A DNA stretch of 57,724 nt, filler included, from Malassezia furfur (lineage: Eukaryota): assembly GCA_052055015.1 (NCBI GenBank). It is 2 parts of 2 records of this genome, joined end to end, with 100 filler letters (N's around TTAATTAATTAA, not from the genome) between each part and the next. Parts side by side here need not be neighbours in the genome. Positions count along the whole stretch, not along the records: positions 1 to 29,037 come from JBQJIT010000108.1; positions 29,138 to 57,724 come from JBQJIT010000109.1. One strand, written 5' to 3'. Positions within the stretch are counted from its first letter, which is position 1; each line of letters opens with the position of its first letter. Shown piece by piece: positions 1 through 57,724 of this stretch. The notes below the pieces were generated by a model, which did not search any database, was not told the origin of the DNA, and worked only from the letters and a program-made list of their open reading frames with translations. Position numbers and translations under genes: made by a program.

Positions 1-38
1 GAGCTGTCGCGCGGCGTGTTTACGAGCCTGATTGGGTT

Positions 39-1589
39 CTATGCGTCGCGTGCGCGCTGCTGGGGGGCCGGGGGGGCATTGACGGCGTCGGCGTCGGCGT
101 CGGCCGCACGCTGCTCGACCTCGCGGGTAAGGTCCGCGGCCGTGAGGCGCTGCAGCGGCATGTCCTGCAGGTCCCACGTCACGAACGCGTCCTCCCAGTC
201 CATCAGCACGAGGTCAGCGCGTCCGTCGCGGTTGCCACGGCCCGTGCGCCCGACGCGGTGCACGTAGATCTCGGGCGAGGAGGGGATGCCGACCTGCACC
301 ACCTGCGTCACGCCGGGGTAGTCGACGCCACGCGCACTCACGTCGCTCGTCACGAGCACGCTCGGCGCGGCGGTGCACGTGCGAAAGCGGCTCGCGAACT
401 TGTTGCGCTTCGACTGGTCCATGTCACTGTGAATGTCAAACACGCGCGTCGCCTGCTCAAACGGCAGCGTGTCGCTTGCCGTGCGCAGGACCTGCGCCGC
501 GGCGCGCGTCTGCCGCGTCGTGGAGAAAAAGACCATCACCTTGCTCTGCGTGCCATGCACAAGCTGGTCGCGCGCCACGACACGCAGCACATGGCCGAAC
601 ACCTCGGCGGGGTCCGCAAGCGTCGTGACGTACTGGGGGATGCGCGTGTGCACGGCGTCCTCGCCGGGCGGCACACAGTCGATGAAGCGGTGGTTGCGGT
701 GCAGCGTCGCGCGCGCAATCGCCTCGATGTTGGGGTTGATCGTCGCGCTAAAGAGCATCGTTGCGCGCTTCGACGCGGGCGGCAGCGCCTTCATGATGTG
801 CTGGATGTCCTCGCGGAAGCCCAACTCGAGCAGCATGTCCGCCTCGTCGAGCACAAGCGTCTGTGTCGTCGACAGCGGCGCACGGAACTCGTCGTCGTTC
901 ATCAGGTCCATCAGGCGACCGGGCGTCGCCACCACAATGTCGCGCGACGACTTGCGCCACGCGTCGTACTGCGCACGCCGTTCGTTGCCGCCGACAAGCA
1001 AGTGCACATTGAGGTGCGACTGGTGCGACAGCAGCTTGCGTGCCTCGTTGGCGATCTGCGTCGCGAGCTCACGCGTGGGCGAAAGGATCAGGGCGCCCAC
1101 CGAGCGCTTCTGGAAGAGGCCCAAGAGGCGCGCCGACGCACGCGGCGCATCGCTCTCGAGCAGCTTGCCCTCGCCCGCCTTTTCTACATACGTCCGAAAT
1201 GCGTCCGTCCACTGCCCGTGCTCGGCCGCCTCGAGCGCGCGCCGGCGCGACTCGATCGCCGGCACGAGGAACGCGACCGTCTTGCCCGTACCGGTGCGCG
1301 CCTTGACCAGCAGGTCACGGCCCTCGGCGTCAGAAAGGGGCACACTCGTGTCCACCATCCCGGCCTGCCCCAGCTCTGGCAGCAGCGAGAGCACACGGCT
1401 CTGCACGTCGGTCATCTGCGTGAAGCGGAACGGCGCCTGCGTCAGTGCGCGGTAGGTCTCGGGCTGGACGTTGGCACGCAGCGACTCGATCGCCGTGTCC
1501 AGCACGGCGCCTTGTCGTGCGCACCGCGAGGTCGTGAGCGTGCGGGCCAAGGCACGGGCATGCGCAAGCGGTGCAGCCGCTTGGCGCAT
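39..1589 (-). CDS. MSS116: Mitochondrial DEAD-box RNA helicase (Mss116/CYT-19-like); C-terminus apparently disrupted near the window start
   Basis: Motifs ARTGTGKT, SPTRELA, TPGRL, LDEAD, SAT, SDVSARGVD, HRVGRTGR; Arg/Ala-rich presequence-like N-terminus from ATG 1589; ORF stops soon after motif VI. Confidence 0.8.
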   Translation of the reverse strand: MRQAAAPLAHARALARTLTTSRCARQGAVLDTAIESLRANVQPETYRALTQAPFRFTQMTDVQSRVLSLLPELGQAGMVDTSVPLSDAEGRDLLVKARTGTGKTVAFLVPAIESRRRALEAAEHGQWTDAFRTYVEKAGEGKLLESDAPRASARLLGLFQKRSVGALILSPTRELATQIANEARKLLSHQSHLNVHLLVGGNERRAQYDAWRKSSRDIVVATPGRLMDLMNDDEFRAPLSTTQTLVLDEADMLLELGFREDIQHIMKALPPASKRATMLFSATINPNIEAIARATLHRNHRFIDCVPPGEDAVHTRIPQYVTTLADPAEVFGHVLRVVARDQLVHGTQSKVMVFFSTTRQTRAAAQVLRTASDTLPFEQATRVFDIHSDMDQSKRNKFASRFRTCTAAPSVLVTSDVSARGVDYPGVTQVVQVGIPSSPEIYVHRVGRTGRGNRDGRADLVLMDWEDAFVTWDLQDMPLQRLTAADLTREVEQRAADADADAVNAPPAPQQRARDA

Positions 1590-1676
1590 CCATCCACCTC
1601 GCCACCACATGTGGAAGAAAGTGTTGAGAATTTTTGGAGGCTGACTAAGCCGCGAGGTGGCGTGTGCATCTTCGCT

Positions 1677-4564
1677 ATGAGCGCCGATCCCCGGTTCCTG
1701 GATTCGTGGCTGGCAGCGCGGCCCCCGCCAAAGGTGTCGGGCTCGCTGCAAGTGCGCCTCGATGCACCGTCGGGAATCACCCATGCACCCGACCAGACCG
1801 ATCCACACACCGCATCGCGCCGGCTATTTGCCGTGCCGAAGCTTCCTGAACCACCCGAACTCCTGTACGACTTTGAGGACGAGATCATCGGGTACGAGCG
1901 CGCCACGCGGCGAGAGCCGACGTTTGTGCTCGGCGACGATGATCCAGATGGCATGACGCCTGCACAGATGCTCGCCGCCGAGTACCGCGACAAGGACACA
2001 GGCGGCGAGGACGTCCAGCATGACAAGAACCCCGTCGCCGAGGACCACGCAAGCGCACAAAAGCAGACGACGGCATCCGCAGAACCAGAGGCATCTTTCC
2101 CCTCCAAGGCAGACGAGCCAGAGGCTCTGGTGGACCGTGTGAGCGACATGGACCTTGCGCCGGGTAACGCCGACGAGCCTCCTACGGACACGGACGACGC
2201 CGAGCCCCATGGCTTTGCCTTCTCGACAGACGACGCGGACGAGGACATCACCAAAAATGTTTGGGAGTCGGTGTTCACGTCGCGCCAGTCAAGTGCCGCG
2301 CCCCCGAGCGTGTCGGACAAGGCGAGCGAGGCCAAGGGCGCTGCGCCGGCGGCCGAGCATGCCGCGCCGGTGACCGACGATGCCGACGCCCAGTCCCAAG
2401 GCACTTCGGCATCGCACGAGCCTGTCTTTACGGAGGCGCGTGAGGACCAGGATGCTGAGGACGCCAAGGAGTCCGAAGAACCTACAGAGTCCGAGGAGCC
2501 CAAGAAGCCTAAGGAGTCCGAAGAAGCCAAGGAGGCCGGAAAGGAGGACGCAGCGAAGGCATCCGAAGAACCTGAGGCGTCTACCGAGGCCAAGGGCGCG
2601 GTAGACGAGTCGGAAGAGACCACCGAGAAACCTTCGAAGGCGGCCAAGAAGAAGGCCAAGAAGCAGGCCAAGAAAGCCGCGAAGAAGGCCCAGGAGGGCG
2701 GCGAGGACGCCGAGCCCGAGCAGGCCGCAGCAGACGCAAAAGATGAGGTGGGCGAGCATGCTGCTGAGCCTGAGACCAAGGAGTCTGAGACCAAGGAGTC
2801 TGAGGCCAAGGAGCCTGAGGCCAAGGAGTCTGAGAGCAAGGAGCCTGAGGCCAAGGAGCCTGAGGCCAAGGAGCCTGAGGCCAANNNNNNNNNNNNNNNN
2901 NNNNNNNNNNNNNNNNNNNNNNNNNNNNNNNNNNNNNNNNNNNNCTGAGGCCAAGGAGCCTGAGGCCAAGGAGCCTGAGGCCAAGGAGCCTGAGGCCAAG
3001 GAGCCTGAGGCCAACGAGTCCGAGAGCAAGGAGCCTGAGGCCAAGGAGCCTGAGGCCAAGGAACCTGAGGCCAAGGCGCCTGAGGAGGCGAAGCCTGAAG
3101 CCGAGGCCGAACCTAAAGCCAAAGCCGACTCCGAGCCCAAAGCCGAGTCAGAGGCTGCAGACGACTCTGAGCCTAAGCCTGAGACTCAGCCGAAGGCCGA
3201 GACCGAACCGAAGGCCGAGGCTAAAAGTGGCAGCGCGGCCGAAGCTCCTAAGGAGACGCCCACTGGCGACGCCCCACCAGAGACACCTGCTGAGCGTGTG
3301 TCCGAGGCTGGCACGGACGACACCAAGACGGTGGCCTTTGCAGATGGCGTGTCGGAGCACACCGTCGACACCTGGGCGGTGCCCCCCAAGCGCCATATCC
3401 CGATCGCGGACACGGCATCGATCCGCACGGCCCAGTCGCATGCCGCGAGTCTCGCGCCGTCGACCGCCCCGACGATCAGCCAAATGACGCTCTTGTCCAA
3501 CATGAAGCACGACCGGCCCGAGGCGATGCCCAAGCCGGTGCGCACCAACTTCCGCGAGTACAAGTACCAACCGCCGCCGAGTCAGTCGGACCCCAAGTTT
3601 GGCACGCACGTCTGGGATGCGCCCAAGTACAACACGCTGCGCTCCACCGAGACGCTGGCGCAACAGCCGATCGGCATGGACGCCGGCTCGCAGTGGGATC
3701 GCGTGAGTGGCTATGGCCAAGCGCGCCCTGCGGCGCACGACAGCGCGGCGCAGACCTCGCTCGAGACGGTGCGTGCGCTGTTTGTGCCGGACCCTCGTAC
3801 GTGGCACCCGTACCGCTTTGTGCGCCGCACCGACCCGCGGCAGGTGCTCATCTTTGCCGCTGGCACGTCGCTGAGCGGTGCGCAGGTGAAGGCCGCGCAG
3901 GCCGCGAAGCAGGCGGCCATCGAGAACGCCGGCAAAGTCAGCGTCGAGAAGCTGCGCTCGCTCGCCAGTCACTTTGGCACCACGGAGAACACCAACGTGC
4001 AGGGCGGCATCGGCGTGGTGTACTCGCCAACGGCGTCGCTGTGTGCGGCACTGGACGAGCCGTTCGATGCGGCGCGCGCCGAGAAGAACGTGTCGCGTCG
4101 GCTAGAGCGCCCCGAGTTCCCGAACCGCACGACGACGCAGCGTGCGGCGCTGCGCAGTGTGATTGCCGCACTGGAGTACGTGCACTGGGAGAAGGAGGGC
4201 TTTGATAAGGTGGTGATTGCGGTGCACAACGCGTGGATCGTGCGTGGTATCTCGCACGATATCTGGACGTGGCGCCAGAACGGCTGGGTGCTCACGCGCG
4301 AGACGCCGCAGGGCTTGCCCGGCGAGTCGGTGCCGAACCGCGACCTGTGGGAGCTGCTCGACCACCTCGTGCGGCAGTGGGAGGACGTCGAGTACGTGGC
4401 ACAACTCACCCAGCGGCAACTGTCGGTTCTGGCACCTGCCCAAGGCGGCCAACGGCGAGGCCGTGCACCTAGCGGAGCAGGGTGCGGTACGTTCTTTGCC
4501 TCTTACCCAGCTCAAAGTGAACCAGATGCCCACGCTTGTCCGCTGGACGAAGCGCACGCCATAG
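1677..4564 (+). CDS. Long acidic/repetitive protein with C-terminal RNase H-like domain (catalytic residues lost); spans N gap; introns 4392-4413 and probably 4487-4510
   Basis: RNase H-type segments QRAALRSVIAAL, WEKEGFDKVVIA, WRQNGW, VPNRDLWELL, FWHLPKAAN; splicing the 22-nt intron restores frame (EDVD-GNCRFW); KEPEA repeats on both sides of gap 2885-2944. Confidence 0.75.
2766..3080 (+). repeat. Coding 15-bp tandem repeat (GAGCCTGAGGCCAAG; KEPEA/KESET units) interrupted by a 60-N gap
   Basis: Directly visible; copy number unresolved because of Ns at 2885-2944. Confidence 0.95.
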
Positions 4565-4603
4565 TGTTTTCCCGACCTCCACCTGCGTTTCTTTCCGCGG
4601 ACC

Positions 4604-5819
4604 ATGGCTTCCAAGTCGCGGGGCGATGCCGCGAGTGTGTCTGGAGTGCAGAACGCCGACGGGGTCACCTCGCTGCGGTACCAGGCACTGAACCGCGACT
4701 CGTACCGTCTCGACTCGCCGCCGTTCACAGGCGCCGCAGTGACCGGTGCGGGGCCGGTCACGCAGGGCCTTGAGCAGCCGATGCCAAACACGACGCGCGC
4801 CGAGGGAGGGGTTGCGCGCGCGCGCACGCCCCATCGCGGCCGAGGGGATGGTGATGTGCCGCGCTGGGCGCTCGATGCGCGCCGCGCCGATGGCAGCGGC
4901 GAGATCGACGAGGCCGAGGAGCTCGACGAGGAGCTTGACGCGTCGCAGGTCGTGGACGAGACGTTCCACGCGCTGCGCTCGCCGCACACGGCGCCGGTCC
5001 CGCGGCAGGGCGAGTCGATGGACACATATACGTTCCCGCGGCACCGGTTTGCGACGCAGATGCGCGACGAGCGCAAGCAGCCGCTCGTCGTCGTCGCATG
5101 CGGCAGTTTTTCCCCGCCGACCTATCTGCACTTGTGCGTGTGTGATGGCTGACGATAGGCGCATGTTTGAGATGGCCAAGGACCAGGTGATCGAGAATGG
5201 CGACTACGAGCTGGTCGCCGGCTACTACAGCCCTGTGTCGGACCAATACAAGAAGGCCGGCCTGGCCAAGGCGACGCACCGCGTGCGCATGTGCGAGTAC
5301 GTTGCCGTGATTCGCTGACCCAGACTTGCCGTGGAGCGCTCGTCCAACTGGCTCATGGTGGATGCGTGGGAGTCGCTGCAGGGCGAGTACCAGCGGACGG
5401 CCGTGGTGCTCGACCACTTCAATGAGGAGATCAACGGCAAGCACAACGAAAAGGGCATGTTGCTCTCCGACGGCACGCGCAAGCCGATCAAGATCATGCT
5501 GTTGGCCGGCGGCGATCTGATCCAGAGCATGGGCGAGCCCGGCGTGTGGGCCGACTCGGATCTGCACCACATCCTGGGCGGGTACGGCTGTCTGATTGTG
5601 GAGCGCACCGGGGCGGACGTGTGGTCGTTTTTGCTGTCGCACGACCTGCTGTGGTTGCACCGCCGGAACCTGATCGTGGTCAAGCAGACCATCTACAACG
5701 ACATCAGCTCGTCCAAGGTCCGTCTGTTTGTGCGCCGCGGCTACTCGATCAAGTACCTGCTGCCCAACAGTGTGATTCAGTACATTGAGCAAAACGCACT
5801 GTACCGCGCATCCGAGTAA
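4604..5819 (+). CDS. NMA1: Nicotinamide/nicotinate mononucleotide adenylyltransferase; introns 5134-5158, 5297-5323
   Basis: ACGSFSPPTYLHLRMFE, SPVSDQYKKAGL, WLMVDAWES, NDISSSKVRLF, IKYLLP; spliced frames continuous. Confidence 0.95.
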
Positions 5820-5837
5820 TGGGGTAGGGGTATGTAG

Positions 5838-7171
5838 CTATGCATTTCCAACCGGGATCGAGCCGAGGCCCAGCAGCAGTTCCACCGCCTGGCGGTCGTG
5901 CTCGGTAAAGTGCCCCGCCGGCATGGACTTCGCACTCGATTGCGACGCCGGCGACGAGTGCGGCTGCGACTCTTCCTCAAAGAAACCGCTGTCGTCGTGC
6001 TCCTCGGACTTGAGCGGCGCGGCCACACGCACCGGCGCCGCATCGCTCCGTGCGCTCGACTCGCGCCGCGTCACGGGGATCGACGGCGTGCGCGGCCACA
6101 GCGCACACTCGCGCGGCAAACGCGAGCCTGCCGACGCCACGCGCCGGAACGCCGAAAGCGGTTTCGCGCGGGGCATGCGCGGCGGCGCATTCTCCTTGTC
6201 CTGCGCGAGCCGCAGCGCATCGAGCGCGGTCGGCTTGCGCGGCACATGCAGCGGACGCGCCATCGGAGCGACGTGCGGCGCGGCCGTCGGCACGGCCTGC
6301 GGCTGCACCGGCTGCAGCGGCGCACGCACGGGCATACTCTCGGTGCGGCGCAGCGGCTTGGCGGACGATGGCGGTGAGGTTTCGCGCGCCGCAGCAAACT
6401 CGAGGCTGAGCGACGCCTGCCGCTTGAGCGGGCGCGCGGCCGACGGACGGCGCGCGTGCATCATATTCCGCGCGTCAGACGCGTCGGGCGCGTCGCGCTT
6501 GCGTGCACGGCGCTGCGCGAGGCGGCGCAGCGTCATTTCCTCCTCGTCCTCGTCCTGCGATGCCGGCACATCGACGTCCTCGACGTCGCTTGAGCTGTTC
6601 ACCGCGCTCGAGCTCCCCATGCGCTGCCAGATGTCGACGTCGGCCGCGGGCTCGGGCGTCGGCATGCTCGGGCCGAGCTGCGCATGGCCCTCGGAGTCGG
6701 TGGTGAGCGAAATGCACGGCGAGCTCGCAGCGCGACGCATCGCGCCCTGGCGCGCCGCACCCGGTAGCGGCCCCACGAGTTCGTGCAGGTCGCGCAGGCC
6801 GTGCAAATGGGCCAGATCGAACGTCTGCACGGGCAGGCGGTGCGCGCCGCCCATGGCGGGCGACGCGCCGGGCCCGCTGTAGCGCTGGGACCGCTTCTTT
6901 TCCGCCTGGCGCCGGTTCTGAAACCACACCGATACGGCTCTGCATGAGCCATATTCACGTACCTTGGTGTCATCCCGACGCTCTGCGCGAGACGCTCGCG
7001 CGTCTTTTCGTTGGGAAACGCGTTCTGCAAGTAGGCGGACATTAGGATGTCGACCTCGTGCGGGCGCGTACGGCGCCGGCGCTTCTTTTCGCGCATCTCA
7101 GGCGGATTGGGCATGGCAGGAGGCCGCTGTGAGTCGCCTGGCACTCCATGCACGTCCGCGACGCTGGCCAT
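5838..7171 (-). CDS. Homeodomain transcription factor (Yox1/Yhp1-like); intron 6940-6962
   Basis: KKRRRRT...FPNEKTRERLAQSVGMTPR|AVSVWFQNRRQAEKK joined by a 23-nt intron. Confidence 0.85.
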
Positions 7172-7327
7172 GCTGCGCGCAATTTCAGGACCCCTCGCGG
7201 TCACAAGCAAGCGCCTCGCCCGAACCAACGTGATCGGGTGTTTGTTTGGCCACGCGCGACGCGCCGCGGCTTGTGGAGGCACATGCCTTCCATGTGGCCG
7301 CCGAGAAAAAAGTTCCTCCACGACGGC

Positions 7328-9754
7328 ATGGGCAAGCGGCGTGCAGCAGCGGCGCCGGCGCCCGTGCGCGCGAGCGCGGTGCCCTGGAAAAATGTGCCGC
7401 TCAGCTCGCAGGCAGAGAATGTGAACGAGACGACGGACGAGGGGTTTGACATGCTCGATATGAACGACGACGACTTTATGGGACTCCAGGCCGTCGAGGG
7501 CTACGACGTCGAATACGAACCCGATGCGTCGGGCCTCAACAAGACGGTGCGTATCGTCGAAGCCAAGCCCAAGGGCAAGGGGAAAGGCAAAGGGAAGGAG
7601 AAGGGGAAGACGGCACCGCGATCATCGGATGCCGCGGACTCAGCGGCGTCTAAGGAACAGGCCGCACCTAAGTCCAAGAAGGCCAAGACGCAGGCGACGG
7701 GTGCCAAGCCCAAGCCCGTACAGCGCGCACCGCCTGCCCCGCCGTCGGAAAGCGACAAGGACGAGTCCGCAGACGAGGAGGAGAGTGATGCCGCCGATGA
7801 GGAGCTCGAGACCGCAGACGACGACGACGACGACGAGCCGCTCGACGGTACCTCTGAGACTTCCGACCATGCCGACTCGGACGCCACGGCCTCGGAGCCA
7901 GACGAGCCAGTGCCACGCAGTGCACCAATGTCTGCCAAGGCGCGTCGTGCCGCGCTCCACGAGGCGGCCGATCTGGATATGACCGCGGCACTGGGCCAGG
8001 CGCGTGCGCAGGGCCTCTTGCTCGACGATGATACGGGCGACGATGGGCAGGAACGTGCGGATGCACAACTGCCTGGCTGGAGCGACTTCCCTCTGCTGGC
8101 GCCCATCAAGCGCGCGCTGCATGCGCTGTCGTTTGTGACGCCGACCGACGTGCAGGCCAAGACGCTGCCGCTGTCCCTCGGGCTCGAAGGGCCGCCGCGC
8201 GACGTGGTTGGTGTCGCCGAGACCGGCTCGGGTAAGACGCTGGCGTACGGCCTGCCGGTCCTGCAGTACATCTGCCAAAACTCCGACGTGGACTCGGCGC
8301 CTGACCGTCCGCTGGAGGCGCTCGTTTTGACGCCGACCCGCGAGTTGGCGCTGCAGGTCACGCAGCATCTGCGCGCTGTGTCGGCGGCGGGCGGCCATTT
8401 TGCGCACGTCGCGACCGTGTGTGGTGGCATGTCGGTGCAGAAGCAGCAGCGGCTGCTGGAGCAGCGTGGCGGTGCGCACATTGTCGTTGCGACGCCCGGC
8501 CGCCTGTGGGATGTACTGAAGCAGGACGATGCGTTTGCGCGGCGCGTGCGGCAGACGCGGTTCCTGGTGATCGACGAGGCGGACCGGATGGTGGAAACGG
8601 GCCACTTTGCCGAGATGGATGCGATCCTGCGCATGGTGCAGCGCACGCCTGGCCCGCTGCCGGCCAACGACGCGATGCAGACGCTCGTGTTTTCCGCGAC
8701 GATGGCCAAGGCGCTCCAGCAGAACGTGCGCAAGAAGCAGTGGCGCAAGAAGCGCCGCACGGCCGAGCCCACAAACACGCTCGACGACCTGCTGAGCCGC
8801 GTCGACTTCCGCGACGCAGAGCCGGCGGTCGTGGAGCTGGTGCCCGAGCGCCGCGTGGCGGCGAACCTGCTCGAGGCCAAGATCGAGTGTGTGAACAAGG
8901 AAAAAGATACCTACCTGTACTACCTGCTGATGCGCTACCCTGGGCGCACGCTCGTCTTTCTCAACTCGATCGACGGCGTGCGCCGTCTGACGCCGATTTT
9001 GAGCGCGCTGGATCTGGACGTCTATCCGCTGCATGGCCAGCTGCAGCAGCAGCAGCGCCTGCGCAACCTCGACCGGTTCCGCAGCGAGCTGTGTGGGCGG
9101 TCCAAGGTGCTGCTGGCGACCGACGTCGCGGCGCGCGGCATCGACGTCGAGGGCATCGACCACGTCGTGCACTTCCAGGTGCCGCGCACGGCGGACGCAT
9201 ACGTGCACCGCTCTGGGCGCACGGCGCGCGCCGGGCACCACGGCATTTCGGTGGTGCTGGTCGAGCCGAACGAGCAGCGGATGCTGCAGGCGATCTGGAA
9301 GGCGCTGCAGCGCACCGACGCGCTGGCCACGCTCCCGATCGAGTACACGCTGCTGGACGCGATCCGGACGCGCCTCGCGCTCGCCAAGGAGATCGACCAG
9401 CTGCAGCACCGGCACGACAAGGCGTCGCACGAGGACGCGTGGATCCGCAAGCTGGCCAACGAGGCCGACCTCGAGCTCGAGAGCGACAGCGACGGCGAGG
9501 AGCAGCGCGACCGCGCGCATGCCAAGCGCCCGCCGTCCAAGTCGGATGCGCGCCTCGCGGCGCTGCGGGCCGAGCTGCGCGCGCAGTTGGCGCGCCCCAT
9601 CACGCCGCGCGGCGTGAGCCAAAAGTACCTCACGAGCGGCGTGCGCCCCGACGTGGTGCAGCGCCTGCTGCGTGGCGACAAGGAGGTGCTGGGCATCAAG
9701 CGCTCGACGGCGCATGCGGATCTATCGGCTAAGAACAAGCGGCGGCGTACGTAG
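7328..9754 (+). CDS. MAK5: DEAD-box RNA helicase Mak5/DDX24
   Basis: AETGSGKT, PTRELA, DEAD, HRSGRTARAG; N-terminal FMGLQAVEG and C-terminal WIRKLANEADL segments typical of Mak5; start codon inferred. Confidence 0.85.
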   Translation: MGKRRAAAAPAPVRASAVPWKNVPLSSQAENVNETTDEGFDMLDMNDDDFMGLQAVEGYDVEYEPDASGLNKTVRIVEAKPKGKGKGKGKEKGKTAPRSSDAADSAASKEQAAPKSKKAKTQATGAKPKPVQRAPPAPPSESDKDESADEEESDAADEELETADDDDDDEPLDGTSETSDHADSDATASEPDEPVPRSAPMSAKARRAALHEAADLDMTAALGQARAQGLLLDDDTGDDGQERADAQLPGWSDFPLLAPIKRALHALSFVTPTDVQAKTLPLSLGLEGPPRDVVGVAETGSGKTLAYGLPVLQYICQNSDVDSAPDRPLEALVLTPTRELALQVTQHLRAVSAAGGHFAHVATVCGGMSVQKQQRLLEQRGGAHIVVATPGRLWDVLKQDDAFARRVRQTRFLVIDEADRMVETGHFAEMDAILRMVQRTPGPLPANDAMQTLVFSATMAKALQQNVRKKQWRKKRRTAEPTNTLDDLLSRVDFRDAEPAVVELVPERRVAANLLEAKIECVNKEKDTYLYYLLMRYPGRTLVFLNSIDGVRRLTPILSALDLDVYPLHGQLQQQQRLRNLDRFRSELCGRSKVLLATDVAARGIDVEGIDHVVHFQVPRTADAYVHRSGRTARAGHHGISVVLVEPNEQRMLQAIWKALQRTDALATLPIEYTLLDAIRTRLALAKEIDQLQHRHDKASHEDAWIRKLANEADLELESDSDGEEQRDRAHAKRPPSKSDARLAALRAELRAQLARPITPRGVSQKYLTSGVRPDVVQRLLRGDKEVLGIKRSTAHADLSAKNKRRRT

Positions 9755-9758
9755 GAGC

Positions 9759-12308
9759 CTAGAAGCCGTACTTGGCGCCGCGGTAGAACGACGGCGGGAG
9801 CGACTGGGCGAGCGCAAAGTAGGGCCGCTCCACCACAAGCAGCTCGGCGGCGGTGTCGTGCGGGAATGCGTGCACCGCAAGGAGCGGCTGGTACTTGAAC
9901 GTGGAGCGCACCACCCAGCCTGCGCCCGCGTCGCCCGGCGCGGTGCCGCGGCGCTTGGTGCCCGCGGGCGCCGCGGGGGTGGAGGTGTGCCGCGCGGTGG
10001 TGATCCACGTGGGGCCGTACAGCACGAGCGTGGCCTCCTGGCGCGCCGCACCGGGGAGCCACGCGCAGCCGACGACCGGTTCGCGCACCTTGGCGAGGTG
10101 GGTATCGAGCTGCGCACGGAGCTCGCGCTCCCATGCGCCCGCGGGTGCGCCCGCGTCCATGTCGTACAGCGCGAGCTGGTTCGTGGGCAGCGTCACGACG
10201 AGCACGTGCGGGCGCTCCGGGTGGAAGCACGCGGCGGTCGGCAGGCTCGCGGGCGACGCGAGGACGCGCTGGTGCGACAGCGTGTCGAGGTGGAACACGT
10301 GCATCCGCCGCGCGCTGTCGACGCTCACGAGCCACTGGCCGTCGGGCGAGACGTGCGCGAGGACGAGCGTGGCGTACACGTCGCGCGCCGCGTCGTCCGC
10401 GTGCGCCGCCTTGCCGCGCACGCGCGCATCGCCGGCAAGCACGCGGCCGTGGCGGCCGTCGTCGGGGGTATGACGCTGGCGGTGCTGCGTAAAGCTGCGC
10501 AGGAGCTGCACCTCGCCAGCATGCGACAGCTGCACGACGTGCACAAACGCGCCGTGCAGCGTGCCGAGCACGAGGCGCGTGCTGTCCGGCGTGAAGGTGA
10601 GCACGCTCGCACCGGGCGCGGGCGCGTCCGTGCCGTGGATCGCCGCGCCGAGCGTGCGCACGCGCCGCGGCGCCAGCACTCCGTGGTGCTCCGCGAGCGC
10701 AAACAGCTTCGTCTCGTACAGGTCCGACGCCGCAAGGTAGCGGCCGTCGGGCGACACGGCGGCGGCGATGAGGTTCGAGCGCGTCTTGAGCTGCAGCTCG
10801 CTCACCTTGTGCCACGGCGCGTCGTCGTGCGTGCCGAGCGCCCAGATCGCGACGCTCGTGTCGCGGCGCAGCACGAGCCACCGCCGCGCAGCACATACCG
10901 ACAGCACCGCGCCGCCCGCGATCGGCGCGCGCGCATTCTGCGGCACAAACGGCACGCGCCGCTGCATCGTGTCCGCAAAGCGCGTCGACACACTCGACGA
11001 GATGAGGTTCGCATACGTCGTGCGCTGCGCGGGTGCCGCGGGCGTCAGCACGAGGTGGAAGTCGATCCCGCCGCTCACCAGCACGGGCAGGCGCGCCGGC
11101 GCCGTCGCAGCGCCACGCGGGTCGAACGGCGGGTCCATCGCCAGCGCGCGGATGTCGTGCGCGTGCAGGCGCCGCGTCGCGGTATGCGCCCACGTGTGGC
11201 CGACGAGCGTGTATTCCGCGACTTTTTGGTCAACGCCCGCACTGTACACGGCGCGCCCGTCGCTGCCGATGCACAGCGCAAGCACATCGGCGCCGCTCGT
11301 GTGGCACTGGAACGTCGCGCCGGGGATCGGCACGCGGCTGCGCGCGTCAAAGAAGGTGACGCGCCCCGTCGAGTCGCCCGTCACGAGCGTGCCGTCGCCC
11401 AGCACCGCGACCGACCAGACGATCGTGTGCTCGCTGCGGTTCTTGAGCAGGGCGAGGCGCGAGCGCAGCTGGCCCGTCGCTACGTCCCACACCGCCGCGG
11501 ACGAGTTGCCGAGGCCGCCCAGCAGGAAACTCTCACGCCACTCGTCGTCCTCGTCGTCGCTCGCACTGTCGTCGCTCGAGCTGTCGTCGTCGTGCGAGGC
11601 CTGCGCGCCGTTCGCCGCACGGCGCACGACGCGCCGCGGCGGTCCCCACGCAAGGCTCAGAATGCGCGAGGCGACGCGCGACATGCGCGGCGCGGCCGCG
11701 ACATCGGGCACGCCAGGGCGCGCGCCGTGCGCATGCTCAAACGCGTCACCACGCACATCGAGCAGGCGCACGATCCCGTCCTCACACCCGATCGCAAGGT
11801 AGTGACCGAGCGGCGAGGCGGCCATGCTCCAGATCGCGCCGCCGTGCGACGGCAGCGTGCGCGTCGCGCTCGTGTGCGGTGCACGCGGCTTGGCCCGCAC
11901 ATCGTCCCCGACGAGCGCCATGTTGGGCGGCAAAAAGTGCTCTGTCACCACACTGCCGCCCGACGTGCTGAAGAGGCGCAGCACATCGGCGCCGTCGACG
12001 TGCGCGCGCGTGAATGCCAGCGCCTCGATCTTGTAGTTCACATCGCCGAACAGCGTGTGCTCAATCATCCAGCCGCGCGCAAGCGGCGCGTCCGCGGATG
12101 TGTCTGCCGAGGTGTCTTCGCACCAGGTGCACAGGTCAATGTTGCCATTCTCGCGCCCGACCGCGAGCACGCACCGCGCCTGCGCCGCGGGCGGCACGGG
12201 CGAGAATGCGAGCGCGGTGATGGACGACGGCGTCCAGTCCACGAAGCGCACGCGGTGCAGCGGCAGCGACACGGGCCGCGCAGCACCCGACTCCGGCGCG
12301 TCGCTCAT
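9759..12308 (-). CDS. UTP4: U3 snoRNP WD40 protein Utp4/Cirhin
   Basis: LHRVRFVDWTPSSITALAF, LAVGRENGNI, GDSTGRVTFFD, HAHDIRAL, C-terminal LLVVERP and PPSFYRGAKYG. Confidence 0.9.
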   Translation of the reverse strand: MSDAPESGAARPVSLPLHRVRFVDWTPSSITALAFSPVPPAAQARCVLAVGRENGNIDLCTWCEDTSADTSADAPLARGWMIEHTLFGDVNYKIEALAFTRAHVDGADVLRLFSTSGGSVVTEHFLPPNMALVGDDVRAKPRAPHTSATRTLPSHGGAIWSMAASPLGHYLAIGCEDGIVRLLDVRGDAFEHAHGARPGVPDVAAAPRMSRVASRILSLAWGPPRRVVRRAANGAQASHDDDSSSDDSASDDEDDEWRESFLLGGLGNSSAAVWDVATGQLRSRLALLKNRSEHTIVWSVAVLGDGTLVTGDSTGRVTFFDARSRVPIPGATFQCHTSGADVLALCIGSDGRAVYSAGVDQKVAEYTLVGHTWAHTATRRLHAHDIRALAMDPPFDPRGAATAPARLPVLVSGGIDFHLVLTPAAPAQRTTYANLISSSVSTRFADTMQRRVPFVPQNARAPIAGGAVLSVCAARRWLVLRRDTSVAIWALGTHDDAPWHKVSELQLKTRSNLIAAAVSPDGRYLAASDLYETKLFALAEHHGVLAPRRVRTLGAAIHGTDAPAPGASVLTFTPDSTRLVLGTLHGAFVHVVQLSHAGEVQLLRSFTQHRQRHTPDDGRHGRVLAGDARVRGKAAHADDAARDVYATLVLAHVSPDGQWLVSVDSARRMHVFHLDTLSHQRVLASPASLPTAACFHPERPHVLVVTLPTNQLALYDMDAGAPAGAWERELRAQLDTHLAKVREPVVGCAWLPGAARQEATLVLYGPTWITTARHTSTPAAPAGTKRRGTAPGDAGAGWVVRSTFKYQPLLAVHAFPHDTAAELLVVERPYFALAQSLPPSFYRGAKYGF

Positions 12309-12378
12309 GGATGCAGTCCAAGAAAAAAAGTGAGCGGCGGCGTCACGTGGCCGGCCGTGCGGCCAGCGTCCGACCAGC

Positions 12379-13584
12379 ATGAACGAAGGCGGCAAGACGG
12401 TGGTCATCAAGCTCGGCACGTCGTCGATCCTGTCGGAATCGACGATGCAGCCCAAGATTCGCATCATGGCTTCGATCGTAGAGACCGTGCTGCACCTCCG
12501 CACGGCCGGGCACCGCGTGATCCTCGTGTGCTCCGGCGCGATCGGCGTCGGCCGCGTGCGGATGGGCATGCAGGAGCGGCCCAAGGAGCTCGGGCAGCGC
12601 CAGGCCCTCGCGGCGCTCGGCCAGCTGCGCCTCATGTCGCTTTGGGACAATCTGTTTGGCGTCGTGGGCATCAACGTCGCACAGGTGCTCGTCACACGCA
12701 CCGACCTCGCCGACAGCAACCGCTACCACAACGCACGCACCACCCTCGAGACACTCATGTCCAGCACGATCGATGCCGTGCCAATCGTCAACGAGAACGA
12801 TACCGTGTCCGTGTACGAGATGCGCTTCGGCGACAACGATTCGCTCTCGGCCATCACCGCGGGCCTCGTCGATGCCGACTTCCTCTTCCTGTGCACGGAC
12901 GTCGACGGTCTGTACACGGACAACCCGCGGACGTGCCCTGACGCACGCCGCCTGAGCATTGTGAGTAGTGTCGATGAGGCTCGCCGCGCAGCGAGTGTCA
13001 AGACGCTTGGCTCTTCCTTCGGCACGGGCGGCATGCAGACCAAGCTCATCGCCGCCGAACTTGCGACCGCTGCCGGTGTCGCGACCGTGATCCTCAATGG
13101 CGAACACCCCGAAAATATCCTGCGCATCGTCCAGCGTGGCGTGCCCAAGTCGGTGAACGACGGCGCACACGCTTCGACGCCCGACGAACCCGCACACACC
13201 ATGTTCCTTCCGAGTCGGTCACGGCTGCCCGCACGCAAATGGCGCATCCTGCACGCGATGCACCCGGTCGGCTCGCTCATCATTGACCAGGGCGCGTACG
13301 ACCGGATTAGCAGCCGCGACTCGGGTGGGCGGCTGCTCCCGGCCGGCGTCGTTGGCGTCCAGGGCAACTGGGAACGGCTGCAGGCCGTGCGCCTCCTCGT
13401 GCGCCGCCCAGCAGGCGACATGGGCGTACTGGAAGACGTCGAGGTCGGCCGCGCACTCGCCAACTATACCTCGGTCGAATGCGAGCGGATCAAGGGGCTA
13501 CAGAGCGCACAGATCTACGAGGTGTTGGGGTGTGCCGACTCGCAGTACGTCACCGACCAGATCGTGCTCGCAGGCCAGGTGTAA
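12379..13584 (+). CDS. PRO1: Glutamate 5-kinase with C-terminal PUA domain
   Basis: VIKLGTSS, SGAIGVG, NENDTV, FGDNDSLSA, TDVDGLYT, GTGGMQTK. Confidence 0.95.
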   Translation: MNEGGKTVVIKLGTSSILSESTMQPKIRIMASIVETVLHLRTAGHRVILVCSGAIGVGRVRMGMQERPKELGQRQALAALGQLRLMSLWDNLFGVVGINVAQVLVTRTDLADSNRYHNARTTLETLMSSTIDAVPIVNENDTVSVYEMRFGDNDSLSAITAGLVDADFLFLCTDVDGLYTDNPRTCPDARRLSIVSSVDEARRAASVKTLGSSFGTGGMQTKLIAAELATAAGVATVILNGEHPENILRIVQRGVPKSVNDGAHASTPDEPAHTMFLPSRSRLPARKWRILHAMHPVGSLIIDQGAYDRISSRDSGGRLLPAGVVGVQGNWERLQAVRLLVRRPAGDMGVLEDVEVGRALANYTSVECERIKGLQSAQIYEVLGCADSQYVTDQIVLAGQV

Positions 13585-13604
13585 TGTGTAGATACAAAAG
13601 CAAG

Positions 13605-14046
13605 TTACCCCAAGTAGTCCACCGACTTGCCACCCATCGTGGCCTGCGACGGCGTCGTACCGCCGTTCGCACCGGGCGGCACCAGCTCGTGGAGCTTCTC
13701 GCCGAGCTTGAGGGTGTTCCACTTCACCACGCGTGGGTCCTGGCGGAAGCGGTCGTTGAGCACCTTGAGCGTCGGTGCATTGGTATCAAACTGCATCAGC
13801 CAGTAGCTAAGGTCAGCAATGCAGACACGTACTCGCCGGCCGTGTGGTATTGCTGGTGTCTCCGAGCCCGTTGCGGCAGGGTCCGCTTGCCCCAGTATTG
13901 CACGTTGCGCACGACACCGCCGTGGTCAAGCACCAGGCGCGACGTCGACTGCACCAGGTCGCGCAGAGGCGCCGACTCTGCAGACGCAATCGCCACGCAG
14001 AACAACTCGTAGAGCCTAGGGTTAGCACGCGAGCCACCTACGGCAT
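13605..14046 (-). CDS. MRP17: Mitochondrial ribosomal protein bS6m; introns 14016-14041, 13807-13832
   Basis: MP|LYEL, GGVVRNVQYWG, GD|YWLMQFD, DPRVVKW. Confidence 0.85.
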
Positions 14047-14076
14047 GACGGTCGAAGAAAGCAAAGATGACTAATC

Positions 14077-15238
14077 CTACACGGCTACGGCCTGGTGGAG
14101 TTGGAGGCACAGGTGCAGCAGCTGGAGCGCCTCGTTGCCGCCGTCCATGAGCGCCTTGTCCGTCTCGCCAAACTGCAGCGCGCACTTGGTTTTTTGGCGT
14201 GCATTCAAAAGGGGGTGTAGAATCACATAGTCGTGCAACTGGAGGACCACTTGCGTGCTCGAATACCCTTCGCGCACCACGTGCTGCACCGCCGAGGAAA
14301 TCCGGTCAAACGACGAGCCGTGCGCGCGCGGCCCGCTGTCTTCGTCTGTATCGATCCCGACGCTCCGCGCCAATGTCTCAATAACATGCTGCGGCACGAT
14401 GCCCGCAAGTTCAGCAACCGCATCCCCCGTCATGTCGCGCACATCGCCGCCGCGTGCCGACGCCAGGCGAGACACAGACTGTAGGTAAGTAATGGAGCGG
14501 CGCATATCTCCTTCTGAGGCCCGGATCAGTGCAGGGATTAGGTCGTCGTTGAGCTTGAGCCCCTCAGAGGCCGCGATGAACCGCAGGCGCTCTTCTGTAC
14601 TGGCCTGGTCCAATGGGCGGAACCGAAACTTGCTGCAACGCGATGCAACCGGCTCAATGATGCTGTATTAGACACACACATACCGTGTGACATAGTTGCA
14701 AATGAGGCAGAAACGCGTCGTGCGGCTGTACTGCTCCATGATACGACGGAGCGCGCCTTGTGCGTCTTGGGTCATACTGTCGGCCTCGTCGAGGATCACG
14801 ATTTTGTACGGAGGCGAGGGATAGTTGCTGCACGGTCAATACACCACGTACGGGTTCGGTGCCGAGACGGCCATCTTGGCAAACGACTTGATCTTGTCGC
14901 GCACCACGGAAATGCCACGCTCGTCGGACGCGTTCAGCTCCAGGACGCGCGATTTCATCAGCTCAGGTCTGTGTCAGAGTGTACAACATACCCATACAGC
15001 TGGCGCGCCAGCGCTAGGATCGTAGACGTCTTGCCTGTGCCGGGCGGGCCATAGAAGAGCATGTGCGGGAGCTGGGTAAGTCATGTAACGTACATTGGCC
15101 GTTTTGAGTGCATTGCGAAGGATAGTCACCGCATGCTGCTGCGATGCGACCTCATCAATGTTCTTCGGTCGACTGGGTCAGCCGTAACACCTACTAGCGC
15201 TCGACCCACGGCCGGTTCTCGGCGCGTGCTTCCGTCAT
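14077..15238 (-). CDS. RFC2: Replication factor C small subunit; introns 15173-15194, 15072-15093, 14969-14991, 14828-14851, 14663-14683
   Basis: [65 protein letters not shown]; all five 21-24-nt introns restore frame. Confidence 0.95.
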
Positions 15239-15281
15239 GAGGACGAAACGTGTGGCCGATCGGCAGCCGATCTTTAATTCC

Positions 15282-15303
15282 ACGCGTCTGACGCGCGACG
15301 CGT
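15282..15303. promoter_or_regulatory. Two MCB boxes (ACGCGT) in the 82-bp RFC2/CAC1 bidirectional promoter
   Basis: ACGCGT at 15282-15287 and 15298-15303 with ACGCGC between; both flanking genes are S-phase genes. Confidence 0.6.
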
Positions 15304-15320
15304 CTTTTCCGGAAGCCGAT

Positions 15321-17515
15321 ATGGCTGAACGCGCAGGGGACGCGGCCCCGAGCCCCGACACTGGGAAGCGAAAGACAACCGAGCAACAGGAGACGCCCAA
15401 GTCGTCAAAGAAGGCACGGACGCCGCCCCCACTCGTCACCCTTCGCAATTCGCGCCTGAACCTCCGCCAGAAGGGCGTGGGGTGGGACCGTACGATGCCG
15501 GTCCTGCGCGGTACGTGTATGCCTGACCACAGCCGTGCTGGGATTCCAGTCATTCCTTGCCGAGCATGCAAATGCACCGCTGGATGCCATTCCCCAAGAA
15601 CATATACCAGTGGTTGCGAGTCTGACGCAAGAAAGGTACGTCTCCATTCTCACCCAGTGACAAAAGCGCAGCCGAGCTCGCCAAACTCATTCGCGCAACG
15701 CTCCTGCCCGAGGGACACAAGGCATTGGAAAAGACGTCGGAGAATGGTGAGGCCGTGGATGTGTTGCCTGTACAGCTCCTGCAGGCGACCATCGAATCCA
15801 TTGCCCAGCGCGTCAACTATGGTATCGATGCACCGTCCGACTCGAGCATGGTGCCTTCGTTGCAACTTTGGCGCTGGGAGGTAAATGACGTGGGCTTGCT
15901 TCCCGAAGAGAACCTTGCCAAGCTCCTTGCCCGCCGTGAAGAACGTGGTCAGGCCAAAGTACAGGCCTTGGAACAGTTCGATGCGCTCCCCGATGACACG
16001 CGACAGTCGCTCCTCGAAGGAAAAAAGGTGGCCAAGGGCAAGGACACGCCTGCGCCCCCCACACCTGCGCCGAAAGCCGAACCTGAACCACCAGCGCCGC
16101 CCGTGACGCCCGTGCCGAAGGAGAAGTCGGAGCGAAGCAAGCTGCGTGAGTCCAAAAAGGCAGAGCGACAAGCCAAGGAACAGGAACGGCAGGCTAAGGA
16201 ACAGAAAAACGAAAAGGACAAACAGGCGCAAGTGCGTCTGTTCAACTCGTTCTTCCAGCAGCCAACCACGCGCGCCTCTCCCAAGAAGGAGGAGGAAGAG
16301 GAAAAGAACGATTTCCAGCGCACATTCCTGCCTTGCGAGTACAAAAATATGGCCAGCCTTAACCCCTTCTACCATGACGTCGATGACACGCTTTTGCGCA
16401 AGATGGATACACGCGAGCAAACCAAGGAAGAACTTCTCGCGCAATTCAAACGGACGGGAGTGCAACGCAAAGTGCACTCGCGTGGCATCCATCCGCCCGT
16501 TTCGGTGCGGGACATTATGAAATGCGTGCAAGAGTCGGATGTTCTGGGAGGCAACGCCGAAGAACAGACCAAGCACGAGCTGGAGAAGCTGAACAACCGC
16601 CGCTTGTTGCCCATCAAGCTTTTGCATTTCCAAACGGACCGGCGACCGGGGTGGGTTGGTACTTGGTCGCGGGCCTCGACGTTTATTACGCCGCGAAAGC
16701 CTTTTGGCCAAGATCCTGTCGCGTTGGATTATTCCTACGATTCTGATGCAGAATGGGAGGAGGAAGAGGGAGAGAATGTCGATGCAATGGACGATCGCGA
16801 GGATGAAGAGAGCATGGCTGGGTCGGACAATGATGATTCGGAGATGGATGACTGGCTTGAGGACGACCTGGAAGTGATTGAGGAGGTGCCTCCTGAAGAA
16901 GCCGAAAGTGAGATGCAGGATCAGACCTCCGAGAACAAGCAGCTGGAGAAGCCTGTGAATGTGCTTCAGCCGAAAAAGAAGATTAAGCTGCTGGGGCGCC
17001 GCTTTGACTCTAAGCTCGTGCCTTATATCACAGGACCCCACTGGGAACAGACCCTCGGCGAACCGACCCACGACAGTTTTATACCCTACCGCATCCAGTT
17101 CATCAATGACGCCTATGCGGGCCTCGATCCCTTCACGTTTACCTCTACGACTATCGCAGTGGCGCCATCAACCGAGGAGAAGACGGTGTCGAAAGAACCC
17201 ACTGAGTCGGCAACGCCCACTCCGACGACGAACCCAACGCCTGCACCTACAACTACGAGGACGCCCAAATTCAATTTCCCCGATACCCATCTTCCCGAGC
17301 TGCTCAAGCTGATTCAAGGCTCTACGAGATCAAAGCCTGCGCTCCTCGAGGATCTCCGTGAGCACTTTGGACCCATTGTAAAAGGCGTCAGCAAAGCGGC
17401 CATCGAGACTCGCCTCCAGGAGTGCGCGACGCGCGAGAGTAAAAAGCCGGGGTCCAAATGGGTGATCAAACCGGAATGGCAAAGCCAACTGAATAGCTCC
17501 ATAGCACCGCAGTAA
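15321..17515 (+). CDS. RLF2: Chromatin assembly factor 1 large subunit (Cac1/Rlf2); introns 15511-15532, 15636-15657
   Basis: KER coiled-coil, PIP-like QVRLFNSFF, KLLHFQTDRRPGWVGTW, LDYSYDSDAEWEEEEGE, C-terminal winged-helix-like region. Confidence 0.9.
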
Positions 17516-17625
17516 TGCTGTCGGCCCGCATTTGCTTGTGTCTAGCGCGCACAGACCATAGGACGACGCGACTTGGAAAGCATTCCCTCAAGTATGTTGG
17601 ACTGACCCTAGATTCGCAACTGCAA

Positions 17626-17730
17626 GGCAAGATGGCCGAGTGGTCTAAGGCGCAACGTTAAGGTTTCCTTAATATAAGAGCTTCTAGCTTCCGTTGTCTT
17701 CGGGCGTGGGTTCGAATCCCACTCTTGTCA
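17626..17730 (+). tRNA. tRNA-Leu(AAG) with 27-nt intron (17664-17690)
   Basis: Acceptor GGCAAGA/TCTTGTC, D arm GCCGAGTGGTCTAAGGC, anticodon stem CAACG/CGTTG with AAG at 17660-17662, variable arm, GGTTCGAATCC T arm. Confidence 0.93.
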
Positions 17731-17733
17731 CAC

Positions 17734-17739
17734 TTTTTT
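17734..17739 (+). terminator. Pol III terminator (T6)
   Basis: TTTTTT directly after the tRNA. Confidence 0.75.
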
Positions 17740-17806
17740 GGTCCCAAGGAGAGTCACGTGATGTAATTGGCGTGGAGACCAACACCCCGCTCCGCTTGCT
17801 CACACC

Positions 17807-18522
17807 ATGGCGCGTCGCGAGTCAAGCGCCGCGATTCCGGAAGCGAGTCTACCGTGCGTAGGGAACATGTCTGACCTTTTTTACAGTGAGATGATTCAGG
17901 AGCTCAATTCCGTTTTGGTCCCAGATGAGGAAATCGCGCGCATTCACGAATATACGCGCGCCATGAAGGAGACAAAAGAGGAGCGCGAAGCCGAACGGGC
18001 AAAGACACAGTCGATGCTTGACCGTATGTGTGGATAATAACATCAGAATTACAGGCATCGGTTGCAGAATTGCGGGAGAGCTCGACACGGTCTGCAGCAG
18101 ACTGGCATTCGCTAGAGACGCACCAAACCATGATGAAAGAGATGGAGAACGAAAAGTTTGACTTGGCTAAGAAGATCAACGAGCAAGAAGCGGCTCTTTC
18201 TATGCTCGAGACAGAAATTGAAGAGCTCCGGAGAGAAAGCGATGCGGTGGAAAACTGGGACATCGAGCAAGAAGTCGGCATGGACCGCAGTGCGTACGTA
18301 CAGAGCCATAACTGACCCAGTCTTGCACTGCAGCTTTTCCGTGGCATGGGATTCGTGCCTTTTCATGACCCAGCTAATCCAGACGGTCCCATCACATCTC
18401 TGTTGGTTCGATCGGCACGCCGTAACGTCGCCGCTTCTTTCGATGTGGACGAAAAGACACGCAAGCAAAACAACGTGACTGCGTTTGACTTAGCTGAGAA
18501 GCTATGGGCAGCTGCCGATTAA
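17807..18522 (+). CDS. SPC24: Kinetochore Ndc80 complex subunit Spc24-like; introns 17854-17886, 18024-18046, 18294-18320
   Basis: Coiled-coil followed by ALALQLFRGMGF ... FDLAEKLW C-terminal signature. Confidence 0.7.
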
Positions 18523-18680
18523 GCTCCCTAAATCATGTATTATATCTACGGTTGTGCATAGGACCTCACATGGCGGCGGCACTGGTGCCAAGCAGGAACG
18601 TGGAGAAATAGTTCTAATGCGCGAAATTTAATCTAGGCGTGCTCAGCTGATTTTGGCCTTCTTCCCACACGAAGATCACC

Positions 18681-19468
18681 ATGCCTCGTGTTAAAAAGGT
18701 GCAGGCCTCCAAGCCTTCTGGCTCATGGACGCGCTGCATTGCAATCATTGCGACCATCCTGGCGGTAGCTGTGGCCATTTTCACCTACGTCGATGCGCAC
18801 ATTGTACGTCTTCACTCTAACTCAGCGTTCCTTCTACATCTTTGACCAGCCTAAGCTGCATGCGATTGCCAAGGAGGCTATCGCCAAGCACGGCAACAAC
18901 ACCGACGGGATCTTTGAGCACATCGTCACGGAGCTGCGCAAGGACCCGAAGGTCGGGCCCACGCTGAACCCCAATTCGTTCCGCGACCACTCCGAATGGG
19001 TGTTCAACAACGCCGGTGGTGCGATGGGCTCCATGTACATCATCCATGCGTCCATCACAGAGTACCTAATCTTCTTTGGTACGCCCATTGGCACCGAGGG
19101 GCACACTGGTCGTCACACCGCGGACGACTACTTCCACATTCTTTACGGAGAGCAGCAGGCATTCCGTGCTGGGGACCTGCACCCCGAGCGGTACCCCGCT
19201 GGTGCAATGCATTACCTCCCGCGCGGCCTGGTGAAGCAGTACATGATGCCCGAGACGGGTTGCTGGGCTTTGGAGCTTGCGCAAGGTAGGTCGAATGCTA
19301 ACCCCCAGGCTGGATCCCTCCCATGCTTCCCTTCGGTTTCGCGGACACCATTTCGTCTACGCTCGACTTCCCGACCTTTTTCAACACGGCATACATTACA
19401 GCGCGCGAGATGATCAAGAATTTGCTTCGGGGTACGTCTGCCTTATTATTTACACAGGGAAATTCTGA
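18681..19468 (+). CDS. ERG2: C-8 sterol isomerase; introns 18804-18825, 19286-19308, 19432-19457
   Basis: [66 protein letters not shown], terminal GKF. Confidence 0.97.
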
Positions 19469-19485
19469 ATGTCGGCATGGGTCCC

Positions 19486-20973
19486 CTATTTGTGGACGGC
19501 GTGCTTGCTGTGATTCCGCAGGCGATGTCCATAAATGCCAAACAGAAACCCAATGCACGTCAGCGGAATTGAAATCCCGGCAAACATGGACATGGCGCCT
19601 TGGAATGTCATGGCATTGATCATTTGCCGTGTGAACAGGGGAAACGTGCCTGCGATCGCCGAGCGGCAAAAGGTGTTGAGTCCCACCACGGCGGCCGTAT
19701 TGTTGCTGTAGGTATCGGTGAGGTAGGCGAGCCAGGAGTTGAATACGGCCAACATGCCAAATGCAAAAAGGAAGGCACCGATACTCGGCCCCGACCAGTG
19801 GACATGAGGAAAGGGGGCCGTCCATGCAAAGATGAACAGGCCGATCGGGACAAACAAGATGGACCACTCTCCAGAGCGCAGGCGAAGCTCGGGTGTGTTG
19901 GTGCCCCGGTCATATGCGCGCCCATACTCCCAGTTCTGGATGATGCACCCGACCAGCAATGCAGATACGATAAAGCCAATGAGCACCGCCACGTAAGTGT
20001 ATCCCACTTGGACGGCGGTCAAACCACGAATATCGTGCCACACTTCAGGAAAGAAGAGGAGAGAGCCATACAGGAGACCGTACAGCATCGATGTATAGAA
20101 GCACACAATCATGACCAAGGGTTCTTCGGCCAGCAAGATCCACGGCACATACATAGACTGCTTGACTTGCGCAGCAACCAGGTGAAGTGCGTTATGTCGG
20201 GGCAAGAAGCGCGCCAGCCAATGCTCACTGCGATGGAGCAGATCTTCGTGTCTTTGCTCTGCTTCACGGATGCGTTCGTTACGCTGCTGTAATGCTGGTG
20301 CAAACGTTTCTGGGACCGTGAATGTATACACGACCAGCCCCACAAACGCCATGATCGGAATCGATCGCAGATTCCATCGCCAATCTGAGTCCCGCACGGC
20401 AACTGCACCTAGGAAAGCAGACAGCGTGGGCCCCGTGAACGTGATGTAGCGAAACATGGTGTTGTACGGGATGCGATTGCGCTCGGTGGTCATATCCACG
20501 ATGCTGCCAGCGACGTTGGGAAAGGCGGCCGAGGCGGCGAAACCCGCGAGTGTGCGGCAGATCATTAGAGAGTGAATGTGAGAGGAGAGGCACACGCCCA
20601 AATTGAACAGCGTCACTCCTGTGAGCGACGCGAGGAACACGGGTCGTCGGCCCAGCGACTGGCTGAGTGGCGCCCAAAACAGGGAGCCTACCGCGAGTCC
20701 AAACATGTATAAGCTGGTGCCAAGCTGCGCGACCTCGGTGGACATGGGGATATCAATGAGCATTGCCTTGATTCCCGGGGAATAGACACCCGATGCATAG
20801 GTGTTTACCAGGGTGACGTACAGGAGCACTGCGTTGGTGTACACCTTCCGATATAAAGGCCACTGCTGTGCGTCTTGCCCCGGCTCCAGCAGGACCGCCT
20901 TGGGAGCTGCATCATCTGGGCCGCCTGACGACGGCGCCGGCGAGCACTTCTCTGCGTCGACGTCGTCGGGCAT
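19486..20973 (-). CDS. MFS transporter, DHA1 (drug:H+ antiporter) family
   Basis: [34 protein letters not shown]; about 12 hydrophobic segments. Confidence 0.88.
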
Positions 20974-21078
20974 GGCCACCCCTCGCGCGTTCGCTCGCCG
21001 ACCGTCCAGACCAAGCGGCGTGTTGCCAAGAGATGCAGGACACGACCTCCACTAAGACGCCTGGCCAAGCTTCGGAGC

Positions 21079-22196
21079 CTATCTCGATTCTGTGGAAGGG
21101 GATGCGTCAGGGTCGTCCGAGGGCGCGTCCGCCTTGGGGGCCGGGGCAAGAGATGCACGGGCTTTGGCTGCCAGATCAGCATACTGGCTGCGATGGGTAT
21201 GCTGTGTGAGTACGGCGACGTACAAGCCACGACCGGTACTGTTTTTCAGTGGCCACCTTGTCTTTGGCATGGGCGCTGGCCTCGTCTTGGTTCTTGTCCC
21301 ATGCAATCAGGTTCCGTCGCAGACGCTCGAGCGACTCGCGATTCGCGGGCGCGGCATCGAGGTTGGCGTTATACACGTTGACCCACTGCCGGTGCCGCTC
21401 GATTAGGCGGTCCTTGGGCCCTTGCGTGGGCAGGCCGAGCGACTGCGTTAGGGTAGTGACGTACGCCGAGCATCTTTCGTAGATCCCTTTCGGATTTGAG
21501 CTGGTACTGAGGCCGTGTGAGCCGCTTGGCATGTACAAAAGGGTCCGGCGCCGGCGACGGAGATGCTGAGGACGGGTTGCACCCCATATCGAGGTGCGTA
21601 TTGAGGTCGGCCGCCGTAAAGCTTCGTGCGCAAATCGGGCACTGGACGGTATCGTCGGCTGGGTTAGATGCGCACGACGTACCCTGCAAACTGCGGTAAT
21701 CCACGGGTTCCTCCTTGCGCGGGCGCAGGCGGCGGCCGTGCTCTGGCTCTGCAGCGCGTTTCTCCGAGCCGGTGCTGGGCTGGGGTATCTCGTGTGCGGT
21801 AGCTGTGCGCGTGCGCTCGAGCGTGTCGAGCCGCTTTTGTTTGGTGACCAGGTCGGCGCTGCGTTAGACGGCGACGTACCGAGCGGTGCGCCAGCTCGTT
21901 GCGGCCGCTTCCAGCGCCGGCTGTGGCATCAGCTCGCTGTCGTATGCCTTCTTTTGGCGGCAGTTCGGGCAGAACGACCCCGAGCCGCCCGGCTGGTTGA
22001 TGTGCGTGCGGATGCACGACGAGCAGAAAACGTGCCCACACTCGCGCAGGGCGACGGGCGCGCGGAAAATGTCCTGAATAAGCACCACACATACATAGCA
22101 CAGTCCACAGCGCAAGCTCGCATCGAGCGGCCGGAGCGTGGCCCATGCATCGGGCCAGTCGCTCGGGTCGCTCACCTGGTCCAGCAGCGCGTCCAT
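21079..22196 (-). CDS. RAD18: E3 ubiquitin ligase Rad18 (RING, UBZ, SAP); introns 22074-22094, 21859-21879, 21659-21682, 21443-21464, 21202-21223
   Basis: LRCGLCY|DIFRAPV..CGHVFCSSCIR..CPNCR; CPIC..LNTHLDMGC; LRKMLG|SLGLPTQGPKDRLIERHRQWVNVYNANLD. Confidence 0.92.
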
Positions 22197-22260
22197 CGCG
22201 ACGCGTAGTAAAACCTCCACACTATGAGACGCGCGCCCTCCTGCGCGCGGCCGGGTCTAC

Positions 22261-24309
22261 CTAGCGATGGTGCCGCAACCGCTCGTGTCGGAGCATGGCG
22301 TCTTTGCGTGAGAAACTTGCGCCACACACGCGGCAGATCCATTCGAGCTCGGCGAGCGCCTTTTTGACGTCGACCTCCTTGCCCAGGACGACGCACTGCT
22401 CCACTTTGAGCTTGCCCTCCTTGACGAGCTGCGCCTCTTCGCGCAGGTGCAGCGTGATGCGATGGCGCGCCAGGTCGTACATGCGGTGGAACACAGTGCC
22501 ACAGCGCTGTCCGGTGATTGGCGACACGTAGTCGCACCGGATTGCGGATGAGTTGGACGACGACGACGAGGCCTGCGCCGCGCGTGCGACGTCGGCGGTC
22601 GCGCCTGTGGGCGACTGCTGCCCTGACGCGGTGCGTGCGTGCCCGCCCGAGGCGCGCGTGGCACGCCCGCGCTTGTTGGCGGCGCGCGGCGTGTGGTGCA
22701 CGAGATGGGACTGCTCGTAGTCCGACTCGTCATTTTCGGGGCTGCTCGAGTCGGACGATGGCCCTGTGGAGACCCGCGCGCTAGACACGTCCTGTTCGCT
22801 CGACTTGCGGCGTGTGTTGCTCGACGAGCGCAGCTGCCGTGGCCGCTCGGCTTCCGCCGAGGCGCGCGAAGGCCGCGCACGGGCTTCTGTCGCCTCCTCC
22901 TCGTCGTCGCTCACGTCGCGGCCCATGCGCGGCGCGCGTTTCGGCGCGGGGGTGATGGCCTGCGCGGTGTTGAGGATCGACGGGCTGCGCCCGCGGTCGT
23001 TGTGGCCCGGTGTGTCGCTCTCGGTCATGCTCACCGACATTTGTGAGCCGCCGGCCGAGTCGAGGTCGTTGCTCTGCACGCTCAGACCGCTCTCTTGGCT
23101 CCCGGGGATGTACCCGTAGCCCCCGAGCGCGCCGGGCACCGTATTCGCAAACTGTGCCGCACGGCCCGACAGGTGCTCGCCCATCCGCGGCGGCCGAGCA
23201 GGGGTATCTTCTTCGGACTCACTCGAGGTCGACATTGCCGAGAACGACGGCCCCGTCACGGCCCAGTCGCGCGGCGGCACACGCTGCGACGGCGCGGTGC
23301 CGCTGTCGGTGGGCCCGTACATGGAGCGGCTCCACTGCTCCAGCAGCTGCTCGTTGGGCGCGGTCGCGCCCAGTACCGAGCCGGCGTATGACGACGAGGG
23401 GAACGGCCGCTCGTCCTCGTCGTCCTCTTCCTCGGTGCTCGATCCGCCCTCCATCGCACTCGATAAGCCAAACGGCGGCGCCAGCAGCGTGTCGTCGTCG
23501 GTGCGTGGCGGGATCAGTGGCGGGGGGTTCTGGTTCGGGAACAGGTCGGGCCCCGCGTTGGGTGTCGCGGCGCGGTCGACGTCGAGGCAGAGCTCGCGCG
23601 GCGAGACGGTGAGCCGGTTGTCGCCCTGTGTCCGTGGCGGGCCCTGCTCCGCCTGGTTCGCGGCGGCGCGCAGCATATCAGGGTTTGCGATGCCAGGCGG
23701 CGTCGGGCCCCATGGCTTCCATTGCTCTTGCCCGTCGCCGGGCATGTTCCACAGGAAGGGTTGGTCGGCGTCCGGCTCGAGCGTGTCTTTGGACGGCGCC
23801 TGGTTGGGGGGGTACGGCCACCCCTGGGCCAGTGGGTGGTTGCCCTGGGTCTGCTTAGTGGGCATGAACGTGTTCTGTTTCGCCTGGCCGTTGGCGTCGC
23901 GCCCGCCCAGGTCGGGGAACAGGGCGCCAGGCAGGTTGCGGTCGTCGCCTTGGAGCGATAGCATCGTCAGCGGGGTGCCGAGCGTGCCGCTCGACGGCTG
24001 CTGGGGCGGCGTGGCATTGGGTGACGCCGAGGTGCGTGCATGCGCCGCGTTTGGCGCGGTAGCATAGGGATCGCCGCCGCGCATGGCACGCTGCATCAGC
24101 ATCGGGTCGGCCTGGCCGAGCTGCGCAAAGGGATAGTATGGCGCCTCGTCGAGGACAGGCGAGGTATCGTTCAGCTGTCCGCGGTACTGCAAGAAGGAGG
24201 GTTTGTTGAATCCGGCCGTGCGTGGATCTTGTGACGACATGGCGCCCTGCGATGGGGTTCCCGCCGGGTTCGTCCCATCGTCAAAGAGGACGAAGTCGTC
24301 GGCCTGCAT
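22261..24309 (-). CDS. C2H2 zinc-finger transcription factor (Rpn4-like finger pair)
   Basis: CGTVFHRMYDLARHRITLH and CRVCGASFSRKDAMLRHERLRH at the C-terminus; disordered acidic N-terminus; start inferred. Confidence 0.8.
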   Translation of the reverse strand: MQADDFVLFDDGTNPAGTPSQGAMSSQDPRTAGFNKPSFLQYRGQLNDTSPVLDEAPYYPFAQLGQADPMLMQRAMRGGDPYATAPNAAHARTSASPNATPPQQPSSGTLGTPLTMLSLQGDDRNLPGALFPDLGGRDANGQAKQNTFMPTKQTQGNHPLAQGWPYPPNQAPSKDTLEPDADQPFLWNMPGDGQEQWKPWGPTPPGIANPDMLRAAANQAEQGPPRTQGDNRLTVSPRELCLDVDRAATPNAGPDLFPNQNPPPLIPPRTDDDTLLAPPFGLSSAMEGGSSTEEEDDEDERPFPSSSYAGSVLGATAPNEQLLEQWSRSMYGPTDSGTAPSQRVPPRDWAVTGPSFSAMSTSSESEEDTPARPPRMGEHLSGRAAQFANTVPGALGGYGYIPGSQESGLSVQSNDLDSAGGSQMSVSMTESDTPGHNDRGRSPSILNTAQAITPAPKRAPRMGRDVSDDEEEATEARARPSRASAEAERPRQLRSSSNTRRKSSEQDVSSARVSTGPSSDSSSPENDESDYEQSHLVHHTPRAANKRGRATRASGGHARTASGQQSPTGATADVARAAQASSSSSNSSAIRCDYVSPITGQRCGTVFHRMYDLARHRITLHLREEAQLVKEGKLKVEQCVVLGKEVDVKKALAELEWICRVCGASFSRKDAMLRHERLRHHR

Positions 24310-24651
24310 GCTCGAGCGATGCACGCAATCGGCGCCCCAGGAATCTCGTACCGATGCGGCGGAACGTGCACAGGCAAGCTGCGTTTGCACTCGTCCCTCT
24401 GAACTGCACACGCCGAACGCAACAGCGAGTCGCGGGCGGAGTCACTCGGCAGGTTTGGGCAACGCTGCGCGGGGCCCTCAGATCCCGCCGTCGGCCGAGC
24501 AAGTTTTTTCCACGTCCGTGCGCACGCCGGAGGGCGGCCGCGGCGGCACGCGGCGGCACGCGGCGGCGCGCAGGCGGCGCGGCGGAGCAGGGCGCGACAC
24601 ACGCGGGCGCAGCACGCGCTGGAGCAGGGGCTCGGAGCGCCCCGTTCCACG

Positions 24652-25503
24652 ATGACACGCCGCAGGCCGAGATTCCGCGTAGTGGTCGAGCCACTCCGCC
24701 CGTCGGTGACGCCCGCCGAAATCGCGCAGCTCTTCCAGCCGCTCGAGGTGCGCAGCGTCGTCGTGTCGCAGCAGTCTGGCCGCTTCAAGGCGACCATCGC
24801 GCTCTATACCCAGCTCGACATGGAGTTTGCGTGCCTGCGCAACAACACCATGTATGCTGGCTACCAGCTGTACGTCGCGCGCGACTCACCCAGCCATGTG
24901 TACCCCGTGTGCCACGACGCGCCCGCCGAACCTGCAGCGTCCACGCCGACGGCGCCGGCGCCAGGGCCCGTGTCCGCGCCTGCACCCAGGAACCTATACG
25001 TGCTCAATATCCCGTTGGACGTCACTACTGTACAGCTAGAAAAGTTGTTTGCCGCGTACGGCACCGTGCGGCACTGCGTCATCCTCTCGATGCTCGACGG
25101 CCAGGCCCGACGCCGCGGCTTTGTCGACATGGACACGGCGCGCGAGGCGCACGATGCAATGCACCACCTGCAGGGCCGTGTGTGGTGCGGCTACCCGCTG
25201 GAGGTGAGCTATGCACGCGTGCAGCGAAGCACGGCCGACACGGCCCACGGGCCGTGCCGCCGCGTCGTGCTGAGCGGCCTGTTGCCGTGTGCGACGATTG
25301 ACGCAGACGATGTGCGTGCGCTCGTGGCGCCGTACGCGGCAGTGGCGCACGTCGACTGGGTCGAGCCGCGCGCAGGCGACGAGACGTTTGCTGCGCAGGT
25401 GACGCTCGTAGACGCGCACGACGCCGAGCGCGTCGTGCGCGCGCTCGAAGGGCGCACCATCGTGGGGCAGCACCTGCATGTCGAGTACGGCGCAGCCGAC
25501 TAG
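24652..25503 (+). CDS. RRM-containing RNA-binding protein (up to three RRM-like units)
   Basis: RNP2 NLYVLNIP, RNP1 RRGFVDM, LEVSYA. Confidence 0.8.
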   Translation: MTRRRPRFRVVVEPLRPSVTPAEIAQLFQPLEVRSVVVSQQSGRFKATIALYTQLDMEFACLRNNTMYAGYQLYVARDSPSHVYPVCHDAPAEPAASTPTAPAPGPVSAPAPRNLYVLNIPLDVTTVQLEKLFAAYGTVRHCVILSMLDGQARRRGFVDMDTAREAHDAMHHLQGRVWCGYPLEVSYARVQRSTADTAHGPCRRVVLSGLLPCATIDADDVRALVAPYAAVAHVDWVEPRAGDETFAAQVTLVDAHDAERVVRALEGRTIVGQHLHVEYGAAD

Positions 25504-27152
25504 GAGCGCCGCGTCAATAGAAAGGGACCCTCGTACCCGTGGAGCGCCGTGGGTGTGTACGCGTCGCGCCAGCGGCCGACCAGCTCGCTGCCCGCGACAC
25601 AGTAGCCGCGGTACAGCCAGCGCCCCTGCCGCCCCGGGCCGTACTCTTTCAGGAGCACCACGAGCCCGTCCCAGGCACGCACGCGCCCCCGGACGAAGAA
25701 CTTGCCCCACGCCGAGTGCCCCGTGCCGTAGAGGAGCAGCTCGCGCTGCTCGTCCTGTGCGCTGGGCGGCTCGTCGTCGCTCCAAAACGGCAGGCGGCGC
25801 CACTCGCGCAGCATTGTGTCGGCGTCGAGCGGCGGCGCGCCGTCGGCGTGCGACACAAACGGCTGCTGTCCGTCGCGTGCGGGCGGCGGCGGTGTGGGCG
25901 GCGCGGCGCGGCGCATCTTGTCCATGCCGGGCGCGTCGAGCGGCGCGTCACTGAGCATGTCCTCGTGGTACTGCGCGACGCCGTCGGACGACATGCCCAC
26001 GACCGCCTCCGAGAGCCGCAGCACCTGCGTCTGCTCGCCAAACGTGCCGTCGTACAGCGCCGTGGCGCTGCCGTCGAGCATGCTGCGGTAGGCGTCGAGA
26101 TCGAAAAACGCAAAGCGTCCCTCCCACACGCCCGCAAAGCGGCCGACGTGGTCGTCGAGCCGCAGGCCCGGTGCGTCGTGGGCGTCGTAGCAGCAGCGCA
26201 GGCGCGCGTAGTCTACATCAAAGTCGCGCGACGTCCGCGTGCGCGGAGCAGCGTGCGCGACGCGCGCATCGAGGCGCATCTTGAGACTCGACGCATGCAT
26301 CGCCCGTGCGGTGCACGCAAACAGCAGCGAGGTCGCTGCGAGGCTCACGAGCGGCGCCGCAAGACGCTCGGCATCCGCGTCCGCATCCGCGTCCGCGTCC
26401 GGTGTGTCGCGCGCGGCGCGCCCAGACGGCAGGGTGCGTGCCGTCCACGGGCCGTAAAACATGGCGTACTCGTGTGCGGCAAACACAAAAGGCTTGAGCA
26501 GGAGAAAGAGGTAGTCGTGCTCGTCGCTGTACCGCGCGTCGCCGTGTGCGGGCGCACGGATCGCAGCGAGCGTGTATCGGATGTGCATCGCGAGGCACAC
26601 ACTGAGCGGTGCAGGGGGGTATCGTTGGTGCACGAGGTGGTCGCACAAAGTATGGACCGCATGGAGGTCGACGAGCTCGTCGACGTGCGCCCAGCGCAGC
26701 TGCGCGAGATTATGTGCATCGTGCTCGAGCGCCATCACGTACACGCACCAGAGCGCATCGACCAGCGCGGCGTCTGCGTCGTCGGCGGCGCGCGGTGCGT
26801 CGAGATTGCGGCTGTGGTGCTGGACGTAACGGCGCACCGTTTTCAGTGCGGCAAAGCGGCGCACGAGTTCGGTGGCGAGGTTGGCGGGCGTGCACGCGGC
26901 GCGGCCCATGCGGCGTGCGCGTGCGCCGGTGTCAAACACGCTCGCAAAGATGCGCGCGTACAGCGCCGTGTTGGCGTCGGCGCTCAGCTCGCGGTGCAGC
27001 GAGCGGCTGGCGCACAGCAAGCACAGCAGATCGCGCGGCGGCCCCGGCGCAAACGGCGCGGCATCGCCCGTGGGCGGGAGCACGGCGACGTAGTGCGCGA
27101 TGTGCGTCAAGATCTCACGGGGGAGCAGCTCAAGCGACGCACAGGGCGGCAT
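25500..27152 (-). CDS. F-box domain protein of unknown substrate
   Basis: N-terminal LELLPREILTHIA; C-terminal HSAWGKF..GRVRAWDG, WLYRGY, VGRWRD. Confidence 0.7.
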   Translation of the reverse strand: MPPCASLELLPREILTHIAHYVAVLPPTGDAAPFAPGPPRDLLCLLCASRSLHRELSADANTALYARIFASVFDTGARARRMGRAACTPANLATELVRRFAALKTVRRYVQHHSRNLDAPRAADDADAALVDALWCVYVMALEHDAHNLAQLRWAHVDELVDLHAVHTLCDHLVHQRYPPAPLSVCLAMHIRYTLAAIRAPAHGDARYSDEHDYLFLLLKPFVFAAHEYAMFYGPWTARTLPSGRAARDTPDADADADADAERLAAPLVSLAATSLLFACTARAMHASSLKMRLDARVAHAAPRTRTSRDFDVDYARLRCCYDAHDAPGLRLDDHVGRFAGVWEGRFAFFDLDAYRSMLDGSATALYDGTFGEQTQVLRLSEAVVGMSSDGVAQYHEDMLSDAPLDAPGMDKMRRAAPPTPPPPARDGQQPFVSHADGAPPLDADTMLREWRRLPFWSDDEPPSAQDEQRELLLYGTGHSAWGKFFVRGRVRAWDGLVVLLKEYGPGRQGRWLYRGYCVAGSELVGRWRDAYTPTALHGYEGPFLLTRRS

Positions 27153-27227
27153 CGGGCATCGTGTGGCGCCGTGGCGGGCGGACGAACGGAGGCTGACAAA
27201 GCATGCGCGGCGGCTAGCGGAGACCTA

Positions 27228-28680
27228 CTACAGCGGGGGCGGCGCGCCGTGCGCATACACCGAGCGCGCGTGCGGCTCGGGCGGGATATCAAACGCGGGC
27301 GGCGCGGCCGTGTATGGCATATACACGCCACCATTCGCGGCAAATTCGTACGGTGCCGGCGGCATCATGCCGAAGGACGGGGGCATCAGGGGAGGGGGTA
27401 TGCCGTCCACCGGATTCAGCAGCCGATCGGGCGTGCTCGTGCTGCCCTTTGCGTGTGAGAGGCGCGGCGGCGAGACGCGCGGTGCGTCGAGTGGGGCGAG
27501 GCCGACCTGCTCCGCGAGGCGGCGGTACGCCGGCGCATTCACGAGGTCGTGGCGGCACAGGATCTCGGCGACCTTGTCGACGCACTCGGCGTACGCGTCG
27601 GGCGCCAGCATGGGGCTCTGCAGCGCCTTGGCCACAAGCTGCGAGCCGTGCACGAGGTCGAGCAGGATCTCCTCGAGCACCGTCGCCTGCGGCAGGTCAA
27701 AGATGGCGCCGAGGAGGAGCAGCGCCGCGTCCGGCTCAGTGCTCCGCCCGACGATGCGCAGCACCGTGACCGAGGCGAGCTTGTGCGTGGCGAGCTGCGC
27801 AATGTGCGGCACAAAGCGCGGCGCCAGCTGGCCCATCACCCCGTCGAGGTTCGAGGTGTCGAGCAGCCACGTGAGCAGCAGCGCGCCGTTGGCGCTCGTC
27901 GCGAGCGGGACGCAGTTCAAAATGATGGCCATCGCGACGCGCTTGATGTGTACGCGCGGCACGGCGGGGTGCTCGAGCACGGTGCGCATGCTGCGCGCGC
28001 CGAAGCGCCCCTGCGCAATCTCCCAGCACCGGTCGACCATCGCATCGAGCACAAACGTGGCGCGGGGGAAGCCAAACGGCAGCACACACTGCACCACGTA
28101 GTTGCCAAACTGGTCGAGCAGCAGCGCGGGCACGTACGGCTGCAGGTGCTCTACAATGAGCGTCTGCTGCGCGTCGGTGTGCGCGCAGTCGATGATTTTT
28201 TGGGCGGCCCACGTCCCGTTCTTGTGGCAGCCAATCGTGGCGAGGTGCGGCGCAAGGCGCTCGAGCAGCCGCGTCTTGACCGACTCGGAGCACTGCTCAA
28301 AGAAGCGCTGCACCACCGTGTTGCCGATGTAGTTGCTCGCCAGCTCCACGATCACGTCGAGGTGGTCAAGCGCCACGGCGTCGACTTGCGCCTGGCCCAG
28401 CTGGCCCCCCTCGATGTTTTTGCGCAGCTCGCGGAAGCGCGCGTTGTCAAAGCGCCGGCTCGAGCGCCCACCGTCGTGCACGGGCGGGATGCTCGCATGG
28501 TACAGCCGCGCCTCGGGCGTCTCGAGCGCGTGCACCGTGGGGTCGGGCCCGCTGCGGAAGTGCAGCGCATCGCCAAACGCACGCTGCTGCTCGGGTGCGA
28601 GCGTAACGACGTGCTCGAGCGGCAGCGGCACGCCGCCCTTGTCGCTGCTCGGCACAATGCTTGCCGTGCCGCCGTGCCGA
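27228..28680 (-). CDS. JSN1: Pumilio-repeat protein of the Jsn1/Puf2 type, 5' part missing in this orientation
   Basis: LASNYIGNTVVQRFFE, HKNGTWAAQKII, DQFGNYVVQC, QGRFGARSMR, HKLAS; no credible start codon on the minus strand. Confidence 0.85.
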
Positions 28681-29037
28681 ATCGGCTGCGCAGTCTGACG
28701 ATGCCAGGGAACTCGACGTCTGCACATGCGGACCGCAACGTGTACATCTCCCAGCTGAGCGGCGAGGCATCGACGCGTGTGCTGCTGCGCCTGTTTGAGC
28801 CATACGGCGTGATTGACGACATTGTGCTTTTCCCGCGGCACAATGGTGCACTGATCCAGTTCCGTGAGGCGCAGCATGCAAGCGATGCGCTGGATGCAGG
28901 CGTGACCTGTATTGGGCCGTACCTCGTTGAGCTGCTCTCCGACCAGCGCGTTGTGCCGCAGTTTTCGCGCGTCGAGGCCGAGTGGGCCAAGCCACGTGCC
29001 GGATCGGCGGCGGTCGCCGCGGCGGCGGCGGCGTCGC
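28681..29037 (+). CDS. RRM-coding fragment, probably the inverted N-terminal part of the Jsn1-like gene
   Basis: RNVYISQL (RNP2-like), LFEPYGVI, GALIQF (RNP1-like), VEAEWAK; runs into the contig gap. Confidence 0.6.
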
Positions 29038-29137
29038 NNNNNNNNNNNNNNNNNNNNNNNNNNNNNNNNNNNNNNNNNNNNTTAATTAATTAANNNNNNN
29101 NNNNNNNNNNNNNNNNNNNNNNNNNNNNNNNNNNNNN
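29038..29137. other. Artificial contig linker N44-TTAATTAATTAA-N44
   Basis: Stop codons in all six frames, symmetric Ns, exactly 100 bp; flanking genes are both truncated. Confidence 0.95.
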
Positions 29138-30512
29138 GCACGAGCCGCTCGGCCCACGGCGCGGCGCGCGCCGCCTCTGCGTCGCTCGCGCGCTCGGCGC
29201 CGCTCTTCACGACGCCGTCGAGGCGCAGCAGGTCGTGCGCGACAAACTCGCCCAGGAGCCGCACGCTCTCCCACTCGCCCTTGGACGCGTGGATCTCAAA
29301 GTTGCCGATGCGCAGCCACGACGTGGCGAGGCGCATCGCCACTGCCGCGCTCGTCATCGTCTCGCGCGCGACGGGCAGGTCGGGAAACTGCGTCACGGCG
29401 AGCGCGCGGCTCGTCGGGATGCCCAGCGCCGCCATGTATTCGGACGCGAGGAACTCGCGCAGCGAGCTCTTGAGCGTCGCCAGCCCGTCGCCAAAGCGCG
29501 AGAACGGCGTGCGCCCCGCACCCTTGAGCTGCACCTCCCAGCGGCGCTCTGACGCGGGGTCGAGCGCCTCGACGAGCGTCACCGCACGCCCGTCGCCCAG
29601 CTGGCCGGCCCACTCGCCAAACTGGTGGCCACCGTACCGCAGCGCGTATGGGCCGTACGGGCGGTGGCGATCGGTGCGCCGCGCCGCCACCTCGCTCGAG
29701 AAGCGCGCAGGGTTCTCTTGTGCGGGCTGCTTCCACCCGGCGTTGGCGTCGGCCTCGGTAAAAAATTGCACCCCCGCTCCACTCGCGTCGTCGATCTGCT
29801 CGGTCGCAACGTGCAGCGGCACGGCCCGCCCGGCGGCCCAGTCGCTAAAGGCGCGCCGTGCGTCCGCATCGTTGCCCGCCGCATCGCCGTACTGTGACGC
29901 ACGGCCGCCCGCCAGCGCATCTGCGACAGGGCCCGAGCTGTATGCGTATGGCCCCGCATCACCCGACGTCCGCTGGACCCAGGCGTGCATGTCGCCCACG
30001 GCAAGGTGCGGCAGGCAGTGAGCATGGCACTCGGGCGAGAACGCCACCACGCGCGCCGAGGGGTAAGTGGTGTCTGCGCGGCGCGGCGGCACCGCGTCGA
30101 CACGCTCACCCGCGCGCGGCACCTGCACCTCGTAACCGCGCAGCGAGCTCTCGATCTGGTCCATGCGGCGCACGGCGTTTTTCTGTGTCTGCTCTGCGCG
30201 CTGCGCTTCGTCGAGCCCAGACTGCTGCTGCTGCTCGGCCTCCATCTCACGCTTCTGGTGCTCTCCGAGCGTCTTGTGTGCATCGTTGCTCTCCGGCGCG
30301 GGGAACTCGTATGGGAACGGGAGCGGCAGGGGTGACACATAGGCAAAATGCGCGCCACCCTGCACGAACCGCGCGCGGCGGAGGAGCGAGGGGTATCCCA
30401 CGGGCGTCGCGGTGAGCGCAGCGGCCGTCGGCGTCACTGGATCCGCCAGCAAATTCGCCGTGAGCTGCTGCCCCACCGGGACGCGCGGTAGGGACAGCGG
30501 GCGGTACTTCAT
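29138..30512 (-). CDS. FMP40: SelO/YdiU-family protein adenylyltransferase, 3'-truncated at the gap
   Basis: YGGHQFGEWAGQLGDGRA, QLKGAGRTPFSRFGDG, SSLREFLASE, GIPTSRAL, WLRIGNFE. Confidence 0.92.
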
Positions 30513-30636
30513 CGTGGTGTGCATCCAATGCCCAGACCCGCGCCCCGATCGACATCTGGGCGTGTGGAGTCGGCTCGTGCGCCAAAAAAAAAAAAGGCAC
30601 GTGGCTTGGCGCTTCGCCTCCCCAGCATTCGCCGCC

Positions 30637-32304
30637 ATGCGCGTGTGGGGTTGGCGCTGGGTGTACGTGGTGCTGGGTGTGGTGCTACGCGCCGCGCTGC
30701 TCCTGTGGGGGGAATGGCAGGACAGGAATGCGTCCTTGCCATACACGGACATTGACTATGCCGTGTTCAACGACGGCGCGCATGCGCTGTGGTCCGAGTG
30801 CCGCCTGGAAGACACGATCGACTCGCCGCTGTACGAGGTCGAGTCGGACCTGTGGAACGAGCCGGCACTTGCGGCCAAGGCCAAGTGCGCACGCGGGTAC
30901 TTGCCCGCAGTCGCGCGCTTTGTGCTGCAAAATGACCCCGCGTACGCGCGCGTAAAGGACTCGGCGGGCGAGTCGTTCGACAGCGACGCGCTCTTCGTCT
31001 CGGCGTCACGCACGAGTTTCGCACTGACGCGGCCCTTTTTCCGCGTACTCGCAACGATCGGCGACCCCTTTACGCGCACAACGTACCGGTACACGCCGCT
31101 GCTCGCGCTCCTCCTCGCGCCGGCGCACGCATCGGCAACGGCGCCCGCGTACTGGGGCAAGCTGCTGTTTGCCGCCGCCGACGTGCTGTGTGCCGTGCTG
31201 ATGTGGATGATCATCGACGCGCGTGCCGAGCACCACCCCCGCCTCGCACGCACGCGCGAGTGGGCGACGCACCTGCCCGGCGTGCTCTGGCTGCTCAACC
31301 CGTTCCCGGCCCAGATCGCGACGCGCGGCAGTGCCGACAGCTTGGTGGGCGCACTCGTGCTTGGCTGCCTGGCGCTGCTCTTGCGCGCGACGCCCGAAAT
31401 GGAGCTGATCGGTACACACGCTGTTCCTGGCGACAACGTCAAACGCGATACAGCGGTGCACGACCCGGCGGAGCTGCGCGTCGCCGACGAGCGCGCTTGG
31501 TACGGCGCCGCGGCGCTGCTGGCGCTCGCAGTGCACCTCAAGCTGTACCCCGTGATCTACGGCGCGAGCATCCTGGCGCACCTCGCGACGTACCGCCGGC
31601 ACGCGATCCGTATCCTGTGCCATGTGCCGAACCCCACGCGGCAGGACGTGTTGGTACTCGGTGCCGAGTTTGCGGCCGTGTCCGGCACGATGTATGCGCT
31701 GCTCAACTTGCTCGTGTACCTCGTGTGGGGCCAGCCATTTGTGCGCGACGCGCTGCTCTACCACCTGGGCCGCGAGGACCACCGGCACAACTTTAGCGTG
31801 TATTTCCTGCCCACCTACCTGGCGCCCGCGTTTGACGCGCTCAACGCGCCGGGCGCACTGCAGTCGGTGTACGTGCTGGCAGCGTCGCCGCTGCTGAGCT
31901 TCGTGCCGCAGCTGGTCGCGTGTGCGTACGTCGGGTTCAAGCTGGGCGGCCGCGACCTGATCCTGAGCTGTGCGGTGCAGACGGTGGTGTTTGTTGCGTG
32001 GAACAAGGTATACACGAGCCAGTACTTTTTGTGGTACCTCGTGTTTGTGCCGGTCGTGGGCACCACGCTGCACTTTGGGCGCGCGCTGCAGCCCGTGTTG
32101 CTGGCCGCCGCGTGGGCCGCAGCGCAGGCCGTGTGGCTCTTTTGGGCGTACCGCCTCGAGTTTCTCGCGCAGGACACGCTCGTGCCGCTGTGGCTCAGCA
32201 GCCTGCTGCTGCTCGCGACACACGTGTACGTCGTGCGTGCGTGCCTGCACGCCTGGACCGAGTGGCGCGCTCGCGAGCAAACCGCACATGCTAAGCAGAC
32301 GTAA
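30637..32304 (+). CDS. GPI14: GPI mannosyltransferase I (PIG-M)
   Basis: YTDIDY, TYRYTPLLA, WLLNP, TRGSADS, VHLKLYPVIY, DHRHNFS, NKVYTSQYFLWY. Confidence 0.95.
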   Translation: MRVWGWRWVYVVLGVVLRAALLLWGEWQDRNASLPYTDIDYAVFNDGAHALWSECRLEDTIDSPLYEVESDLWNEPALAAKAKCARGYLPAVARFVLQNDPAYARVKDSAGESFDSDALFVSASRTSFALTRPFFRVLATIGDPFTRTTYRYTPLLALLLAPAHASATAPAYWGKLLFAAADVLCAVLMWMIIDARAEHHPRLARTREWATHLPGVLWLLNPFPAQIATRGSADSLVGALVLGCLALLLRATPEMELIGTHAVPGDNVKRDTAVHDPAELRVADERAWYGAAALLALAVHLKLYPVIYGASILAHLATYRRHAIRILCHVPNPTRQDVLVLGAEFAAVSGTMYALLNLLVYLVWGQPFVRDALLYHLGREDHRHNFSVYFLPTYLAPAFDALNAPGALQSVYVLAASPLLSFVPQLVACAYVGFKLGGRDLILSCAVQTVVFVAWNKVYTSQYFLWYLVFVPVVGTTLHFGRALQPVLLAAAWAAAQAVWLFWAYRLEFLAQDTLVPLWLSSLLLLATHVYVVRACLHAWTEWRAREQTAHAKQT

Positions 32305-32326
32305 TCGGAATTGCAAACTATGGTAC

Positions 32327-34756
32327 TCAGCGGCGCTCGAGGTAGCGCACCGTGGTGATGTAGCCCGACACGGCAATGACCACCATCACGGCGCAGATCC
32401 CACCGAACCAGTGCAGGTTGGACACATCCTGACCGGGGACGTGCACGTTCATGCCCCACAGACCGGTGATGACGTTCATCGGAACGATCACGGTACCGAG
32501 CGCGGTCAGCTTGCTCAGCACGTCGTTGATCTGGTTGTTCGCGTCGGTCATCTCGATGCTGATCTGCGCAAGGTAATTGCTGTGCGAGCGCGAGAGGATC
32601 ATTTCGTAGTGGTTCAAGTTTTGCGTCATGGTGATCAAGTGGTCCTGGATATCGGACAGGTACAGCCCGATGTCCGAGCGCGGCGCAATGGCCCAGTATT
32701 CATTGCAGCGCTTCGCGAGACCCTTGACGACGTCCGCCTTGTTGCCCATCAGGCGAAGCAGGCCCATGACTTTTTTGCGGCACGTACCGATGCGGCGGAG
32801 CATGTCGGTCTGCTCGGCTTCCTTGAGAATAAGCACCAGCTCGTCGATCGAGTCGACCTCGAACTCGATGCCCTGGATGAGCGGGCCAAAGGCGTCGGTG
32901 ATGTCGTCGATCAGTGCGTACGAAATCCAATCCGAGGTCACGTTGATGTAGTCCTTCAGCTGCTTGATGCGCCGCCGCACGTTCTGGGGGTGCGGCGTGT
33001 GCCGGAAGTGGAAAGAGAGCGTGCCCTCGCGGAAGACGATAATGTACATGTTGAGCGGCTCGAGGTACGTCGGGCTGTACGGGTCCTGGTCGAAGGAGCG
33101 GAAACACACAAGGTAGTAGTTGCGGAACAGCTCAATCTTCTCTCGCGTTTCCTCCATGAGAATATCCTCGGTGGTGAGGGGGTGGATGCCAAACGTGCGG
33201 CTCAACACCTTCATCTCCTGGTCCGTGGGGCACAGCACGTCCAGCCACCACGTCGACGGGTCCGAGTTGGCCACCAGCCCCTGCTCGGGCTGCACGTCAC
33301 GCGGCAGCGCACCGGCGAGCGGCACAGGGGCTGCCTGCTTCGCCGCGGCCTCCTCGGCCTTCTTTTCATGCTCGGGCACAACACCGCGCAGCAAGTCCTC
33401 AAACGACTGGCCCTGCGCAGGCAGTTCCGAAAGGTAGCGCGCGTGGATGGTCGTCGGCAGCGCATTCGAGTAGAACGTGAAGCGGTACGGTTTGTCGGCC
33501 ATGGCGTGCGCCAGTGGCTGCGTCTTGCTCCGCCCGCTGCCAAATGGCTGCGAGTACGCACGCCCGCGCGAGCGCAGATCGTTCGGGCTCGGCTCGGTCT
33601 GCGTCACACCATGGTAGGTGTGCTGCGAGGTGCCTTTGAGCAGCGGACGTGCCGGCTCGTCCGTCGGCTCGGCCGCCGCGGCCGCCGCAGACATGTGCGA
33701 CGAGGGCGCAAACGACGAGCCAAACGAGTGGCCACCTTCGAATGCCGCCAGCTTGCGCTGGAACTTGTTGCCCTGGCTCTGGCCTTCGACGGGCTGCCGC
33801 GGCCGCCGGCTGTACAGCGTCGAGTCGCCCGTGTCGACCGGCTTTCCAAAGTGGCCACCACGGTACGTCCCGCGGTGCTTCTCCCCGGGGCTGCCCACTG
33901 CGGGCACCTCGGGCCAGTTGTTCGTCGTGCCGAGATGGCCGCGCTCCTCGGCACAGAACGTCTCGACCGCACCCAGGTCAAACGTGTACGGGTATCCAGG
34001 CGGTGGCGGCGAGTCCAGCGCCGCGGGCTCTTTGCGCTCGTCCTGCACCACATCATCAATGTTGCTCGCCGCAGGGAAACACACGTCGTCCTCACGGCCA
34101 CGGTCGGCCTCGGTATGCGTCGAGTTGCCCAGCTCGGACGTCTCAACGCCCTCCTCCGCAACGGGCGACGCGGGCGCCTCCTGCGACGAGGAAAGCGCCG
34201 CGTAGTTGATCGGCGGCGCAGCCCCATCGCCACGCGCACCACGGGGAGTGTGCGTGTGCGGCGAGCGCGCAGCATTCCCCGAATCGTACATGCTTGGCGC
34301 ATTCTGCATCGCGCGCATCGCCAGCGGCGAGTTGGGGTTCATTGAAAGCGAGTGCGACTGGTTGCGGTGGTCGATAAAATGGCTTCCACTGTCCACACTA
34401 GCGTTGGACCCACGGCGCTGCTGCCGATAAAATTGCTCGGCGACGTTGCGCGCGCGGATGGGAATCGACCCCGCACGGTCCGCGTTCGCAGGCGATCGCG
34501 CATGCGCACCATCATCATCGTGCCAGTGACCCGATGTGTCTGGGCGTTAGTAGGTCAACATACCGTGCGTAGATCCATCACCGTGCGGCACACGCGCGCG
34601 ACTCATCAGTCGCGCAGCGTCCAAATCCTGCTCACGCTGCGCATCCTCGTCGGGGTTCGGCTGATAATCGCTACGATCGTCCATTGATGAGATTGAAGAC
34701 TTGCGCGCAATACCGCTCGGAGTGCCCATGTAGCGGTTCTGGGGCGAGGACGACAT
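32327..34756 (-). CDS. ALR1: CorA-family Mg2+ transporter (Alr1-like); intron 34540-34563
   Basis: WWLDV, FGIHPLTTEDI, REKIELF, YLSDIQDH, GLWGMNV, two C-terminal TM helices. Confidence 0.92.
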
Positions 34757-35132
34757 CGCTGCAACGGCACGGTTCGGCGTCTGCAGGCGTCTCGGTCAGG
34801 GCCGCGAAAATTGACCGTCACGCAAGACCCCAGCGCGCCCTGACGCTGGCACATGGCTCCATGTGCTCATCACGTGGTATACTGTCTTGGCGACCTCGGC
34901 CCCGATGTTGCAGCGCGCAAATTTGCCGCGAAGTCACGTGGAGAACCTAATTCGGTGGGGCTGCCGAATCAGGGCCAGGGAATGCCCGTCGAACCCTGTT
35001 AGTGCATCGGCGCGAGGTGCAGTTGAAATTATCTTCTACAAATGTGTTGCATTCCGCTGCGCTGAAGGCAACACAACACGGACCCCAGCCGAACGCCTTC
35101 CTCGCTTCCTCCATCCCCTACCTCGATCTAGC

Positions 35133-35995
35133 ATGCTGCGTTTCTTCTCAATTGGGTTTTGTACGTTGCTAAGTCGTATGAAGAATGTATAATAACACAA
35201 CACAGCCCAATTTCTCCTATTCTGCGCCATGGTGTTGATGATTCTCACCAACGTGGGTCAGCTCACCACGAACATTGTGGCGCGGAATATTAGCATCGCG
35301 CGTCTCAACTTGGTTAACCCCAACAACTTGCTTCGGACCGCACCAGACATCGCGTCGGAAGTGGCCAAGGCGCTTGGCCTGACCAACGGTCAGACGCTCA
35401 GCCCCCCGCAGCAGGTCAAGTGGGGTCTTTACAGTACGTATTCCCCGGCATGTCAGGCATACTAATCTTTAGGCCACTGCGCGTACTACGGCAACAACAA
35501 CCCCGTATGCACGCCCCGTGGCTTCGGCCAGCAGTTTGACCCGGTCAAAGCACTGTACGTCCCCACACCTTGTACTTATGCAGCACCACCGACATGGGCC
35601 TGACCTTCTCGAGCGGAATCAACTCGCTCTACGAGAGCGACAAGCGCATCTCGAACCTCCATGAAAAGAGCGTCGCCGCGTTCTACCTCGTTTTCCTCGG
35701 CACCATCTTTGCCGGTATCGCCTTTCTAGTCACCTGCTTGATCCACATGTCGGCCTTGGTGATCGCAGCCTTCTTCTCGTTCCTGTCGTTCGCAATTCTG
35801 GTCTGTGGCGCCGCCATCTGGACCTACATTGTGCACCGGTTCAAGGACATTTCGGCGGCACCGTATGAGTTCGATTACGGGGTCTCGCTGTGGTTTGTGT
35901 GGACCTCGGTCGCCTGCACGCTTTTCGCCATTCCTGCGCTGGCGAGCGGCAGCCTTGCCAGTCGCCGCCGCTACTACGAGGAGCCGTACTACTAA
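35133..35995 (+). CDS. SUR7/PalI-family tetraspan membrane protein; introns 35161-35205, 35434-35472, 35555-35583
   Basis: N-terminal TM, WGLYSHC...C motif, three C-terminal TMs ending YGVSLWFVW. Confidence 0.78.
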
Positions 35996-36405
35996 ATGTG
36001 CACCTCTGCCCGAAATTCTTGTGCTAATTCATCTCATCAAATTTGTGTCGCGTTAGTGCCAAGATATTCTCACTGCTCGGGTTTATCGAGCACCCTTCAT
36101 TCTCCTGTTAATAGGAATAAGTTACTCATTAATATATTCACAGTGGCAGAGTACATGACATGTGAAACGCGCAACTAGAGCGAGGAGACGGGCCCCATCG
36201 CGTCGTGCTGAAGTAAGCAACAGGACGCGTGCTCTGCGTTTTTTTCGTGTTGGTAACCTCGCGTCGAATGTGCGGACGTGATAACCTTTGCCCAGCAGCG
36301 ACCTTCACTGGCGCCGGCTATCCAAAACCGAGATTCAACCTTACGCATCAACCACGCCCCGAGGGTCGGGCTCTGTGGGAGTTTTCAGAGAGGAATGACC
36401 CCTTT

Positions 36406-36699
36406 TCACGAATGGCGAAACATGGTGACGCCAGTCCACCGCGCAATAATAATGTAAGTAGTGAACGGAATAAGCAGAGGAAGCCAGTAGGCCAAACTGA
36501 TCGGAAACCTGAGCCAGACGGGCTCATCGGATGCGGCTGTACTGCCCCGCATCGCCTCCCAACCCCCAAGGAGCCCAAAAAGCGCCAATGCCAATACGAC
36601 ACAACCGATCCATTCGTGCGTCCGTGCGAAGCGCGTACCTTTTCGGCGTAGTTCGCTTCGTTTTACGCCGACATCGCTGCGAGGAGTAGTTCGATCCAT
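36406..36699 (-). CDS. Small membrane protein, PIG-Y-like (GPI-GlcNAc transferase subunit); start uncertain (ORF open to 36867)
   Basis: Two hydrophobic segments and C-terminal YWLPLLIP...WTGVTMFRHS. Confidence 0.6.
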   Translation of the reverse strand: MDRTTPRSDVGVKRSELRRKGTRFARTHEWIGCVVLALALFGLLGGWEAMRGSTAASDEPVWLRFPISLAYWLPLLIPFTTYIIIARWTGVTMFRHS

Positions 36700-37059
36700 G
36701 CAGCCTGCTGTACGGAGTGGTAGAAGACCCACAGCCACAGTTACTTCTCCGCACTTGGACGTCTGGATTGATTGGGTGCCCTGGCCAAGCGGAGAACAGG
36801 CTGCCCTGTGCGACATCGCTGCGCCAACGTACGCTCGATTACAAGCCAACTTAAGCTCTACATGCACTGTGATTGGTCTAATATTATTTCCTCACCTCCG
36901 TTCGACCAATCAATGGTGGCCAGTTCTATGACGTTCTAGGCAAGCGACCGCGCCCTGGACGCCAATTTCGTCCGGCCACGTCCTACGCGCGCCACCGCGG
37001 TAAAGTACTTAAAGTGCCCTGTCGCCGAACAGGTCCCGGTACCAAAACTGCCTTCTATC

Positions 37060-37482
37060 ATGGTTCGCATTACTTCTTTCCTCGCTGTCGCTGCCACCTT
37101 TGCTCTGAGTGCTGGCAATGCTCTCGGTGTTGCCGTGCCCCAGCAAAATGGTGCGCTCGAGGCTCGCACGGTGTATGCGCCGAAGATTACCTACCCGACG
37201 AACAAGACCCAGTGGACGGCTGGACACAAGGTGCACGTTGCTTGGGAGACCGAACACCTGCCTGCTGAGGCGAAGAAGTCGAAGAGCTTCATCAAGCTCG
37301 GGCATGTGGACGGAAACTCGCTCGATGAGCACCTGAACCAGACGCTGGCCAAGAACTTCAAGCTGGGCGCTGGCAATGTGTCCTTTACGCTCCCCAAGGA
37401 TTTGGAGGCGCGTGAGGACTACATTGTTGTGCTGTTTGGCGACTCGGGCAATGCCTCGCCCAAGTTTACGATTCACCAGTAG
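37060..37482 (+). CDS. Small secreted protein with Kre9/Knh1-like N-terminal Ig-like domain
   Basis: Signal peptide, PKITYP..W..G..V.W, YIVVLFGDSGNASPKFTI. Confidence 0.8.
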   Translation: MVRITSFLAVAATFALSAGNALGVAVPQQNGALEARTVYAPKITYPTNKTQWTAGHKVHVAWETEHLPAEAKKSKSFIKLGHVDGNSLDEHLNQTLAKNFKLGAGNVSFTLPKDLEAREDYIVVLFGDSGNASPKFTIHQ

Positions 37483-37795
37483 ACGATAGAGTTTTTTGAC
37501 GCACTTGCGCGCTGGCCGCGGATTATAGCATTAGTATATATGTTGAGTTTGGGAACGAATCGGTGCACCTATGTTTGAAGGCGGTTTTACTGCAAGCGTG
37601 TGTCGCCAGGAACCGCGAGAGCGACGGGCCGACGATGCGGGTGCAATCGGACTTGGCAAATGCTGCCGCGAGATCTGTATCGTTTGGCCCGTGCGCACAT
37701 TCCCAAGGCTTCCGCACGGTTCCGGAGTCCCGTTCGGCCGAAATTAACCCCGCCGGTATTGAACGCCGGTAGATTCCTGCGCTGCATCTGCCACC

Positions 37796-39067
37796 ATGTT
37801 CCTCGCGAAGCGCTCGATTCCTCTTGCCTCTCAGGCTGCTTCTGCTGCCCGTGTGTCCCGTGGCGCGGCGCCTGCCGCTGTGCGTCTGTTCTCGCAGTCG
37901 GCTGTTGCGAAGGACATCAGCTTTGAACTGAGCGGCGACCAGCACGCATACCAGGAGCTGGCACGCAAGTTTACGCGTGATAACATTACGCCCGTGGCCT
38001 CCAAGTACGACAAGTCGATGGAGTACCCGTGGGAGGTGATTAAGAAGGCGCACGAGGTTGGTCTGATCAACACGCACATTCCCGAGGCGTACGGTGGTAT
38101 TGGCCTCGGCCTGATGGAGTGTGCGCTGATTTCCGAGGAGCTGGCGTTCGGCTGCTCGGGTATTCAGACGGCGATTGAGGCCAACGGTCTGGCTGAGGCC
38201 CCTCTTCTGGTGGCCGGCAATGACCAGCAGAAGGCCAAGTACCTCGGCCGCATGACCGAGGAGCCGCTCGTGGCCTCGTACGGTGTGACCGAGCCGGGTG
38301 CGGGCTCGGATGTGGCCAACATCCAGACGCGCGCGGTGAAGAAGGGTGACAAGTGGATCCTCAACGGTACCAAGATGTGGATCACCAACGCCGGTTACGC
38401 GAACTGGTTCTTCGTGCTCGCCAAGACGAACCCTGATGAGCGCCCCCACAAGGCGCTGTCCGGCTTCATTGTGGACGGCGATGCCAAGGGTGTGATCCGT
38501 GGCAAGAAGGAGATCAACATGGGCCAGCGCTGCTCGGACACGCGCATGGTGACGTTCGAGGACGTTGAGGTCCCCGAGCAAAACCTGCTCGGCTCGGTCG
38601 GTGACGGTTTCAAGATCGCGATGGGTGCGTTTGACATTACGCGTCCGCTCGTTGCGTCGGGTGCCGTCGGTGTGGCGCAGCGTGCGCTGTACGAGGCGAC
38701 CATCTACGCCAAGGAGCGCAAGACGATGGGTAAGCCCATTATCAACCACCAGGCGGTGGCGTTCATGCTCGCCGACATGCAGGCGGCCGTGGAGGCGGCG
38801 CGTCTGCTGGTGTACAAGGCGTCGTGGATGAAGGACAAGGGTGAGCGCAACAGTTTCTACGCGAGCATGGCCAAGCTGCTTGCCTCGCGTGCCGCCGTGT
38901 CGAACGCGGACCAGGCCGTGCAGATCTACGGTGGTCTCGGCTTCAACTCGGAGAGCTCCGTGGAGAAGCTGTACCGTGACGCCAAGATCTTTGAGCTGTA
39001 CGAGGGCACGTCGCAGATCCAGCGCCTCGTCATCTCGCGCATGCTCGCCGACCTGTACGATGCGTAA
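37796..39067 (+). CDS. Mitochondrial acyl-CoA dehydrogenase (medium-chain type)
   Basis: [49 protein letters not shown]. Confidence 0.95.
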
Positions 39068-39225
39068 AAGCGCCATAGTCCATAGTCGATGGAACGCCGG
39101 GTCTCCCGCGCATGCTACGTCGCCGATCCCGGGCAGGACCGCTTGTGACCAAGGCACGCATCGCTACGTCGCTACCCACGGTGCCACAACCCATTCGGTA
39201 CGATACAAAAACAAAGGTGCGCTGC

Positions 39226-41287
39226 CTAGCGCGCACTCATCCGCGTCATCGCCACGGCTCCAATCACGGCCACACCCAAAAAGCTGATCGCGGCGGGCAG
39301 CGCCAAATCTTTGGGGATCACGCCAAACAGCAGGTCGTTATTGCCTCCGGTCGCCTTGGGCGCGCCTGGCGCATCGCCCGCGGCGGTACGCGCTGGCGCG
39401 TCGCTCGACGCGCGGTGCTTTTGGCGGTGCGCCGAAGCGAGCGACGCGGCCGACTGCGCATAGTCGCTGTACGCACTCGACCGGCTCGCGGCCTCCTCCC
39501 ACGACTTGCCGCCGTGCAGCACAAGCAGCACGCGGTCCTTGCCCTGGTGCTTGGCGACGGCGACGGCATCCTGGACGTCGCTGTCCGCTGTGATCAGCAC
39601 GAGGTCGTCCTCGTCGTCCTTGTATGCCAAGTGGTAATCCTCGAGCTCGGGCGGATTCACACGGGGACCTGTAGGCGGCGGTGGTGTAAATATCGGCATG
39701 GGCAAACGATCGTCGTCGTCAAACGTCGGAGGACCCGGCGGCGACGCAACCTGGGACGCACCTGCGGAAGTATCCAAGAAGAAGGGATCCCCGGCGAGCT
39801 TGATCGATACAATTTCGCGGATCGTGTCGAAGTTGTCGTAGCGAGCCTGAAAGCGGTGCACGCGCCCGCTCGGCGTAACAAACTTGAACAGGTAGGTACC
39901 GTCGTCGGCCGTGTCAAGCGTTGCCGACTGGCCGTCTTGCAGCACGCCACCGACGGCACTCGCACTGTCATTCGGATGCACGTCCGACGACAAGTCCACA
40001 GCACCCGTCTGCGGCGACAGCTGCGAGTCAGGCAGGCGCTGCGAGCCGCTCACGGCACTCCCGTCGTCCGTCGCTGCCGCGCCCTGGCCAAAGCTGTTCC
40101 AAAAGCGCGACCACATCGGGCCACCGGTGCCTTCGCCTTCGTCGCTCATGCTGTTGATCTGCTCGAGTGTCGCATACGTCAGCTTGAGCACGTCCACAAC
40201 ACCAACGAGGCGCGCATCCACGTCCATCACGGGCAGGTTCAAGTAGCGCCCATCGTGCATCTTGCGCAGCGCCTCTTGGATGCTCAGCGACGGGGCACCA
40301 GTGTCGGGGTGCGGCGTCATGACCCGGATCACACTGCACGTTTTGGGGTCGAGTCCCGCGGCAATCACACGCAGCACCACGTCCTTGCTCGTGAAGATGC
40401 CGGCAATCTTGCCCGTGACGATGCCCTGGCCGGACGGCGCATTGGCGATCGAGTTGGACGGGTTTTCCATCACACACACCGCCGTTGTGCGGTATTCTTT
40501 CATAAGCCGCGCGGCGTCCCGCACACTCGTGCGCACGCCCACGGTGACGGGCAGCGTGCGCGAGTCGAGGATCGATGCGAGGTCTGGCATGCTCATGCGC
40601 TCACGCAGCGTCTCGACGTACTGCATCATGGCCTGCTGTGGCCCAGCGGCCTTGCCACCCCACTCGCTCTGCACGCCCTCGAGCGCCGTGTACAGCTTCT
40701 GCGAGGAGCCGTGCGCACGCTCGAGCTTCTCGAGCGCCTCGTAGAACACCTTGGCAATATCCAGCAGACCGACCACGTCGCCCTCCTCGTTGCAGACGGG
40801 CAGGTGACGGAAGCCGCGCATGACCATCGTGTTGAGCGCCTCGGTGGCGTTCGTCGTGTCGCGCGTCACGAGCGGCGACGTGGTCATGATCGCGCTCACG
40901 GGCGTCATGCGCGGGTCGAGGCCCTCGGCGACAATCCGGTACGCGAGGTCCTTGGCCGTGAAGATGCCTGCAAGGTGCTCGTCGTCGTCGACCACCAGCA
41001 CACAGTCGGTCCGCTTTGCCGCACACAGCTGACTCGCATCGGTTATACTCATCGACTGCGGTACCGTAAGCGCTGGCAGCGGTCGCAGCGCCGACACAGT
41101 GCCTGCCGTCATGGGGTTCCGGCGCCGCTGCTGCGTCGGCGTCGCAGGCTTGCCCGCCTTGCGGTTCAGCTCGCCCTCAATCCGCTTGCGGATGGCCTGC
41201 GTCAGTATGCACACGTACCTCATCGCGCCGCGTCTGGCGCTTGCGCGTATCACTCTGCGGCGAACTGCGGTATCCACTCGAGCTCAT
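39226..41287 (-). CDS. CBS-pair + PB1 domain protein with C-terminal TM (Mug70-like); intron 41197-41218
   Basis: Four CBS units (GIFTAKDL, FRHLPV, GIFTSKDV, YLNLPV), PB1 (FKFVTPSGRVHR, YKDDEDDLVLIT), hydrophobic tail. Confidence 0.88.
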
Positions 41288-41382
41288 CGCGAGACGGAAA
41301 CGTGCGGGTGTTGTTGCGCAACGCGACGCGCACGTCACGTGCCGTGCGGTCCCTGGCCGGTCCCTGGCTCGCGAACGTCACC

Positions 41383-42508
41383 ATGGGGGTCGTCGAAAAA
41401 ATTAAGGAGATCGAGCATGAGATGGCTCGCACGCAGAAGAACAAGGCGACCGAGTACGTGCCATGACTCACCCAGGTATCATATTGGTAACCTGCGTGCG
41501 AAGCTCGCCAAGCTCAGGATGCAGCTGCTCGAGCCCGACAAAAAATCGGGCAAGCCAGGCGAGGGCTTCGACGTGATGAAGTCGGGCAACGCCCGCGTCG
41601 TGCTTATCGGGTTCCCGTCCGTGGGCAAATCGACACTCCTCAACACTATCACAGATACTGAGAGCGCTGCCGCTGCGTACGAGTACACCACGCTCACGGC
41701 CATCCCGGGTGTCCTCGAGTACGAGGGCGCACGGATCCAGATCCTCGACTTGCCTGGGATCATCGAGGGCGCTGCACAGGGCCGCGGACGTGGTCGCCAG
41801 GTGGTCAGTGTCGCCAAGACAGCCGACCTCGTGCTCATGATGCTCGATGCGACCAAGTCGGCGCAGCAGCGCCCCCTCCTCGAAAAGGAGCTCGAGGACG
41901 TCGGTATCCGTCTCAACCAGACCAAGCCAGACGTACAGCTCAAGAAGAAGTCGGGTGGCGGCATCGTGATCACCAAGGCCATGGGCCTCACCCTCACCAA
42001 GATCGACGAGAAAATGATCCGCACCATTCTGCAGGGCTACAAAATTCACAATTGTGATGTGATGATCCGCGAAGACATCACCGTGGATCAATTTATCGAT
42101 GTGGTGCTGGGCAACCGCAAGTACGTGCCCTGCCTCTATGTGTACAATAAAATCGACCGCATCAGCATGGAAGAGATGGAGCGTCTCGCCAGCGAGCCAA
42201 GCAATGTCGTCATCAGCTGCGAACTCAACCTGAACCTCGATTACCTCGTCGACCGGATATGGGAAGAGCTCTCGCTGAACCGCATCTATACCAAGAAACG
42301 GGGCGAGCACCCGGATCTGACAGACCCGATCGTCGTGCGCAAGGGCGCTACCATCGAACACGTGTGCCACGGCGTGCACCGCGCGCTCGTGGACAAATTT
42401 GCGTACGCATCCGTGTACGGCAAATCGAGCAAGTTCCCCTCGGCCCAAAAGGTGGGCCTCAACCACGTGGTGGCCAACGACGACGTCGTGACCATTTTTA
42501 CGCGATAG
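41383..42508 (+). CDS. RBG2: DRG-family GTPase (DRG2/Rbg2); intron 41454-41475
   Basis: RTQKNKATE|YH, GFPSVGKST, DLPGIIEGA, NKID, TGS domain. Confidence 0.93.
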
Positions 42509-42529
42509 ACCTCCACTTGGTAGCTTTTC

Positions 42530-44446
42530 ATGGTCCAACACGCGAGAAAAGCACAGCAGGATGCGTCCCCGCTGCGGCGGATAACGCCGTGGAAGGTGGT
42601 CCTGGGCCTCGTCACCATCATGGTGCCACTCGTGGCGTACCTGGTAAATCGCGACATGAGTATGTCACGGCGCATGTCCGACCTGCTCGATGCATTCGAT
42701 TATCAATTGCCGGAGTTCAACTTCGAGGGACTCAAGTACGACTCCATGCTCCCTGCGGACGTCAAGGAGCACTTTGACAAGCTGTTCTCCGACTCGCGCC
42801 GCTGGTTCGAGACGCTCGACTTCCAGGTCGGTCGCTCGCTGGCCGCCGAGGGCGCCAAGCCCAAGCATCCCATGATTCTCATGCCGGGCATCGTTAGCAC
42901 TGGCCTCGAGTCGTGGACGACGTCGGAGGACGAGGCTGCGTACTTCCGCAAGCGCCTCTGGGGCTCGACGTCTATGATCCGCAACGTTCTGTTTGACAAG
43001 GAAAAGTGGGTCAAGCATCTCTCGCTCGACACCGTCACAGGCCTCGACCCGCCCGGCGTGCGTGTGCGGGCTGCCAAGGGTCTGGACGCTGCGAGTTACT
43101 TTGCTGCAGGCTACTGGATTTGGAGCAAAATCATTCAGAACCTCGCGGCGGTCGGATACGACATCAACATGATCTACCTGGCGGCCTACGACTGGCGTCT
43201 GAGCATGTACAATCTCGAGGAGCGCGACCACTTTTTCACCCAGGTCAAGACGCAGATCGAGCTCAGCACCAAGGTGTCGGGCGAAAAGACGGTGTTGTGT
43301 GCCCACAGCATGGGTTCGACCGTTGCTCTCTACTTCCTCAAGTGGGTCGAGCAGGAGGCCGGCGCCGAGTGGATTGACCAGCACATCGAGGGCTTCATTA
43401 ACATCGCTGGTACCATGCTGGGCGTCCCCAAGGCGATGGCTGCGCTACTCACGGGCGAAATGCGCGATACGGTCCAGGTGCCGCCGCTGCTCTCCTACCT
43501 GCTCGAGCGCTTCTTTAGCTCGAACGAGCGCGCTGCGCTTTTCCGCTCGTGGGCAGGGAGCGCCAGCATGCTGATCAAGGGCGGTGACGCCGTGTGGGGT
43601 AACGATACGGGCGCACCCGATGATCGCCCGGATGCACAGGTAACGCAGTCTCACATTTACGAGTATGCGGCGCGCGGCAATGTGTCCGAGGATGCCCACA
43701 CTCCGGAGGGATCGCAGTCGGTCCGGAGCGAAAAGTTTACCGCAGACCAGGCACTGCCTTGGCTGATGCAGCATGCCCCGAGCGACTTCCAAAAGATGGT
43801 CAAGACCAACTACTCCAATGGCATTGAGCGCGACCCGAAGCAAATCCAACGCAACAACAAGGATCAGACCAAGTGGACGAACCCACTTGAGGTCGCCCTG
43901 CCGAACGCGCCCAACCTCAAGATCTACTGTGTGTACGGCTGGGGCAAGCCGACCGAGCGCTCCTACTGGATCCGCAAGGGCCCCAACGCGTATTCCGACC
44001 ATACCCCCGGCATCGGGGGCAACCACACCGATGCGGGCAAGGACAAGCACCTCAGCAACCTCACGAGCGTCTTCCCGCACGTCCCGACGAACCGCATCGA
44101 CGCTCGGATCAACTTTGAGGATGCCGTGCCCAAGGTCGAGTCGGGCTGCCGCCTCGGTGAGGGTGACGGCACCGTGTCGCTCATTTCGCTCGGGTCGATG
44201 TGCGTGCATGGGTGGAACATGAAGCGCTACAACCCGGCCGGCATCAAGGTCGTCACGCGTGAGATCCTCCACCAGCCCGACGAGATGGACCTGCGCGGTG
44301 GCCCCAAGACGGGCGACCACGTTGATATCCTGGGCGCTCATGACCTCAACGATGTTGTGGTGCGTGTCGCTGTCGGCCGCGGCCACGAAGTCGAGGAAAA
44401 GATTCATTCGCCCATTCGCGAGTACGCCGCCAAGATCCAGTGGTAA
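42530..44446 (+). CDS. LRO1: Phospholipid:diacylglycerol acyltransferase
   Basis: PGIVSTGLESW, FRKRLWG, AAYDWRLS, AHSMG, GDGTV, HVDILG. Confidence 0.95.
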   Translation: MVQHARKAQQDASPLRRITPWKVVLGLVTIMVPLVAYLVNRDMSMSRRMSDLLDAFDYQLPEFNFEGLKYDSMLPADVKEHFDKLFSDSRRWFETLDFQVGRSLAAEGAKPKHPMILMPGIVSTGLESWTTSEDEAAYFRKRLWGSTSMIRNVLFDKEKWVKHLSLDTVTGLDPPGVRVRAAKGLDAASYFAAGYWIWSKIIQNLAAVGYDINMIYLAAYDWRLSMYNLEERDHFFTQVKTQIELSTKVSGEKTVLCAHSMGSTVALYFLKWVEQEAGAEWIDQHIEGFINIAGTMLGVPKAMAALLTGEMRDTVQVPPLLSYLLERFFSSNERAALFRSWAGSASMLIKGGDAVWGNDTGAPDDRPDAQVTQSHIYEYAARGNVSEDAHTPEGSQSVRSEKFTADQALPWLMQHAPSDFQKMVKTNYSNGIERDPKQIQRNNKDQTKWTNPLEVALPNAPNLKIYCVYGWGKPTERSYWIRKGPNAYSDHTPGIGGNHTDAGKDKHLSNLTSVFPHVPTNRIDARINFEDAVPKVESGCRLGEGDGTVSLISLGSMCVHGWNMKRYNPAGIKVVTREILHQPDEMDLRGGPKTGDHVDILGAHDLNDVVVRVAVGRGHEVEEKIHSPIREYAAKIQW

Positions 44447-44530
44447 ATAGGCGTGTACCCATAGCGAGCCCACGCTCCTCCACTCGACGGCCGCGCGCCG
44501 CACCGACGCCTCCACCACTGCGCCTTGGGC

Positions 44531-44997
44531 ATGGACGGCGCAGTGGACGCGTACGCGGTCCTGGGCATTGCCCGCGACGCGGATGCCGCAACGATGCGCG
44601 CGGCGTACTTGCGCCTTGCGCGTACGGTACGTGCTCTCGTACCCTGACGCAGCACCATCCCGACAAGGCGGCCCACGCCGACACACACGAGCGCATTCGG
44701 CTCATCAACGCCGCATACGAAACGCTGCGAGACCCTGCATTGCACGCAGCATACGAGGCGCGCCGTGCCGCGTACCTTGCGCAGGCAAATCAAGCACGTG
44801 CACCGCGCATCGCCGACTCGGTCGACGTCGACGCGCTGGACCTCGAGGGCGAGGGCGACGCCATGCGGTTGATTTACCCTTGCCGGTGTGGGCAACAGTA
44901 CGTCGTGACACCCGACGAGATCGCGCGTGGACAGGCTTATTTTGCGTGCACGGGGTGCTCCGAGGTGATCCGGCTGGTGTACGATAGGGAAGACTAG
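44531..44997 (+). CDS. DPH4: J-domain + CSL zinc-finger protein (diphthamide synthesis); intron 44627-44652
   Basis: YAVLG..AY..LART|HHPDK, YPCRCG, CTGCSEVI. Confidence 0.85.
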
Positions 44998-45002
44998 GGT
45001 AT

Positions 45003-47762
45003 CTATTCGAGCAGCCGCTTTGACGCAATTTCGTGCACCATGCGACGGCGGAGGTAGGGCATGTGTTGCTGCGCAAAGTTCCACACGTAGTCGTCAGCGT
45101 GGAGCAGGCGCTCGCGCCGCAGTTCCGTGGGGTCCGCGGCGTGGCAAAACTCGGGCGCACTCAGGGGTGGGGGCATCGGCTCCAGCGGGTCACGACGGCT
45201 CAGTTGCTCGAGCGTCTGGATGGCAAACACGCCGCAGTCGTACCCGTTGGCCTGTTGGGGCGACGTGTCACCTGCGAAATAGTCCTCCCAATCAGTCAGA
45301 TCGAGCTCGAGCTGCTTCTTGGCGCGCAGCTCTTCACGCAGGTAGGCACGCAGTGTACCAAACACGGCGGGCCGCGGAATGCCCATGCTGTCGTAGTACT
45401 CAAAGCGGCGCAAGCGCAGATTGATCGCGGCGCACACCCAGTGCGACTGCCCGAGATTGATGGGGAGCAGAATCAAGTCCTTGGTAAACAGGTCCACGCG
45501 GCGCGACCAGCGCTGCACGCCGGCAAAACCGCTGCTCTGCAGCTTTTGCCAAAAGAAGGACGAGAAAAAGTGTACGGACCAATAGGCACACGCATCACTC
45601 GGCAGCGCAGCGTGCTGCTCGCGTGCACGCTGGCGCACGGCCTCAGCATCGTTGGCGCGCTGCATGATGAGGTTCCCGTAGAAGTTGATCACCTCGTCGT
45701 TGAGCCACTGGCCGGGGCGCAACTTGGCCAGGTCGTGCGCCTCGACCTGTGCGCCGGTCATGCTCGCAATCACGCCACGCCGCTGGAACATGGAGCGCAC
45801 CTCGGCCTCGAGCGGCTCCGGCAGCGCGGCAGGCAGCGGCGCGCGGCCCAAAATGCCGTGCTCGGCGCGTCGCTTCTCGCGCTCGGCCCGTGCACGCGCC
45901 AACCGTTCCTCCTCGGGGACACGGGGCGGCGGAAGGCGCATACGAGCATGTGCTTCGCGCGCGCGGAGCGCTTCAAGGGTACGCTGGGTATAAGCCTGTT
46001 CGTCAAAAGCCTCTGCGGCGGCGCGCGGCGCCAGGCGCTGCGACTCGAGGTCCAGCAGGCGCTGTACACGCATACGCTTCTTGACGAGGCTCTGGAAGTC
46101 TTCAAATGCCGCCGGAGACTTGGCGCCATGCGCCATGGCGCGGTACGTTTCGTAGATCATCGAAGCGATACGCGCATGTTGCCGACTCTGGATGCTCGCC
46201 TTGAACTCCTCGTTTCCAAGCGGCGCTTTGCGGCGCATGCTCAGCGACGATGCAGGGCGCGTAGGGTAGCGCATGTCGCGCGCTTGGAAACCCATGCGCT
46301 TGGTCGCAGGTGAGATGCGGAACAGGCGCTTGGGCACATCGCCTTGGCGTACCGAGCCGAAGTTAGGGCTAAACTGCGACCTGCGCGGCGCGTGAAGGGA
46401 GAGCGAGGCAAAGCGTTGTGTGGGAGACGTGCCTCGGGGCGAAGTCGCAAGAGGGGGCGAAGGTGCTGACGGGGAAGCGGCGGCTGGGGAGGGCTCGTCT
46501 TCAGAGTCGTCAATGACCACGACTTCGGAGATGGGTTGGCGCGCAGGGACAGGTTGAGCGTCTGGGCCAGAATTCTCGTCCCATTCTCCGACATCCTCCT
46601 CGCTGTATTCGGCGGGGTCGGTCTCTGCTTCGTCCGAGCTCACGTCCTTTGAGACGTCTTCAGACTCGTCGACATCTTCCTCTTCCTCTTCCTCCTCTTC
46701 CTCCTCTTCCTCCTCGTTCTCCTCGCCCTCCTCTTCTCCCTCCTTTCCTTCCTCTTCATCCTCCTCCTCCTCTTCCTCTTCGTCTTCCTCCCCTTCCTCT
46801 TCCTCTTCTTCTTCCTCGTCTTCTTCCTCTTCGCCTTCCACGTCCTCCTCTTCCTCCTCCTTTTCTTCCTCTTCGCCCCTTTCCTCGTCCTCTTCTTCCT
46901 CAGCGTCTTCCTTCTCTTCTTCCTTCTCTTCTTCCTTCTCTTCTTCCTTCTCTTCTTCCTTCTCTTCGTCCTTCTCTTCGTCCTCCTCTTCTCCCTCTTC
47001 TTCTTCCTTGGCTTCTTCCTCTTCCTCTTCTTCCTCTTCCTCTTCCTCTTCCTCGTCCTCTTCCTCCTCTTCCTCGTTTTCATCTTGCGCGGTTTCTTCC
47101 TCAGACACTTGCTGCTCGTATATTTCCTCATCGCCATTCTCAGCCCCTTTGTTCTCCTCCGCAGCGCCTACACTCCCTTCTCCTTCCGTCCGCTCTTGGA
47201 CGTGCTCCATTTCTGACCAAGTCACTTGCTTGGTCTGGTGCGTTTCTTTGTGCTCGTCTTGCGCAGCCAAATCCTTTGCAACAGCTTCCAGGCCGTCGTC
47301 CATCGGAAGCAGATCGACTGTGTTGTGTGTAGCAGTGCTGTGTACAGTCTTTTCCGTGGAAGCAGACGTAGACAATCCAGAAACACTCTGTTCCGGAGAC
47401 GCCATGTCGTCTTGTGCATCATCTGCTGTCGACTCTGGTTCTTGGTTGGAAGGATGCTGTATAAAGGCCTCGCCTGGGTTGAGCGCAGATTCCGTCGCGT
47501 CGGCGGACGTGATACCAGCCTGTTTGACTTGCTCTGTATCTGTTTGCACATCCTTTTCTGCTGTGCTCTCTGTGTCGTTACCTGAGTCTTGCGTCGGCAT
47601 ACCGTCCACCGACTCTTCGGTCGCGCGCCGTTTCCGTCGTGGGTGTGCGACTGTGTCGGCCAATGCGACCAGATGCCCCCACCACCGATTCAGAAATGAC
47701 GGCTTGCTCGGAATTTCGGGGTGTACGCTCGACTCGGTCGACGATCGAATCCGTTTTGGCAT
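45003..47762 (-). CDS. ULP1: SUMO protease (Ulp1 family) with long Glu-rich tract
   Basis: WLNDEVINFY, FSSFF, SHW, YYDSM, PQQANGYDCGVF; start inferred at MPKRIRS. Confidence 0.88.
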   Translation of the reverse strand: MPKRIRSSTESSVHPEIPSKPSFLNRWWGHLVALADTVAHPRRKRRATEESVDGMPTQDSGNDTESTAEKDVQTDTEQVKQAGITSADATESALNPGEAFIQHPSNQEPESTADDAQDDMASPEQSVSGLSTSASTEKTVHSTATHNTVDLLPMDDGLEAVAKDLAAQDEHKETHQTKQVTWSEMEHVQERTEGEGSVGAAEENKGAENGDEEIYEQQVSEEETAQDENEEEEEEDEEEEEEEEEEEEEEAKEEEEGEEEDEEKDEEKEEEKEEEKEEEKEEEKEDAEEEEDEERGEEEEKEEEEEDVEGEEEEDEEEEEEEEGEEDEEEEEEEDEEEGKEGEEEGEENEEEEEEEEEEEEEDVDESEDVSKDVSSDEAETDPAEYSEEDVGEWDENSGPDAQPVPARQPISEVVVIDDSEDEPSPAAASPSAPSPPLATSPRGTSPTQRFASLSLHAPRRSQFSPNFGSVRQGDVPKRLFRISPATKRMGFQARDMRYPTRPASSLSMRRKAPLGNEEFKASIQSRQHARIASMIYETYRAMAHGAKSPAAFEDFQSLVKKRMRVQRLLDLESQRLAPRAAAEAFDEQAYTQRTLEALRAREAHARMRLPPPRVPEEERLARARAEREKRRAEHGILGRAPLPAALPEPLEAEVRSMFQRRGVIASMTGAQVEAHDLAKLRPGQWLNDEVINFYGNLIMQRANDAEAVRQRAREQHAALPSDACAYWSVHFFSSFFWQKLQSSGFAGVQRWSRRVDLFTKDLILLPINLGQSHWVCAAINLRLRRFEYYDSMGIPRPAVFGTLRAYLREELRAKKQLELDLTDWEDYFAGDTSPQQANGYDCGVFAIQTLEQLSRRDPLEPMPPPLSAPEFCHAADPTELRRERLLHADDYVWNFAQQHMPYLRRRMVHEIASKRLLE
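46660..47100 (-). repeat. Low-complexity Glu-rich coding tract (polypyrimidine on +), including 12-bp EEEK-type units
   Basis: Directly visible TCC/TTC runs. Confidence 0.95.
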
Positions 47763-47843
47763 CCCAGGCACGCCGGGGGACCACCTCGACGCGGTAGGGA
47801 GAGAGGCGCGACGGAACTCCACGCGCGCCTCCTCTTCCTCCAC

Positions 47844-50248
47844 ATGGACGCTCGGGGCAGCGGGCTGCAGGACGACGGTGGGGAACGCGCAGCGGTGTTT
47901 GTCGCGACACTCGTTCCTTCTGACGGCACCACACATGAAGTAGAGGCGAAGTTGATCCAGGCGATCCATACGCGATGCACGGCGCCGCCCCCCGCGGGCG
48001 CGGGTGGCTACGTGTGGCACCGCGAAGCGCCCGTCGTCATGCCGAGTGATGACGCGGCAGACCCACCCGGCACCGTACAGGTCCGAATGCGTGTACAGGA
48101 CAGTGTCGATGACGAGTGGTTTATGACCTATATCTTGCGCACACTAACTCAGTCCGTGCCAGGCCTGTGCGTGCGCGTCGAAGATGAAGATGGCGAGTTT
48201 CTTCTGATCGAAGCGGCACACGAACTGCCCAAGTGGGTGAGCCCCGAAAACGCCACAAACCGTGTATGGGTCTACAACGATGCACTGCATCTCATCCCCC
48301 TTGAGCATACCACCGATGCCCCACACGACGACGAGCACGAAGCGTACCTGTCGGTCGCCGATGCCGTACAACTCGTGCGCAATGCACAAGTGCCCACGCA
48401 GGCGCCTGACACTGTCCAGGCCGCGGCCTTTGCACGCCTCGAAGGATACCCCACGGCGGCAGCGAGTCATCGCCACCGCACACTCGCGCTGGTGCCGCGG
48501 TCGGCCGCGCGGATTTTGCTGGGCCATCCCCAGATGGTCGCCGAGGCGGTCCATGCGTTGACGAGCCGTGACGTGGTGAGCATGCGTGCAGTGGAGCGCG
48601 CAGAGCGCTTCCGTATAGTGCCGCAGGACGAGATCGTCCCTGCGCAGGACGTCGTCCTCATACCCGTGTGTATGACACAGCACCTATATGCTCAACTGTC
48701 GCACGACCGCTTCTTCCCTCCCAAAGCGTACGGCGAGCGATGGCGGCATGCCGTTGAGCAGTACCGGCTCTATCTAAGCGGCACCGAGCGCGCATCCCGT
48801 GTGAGCGAAGAGCAGGCAACATGGGGCCGCTGGTGCGACACAGGCGCTAAACTCACCGCCGGCCTCGAGCTCGCGTGGGCCACCAAGAGCGCACGCGCCG
48901 CCCACGCCGCCGAAAAGCACGACACGGCGGCTGACGCGGCACTGATGGCATCGCTCACAACACAGGGGTACTTTGGCGCTGCAGCGCCGCACAGCGACCG
49001 CTGGAACGAACTGGCCCGTGAGGCGCGTACATTGGCAGCACCGCACGGCGACGACGCCTCGCTCTCGTTGCATGCGCTGCGCGCGACGCTCGAGGCGCAG
49101 CCGGAAACGCTCGTGCAGCAAGCGGCCCTCCCGTTCGAAGTGGGTGCAAGCCGCGCCGCAGAAGACAGCGAGGCGTGGCTAGCCGAGGTGCCCAAAGAGC
49201 TCGACGCGCTCGCAGAGCCAGGCACCAATGCAGAGGACCAGACCATGGATCGGCTGGGCACGTTCTTGACGAAAATGAACGAGTTCCTCCATGGCGAAGG
49301 CGATGTCGAGGGCGCCATGTTTGACGATGACACGTTTGAGGATGACGACGAGGCCGGCGACGACGACGACGACGAGGCGGACGAGGGCAATGCACAGCGT
49401 ACAACCGACCACCTTGTTGAGCCCGTGCCTCTGTCTGAATGGGGTGCAGCGAATGCTCAACGCGATGCCGAAGCACACGATACGCCACCTGCGCCGCGTG
49501 CGGCCGAAACGGCGCCGGTGCCGGCGCCCATCGACCGACCACGAGAGGCGAGGCTCCAAGGCTTTTCGTCCAAGGAGCACTACGAGGGCGACAGCGACAG
49601 CGAGGGCTCGCTGCAGGGCGACGAGCACGATACACACGAAGAGCGCACCGACCGCCACCGGTGGCTCGAGTTGGACGAGGCGCCGGAAGAAGAGGACGGC
49701 GTCGATATGGCGAACGAGCTCGACGGATTCCTCGACTTTACGCGCAAGGCGCTGGGACTGTCGGATGCGCAGTACGCGCAGATCCTGGACGAGCGAAAGG
49801 AGCGGGGGGGTACGTGCTCACCACTTACGCAGCCTATGTTCCGGCACACACGCAGCCGGCCGCGTCTACCTTGTCGCCGCGCGCGTCAGCGCCCAATACG
49901 CAGCTGGACTCGTTCGATACGGTGCTGGCCGCAATGGAGAATGAGCTCGCCAATGAGCGCGCCAAGCGTATGCCGGAGGAGGAGCCTGCAGACATGGAGG
50001 AAGACGAGGAGCTGGGCGAAGAGGACGCCGAGCTGCTCCAGCAGCTGTTGGCGTCCGGCGCCTCGATCCCCGAGAGCCTCCAACGCTTTGCGGACACGAG
50101 CGGCGCGAGCAGCACCGAGATCGACGCGTTCGCCAACTTCCTCGAGAGCTTCAAAGCACAAAACGGCGGCGCGGGGCCGCTGTCCAACCTCGCCGGGCGC
50201 CTCGGCGTGGGGTCACTGCCACGCGACGCCGACGGACGCCCTTCATAG
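47844..50248 (+). CDS. Ecdysoneless (ECD/hSGT1)-family protein; intron 49810-49832
   Basis: YVWHRE, DSVDDEWF, DEDGEFLLIEAAHELPKW, NRVWV, NFLESFKAQ..GAGPLSN. Confidence 0.85.
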
Positions 50249-50278
50249 TGCCACGTGGGTATACCGGTTTCTTTACCG

Positions 50279-50592
50279 ACGAGCATGAGGCGACGGGGCG
50301 CCAGTGTAGCCCCTGTCCCTCGCGGCGCACTTTGGTGCGTGCGCGATGCTCGTAGAGTGACGCTGTCTGTTGAATGTGCCCGGCTACGCTTCGGCGGATG
50401 ATCCGACGCATAATTGTTGACAGCAACAATTGGACCTGTGCGGTCGTCAACGCGCTGTACGGGCGGCGAGGAAACGGCGCAGCGGCTCGCCCCGCTGTGA
50501 CAAGCCCGGTTGTTCATACGCCAGTCTGTTTATTGCACGCTGAGTGTTTGCACACCTCTCGTATGCGCGCCACACGCGTCAGGTCCACACAG
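50279..50592 (+). ncRNA. Candidate long box H/ACA snoRNA
   Basis: Intergenic with several helices; terminal hairpin GGACCTG/CAGGTCC followed directly by ACA (50587-50589); internal loop resembling a pseudouridylation pocket; folded by eye only. Confidence 0.55.
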
Positions 50593-50631
50593 GCCCTGGG
50601 TACCTTTCCGTAGATGCAGTCGCGCTATCTT

Positions 50632-51531
50632 CTACTTCTTCTCCTTGTCCTCCTCCTTAGGCTTCGGCGGCACAAGCTTATACTCGTTCGGCTTGTAGGA
50701 TGCACCCTCGCCCACCTGCTCCCAGGGCGACACCGAGTCAAAGTTGCGGTGGGCCTGCATGAGCTGCACAGGCTCCGACACAACACGCTTCTTCTCCTCG
50801 TCCCAGCGCACCTCGGTGTAGCCGGTGAGCGGGAAGTCCTTGCGGAGCGGGTGGCCCTCGAAGCCGTAGTCGGTCAGGATACGCCGGAGATCGGGGTGGC
50901 CAACGAAGAAGATACCAAACATGTCCCATGCCTCGCGCTCAAACCAGTCCGCGCTGCGGAAGAGACCCGTGACACTCGGCACGGGCGTCACCTCGTCCGC
51001 GTACGTCTTGACACGCAGACGCGCGTTGTTGCGGATACTCAGCAGGTGGTACACCACCTCGAAGCGCTGCGAGCGCGACGGGTAGTCGGCGCCCGAGATG
51101 TCCATGAGCGACTTGTATTGCGTCAGGGTGTGGTCACGCAGGAAGGACATCACGGGGATCACGCCCGAGGGCGCGACGTGCAGCGTGATCTCGTCCTTGT
51201 ACACGCTGAACTGCTGGATATAACGGGGGAGTGCTGTGTGAGAAAGCGCCGCCATAAGCCGACGTACCAGACAGAATCCAGCTCGCGTAGTCGTGCAGCG
51301 GCTGCTGCATCTTTCCGTACACCTCCATCGGGTTCATGTTGGCGCGTTCCACAAACGGCGTGTCGAGCATGACTGGGTGAGTAGACCGAACCTACCCTTG
51401 TCGCCCTGCTCACGGACGAGCTTGGTGGTGCTCAGACTACGCACGGCACACGCCGCACGGCCCGAGGAGCGCATTGCCGAAGCGGCGTAGCTCGGCTTCG
51501 CGAGCCTCATCAAGTTGCGCGCAGCCGCCAT
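50632..51531 (-). CDS. NDUFS3: NADH:ubiquinone oxidoreductase 30-kDa subunit; introns 51373-51395, 51234-51267
   Basis: [46 protein letters not shown]. Confidence 0.96.
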
Positions 51532-51641
51532 TGCGTACACACGAAGGATCAAGTTGGGCGGGACATTTGCAATCGCCGGTGTAGCTGACCAATAGGAAAT
51601 TACGTAATACAACGCCGCGTGGCCGCTCGTCGTCCGCCGCG

Positions 51642-52386
51642 ATGGAGATGGCGCCGACGGAACGGACGGGCGCGCGGCCTGTGGAGCAGCAGCTCCCGTA
51701 CACTGATGCGCTCCCTTACTATGACAGGGAGATTGATACCATTCCTCAGATGCGCGAGCTCGTCGATCAAGAGATCGAGGCCGAAAAGAAGCTCCTGAAC
51801 TACGATCCACAAACGCTGCTTCCCCCGGAGCACGCCGTCTCGCCGCTGCTCGCCGAGGAGCTCGCCCGCGCCGAGCGTGGAGAAAAACTGGACGCGCTGG
51901 ACACGTCGAGATACCAACTGGATGCCCCCGCTCAGGGGCTCAAGGCGCCGGAAGAGGCGTGGGAACAGAGCGTCCGAAACGCCGAAGTGCAGCTCGCGCA
52001 CATGGACGGACGGTACGTGCGCACCAACTGATGCAGGTTGAAAAACATCGAACTGCTTCGGCGGTATGGACGTACGTGGACCCCCTCACCCAGCGAATGT
52101 ATGGCGCTTGCACAACTACGATCAGGAGGCCATGCTCCAACTCCAGACCCAGGCAGGGAAAACAGTGGAGGAGACGACTACCGAGGTGAACCGCGCGCGG
52201 AAAGAGGCGCAGCTCGCCATCGGCGACAAGCTGTCTACACTCGAGTCGCGCTGGGCCGCACTTGTCTCCAAAAACCTCTCGATCCGCGCCGCGAACCTCA
52301 CCGCGGCCGCCGAGATCGAAGACTATCAGCGGCGCGCGCGCGAAGTTGAGCGCGAACTCGCGCAGCTCGATGCGGCTAATGCATAG
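51642..52386 (+). CDS. SPF27: Pre-mRNA splicing factor SPF27/BCAS2 (Prp19 complex); introns 52013-52036, 52072-52093
   Basis: DALPYYD, LDTSRY, NIELLRRYG|PNVWRLHN, VNRARKEAQ, LESRW. Confidence 0.88.
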
Positions 52387-52410
52387 TTACTGTACATCCT
52401 ACTTGATTGT

Positions 52411-53209
52411 TCACGCAGACGTGCCCTTCGGAGCGCTGCGCAACAAATCCAAAAAGTTGCTCTTGCTCAGCTCGTTGACAGCACGCTCCGAATTGCCCAG
52501 TGCGTTGGTCTTGTTGCTCTTGCGCTTGAGCGCACGCGCTTTGTCCACGTCGTCGACCGACGTCTCTTGCGCCGCACGGATCGCATTGAACAGCTTCACA
52601 ACACCACGCTGGGCAACTTTGCGCAGGCGGCGCTCGTATCCCTTGGCGCCGCCCTGCTCGGTCCATTCGATCATCTGCGGCGTGTTTTGGTCGACCGTCT
52701 GGCCCGGCAGGACACCCGGGGGTAGCCAGTCGCCGATCACGTCGCGCACATGAGCACGCTCCTCACGCTCGCGTCTCTTTTCGAGAGCCATGCGCGCCGC
52801 CTTTGCGCGCAACGTCGTGCTGTTGGCCGTGCGGCGCACGCTCGGGGCGAGCGACAGAATCGAGGAGGTTGTGGGCTTCGGAGTTGCGGCCTCCTTGCCG
52901 CCCAACAGGCCCTCCATTACCTCACCGAACTGCGTAGGTGATACGGCCCTTCGCTTGCGTTCTGTGTCAGTTGGTCGCGCACGTACTGGTCGTCTTCTTG
53001 CTATGCGTGTCGCCCTGCGCATCCCAGTCCTCTTCGGTATCGTATGCGTCGTCCTCGGCCTCGTCGTCCTGCGACAGGACCTCATCGCTGATTGCCTCAT
53101 CCGAGTCCTCTTTTGTGCTGGCTTTGCGCTTCTGCGATGCCTTTTGGGACGCCGCGCCCTGCGCGAGCGACACGCGCAGCTTCGATGCGCCCGGTGCCGA
53201 TTTCGCCAT
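52411..53209 (-). CDS. RRP15: Pre-60S factor Rrp15; intron 52962-52986
   Basis: ERRLRKVAQRGVVKLFNAIRAAQ, LSKSNFLDLL. Confidence 0.88.
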
Positions 53210-53327
53210 TCCGCCACGCAAAAAGCCCTCGTGCCAAATAAAAAAACTTCCCCGGTACCCCACGTGATCTGGCGTCCCGGCCAACGTAGCGCGGAGTTGA
53301 GGTGTTCAACGATTAACGACGACTGCC

Positions 53328-54649
53328 ATGATCCGTGCATACAACCTGTTCCGTTCGCGTGCCTCGATGGCGAACAGCATGCTGCGTGCTGGCCCTGCTG
53401 CCGCTACGCAGAAGCGTTTTCTTTCGATCCACGAGTACCTGTCCATGGGTATGCTGAACAAGTTTGGCATCGACACGCCCAAGTTTATTCCGGCCAAGTC
53501 GCCGGAGGAGGCGTACGAGGCCGCTAAGAAGTTCAATGGCGAGCCCGTCGTGATCAAGGCCCAGGTGCTTGCGGGTGGCCGTGGCAAGGGCCACTTTGAC
53601 AACGGCCTGCAGGGCGGTGTCCACCTCGTGAAGACGTGCGTATTTTTGCCCCCTGTTCCCACTAACGCAGTCCGGAAGAGGTTCGCGACCTCGCCAAGAA
53701 GATGATCGGCTCCAAGCTGATCACCAAGCAGACGGGCGCTGCCGGCCGCATTTGCAATGCCGTCATGATCGCCGAGGCTCGTGCTCCGGCGCACGAGTAC
53801 TACGCCGCGATCCTGAACGACCGTGTTACGCAGCTCCCTGTGCTCATCACTTCGAACCAGGGTGGTATGTCGATTGAGGATGTCGCGAAGGAGAACCCGG
53901 ATGCGATCATCACCACCCCGATCGACTACACCAAGGGCCTCGACCTGAAGGCCGCCGAGGAGGTCGCACACAAGCTCGGCTTCTCCAGCCCTAAGCTCGA
54001 GAAGGAGGCTGCCGAGACGTTTGTGAACCTGTACAAGCTCTTCGACCAGAAGGACGCCACGCAGGTCGAGATCAACCCCCTGGTCGAGACGAAGGACGGC
54101 TCGGTGCTCTGCCTGGACGCCAAGCTCGGCTTTGACGACAACGCCGACTTCCGCCAGGAGGACGTGTTCAAGCTGCGCGACACCACCCAGGAGGATGCGA
54201 GCGAGGTCGAGGCCGGCAAGTACGGCCTGAACTTCATCAAGCTCGACGGCAACATTGGGTGCCTGGTCAACGGTGCCGGTCTCGCGATGGCGACGCTCGA
54301 CGTGCTCTCGCTCAAGGGCGGCAAGCCTGCCAACTTCCTGGACGTCGGCGGTGGTGCGAACGCCGCTGCGGTTAAGAAGGCGTTTGAGCTGCTGCTGCAG
54401 AGCAAGGACGTGCGTGCGATCTTTGTCAACATCTTCGGTGGTATCATGCGCTGCGATATCATCGCCGAGGGCATTATCCAGGCCACTAAGGAGCTGCATC
54501 TCACCATCCCCCTCGTTGTCCGTCTGCAGGGTACCAAGGAGGCTGAGGCCAAGGAGCTCATCAGGAACTCGGGCCTGAAGATCTTTGCTTTTGACCACCT
54601 CGACGAGGCTGCCCAGGCGGCGGTGCAGAAGGCGGAAACGCAGCAGTAA
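53328..54649 (+). CDS. LSC2: Succinyl-CoA ligase beta subunit; intron 53636-53670
   Basis: LSIHEY, KAQVLAGGRGKG, EINPL, GCLVNGAGLAMAT, NIFGGIMRCD. Confidence 0.97.
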
Positions 54650-54727
54650 GCCAAAGTAGGCCAGATTGGTTCATAAACATAGCAACTATTTGCTCAATCA
54701 AAAAATTTTGGCAGCTCAAAGGGAGGC

Positions 54728-54769
54728 GCCGTACGACAGGCGCCGTACGACAGGGGCCGTACGACAGGC
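54728..54769 (+). repeat. 3 x 14-bp tandem repeat GCCGTACGACAGGS
   Basis: Directly visible in the LSC2/MRPS8 convergent spacer. Confidence 0.85.
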
Positions 54770-54808
54770 GTCGGTGCAAGAGGACGCTCCATGCAAGCAT
54801 CCGTGGTA

Positions 54809-55270
54809 TCAGGACACGCGGCAAACCACCTCGCCTGTGAGTTTGCGGCGCATTGCCTCTTTTGCCTCGAACCACCCATCTTTGCCGCAGTCGATGATGC
54901 CAATCTCGCCCGCACGAAGCGGCGTCACAAACTTGGCCCGGCGGCCGGTCACCCAGCGCAAAAGCTCCTCGCTGGTCATCGAGAGCCGACGGGACGGCTT
55001 GCTCACGAGGTTCATGCGTTCAAGGACCGGGCGATCGTCCGAGCGGTACTTCAAATCCACCCACAGCCGCCGCCGCACATCCGGCGCGCTATTCCAGTCG
55101 ACGGCACTCGGACCAGCAATGGTGCCGCGCGTCACGTTGTAAATAAATCCATGTTGCAGGAGAATCGAGGTGATCCACAGATTCGCCTTGGTATTCGCAA
55201 TCGGGACCGACTTCAGCTTCGCGCGCGACGCATTCTGCAGACGCACGCACAGGTCTCCGTACGACGGCAT
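54809..55270 (-). CDS. MRPS8: Mitochondrial ribosomal protein uS8m
   Basis: LQNASRA, GFI, RRLWVDLKY, VSKPSRR, GEVVCRV. Confidence 0.88.
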   Translation of the reverse strand: MPSYGDLCVRLQNASRAKLKSVPIANTKANLWITSILLQHGFIYNVTRGTIAGPSAVDWNSAPDVRRRLWVDLKYRSDDRPVLERMNLVSKPSRRLSMTSEELLRWVTGRRAKFVTPLRAGEIGIIDCGKDGWFEAKEAMRRKLTGEVVCRVS

Positions 55271-55313
55271 CGCGGCGACAGGCAGACGACAACCTTCGTA
55301 TCTGTCACGTGAT

Positions 55314-56186
55314 CTATGTCCGCCGGAAGGCCACAGTCGTGACAGTGGAGCCTTTTTGGCCGCCCTGCGTGAGCGAAGCAACATACAAACATAAACGTCG
55401 GTGCAGGCACGACGTGCTCCACGGCAAAGCCTGCGGGCACAAACTTACGTTCCAGTTCATCCTGGGTAAAATTGCAGCTCGTAATGAAGAAAATGCCAGG
55501 ACGCTCGGACGGCTCCCGGCGCGTCAGTTGCACAACGGCCTCCACGTAGAGATCCACAGGTAGTTTGCCATGCACAGGCTGGGACGAGAGCGCAATCTGA
55601 CGTCAGTACAAAACACACGCACAGCGTCAAACTGGGTCAGTTTATCACACGTACAGTGCCTTTGTCACACACAATGTCCCACCCCTCTCCTGCGTTCGCG
55701 TCTTGCTTGAGGCGCGCGACACGCTCATGATCGCGGAGGTCTGCCTCGTCGAACACAATGGACTCGCATCCATCGCCGCGCTTCTCTGCAATAGCGCGCG
55801 CAAGATCAATCGAGGCGGACGAATAGTCTACTCCGCACAACCGCCGAGGATCGAGCGCATCGCTCGGCAGTTCTTCCTGTGCCTCAAGGAGCGAGAACAG
55901 AAGGTGTCCATTTCCTGTTCCCAAATCCAGCACATAGGGGGCATGCTGGAAGGGATTGTCCTCCAGTAGCTCGACCAGATACGCGATCATGCGCTCGACA
56001 CTGTCTTCGCCAAACCCAAGTCAGACCCAAGAACCTTACCAGACCTCGCCCTCATCGCCAATTTCCTTGTACGTGTCGATCTCACGACTTTATTAGGTTC
56101 ATAACGTACGCGTACACGCGGTCCCAATGTTCTTTGGTCCCCAACTGCGACTCGGGAAGCTCCTCAACTGCACCAGGATCGATCAT
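55314..56186 (-). CDS. EFM4: eEF1A lysine methyltransferase Efm4/See1; introns 56088-56109, 56016-56039 (GT..GG), 55632-55654, 55597-55622, 55365-55386
   Basis: SQLGTKEHWD, GDEGEVW|FGE, LDLGTGNGHLL, GVDYS, DKGT|FDA|IAL, ITSCNFT, F|GGQKGS. Confidence 0.9.
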
Positions 56187-56218
56187 GGACAAAATTTCCA
56201 ACACACCTCCACACTTCG

Positions 56219-57314
56219 ATGGCCCCTCCGCATACGTTCCTGGACGTGCCGTATCGTGACGGGGCATGCGCACGCCAGTCACTGGATCTCTTCCTCCCAA
56301 GCACAGCATCAGACACGCACCCTGCTACGCTCCTGGTATTTGTGCATGGGTATGTATCTGGTCTCATGCAGGGGTGCCTGGCGTACCGGTGACAAGAAGG
56401 AATTTCATGACTTGGCGGATGGTCTGACCCATGCAGAAAACATGGCAGTTGCATTGATTGAGTATCGACTGTCTACGAAGGATGCACCTGAAATCCAGCA
56501 CCCAGATCATATTCTGGATGTGTACGATGCATTGCGTTTTCTCGTGCAGAATACACAGAAGTATCCCTACGACGCACAGCGCATTGTGTTGGTGGGCCAC
56601 TCGGTTGGTGCTTGGATGGCTTTGGCATCAGTAATGGAGCCCGATGCATCGGTAACTCTGCCGCAGGGTGCACTTACTATGCCTGTTCTCGATGCTTCTG
56701 TGCGATCCGCCATTGATACGATCGTGCTTGTGGTACGCATGACGCATCTGACTCCAGGATGGAATCTTCGATGTGGAAGCAATGCTGGAAGAATACCCGG
56801 AGTATCATGGATTTGTATCGAACGCTCTACGGACATCCCCGACTGAGCCTATCGTGTATCGTGGGGTGTCGAGTCGGGCATGGAAGTGGACGGAAGATGC
56901 ACGAAAGCGCGTCAAGGTGTTTGTTCTACACTCCCCCGAAGACGAGCTGCTCAGCATCGCACAGCCGTGTGCTGTGCTGGAGCGCTTCGCCCAGCTTCGG
57001 TGCTCAGATGAGACAGTTCAGGAAATCCAGATTCCCGTCCCCAAGGACAGCTCGGTCTCATCGGCATACAGCTATCGAGGGAACCGCGCCGAGCCGCCCG
57101 TTGCGAAGATATTTCACAACACCCTGCACGGTATCCCGAGCGCCATCCAGCTGGACTGGGTGCATCTTACGGTACGTATACAATGGCCAGCGAACGTATA
57201 CTGACAAGATCTGCGCAGGGCACGCATGATGCGCTGTTGCACACCGATGTCTTTCGGAACATGCTTTCTGCACTAGCACACCGCGATCCTACGCAAGGGG
57301 AACGCGCGCAGTGA
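56219..57314 (+). CDS. BNA7: Alpha/beta hydrolase, kynurenine formamidase-like; introns 56350-56371, 56733-56757, 57172-57218
   Basis: VFVHG|GAWR, EYRLS, HPDHILDV, GHSVG, DGIFD, HSPEDEL, GTHD. Confidence 0.72.
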
Positions 57315-57501
57315 GATGCGGCCAATCCGTCGGTCCATGAAACATAGGTCGTTGCGAGACCTATAGGGGATAGGCTATAATATTGCTCGCCCAGGGCAAC
57401 ATGTCAAGAATATAGGTGACCGTCCATTGAAACGGCATTTTTTTGATCTTTGGCGGGAAGAAACGAATGCGAAACGGCAATTCGTATGAGGCGCCAGTCG
57501 T

Positions 57502-57724
57502 TTACGCCTTGCGACGGAACGAGCAGCCTGGTGTGTAAGTAAGGGGAGGAAGACGGAGTACATACCGACAGCGAGACGGGCCTTACCACCGGTGGGCTGG
57601 CTCAGGACCTGGGCGCAGCTGCCGCAGAGGACAACCGACTGGGCGTGCGAGAAGACAGTGGTGATGGCAAAGCAGCCAGGGCACTTCACGTCCATGAAGA
57701 ACGAGTTGGGGTTCTGGACCACGC
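57502..57724 (-). CDS. RPS27: 40S ribosomal protein eS27, 5' end outside window; intron 57528-57565
   Basis: [36 protein letters not shown]. Confidence 0.96.

Follow-up and report, generated by a model that had tools for sequence, protein, structure and literature searches.

Inspection of a 57,724-nucleotide stretch of Malassezia furfur DNA (GenBank assembly GCA_052055015.1; here called the window) revealed a gene of an M. furfur-group yeast on the plus strand (positions 1677 to 4564) that contains two very small introns (22 nt and 24 nt) and encodes a protein with a C-terminal RNase H type-1 fold, in which all four catalytic carboxylates are replaced. The best overall explanation, to which we give somewhat better than even credence, is that the protein belongs to a family so far confined to Ustilaginomycotina, in which an RNase H type-1 fold has turned into a non-catalytic binding module. 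Literature searches on this family found nothing published, in agreement with the original prediction, which knew of no described function.

The coding region comprises three exons (1677 to 4391, 4414 to 4486, and 4511 to 4564, ending with TAG) and yields 925 readable residues. Its closest named relative is M. furfur CBS9595_001597, with 93% identity over the C-terminal 282 amino acids. Exon 1 is interrupted by an assembly gap, a run of 60 N at positions 2885 to 2944; the reading frame passes from 3 to 1 across this gap, a shift that is only apparent and carries no information. Once intron 1 (4392 to 4413, 22 nt, GTACGT...CTCAC..CAG) is removed, frame 1 passes into frame 2 and the product reads ...WEDVD-GNCRFWH, and retention of intron 2 (4487 to 4510, 24 nt, GTACGT...CTCTTAC..CAG) would keep the frame. 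Exon 2 (GNCRFWHLPKAANGEAVHLAEQGA) encodes strand beta5 and helix E, and exon 3 encodes a basic tail (LKVNQMPTLVRWTKRTP), conserved in the ortholog alignment, plus the stop codon.

The original prediction had described the gene as intron-containing, and comparison with orthologs bears this out. The spliced product aligns with them from end to end, including the intronless ortholog L001, which reads ESIDCNCRFWH at the site of intron 1 and has the same C terminus; across the site of intron 2, the M. furfur sequence P0003 reads AEQGALKANQMPTLVRWTKRTP. The frame break seen on reading through intron 1 recurs in independent assemblies (P0189), and an intron is likewise implied here by the NCBI M. furfur model, which picks up again at the identical GNCRFWH. 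By eye, the adjacent gene contains putative introns of 25 and 27 nt with splice signals matching those at 4392 to 4413 and 4487 to 4510, and Malassezia genes are described as having "very short introns" (PMC7426719). At the sequence level, the two-intron model is thus supported, and the conservation of reading frame and splice signals indirectly suggests that the gene may be expressed and spliced correctly. The same locus could be read as a decaying pseudogene or as an annotation or assembly artifact, with the break at 4392 being a frameshift instead of an intron. The frame does change there, the proposed intron has just 22 nt, automatic open reading frame calls run through it (P0189 and P0032), and an N gap lies inside the gene. 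This reading is scarcely credible in view of 925 open codons outside the gap, a spliced product that reaches the final residues of the orthologs, the C terminus of the intronless ortholog, the apparent splice signals, the NCBI model, a nonsynonymous divergence far under the synonymous one, and orthologs in all three classes of the subphylum. In public gene models of the family, a portion of helix D is missing, the 22-nt intron is taken as coding sequence, or the model terminates near it.

We next consider the fold of the C-terminal region. The exon 1 part of the RNase H-like core (3841 to 4391) covers beta1, a two-helix insert located between beta1 and beta2, strands beta2 to beta4, helices A to D, and the protrusion (WTWRQNGW). 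When the exon 1 translation alone was scanned, the Pfam family RNase_H (PF00075) scored 23.9 bits, below its gathering cutoff of 25.8, and none of 11 full-length orthologs reached this cutoff (best score, 21.7 bits). No Pfam family besides RNase_H was found in the 481 amino acids after the gap at E values up to 10. Because Pfam scores the domain under its cutoff, homology rests on phmmer, profile searches, and structure. A phmmer search of PDB sequences with the exon 1 translation retrieved human RNase H1 (E = 8e-4) and E. coli RNase HI (E = 8e-4 to 0.1). The family profile matched E. coli RNase HI at 5.7e-19 and human RNase H1 at 1.1e-15, with beta1 falling on E. coli QVEIFTDGS and the last helix on NERCDELA.

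For structural comparison, AlphaFold models of the orthologs P0028 and P0005 (39% and 53% identical to the window's protein, respectively) were used, in which most of the domain has a pLDDT above 90. Structural alignment with human RNase H1 (2qkb_A) using VIA gave Z scores of 15.8 and 16.7 with a root mean square deviation of 2.5 Å over 148 and of 152 residues, respectively aligned as 148 of 152, and Z scores of about 13 to 14 were obtained with E. coli RNase HI. Foldseek matched the P0028 model to human RNase H1 chains with target-normalized TM-scores of 0.77 to 0.80 (E about 2e-7). A look-alike search of the ESM Atlas with P0028 brought up only clusters without a name and RNase H clusters of ascomycetes, with scores of 0.81 to 0.88, below the level that counts. 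The models show that the C-terminal domain adopts a true RNase H type-1 fold including the protrusion; the sequence strings that had been cited for an intact scaffold are all present. The fold and the protrusion are common to this family and to RNase H type 1 (human RNASEH1 and E. coli RNase HI; PF00075, EC 3.1.26.4), and sequence homology is detectable. Compared with these enzymes, the family adds an N-terminal extension, two helices inserted between beta1 and beta2, and seven extra residues past the protrusion. In contrast to them, it scores below the Pfam cutoff, has all DEDD residues replaced, and is changed across its clade at positions 45, 71, 81, 99, and 100 (N45, S71, W81, K99, and N100 in E. 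coli numbering).

The DEDD acids of RNase H are its metal-binding residues. In the window's protein, alanine (GCT, second A of IFAAGT, 3859 to 3861) occupies the position of E. coli D10 and human D145, and alanine (GCG, second A of QRAAL, 4147 to 4149) that of E48 and E186. Histidine (CAC, H of IAVHN, 4225 to 4227) stands in place of D70 and D210, and valine (GTG, V of NGEAV, frame 2, 4463 to 4465) in place of D134 and D274. All four codons lie exactly where the original prediction had placed these replacements, and the profile searches and structure models it called for put them at the canonical positions. In the phmmer register, QRAAL lies on human QRAE and IAVHN on human YT(D/N)S. In the ortholog models, the replaced residues are found in the middle of beta1, in the first turn of helix A, just past beta4, and at the seventh residue of helix E; the structural alignments begin with E. 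coli residue 1 at residue 284 of P0028 and 137 of P0005, with D10 corresponding to H293 and A146.

These losses are shared by the orthologs: every one of the 49 close relatives lacks an acid at the D10 and E48 positions. An acid is present at the D70 position in 7 of 48 members and at the D134 position in 2 of 36, and no member has more than one acid among the four positions. Since all four carboxylates are gone, the domain of the window's protein would be unable to perform two-metal catalysis, and we consider it very probable from these replacements that it does not act as an RNase H. An enzyme with a rebuilt site, using histidines at the D70 and S71 positions together with the one aligned to E. 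coli H124 for metal binding or as a general base, is conceivable in that many Malassezia orthologs have T-H-H at positions 69 to 71 and FWH ahead of helix E, and the window's protein has the histidine encoded at 4225 and that of FWHL. However, the pattern varies (A-H and R in Tilletia, E-Q in Meira and Exobasidium, and H-N in the window), and no conserved replacement acid was detected at or beside the four positions in the clade alignment. As the histidine pattern is not conserved across the clade, a subphylum-wide function cannot depend on it, and we regard a rebuilt active site as highly improbable.

All named members among the 49 close relatives belong to the Ustilaginomycotina, with representatives in Malasseziomycetes, Ustilaginomycetes, and Exobasidiomycetes. 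In the phylogenetic tree, 47 members and 2 further non-DEDD sequences form one clade with a support of 0.999, showing that the family with the dead domain has a single origin. The stem of this clade, at 0.99 substitutions per site, is the longest internal branch of the tree (median, 0.11), and the clade is nested in a fungal family whose other members number 120, of which 63 have retained DEDD. In sequence, the clade is closest to these stand-alone RNase H-domain proteins (E = 1e-16 to 1e-8), and not to RNH1. They comprise about 200 to 350 amino acids with PF00075 and PF13456 (e.g., P0031, P0053 from Bondarzewia mesenterica, and P0054 from Ascosphaera), and we know of no described function for them. 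They share with the dead clade an R-x-VRR-x-DP extension before beta1 and an EGF motif past helix A. Unlike the dead clade, they score 77 to 95 bits on PF00075, and P0031 and P0053 are devoid of the dead family's N-terminal motif, mid region, long linker, and basic tail. In the window's protein, the extension (LFVPDPRTWHPYRFVRRTDPR, 3778 to 3840) corresponds to a helix and two short strands ahead of beta1, modeled with a pLDDT of about 88 to 95 in P0028 and P0005. In alignment A2, each of the 50 sequences, 16 DEDD relatives among them, has the first arginine of its RxVRR motif (R278 in P0028).

The original prediction had further described the dead RNase H as maintained. The domain is the best-conserved part of the protein: compared with M. 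obtusa, 197 of 246 residues are identical (80%), versus 69 of 302 and 33 of 127 (23 to 26%) in the linker. Over 240 codons of the domain, comparison with L001 gave a pN of 0.25 and a pS of 0.80. The orthologs available as DNA (L001 to L004) are all distant, and L002 and L003 are identical. An exact dN/dS ratio is unobtainable because dS is saturated, as is pS, and because GC3 differs between the window's gene and L001 (0.87 versus 0.47). Judged from these comparisons, the dead domain is under purifying selection and would fit our working definition of a pseudoenzyme, i.e., an enzyme homolog that has lost its catalytic residues and is nevertheless retained by selection.

About 700 amino acids precede the RNase H-like region. 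The prediction had portrayed all of this sequence as acidic; its length agrees with our measurement, and the acidic part is the central 429 amino acids, which are of low complexity and have a pI of 4.3. This linker (1977 to 3327, both sides of the assembly gap) contains 128 acidic (D+E) and 57 basic (K+R) residues, a lysine-rich patch at about 2631 to 2693, and a tandem array of a 15-nt unit (EPEAK) that flanks the assembly gap with 7.9 copies at 2766 to 2884 and 9.4 copies at 2945 to 3085. It is followed by a mid conserved region (3328 to 3777) with TVAFADG and PW/RS motifs, which is 95% identical in M. furfur and 64% in M. obtusa and is of uncertain fold, with a pLDDT of about 45 to 65 in the P0005 model.

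At its N terminus, the protein carries a conserved motif region (1677 to 1976; MSADPRFLD..., VRLDAPSG..., H..RRLF, and YDFEDEI), which M. furfur matches at 92% identity, M. obtusa at 75%, and M. nana at 44%; its conservation extends to Tilletia, Meira, and Exobasidium. A motif search outside the orthologs found none, all seven matches being orthologs, and no Pfam family was detected in the N-terminal 402 amino acids at E values up to 10. Eukaryotic RNase H1 carries at its N terminus a hybrid-binding domain (PF01693) followed by a linker; by Pfam, the window's protein has no such domain. We also considered the motif as a degenerate hybrid-binding domain and set this aside, as it has no Pfam match and is predicted in the P0028 model to form mostly short helices. 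The motif may dock on the RNase H-like domain, an idea prompted by the P0028 single-chain model, where pLDDT reaches 95 at residues 51 to 90. Complex predictions of the N-terminal 95 residues with the domain of P0028 gave run scores of 0.63, 0.00, and 0.00, a median under the mark.

To describe the surface of the domain, positions in E. coli numbering were compared between the clade and the DEDD relatives. Following published RNase H1-substrate complexes, we take N45, S71, K99, N100, and W81, and also T43, N44, and N130, to contact the substrate. The stand-alone proteins with DEDD keep T43, S/N44, N45, S71, N100, and N130 almost without exception. N45 is present in 62 of 63 DEDD relatives but in none of 49 clade members, and S71, found in all 63 relatives, is replaced by H, Q, N, or E in the clade. 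Position 100 is N in 62 of 63 relatives, versus D in 30 and N in 5 clade members; K99 is replaced by P in 35 of 35 clade members, and W81 by D or E in 44. T43 is retained in 37 of 49 and N130 in 11 of 34 clade members, and R46, R50, W85, W90, W104, and the protrusion motif W.WR.NGW are conserved as well. Conservation specific to the clade is seen at E57, W73, R76, D81, W83, R86, P94-G95, P99, and D100. The mean net charge of the core is -3.7 in the clade (n = 35, including 8 rows with faulty C-terminal gene models) versus +1.4 in the DEDD relatives (n = 63), and that of the protrusion region is -1.3 versus +1.8. The window's protein retains R41, T43, N100, N130, and a histidine aligned to H124, with N at position 71 and Q at position 45, where human RNase H1 likewise has Q. 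The net charge of its core is -1, close to neutral, and the pI of the whole 246-amino-acid region is 9.4. In sequence, the window's protein is thus shifted less than the clade as a whole, so that residual nucleic acid affinity may remain in the M. furfur lineage.

The original prediction had suggested an R-loop reader or a scaffold. The former idea is weakened because N45, S71, and K99, and in most members N100, taken to be RNA or phosphate contacts, are replaced clade-wide and the charge of the core has turned negative, whereas a scaffold role would be an alternative. As a non-cleaving reader of RNA:DNA hybrids or other structured nucleic acids, the protein would be a natural counterpart of engineered dead RNase H1, with the duplex bound by its dead domain and other factors recruited or excluded by the acidic linker with its lysine patch. 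The preserved fold and protrusion motif fit this picture, as do the arginines, tryptophans, and T43 conserved in the clade, the residues retained in the window's protein (including Q45) together with the basic pI of its domain region, and the basic tail (VRWTKR) with a lysine-rich, nuclear localization signal-like patch. Two reports also indicate that engineered dead RNase H1 binds hybrids (PMC8266564, PMC12134985). These engineered R-loop probes (D210N) have the same fold, and structures of D210N in complex with a hybrid matched best, but a single residue sets the probes apart from the enzyme and their substrate contacts are all intact, whereas the natural clade has lost most of what we presume to be contacts, W81 and mostly N100 (D in 30 of 35) included. 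Moreover, the retained residues are largely core or shared structural ones, the clade-wide charge has become negative, and a hybrid-binding domain is absent from the N-terminal 402 amino acids by Pfam. On balance, a hybrid reader appears possible but unlikely.

Instead, we lean towards a selected, non-catalytic binding module that has lost canonical hybrid recognition. Because smut and Malassezia relatives retain the same dead domain, its role is probably binding and not RNA cleavage; as most contact positions are replaced and the positive charge of the protrusion is lost, the ligand is more likely to be a protein, a peptide, or a nucleic acid recognized in some non-canonical manner than a hybrid bound as by RNase H1. 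The family arose once from the fungal stand-alone proteins with DEDD, presumably changed fast on the stem branch, and was kept under purifying selection thereafter; we infer that the domain now acts as a binding module instead of an enzyme. In every lineage, the domain is accompanied by the N-terminal motif, mid region, and basic C-terminal tail, which probably cooperate with it, and the EPEAK-rich acidic linker would represent a strain-variable Malassezia expansion serving as a spacer.

Retroviral reverse transcriptase, in its connection (tether) domain, and Prp8, in its RNase H-like domain, use degenerate RNase H folds as scaffolds. The likeness is by analogy only, in that an RNase H fold without catalytic residues is put to structural or binding use; those domains are distant in sequence and are part of large multidomain enzymes or machines, whereas the dead domain described here is of cellular RNase H1-like origin and the sole folded domain of its protein. 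As a rule, RNase H1-type domains of cellular origin are regarded as enzymes, dead ones being known mainly as laboratory probes or buried in reverse transcriptases. More speculatively, and with a rather low probability, the domain, the N-terminal motif, and the basic tail could together be dedicated to sensing or regulating RNA:DNA hybrids, or the cell's active RNases H, in Ustilaginomycotina. Such a protein would serve as a naturally evolved reader or decoy of R-loops with a rebuilt substrate face, not the product of one inactivating change, and its acidic repeat linker, which varies among strains, would adjust how it acts on chromatin.

The family exposes an annotation problem, with a domain missed by Pfam and faulty public gene models. 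Beyond this, a free-standing dead RNase H has persisted throughout the three classes of a subphylum to which skin commensals (Malassezia), crop smuts, and bunts belong, and it offers a clean natural case of RNase H fold repurposing, with about 50 sequences, a defined origin, and concrete changed surface positions. If the protein binds proteins, it would represent a new use of the RNase H fold outside nucleic acids; if it acts on hybrids or in RNase H pathways, R-loop biology would gain a new participant.

Comparisons at the level of sequence and structure confirmed that the gene on the + strand at 1677-4564 encodes an RNase H-type domain (core from 3841) without the catalytic DEDD residues. 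The four substituted codons (3859, Ala; 4147, Ala; 4225, His; 4463, Val) all lie exactly where the original prediction had placed them. Using phmmer against PDB sequences, the exon 1 translation matched human RNase H1 and Escherichia coli RNase HI (E about 8e-4), with TTQRAAL on TNQRAE(I) and VIAVHN on VLYT(D/N)S. A profile of 51 family members matched the E. coli enzyme at 5.7e-19 and the human enzyme at 1.1e-15, placing beta1 on QVEIFTDGS, the last helix on NERCDELA, and the His of FWH on E. coli H124. Pfam RNase_H scored 23.9 bits on the exon 1 translation, below the cut-off of 25.8, and none of 11 orthologs reached the cut-off. With such scores, the loss is not visible by Pfam alone.

Two complete orthologs were folded with family alignments, P0028 from Tilletia walkeri (480 amino acids, full length) and P0005 from Malassezia sp. 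CBS 17886 (364 amino acids; 53% identical to the window protein across an alignment of 363 residues). Residues 261-460 and about 110-355, respectively, were mostly modeled with a pLDDT of >90. A Foldseek search with the P0028 model ranked RNase HI and H1 chains first, with a target-normalized TM-score of up to 0.80. VIA-align against 2qkb_A (human RNase H1 D210N with hybrid) gave Z scores of 15.8 (P0028) and 16.7 (P0005) at an rmsd of 2.5 Å over 148 of 152 residues, and E. coli chains gave about 12-14. E. coli residue 1 corresponds to residues 284 and 137, which puts D10 on H293 in P0028 and on A146 in P0005. In the ortholog models, the other three substituted residues lie in the first turn of helix A, right after beta4, and seven residues into helix E, the same places as in the enzymes.

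The gene lies in a region with a GC content of 0.60-0.72 and, by sequence reading, starts with an ATG at 1677 (+). A run of 60 N (2885-2944) falls inside a 15-nt tandem array (2766-3085) encoding at least 17 EPEAK-like units, with 7.9 and 9.4 copies around the gap. Since the N run sits inside this array, the shift from frame 3 to frame 1 across it is an assembly matter. Frame 1 (+) is open to 4391 and is followed by a 22-nt segment (4392-4413, +; GTACGT...CAG), excision of which leads into frame 2 with GNCRFWHLPKAANGEAVHLAEQGA. A second, 24-nt segment with the same signals (4487-4510, +) precedes the final 17 codons and the stop TAG at 4562-4564 (+). The spliced product aligns to the ends of its orthologs (residue 871 of 873 in Malassezia obtusa P0172 and 359 of 364 in P0005). 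An ortholog of 855 amino acids without introns, which reads ESIDCNCRFWHIPKATNKEAIALAEMGALKTNQQPSTVRWTKTKK, is present on L001 (1024-5568), a metagenome contig from a different Malassezia-like species. These comparisons support the predicted introns, as claimed originally. Very short introns are described for Malassezia genes in a review (PMC7426719). The C-terminal part in contig L002 was split over three tblastn matches, suggesting that introns lie elsewhere in that gene. The frame break of the 22-nt segment recurs in near-identical strains that were assembled independently (P0189) and is therefore not a sequencing error of the window record.

Public models of this gene frequently contain C-terminal errors, in the region corresponding to 4340-4413 (P0003, P0032, P0189, P0034, P0006, and P0022). 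The NCBI M. furfur model drops a 15-residue part of helix D (WELLDHLVRQWEDVD). In P0189 the 22-nt intron is retained and translated, and P0032 has already left the frame before that intron. The models of P0006 and P0022 end close to the 3' end of exon 1, which is also as far as the match to P0034 extends. P0190 (ENA, 329 amino acids) is 98% identical to the gene product over its first ~230 residues and continues as unrelated sequence with PF25174; it is apparently a chimera produced by assembly or gene calling.

The closest named match is M. furfur CBS9595_001597 (93% identity over the C-terminal 282 amino acids), and ENA proteins are 94 to 99% identical to the window protein, which assigns the window to the M. 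furfur group. The gene is flanked by a DEAD-box helicase gene at 39-1604 (-), and a second one lies at 7328-9751 (+), both with DEAD and Helicase_C domains in Pfam. The L001 ortholog adjoins the same divergent DEAD-box helicase gene as the window gene does, so that the two loci share their local gene order despite the difference in introns. The downstream gene at 4604-5819 (+) looks like a nicotinamide/nicotinate mononucleotide adenylyltransferase (NMNAT) gene: its last exon matches CTP_transf_like at 21.8 bits (cut-off, 21), and an HLRMFE motif across its first intron is presumably of the NMNAT type. Its introns, predicted by eye at 5134-5158 (25 nt) and about 5303-5329 (27 nt), have signals like those at 4392-4413 and 4487-4510. 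The open reading frame at 5838-7097 (-) had no Pfam match at E 1e-5; its WFQNRRQ string recalls, in our estimation, a homeodomain.

A HMMER scan of 1.84 billion representative sequences (E up to 1e-3) yielded 433 matches, with a score gap between 31 strong matches (E up to 4e-25) and many proteins of 200 to 350 amino acids (E 1e-16 or weaker). Together with the first search, 169 domain segments were aligned. DEDD was absent from all 49 strong matches in this alignment, here called the dead clade. The orthologs share the loss: acids occur in 0/49 at the first two positions, 7/48 at the third, and 2/36 at the fourth, and the maximum in any member is one acid. The pattern is mostly A-A-H-V/I in Malassezia, N-Q-E-K/R in Meira and Exobasidium, and H-A-A-K in Tilletia. 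Named members are Malassezia furfur, nana, vespertilionis, caprae, obtusa, psittaci, yamatoensis, and sp. CBS 17886, Meira, Exobasidium, Acaromyces, Tilletia (five species), Tilletiopsis, Sympodiomycopsis, Jaminaea, Violaceomyces, Thecaphora, and Melanopsichium, all Ustilaginomycotina of three classes (lineages checked for three members). Among the other 120 sequences, 63 have DEDD, the closest named ones being from Agaricomycetes (Bondarzewia) and Ascomycota (Ascosphaera); the rest are scattered partial losses and fragments.

In a FastTree phylogeny (164 sequences, 202 columns, 5 fragments dropped), 47 dead-clade members and the non-DEDD sequences P0056 and P0061 form one clade (support, 0.999). 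No internal branch of the tree is longer than its stem (0.99 substitutions per site; median of internal branches, 0.11). A single clade on so long a stem points to one origin, with rapid change at first and conservation since. P0169 (A-T-H-L) branches as sister to the dead clade. The wider family of stand-alone RNase H-domain proteins (P0053-P0171) includes many non-DEDD sequences with one to four substitutions, some of them fragments or alignment slips; recurrent active-site loss may be common in this fungal family.

Residual catalysis through a rebuilt site would need other residues in place of DEDD. A His pair at 70/71 together with the FWH histidine occurs in many Malassezia species; however, this pattern is not conserved in Tilletia, Meira, or Exobasidium, and no acid is common to the dead clade at or beside the four positions (n = 49). 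We consider this explanation very unlikely.

Identity of the window protein to M. obtusa and M. nana is 197/246 and 155/246 in the RNase H-like region, 75/100 and 44/100 in the N-terminal 100 amino acids, and 96/150 and 41/150 in the mid region. The corresponding values are 69/302 and 67/302 in the linker before the gap and 33/127 and 30/127 after it. For purifying selection on the substituted domain, 240 aligned codons of the window and L001 genes gave a pN of 0.25 and a pS of 0.80, a result that is qualitative only, given the saturation at synonymous sites and the strongly unequal GC3 (0.87 versus 0.47). In this qualitative sense, dN is well below dS, and decay or artefact is the least probable of the explanations considered, bordering on negligible.

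The domain co-occurs with three other conserved elements in every lineage: an N-terminal motif region (MADPRY..W, VRLD.PGG..YAPD, HN..KR.F, YDF..EI), a mid region, and a family-specific extension (LFVPDPR..RP.R.VRRTDPRQ) with a basic tail (Q.P..VRW.KK). The N-terminal motif had no Pfam match, and a search with it returned orthologs only (7/7 matches). Residues 51-90 of this region reach a pLDDT of 71 to 95 in the model of the complete Tilletia protein, a hint that the motif may pack on the domain. The acidic linker is long in Malassezia and short in Tilletia, Meira, and Exobasidium. In the window protein it contains a lysine-rich patch besides the EPEAK-type units, which are few in P0189, so that repeat number seems to vary between strains.

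Closer comparison of the dead clade (n = 49) with the 63 DEDD relatives, in E. coli numbering, covered positions that we take to contact substrate from published RNase H1 and HI complexes. T43 (62/63 DEDD relatives) is T in 37 and S in 9 dead-clade members, and S/N44 (63/63) is mostly K, T, R, E, or S. N45 (62/63) is found in none, being mostly R, Q, K, or H, and S71 (63/63) is mostly H, Q, N, or E. N100 (62/63) is D in 30 and N in 5, N130 (61/63) is N in 11/34, K99 (K in 33) is P in 35/35, W81 (W in 50) is D or E in 44, and C13 (C in 53) is mostly A, L, or Y. R46, A47, R50, W85, W90, D102, and W104, retained in both groups, are mostly structural. New residues throughout the dead clade are E57, W73, R76, W83, R86, P94-G95, and P99, and the protrusion is followed by an insertion of 7 residues. 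Mean net charge is -3.7 in the dead-clade core (n = 35, both ends present; 8 of these 35 rows carry wrong C-terminal gene models) versus +1.4 in DEDD relatives (n = 63), and -1.3 versus +1.8 in the protrusion region.

The RNase H1-type fold, the missing carboxylates, the one origin, and the long-term constraint together identify the product, with high confidence, as a pseudoenzyme. The proposal of a catalytically dead RNase H therefore stood; its suggested role as an R-loop reader fared less well. Such a natural reader of RNA:DNA hybrids is the main rival and agrees with the milder state of the window protein (core charge, -1; protrusion region, 0), the basic domain region of the M. furfur lineage, and several contact residues kept there. 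The window protein retains R41, T43, N100, N130, and the H124 equivalent, and its Q at position 45 is also found in human RNase H1. Nevertheless, the enzyme contact set is largely rewritten and the protrusion has lost its positive charge, making a hybrid reader a possible but rather doubtful interpretation. We favor instead a binding module that would no longer hold the hybrid canonically and whose ligand might be a protein, a peptide, or a noncanonical nucleic acid.

Some members are automatically labeled "RNase H type-1 domain-containing protein" or "ribonuclease HI," so the domain call is partly in databases, though missed by Pfam. In the openly accessible literature searched, we found no description of the family, its active-site loss, or, in line with the original prediction, its function. 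The finding is of moderate interest, and would gain in interest were the protein shown to be connected with hybrids or with active RNases H.

Follow-up and report, generated by a model that had tools for sequence, protein, structure and literature searches.

How small can a spliceosomal intron become before the machinery that removes it has to change? This question is raised by a stretch of 57,724 nucleotides, filler included (the window), from the genome of the basidiomycete yeast Malassezia furfur, whose genes are interrupted by segments mostly little longer than 20 nt. Are these segments introns at all, and if they are, does their size call for anything other than the usual spliceosome?

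The intron set and its signals

Gene models were rebuilt across the whole window, independently of the list in an earlier note, by combining a codon-usage scorer with a splice-signal path search, followed by homologue-guided hand curation. This gave 22 genes with 48 introns, spanning positions 4392-57565, set against about 38 gene models in the window. The introns measure 21 (three), 22 (14), 23 (seven), 24 (six), 25 (three), 26 (five) and 27 nt (two), so that 40 of the 48 fall at 21-27 nt, with the remaining eight at 29, 33, 34, 35, 38, 39, 45 and 47 nt. The mean is 25.7 nt and the median 23.5 nt, with a minimum of 21 nt and a maximum of 47 nt, while the smallest exons are 5, 9, 11 and 35 nt. 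The count of 48, the length histogram, the share at 21-27 nt, the maximum, and the first and last coordinates are all identical to those claimed in the earlier note.

The same three signals mark each segment on its coding strand. At the 5' site, 30 introns have GTACGT, eight GTATGT, four GTGCGT, four GTAGGT and two another sequence, and the 3' end is CAG in 42, TAG in four, AAG in one and TGG in one. A CTNAY motif is found in 45 of the 48, the middle base of CTNAC being unconstrained (G 16, C 8, A 8, T 4). The presumed branch A, assigned by motif only, lies 5 nt from the intron end in 32 introns, 6 nt in seven, 7 nt in three, 8 nt in two and at least 10 nt in four, and it is at least 16 nt from the 5' G in all but one ambiguous case. 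The usual layout is thus GTACGT, a spacer of 6-8 nt and CTNAC-NC-AG, which in a 22-nt intron leaves about 6 nt between the 5' hexamer and the branch motif. There is no pyrimidine tract in these introns, with a pyrimidine content of 0.53 and runs of seven or more pyrimidines in just four of the 48. The architecture described previously (a GTRYGT donor, a short spacer, CT(G/A/C)AC against the 3' YAG, no polypyrimidine tract, and a branch A often only about 6 nt from the end) holds.

How often would such an arrangement occur by chance? The pattern GTRNGT-N3-18-YTNAY-N0-4-YAG was counted on both strands and compared with 200 dinucleotide-preserving shuffles. It occurs 43 times against a shuffled mean of 3.2 (sd 1.7, max 9), the 43 matches comprising 37 introns of the set, three alternative donors of set introns and three unexplained matches, about the number that chance would supply.

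Reading frame and homology at the junctions

Splicing out all 48 segments generates 22 stop-free reading frames, of which 21 run from ATG to stop and the last, that of eS27, runs off the window end. In 34 introns the length is not divisible by 3; of the other 14, 10 contain an in-frame stop. At 27 of the 48 junctions the match to homologues, Pfam profiles or PDB chains continues exactly, with neither gap nor missing residue: five each in RFC2, RAD18 and EFM4, three in ERG2, two each in NMNAT and BCAS2, and one each in the mitochondrial S6, homeodomain, DPH4, SCS-beta and DRG genes. Four further introns are consistent with homology, none of the tested introns failed, and the remaining 17 are placed by signals and frame. 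The contention that most introns are needed to restore conserved motifs is supported.

For instance, removal of the 21-nt RFC2 intron at 14663-14683 (minus strand, GTATGTGTGTGTCTAATACAG), which the earlier note had offered as its example, gives an alignment across a conserved RFC2 region that is gap-free with 11 of 11 homologues at the junction. The other RFC2 introns, at 14828-14851 (24 nt), 14969-14991 (23 nt) and 15072-15093 (22 nt), are exact by homologue alignment, as is that at 15173-15194 (22 nt) in nine of 11 homologues; P0005 is gapped here and P0006 N-truncated, and both look like faulty models at this junction. In RAD18, also on the minus strand, homologue alignment is exact at 21202-21223 (22 nt), 21443-21464 (22 nt, within the SAP domain, where the profile agrees), 21659-21682 (24 nt), 21859-21879 (21 nt) and 22074-22094 (21 nt, seven in-frame residues within the RING finger). 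The closest relatives of RFC2 and RAD18 are all from Malassezia. The plus-strand ERG2 gene has a junction at 18804-18825 (22 nt) that is gap-free, though within a variable N-terminal region, another at 19286-19308 (23 nt) crossed by Pfam profile positions 167, 168 and 169 with the homologue alignment concurring, and a third at 19432-19457 (26 nt), before an 11-nt last exon, where the conserved homologue C-terminus is obtained only when the intron is spliced.

Protein structures and domain profiles place the other exact junctions. Against PDB 9iw1_A, exon 1 of NMNAT (plus strand) reaches residue 81 and exon 2 runs from 83 to 127, the codon split by the intron at 5134-5158 (25 nt) being 82; beyond the intron at 5297-5323 (27 nt), residue 4 of exon 3 is 132, so residue 1 is 129. 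The BCAS2/SPF27 introns at 52013-52036 (24 nt) and 52072-52093 (22 nt; both plus strand) are exact jointly, as the profile stops at 108 and resumes at 123 with exactly 14 residues between, including the 35-nt exon. For the homeodomain gene (6940-6962, 23 nt, minus strand), exon 1 holds profile positions 1-40 and exon 2 positions 44-57, three residues lying in between. For the mitochondrial ribosomal S6 gene (13807-13832, 26 nt, minus strand) the Ribosomal_S6 profile covers 2-55 and then 58-90, and the end of M. cuniculi P0006, a fused model, continues uninterrupted over the junction. On the plus strand, the DnaJ-CSL (DPH4-like) gene (44627-44652, 26 nt) splits the DnaJ profile into positions 1-26 (+1), from exon 1, and 28-63, from exon 2, ATP-grasp_2 positions 63, 64 and 65 span the junction in succinyl-CoA ligase beta (53636-53670, 35 nt), and the DRG/Rbg GTPase gene (41454-41475, 22 nt) matches PDB 7nrc_So at 1-22 and from 24, and 4a9a_A at 11-31 and 33-374.

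EFM4, a methyltransferase gene on the minus strand, is the most intricate locus. Its exon 55673-55990 shares 100% identity with the protein entry EFM4 [Malassezia furfur] and, with the RFC2 and RAD18 relatives, supports the identity of the organism. Here a 9-nt microexon (55623-55631) lies between a 23-nt intron upstream (55632-55654) and a 26-nt intron downstream (55597-55622), both exact, and the introns at 55365-55386 (22 nt) and 56088-56109 (22 nt, AAG acceptor) are exact against the curated M. sympodialis P0060 and Thecaphora P0062. The 24-nt GT..GG segment at 56016-56039, a putative intron, is the sole excision that keeps six residues conserved in P0060 and P0062; a canonical 39-nt alternative would delete five residues. 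The 3' end of this segment is GG rather than AG, and a canonical second step should reject GG. At this EFM4/uS8m locus the automatic path model mis-set two intron boundaries and made a false gene fusion, which were fixed only via homology. Public gene models mishandle the tiny introns at three of the four loci examined (EFM4, RFC2 and ERG2) through fusion, truncation or read-through of an intron, in keeping with the prediction that standard gene finders would miss them. Malassezia annotation needs minimum-intron settings of 15-20, and the re-annotation of M. restricta, as its published account has it, set this value to 20 and later to 15 (PMC6473144).

The four introns that are consistent with homology short of exactness include that at 4392-4413 (22 nt, plus strand) in an RNase H-like gene, where the Pfam RNase_H match reaches the exon end, the following exon carries the C-terminal motif of the domain and the frame is restored. 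The intron at 14016-14041 (26 nt, minus strand), after the 5-nt first exon of the mitochondrial S6 gene, provides a start codon ahead of profile position 2. In the alpha/beta-hydrolase gene (56350-56371, 22 nt, plus strand) Abhydrolase_3 profile position 7 is the first exon 2 residue, with earlier positions at the end of exon 1, and in the ribosomal protein eS27 gene (57528-57565, 38 nt, minus strand) PDB eS27 chains of 82-84 residues are matched by the upstream exon to about residue 74, and the last exon has the length of the 8-9 residues that remain.

Signals and frame support, on the plus strand, two 22-nt introns in the 5' part of the CAF1A gene (15511-15532 and 15636-15657; the CAF1A start codon is uncertain), three in a small coiled-coil gene (17854-17886, 33 nt, with a T-run after CTGAC; 18024-18046, 23 nt; 18294-18320, 27 nt), three in a SUR7-family gene (35161-35205, 45 nt; 35434-35472, 39 nt; 35555-35583, 29 nt), one in an SGT1/ecdysoneless-family gene (49810-49832, 23 nt) and two more in the hydrolase gene (56733-56757, 25 nt, donor GTACGC; 57172-57218, 47 nt, the longest of the set). 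On the minus strand they support introns in genes for a CorA-type Mg transporter (34540-34563, 24 nt, with an in-frame stop if retained), a CBS-domain protein (41197-41218, 22 nt), the complex I 30-kDa subunit (51234-51267, 34 nt; 51373-51395, 23 nt) and Rrp15 (52962-52986, 25 nt). The second intron of the RNase H-like gene (4487-4510, 24 nt, plus strand, GTACGT..CTTACCCAG) has the signals, but its length is divisible by 3 and it holds no in-frame stop; its retention would do no harm, and it is the least certain member of the set. Up to three of the four introns that are harmless if retained sit among these 17, and for such members the frame therefore gives no support either.

Could the set instead be an artefact, made up of motifs matched by chance, indels in the assembly or sites of programmed frameshifting? 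High G+C favours long spurious reading frames, a permissive path search freely invents introns, and about three motif matches are expected by chance; however, the motif stands 13-fold above that expectation, 27 junctions are exact by independent homology, the three signals recur in every segment on the coding strand, and the same kind of intron is supported by RNA-seq in a sister species, all of which make this explanation hardly credible. A part-retention of some introns to give protein isoforms is improbable, although it has specific candidates: four of the 48 (4487-4510, 17854-17886, 21659-21682 and 22074-22094) would add 7-11 residues without a stop, and the EFM4 exon between 56039 and 56088 is bordered by the only two non-YAG acceptors of the set, the weak AAG and GG, with a canonical 109-nt intron that skips this exon preserving the frame and being used by the public M. 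furfur model. Against retention, the extra residues of 22074-22094 and 21659-21682 are absent in five of six aligned homologues, the sixth (P0070) having its own unspliced insert at the former and gaps around the latter. The segments are confirmed as real introns, their removal from RNA being inferred from homology at the protein level and from the RNA-seq of another species in the literature.

Recognition of a 22-nt intron

The organism, the signals, their spacing and the need for removal, through frame and homology, are established. What the segments very probably represent are ordinary U2-type (GT-AG) spliceosomal introns squeezed near their minimum length. Each presents three abutting signals, the 5' site GTACGT (consensus GTRNGT), a 6-8 nt spacer, and the fungal branch motif CTNAC, which two bases separate from the AG. 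U1 and later U6 would read the 5' site, SF1/BBP and later U2 the CTNAC, whose bulged A would act as the branch. The first AG past the branch would simply serve as the 3' site, and the second step would dock it without the help of a pyrimidine tract. Lengths stop at 21 nt and the branch A, with one ambiguous exception, keeps 16 nt or more from the 5' G; the sharp lower edge of length probably reflects the steric minimum of the spliceosome rather than a different machine. Two considerations count against this proposal: the working minimum from branch A to 3' site in S. cerevisiae is about 10 nt, longer than the 5 nt here, and the known geometry of the pre-spliceosome may be at odds with pairing sites for U1 and U2 that are 6 nt apart.

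The earlier note had gone further, holding that U1 and U2 can hardly occupy 22 nt together, which would imply a modified route of assembly. With no room for U1 on the 5' site while U2/SF3 sits on the branch site, such a route might, for example, have U1 depart strictly before U2 is locked in place, rely on pairing across the exon, or use slimmed-down U1/U2 proteins. The step from crowding to a modified route is a steric argument, not supported by the evidence here, and we regard it as unlikely. In its favour are the mere 6 nt or so between 5' hexamer and branch motif and the exons of 5, 9, 11 and 35 nt, which would leave cross-exon complexes equally cramped; a Stentor study conjectures avoidance of steric clash and notes non-conserved parts of branching factors (PMC9505925), and a Paramecium paper calls the recognition of 25-nt introns poorly understood (PMC8997360). 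However, the window carries nothing bearing on the splicing machinery, no snRNA gene being found within it, and the one splicing factor that can be recognised in it, BCAS2/SPF27, matches normally over its full length. Moreover, canonical snRNAs and U2AF are reported in other tiny-intron lineages (myxozoans, Stentor), and the splice signals of M. furfur surpass those of ciliates in strength and come closer to the canonical form.

Tiny introns in Malassezia and elsewhere

Ordinary but compressed introns have parallels. In Yarrowia lipolytica, where a pyrimidine tract is lacking, the branch site stands at a fixed 2 nt ahead of the AG, the spacing seen in 32 of the 48 introns here as CTNAC-NC-AG, and in Trichomonas and Giardia it is anchored at 4 nt (PMC2483917). 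As described in the cited texts, Y. lipolytica, Trichomonas vaginalis and Giardia lamblia share with M. furfur a branch motif fixed very near the AG and the lack of a pyrimidine tract, and the M. furfur motif fits the WCTRAYN consensus, but their genomes, unlike that of M. furfur, are intron-poor (PMC2483917; PMC12316389). Yarrowia introns are also long (median 204 nt; Irimia and Roy 2008, PMC2483917). Unlike in these systems, the middle base of the motif is free in M. furfur. For Trichomonas no more than 63 introns are described as active, and its intron of 23 nt is counted among the shortest known, against three of 21 nt here.

Compression across a whole genome to 15-30 nt with a sharp lower limit is found in ciliates (Paramecium about 25 nt, Stentor 15-16 nt), myxozoans and dicyemids (median 22-27 bp), microsporidia and the Bigelowiella nucleomorph (18-21 nt), whose tiny introns share GT-AG ends and the missing pyrimidine tract with M. 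furfur. The G+C of 0.51 in M. furfur introns is to be set against all of these. Introns of 3n length are depleted in Paramecium; here 14 of 48 are observed against 16 expected, so no depletion is seen in this small sample. Myxozoans, with a median intron of 22 bp, are reported to have canonical U2 and U2AF, and the branch signal elsewhere among tiny introns is given as weakly conserved A residues (PMC13644364), whereas the M. furfur motif is explicit in 45 of 48.

The nearest comparison is with the same genus, M. sympodialis and M. restricta. The curated annotation of M. sympodialis ATCC 42132 lists 5350 introns with a mean of 30 bp, 99% of them RNA-seq supported (Zhu et al. 2017, PMC5389616), a length of the same order as the 25.7 nt here, at about 1.2 introns per gene (5350 in 4493 genes) against 48 in about 38 gene models. 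Malassezia genes have elsewhere been said to have 'very short introns' (PMC7426719). The earlier note was right that the lengths lie below those usual for fungi and that Malassezia is known for short introns. The Malassezia texts that the literature search covered give summary numbers and contain no description of a length mode, a fixed branch-to-AG spacing, a 21-nt floor or microexons. Short introns are a trait of the genus already published as summary statistics, and it is reviews of tiny introns that overlook Malassezia; unlike other tiny-intron hosts, M. furfur is a transformable yeast.

Reconstruction of the intron set and continuity across its junctions

The gene models that hold the introns were built from a Pfam scan of 137 six-frame reading frames, a codon log-odds score trained on 22 Pfam-matched segments, and a path search from ATG to stop in which jumps over GT..AG segments were allowed, followed by hand curation against homologues. 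A strict setting of the path search gave about 40 short introns, the remainder being added or corrected during curation against homologues. Models from a permissive setting, which contained dozens of invented 'introns' of 30-127 nt and merged neighbouring genes, were rejected. At the EFM4/uS8m locus the strict automatic model produced a false fusion and two wrong intron boundaries, which were ruled out by PDB and homologue alignments. The final set comprises 48 introns in 22 genes, with a mean length of 25.7 nt, a median of 23.5 nt and a range of 21-47 nt. Both the count of 48 introns and the length histogram of the earlier note were reproduced by this independent rebuild, which fully confirms the observation made there.

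All 22 spliced models are free of stops; 21 run from ATG to stop, while eS27 runs off the end of the window. The length is not a multiple of three in 34 of the 48 introns, an in-frame stop is found in 10 of the 14 that are, and the remaining four (3n and stop-free) would be harmless if retained. How often would such segments be met by chance? The three-signal pattern has 43 matches over both strands, against an expectation of 3.2 +/- 1.7 (maximum 9) derived from 200 dinucleotide-preserving shuffles. These matches consist of 37 introns of the set, three alternative donors of set introns and three that are unexplained, the last being about the number expected by chance.

The junctions were tested both through exon-by-exon coordinates in Pfam profiles or PDB chains and through local alignment of script-built spliced models with fetched homologues, where exact continuity means that there is no gap and no missing or extra residue across the junction. 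Homology makes 27 of the 48 junctions exact, a further four (introns beginning at 4392, 14016, 56350 and 57528) are consistent only, 17 are placed by signals and frame alone, and none of the introns tested failed, which bears out the earlier claim that removal of most of them is needed to restore conserved protein. For instance, all five junctions are exact in RFC2, where intron-free budding-yeast proteins are among those aligned, in RAD18, including a 21-nt in-frame intron within the RING finger, and in EFM4, as compared with the RNA-seq-curated M. sympodialis protein and a smut-fungus protein. The same is true of all three in ERG2, whose last intron allows the conserved C-terminus to be regained from an 11-nt final exon, of both in NMNAT (PDB 9iw1_A, residues 81/82/83 and 127/128/129), and of both in BCAS2, where the Pfam profile breaks off at 108 and picks up again at 123, exactly 14 residues filling the interval. 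The single DRG junction is exact at residues 22/23/24 of PDB 7nrc_So, and one exact junction each is found in the homeodomain, DnaJ-CSL, succinyl-CoA ligase beta and mitochondrial S6 genes.

Anatomy and class of the introns

All 48 introns begin with GT and 47 end with AG, the other ending with GG. The 5' hexamers are GTACGT (30), GTATGT (8), GTGCGT (4), GTAGGT (4), GTAAGG (1) and GTACGC (1), such that the GTRNGT donor, which in fungi is the type that can pair with U1 and U6, is present in 46 of the 48, the last two hexamers being the exceptions. No consensus is seen in the last exon bases upstream of the donors. The 3' ends are CAG in 42 cases, TAG in four, AAG in one and TGG in one. A putative branch motif, CTNAY, is found in 45 introns (CTGAC 16, CTCAC 8, CTAAC 8, CTTAC 4, others 9), the remaining three having NTNAY. 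Measured back from the intron end, the presumed branch A is 5 nt away in 32 introns, 6 nt in seven, 7 nt in three, 8 nt in two and at least 10 nt in four; counted from the 5' G it is most commonly at position 17, and it falls below 16 only in a single intron, for which two motifs are possible. In 26 of the 48, hexamer and branch motif are separated by a spacer of 6-8 nt. On these sizes of hexamer, spacer, motif and end, a 22-nt intron is thus made up of 6 + 7 + 5 + 4 nt with none spare, and on the short side the lengths cut off sharply at 21 nt.

The introns have a G+C of 0.51, lower than the roughly 0.63 of the window; their pyrimidine fraction amounts to 0.53, and a run of at least seven pyrimidines occurs in 4 of the 48. 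The hexamer, motif and pyrimidine counts match the architecture that had been described earlier, namely GTRYGT, a short spacer, CT(G/A/C)AC set against YAG, and no pyrimidine tract. Some exons are also tiny, with 5 nt in the first exon of S6, 9 nt in an EFM4 exon between introns of 23 and 26 nt, 11 nt in the last exon of ERG2 and 35 nt in BCAS2. By their ends, donor, branch motif and restoration of frame and protein the introns fit the U2-type (major) spliceosomal class, and the U12-type donor RTATCCTT is present in none of the 48. With a Malassezia host and a mean length of 25.7 nt, against a published mean of 30 bp, the set likewise fits the Malassezia short-intron class.

Several segments are atypical or were left out of the set. 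The EFM4 segment at 56016-56039 (minus strand) is 24 nt long, with a GT start, a CTGAC motif and a TGG end; it has to come out if six residues that are conserved in two other species are to be kept; 5 or 21 residues are lost with the canonical alternatives. This may reflect a non-AG acceptor, use of an alternative exon or an assembly error. Among those left out, the 24-nt segment at 24870-24893 (plus strand; GTACGT..CTCACCCAG) has perfect splice signals, lies in frame and stop-free in an RRM gene, upstream of the RRM, and may be a further intron, the 49th, or have arisen by chance; its reverse complement also resembles a 22-nt GT..AG segment. Another, of 20 nt and with the full motif, lies at 17592-17611 (plus strand) between the CAF1A stop codon and a tRNA gene, where it could be an intron of the 3'-UTR or a coincidental match; a genuine intron of this length would undercut all 48 of the set. 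A segment at 56069-56096 (plus strand), antisense to EFM4, was also left out, as was a 36-nt GT..AG segment without a branch motif at 27193-27228 (minus strand) in the PUF gene region. The PUF-repeat region itself (25500-28877, minus strand) has two long reading frames in the same frame with one stop between them, which the 27193-27228 segment would join. An 18-nt candidate at 55431-55448 (minus strand) was left out too; it reads as conserved EFM4 coding sequence.

Source of the window, neighbouring features and public gene models

The 106-residue exon at 55673-55990 (minus strand) matches a protein named EFM4 [Malassezia furfur] with 100% identity. The best relatives of RFC2 come from M. sympodialis (72%) and M. 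pachydermatis (70%), followed by further Malassezia and, at about 50%, by Ustilaginomycotina; the top RAD18 matches are likewise from Malassezia. Taken together, these protein similarities identify the window as M. furfur nuclear DNA. The RAD18 model (21079-22196, minus strand) equals the public M. furfur RAD18 protein P0067 except for one intron-sized insert and two substitutions, and, given these substitutions set against the EFM4 identity to another record, the window and P0067 may stem from different strains or parental haplotypes. A metagenome scan with an RFC2 exon matched 279 pattern stretches, among which no relative was confirmed.

G+C ranges over 55-71% across the window. Between 36000 and 37000 it is lower (about 0.59 in a 4-kb window) and no convincing coding frame is present on either strand. 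Runs of N lie at 2885-2944, 29038-29081 and 29094-29137. The first of these separates strongly coding plus-strand frames at 1659-2882 and 2947-4413 that differ in frame, and the run and the frame change mean that the upstream RNase H-like part cannot be modelled. A tRNA gene at 17626-17730 (plus strand, 105 nt, 47 bits with Rfam) has about 27 extra bases in its anticodon loop, which suggests a tRNA intron; ARAGORN gave no match anywhere in the window. A CATG palindrome at 15236-15239 holds the overlapping start codons modelled for RFC2 (minus strand) and CAF1A (plus strand). A shared promoter would not fit between them, which makes the CAF1A start uncertain, and with it the coding status of the first two CAF1A introns. 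Same-strand neighbours at 4564-4604 and 55270-55314 are separated, stop to start, by only about 40-45 nt, and their transcripts must therefore overlap or be extremely tightly packed. A plus-strand stretch at 46665-47207 has a very high coding score of 141 bits and lies opposite the N-terminal part of the long Ulp1-protease frame (45003-47303, minus strand); no Pfam match was found there on either strand, and either could be the coding one.

What has become of such introns in public gene models? At the four loci with fetched relatives (EFM4, RFC2, RAD18 and ERG2) several public models contain evident errors. P0056 (352 aa), the public M. furfur protein that goes by the name EFM4, is chimeric: it lacks the 9-nt microexon at 55623-55631 and a 48-nt exon and is fused into uS8m. 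In the rebuilt models, EFM4 (55314-56186, minus strand) has 251 aa and agrees with the curated M. sympodialis protein, and uS8m (54809-55270, minus strand) is a separate, single-exon gene, contiguous with residues 7-154 of PDB 8om3_H. The EFM4 models of M. yamatoensis and M. psittaci are likewise fused, in M. cuniculi a truncated RFC2 model has been joined to the S6 gene, and residues are missing at the first junction in another public RFC2 model. Some RAD18 relatives contain the Pfam family of the neighbouring transporter, suggesting gene fusion, and intron read-through is seen in some public RAD18 and ERG2 models. By contrast, all five introns are handled correctly in the RAD18 models of M. 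furfur and M. japonica and in the RFC2 models of M. sympodialis and M. pachydermatis. The earlier expectation that gene finders miss such introns is supported by the fused, truncated and read-through models.

Known tiny introns and the recognition of those in Malassezia

Very short introns in Malassezia are already known. The available text on M. sympodialis counts 5350 introns averaging 30 bp; RNA-seq backs 99% of them, and its addition yielded 156% more supported introns than homology-only annotation (PMC5389616); the mean of 25.7 nt found here is similar to that published figure. Very short introns in Malassezia genes are noted in the accessible part of a review (PMC7426719), and the accessible part of the M. 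restricta re-annotation describes a minimum intron length that needed setting to 20 and then to 15 (PMC6473144). Since the trait is in print and the better annotations already allow for it, little is gained from the finding itself. The fine structure (the 22-nt mode, the 21-nt floor, the branch motif 2 nt before AG and the microexons) was not found in the passages covered by the searches of the Malassezia literature.

Introns below 30 nt are documented elsewhere, in the portions of the literature available, in ciliates, microsporidia, dicyemids and myxozoans. The text at hand describes a fixed short branch-to-AG spacing with no pyrimidine tract, of 2 nt in Yarrowia lipolytica and of 4 nt in both Trichomonas and Giardia (PMC2483917). 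The Malassezia introns resemble the anchored type of Yarrowia in that 32 of the 48 have the motif, 2 nt and AG, and in the absence of a pyrimidine tract. They differ from it in that Yarrowia has an intron-poor genome and a near-invariant ACTAAC, whereas here 48 introns occur in 57.7 kb, the third motif base is variable and CTAAC accounts for 8 of the 48. In Paramecium, stop-free 3n intron lengths are depleted; the corresponding counts here, from a small sample, are 14 of 48 with 3n length and 4 of 48 with 3n length and no stop.

How, then, would introns with so little room be recognised? The best-supported reading is that the ordinary major spliceosome acts on minimal introns. Taking the observed signals, their spacing and the need for removal together with established knowledge of fungal splicing, the 5' site would be bound by U1 and then U6, CTNAC would be bound by SF1 and then U2, the first AG past the branch would serve as acceptor with no pyrimidine tract required, and the 21-nt floor would represent a steric limit. 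The earlier note had proposed a modified route of spliceosome assembly, which is a fair hypothesis, given that only about 6 nt lie between the two snRNA pairing sites and that the tiny exons make cross-exon assembly no easier; the same question stands for every tiny-intron lineage. Canonical U2 and U2AF are reported, in the available parts of the papers, for myxozoans (PMC13644364) and Stentor (PMC9505925). Rfam found no snRNA genes across the window, its sole match being one tRNA. Two DEAD-box helicases and an RRM protein were considered as splicing factors, and are not called so because PDB searches gave generic family matches only. As a whole, the earlier interpretation is partly supported.

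A broader proposal would be that Malassezia splices thousands of introns of 21-27 nt, with the branch A 5 nt from the 3' site and as close as 16 nt to the 5' site, in places flanking exons of 5-11 nt, such that the textbook U1-U2 complex would not fit across intron or exon and early assembly would be re-ordered or slimmed. This is considered unlikely. Were it true, Malassezia, which is transformable and editable, would provide the first genetically tractable system for working out tiny-intron recognition.

Recent accounts of the shortest introns leave Malassezia out. The genus has zero mentions in a 2026 paper on the shortest introns (PMC13644364) and is not mentioned in 10.1101/2021.03.19.436190 or PMC10599564; a 2025 paper, in its accessible text, ranks a Trichomonas intron of 23 nt with the shortest known, and a 2021 fungal survey, in the part available, places M. 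sympodialis among intron-poor fungi. The intron set is also a warning about annotation quality, since damaged Malassezia models, with fused neighbours, skipped microexons and read-through, affect proteome-based work on these skin and gut yeasts. The interest is modest overall, and lies mainly in this warning and in Malassezia as an overlooked and tractable case of tiny-intron splicing.
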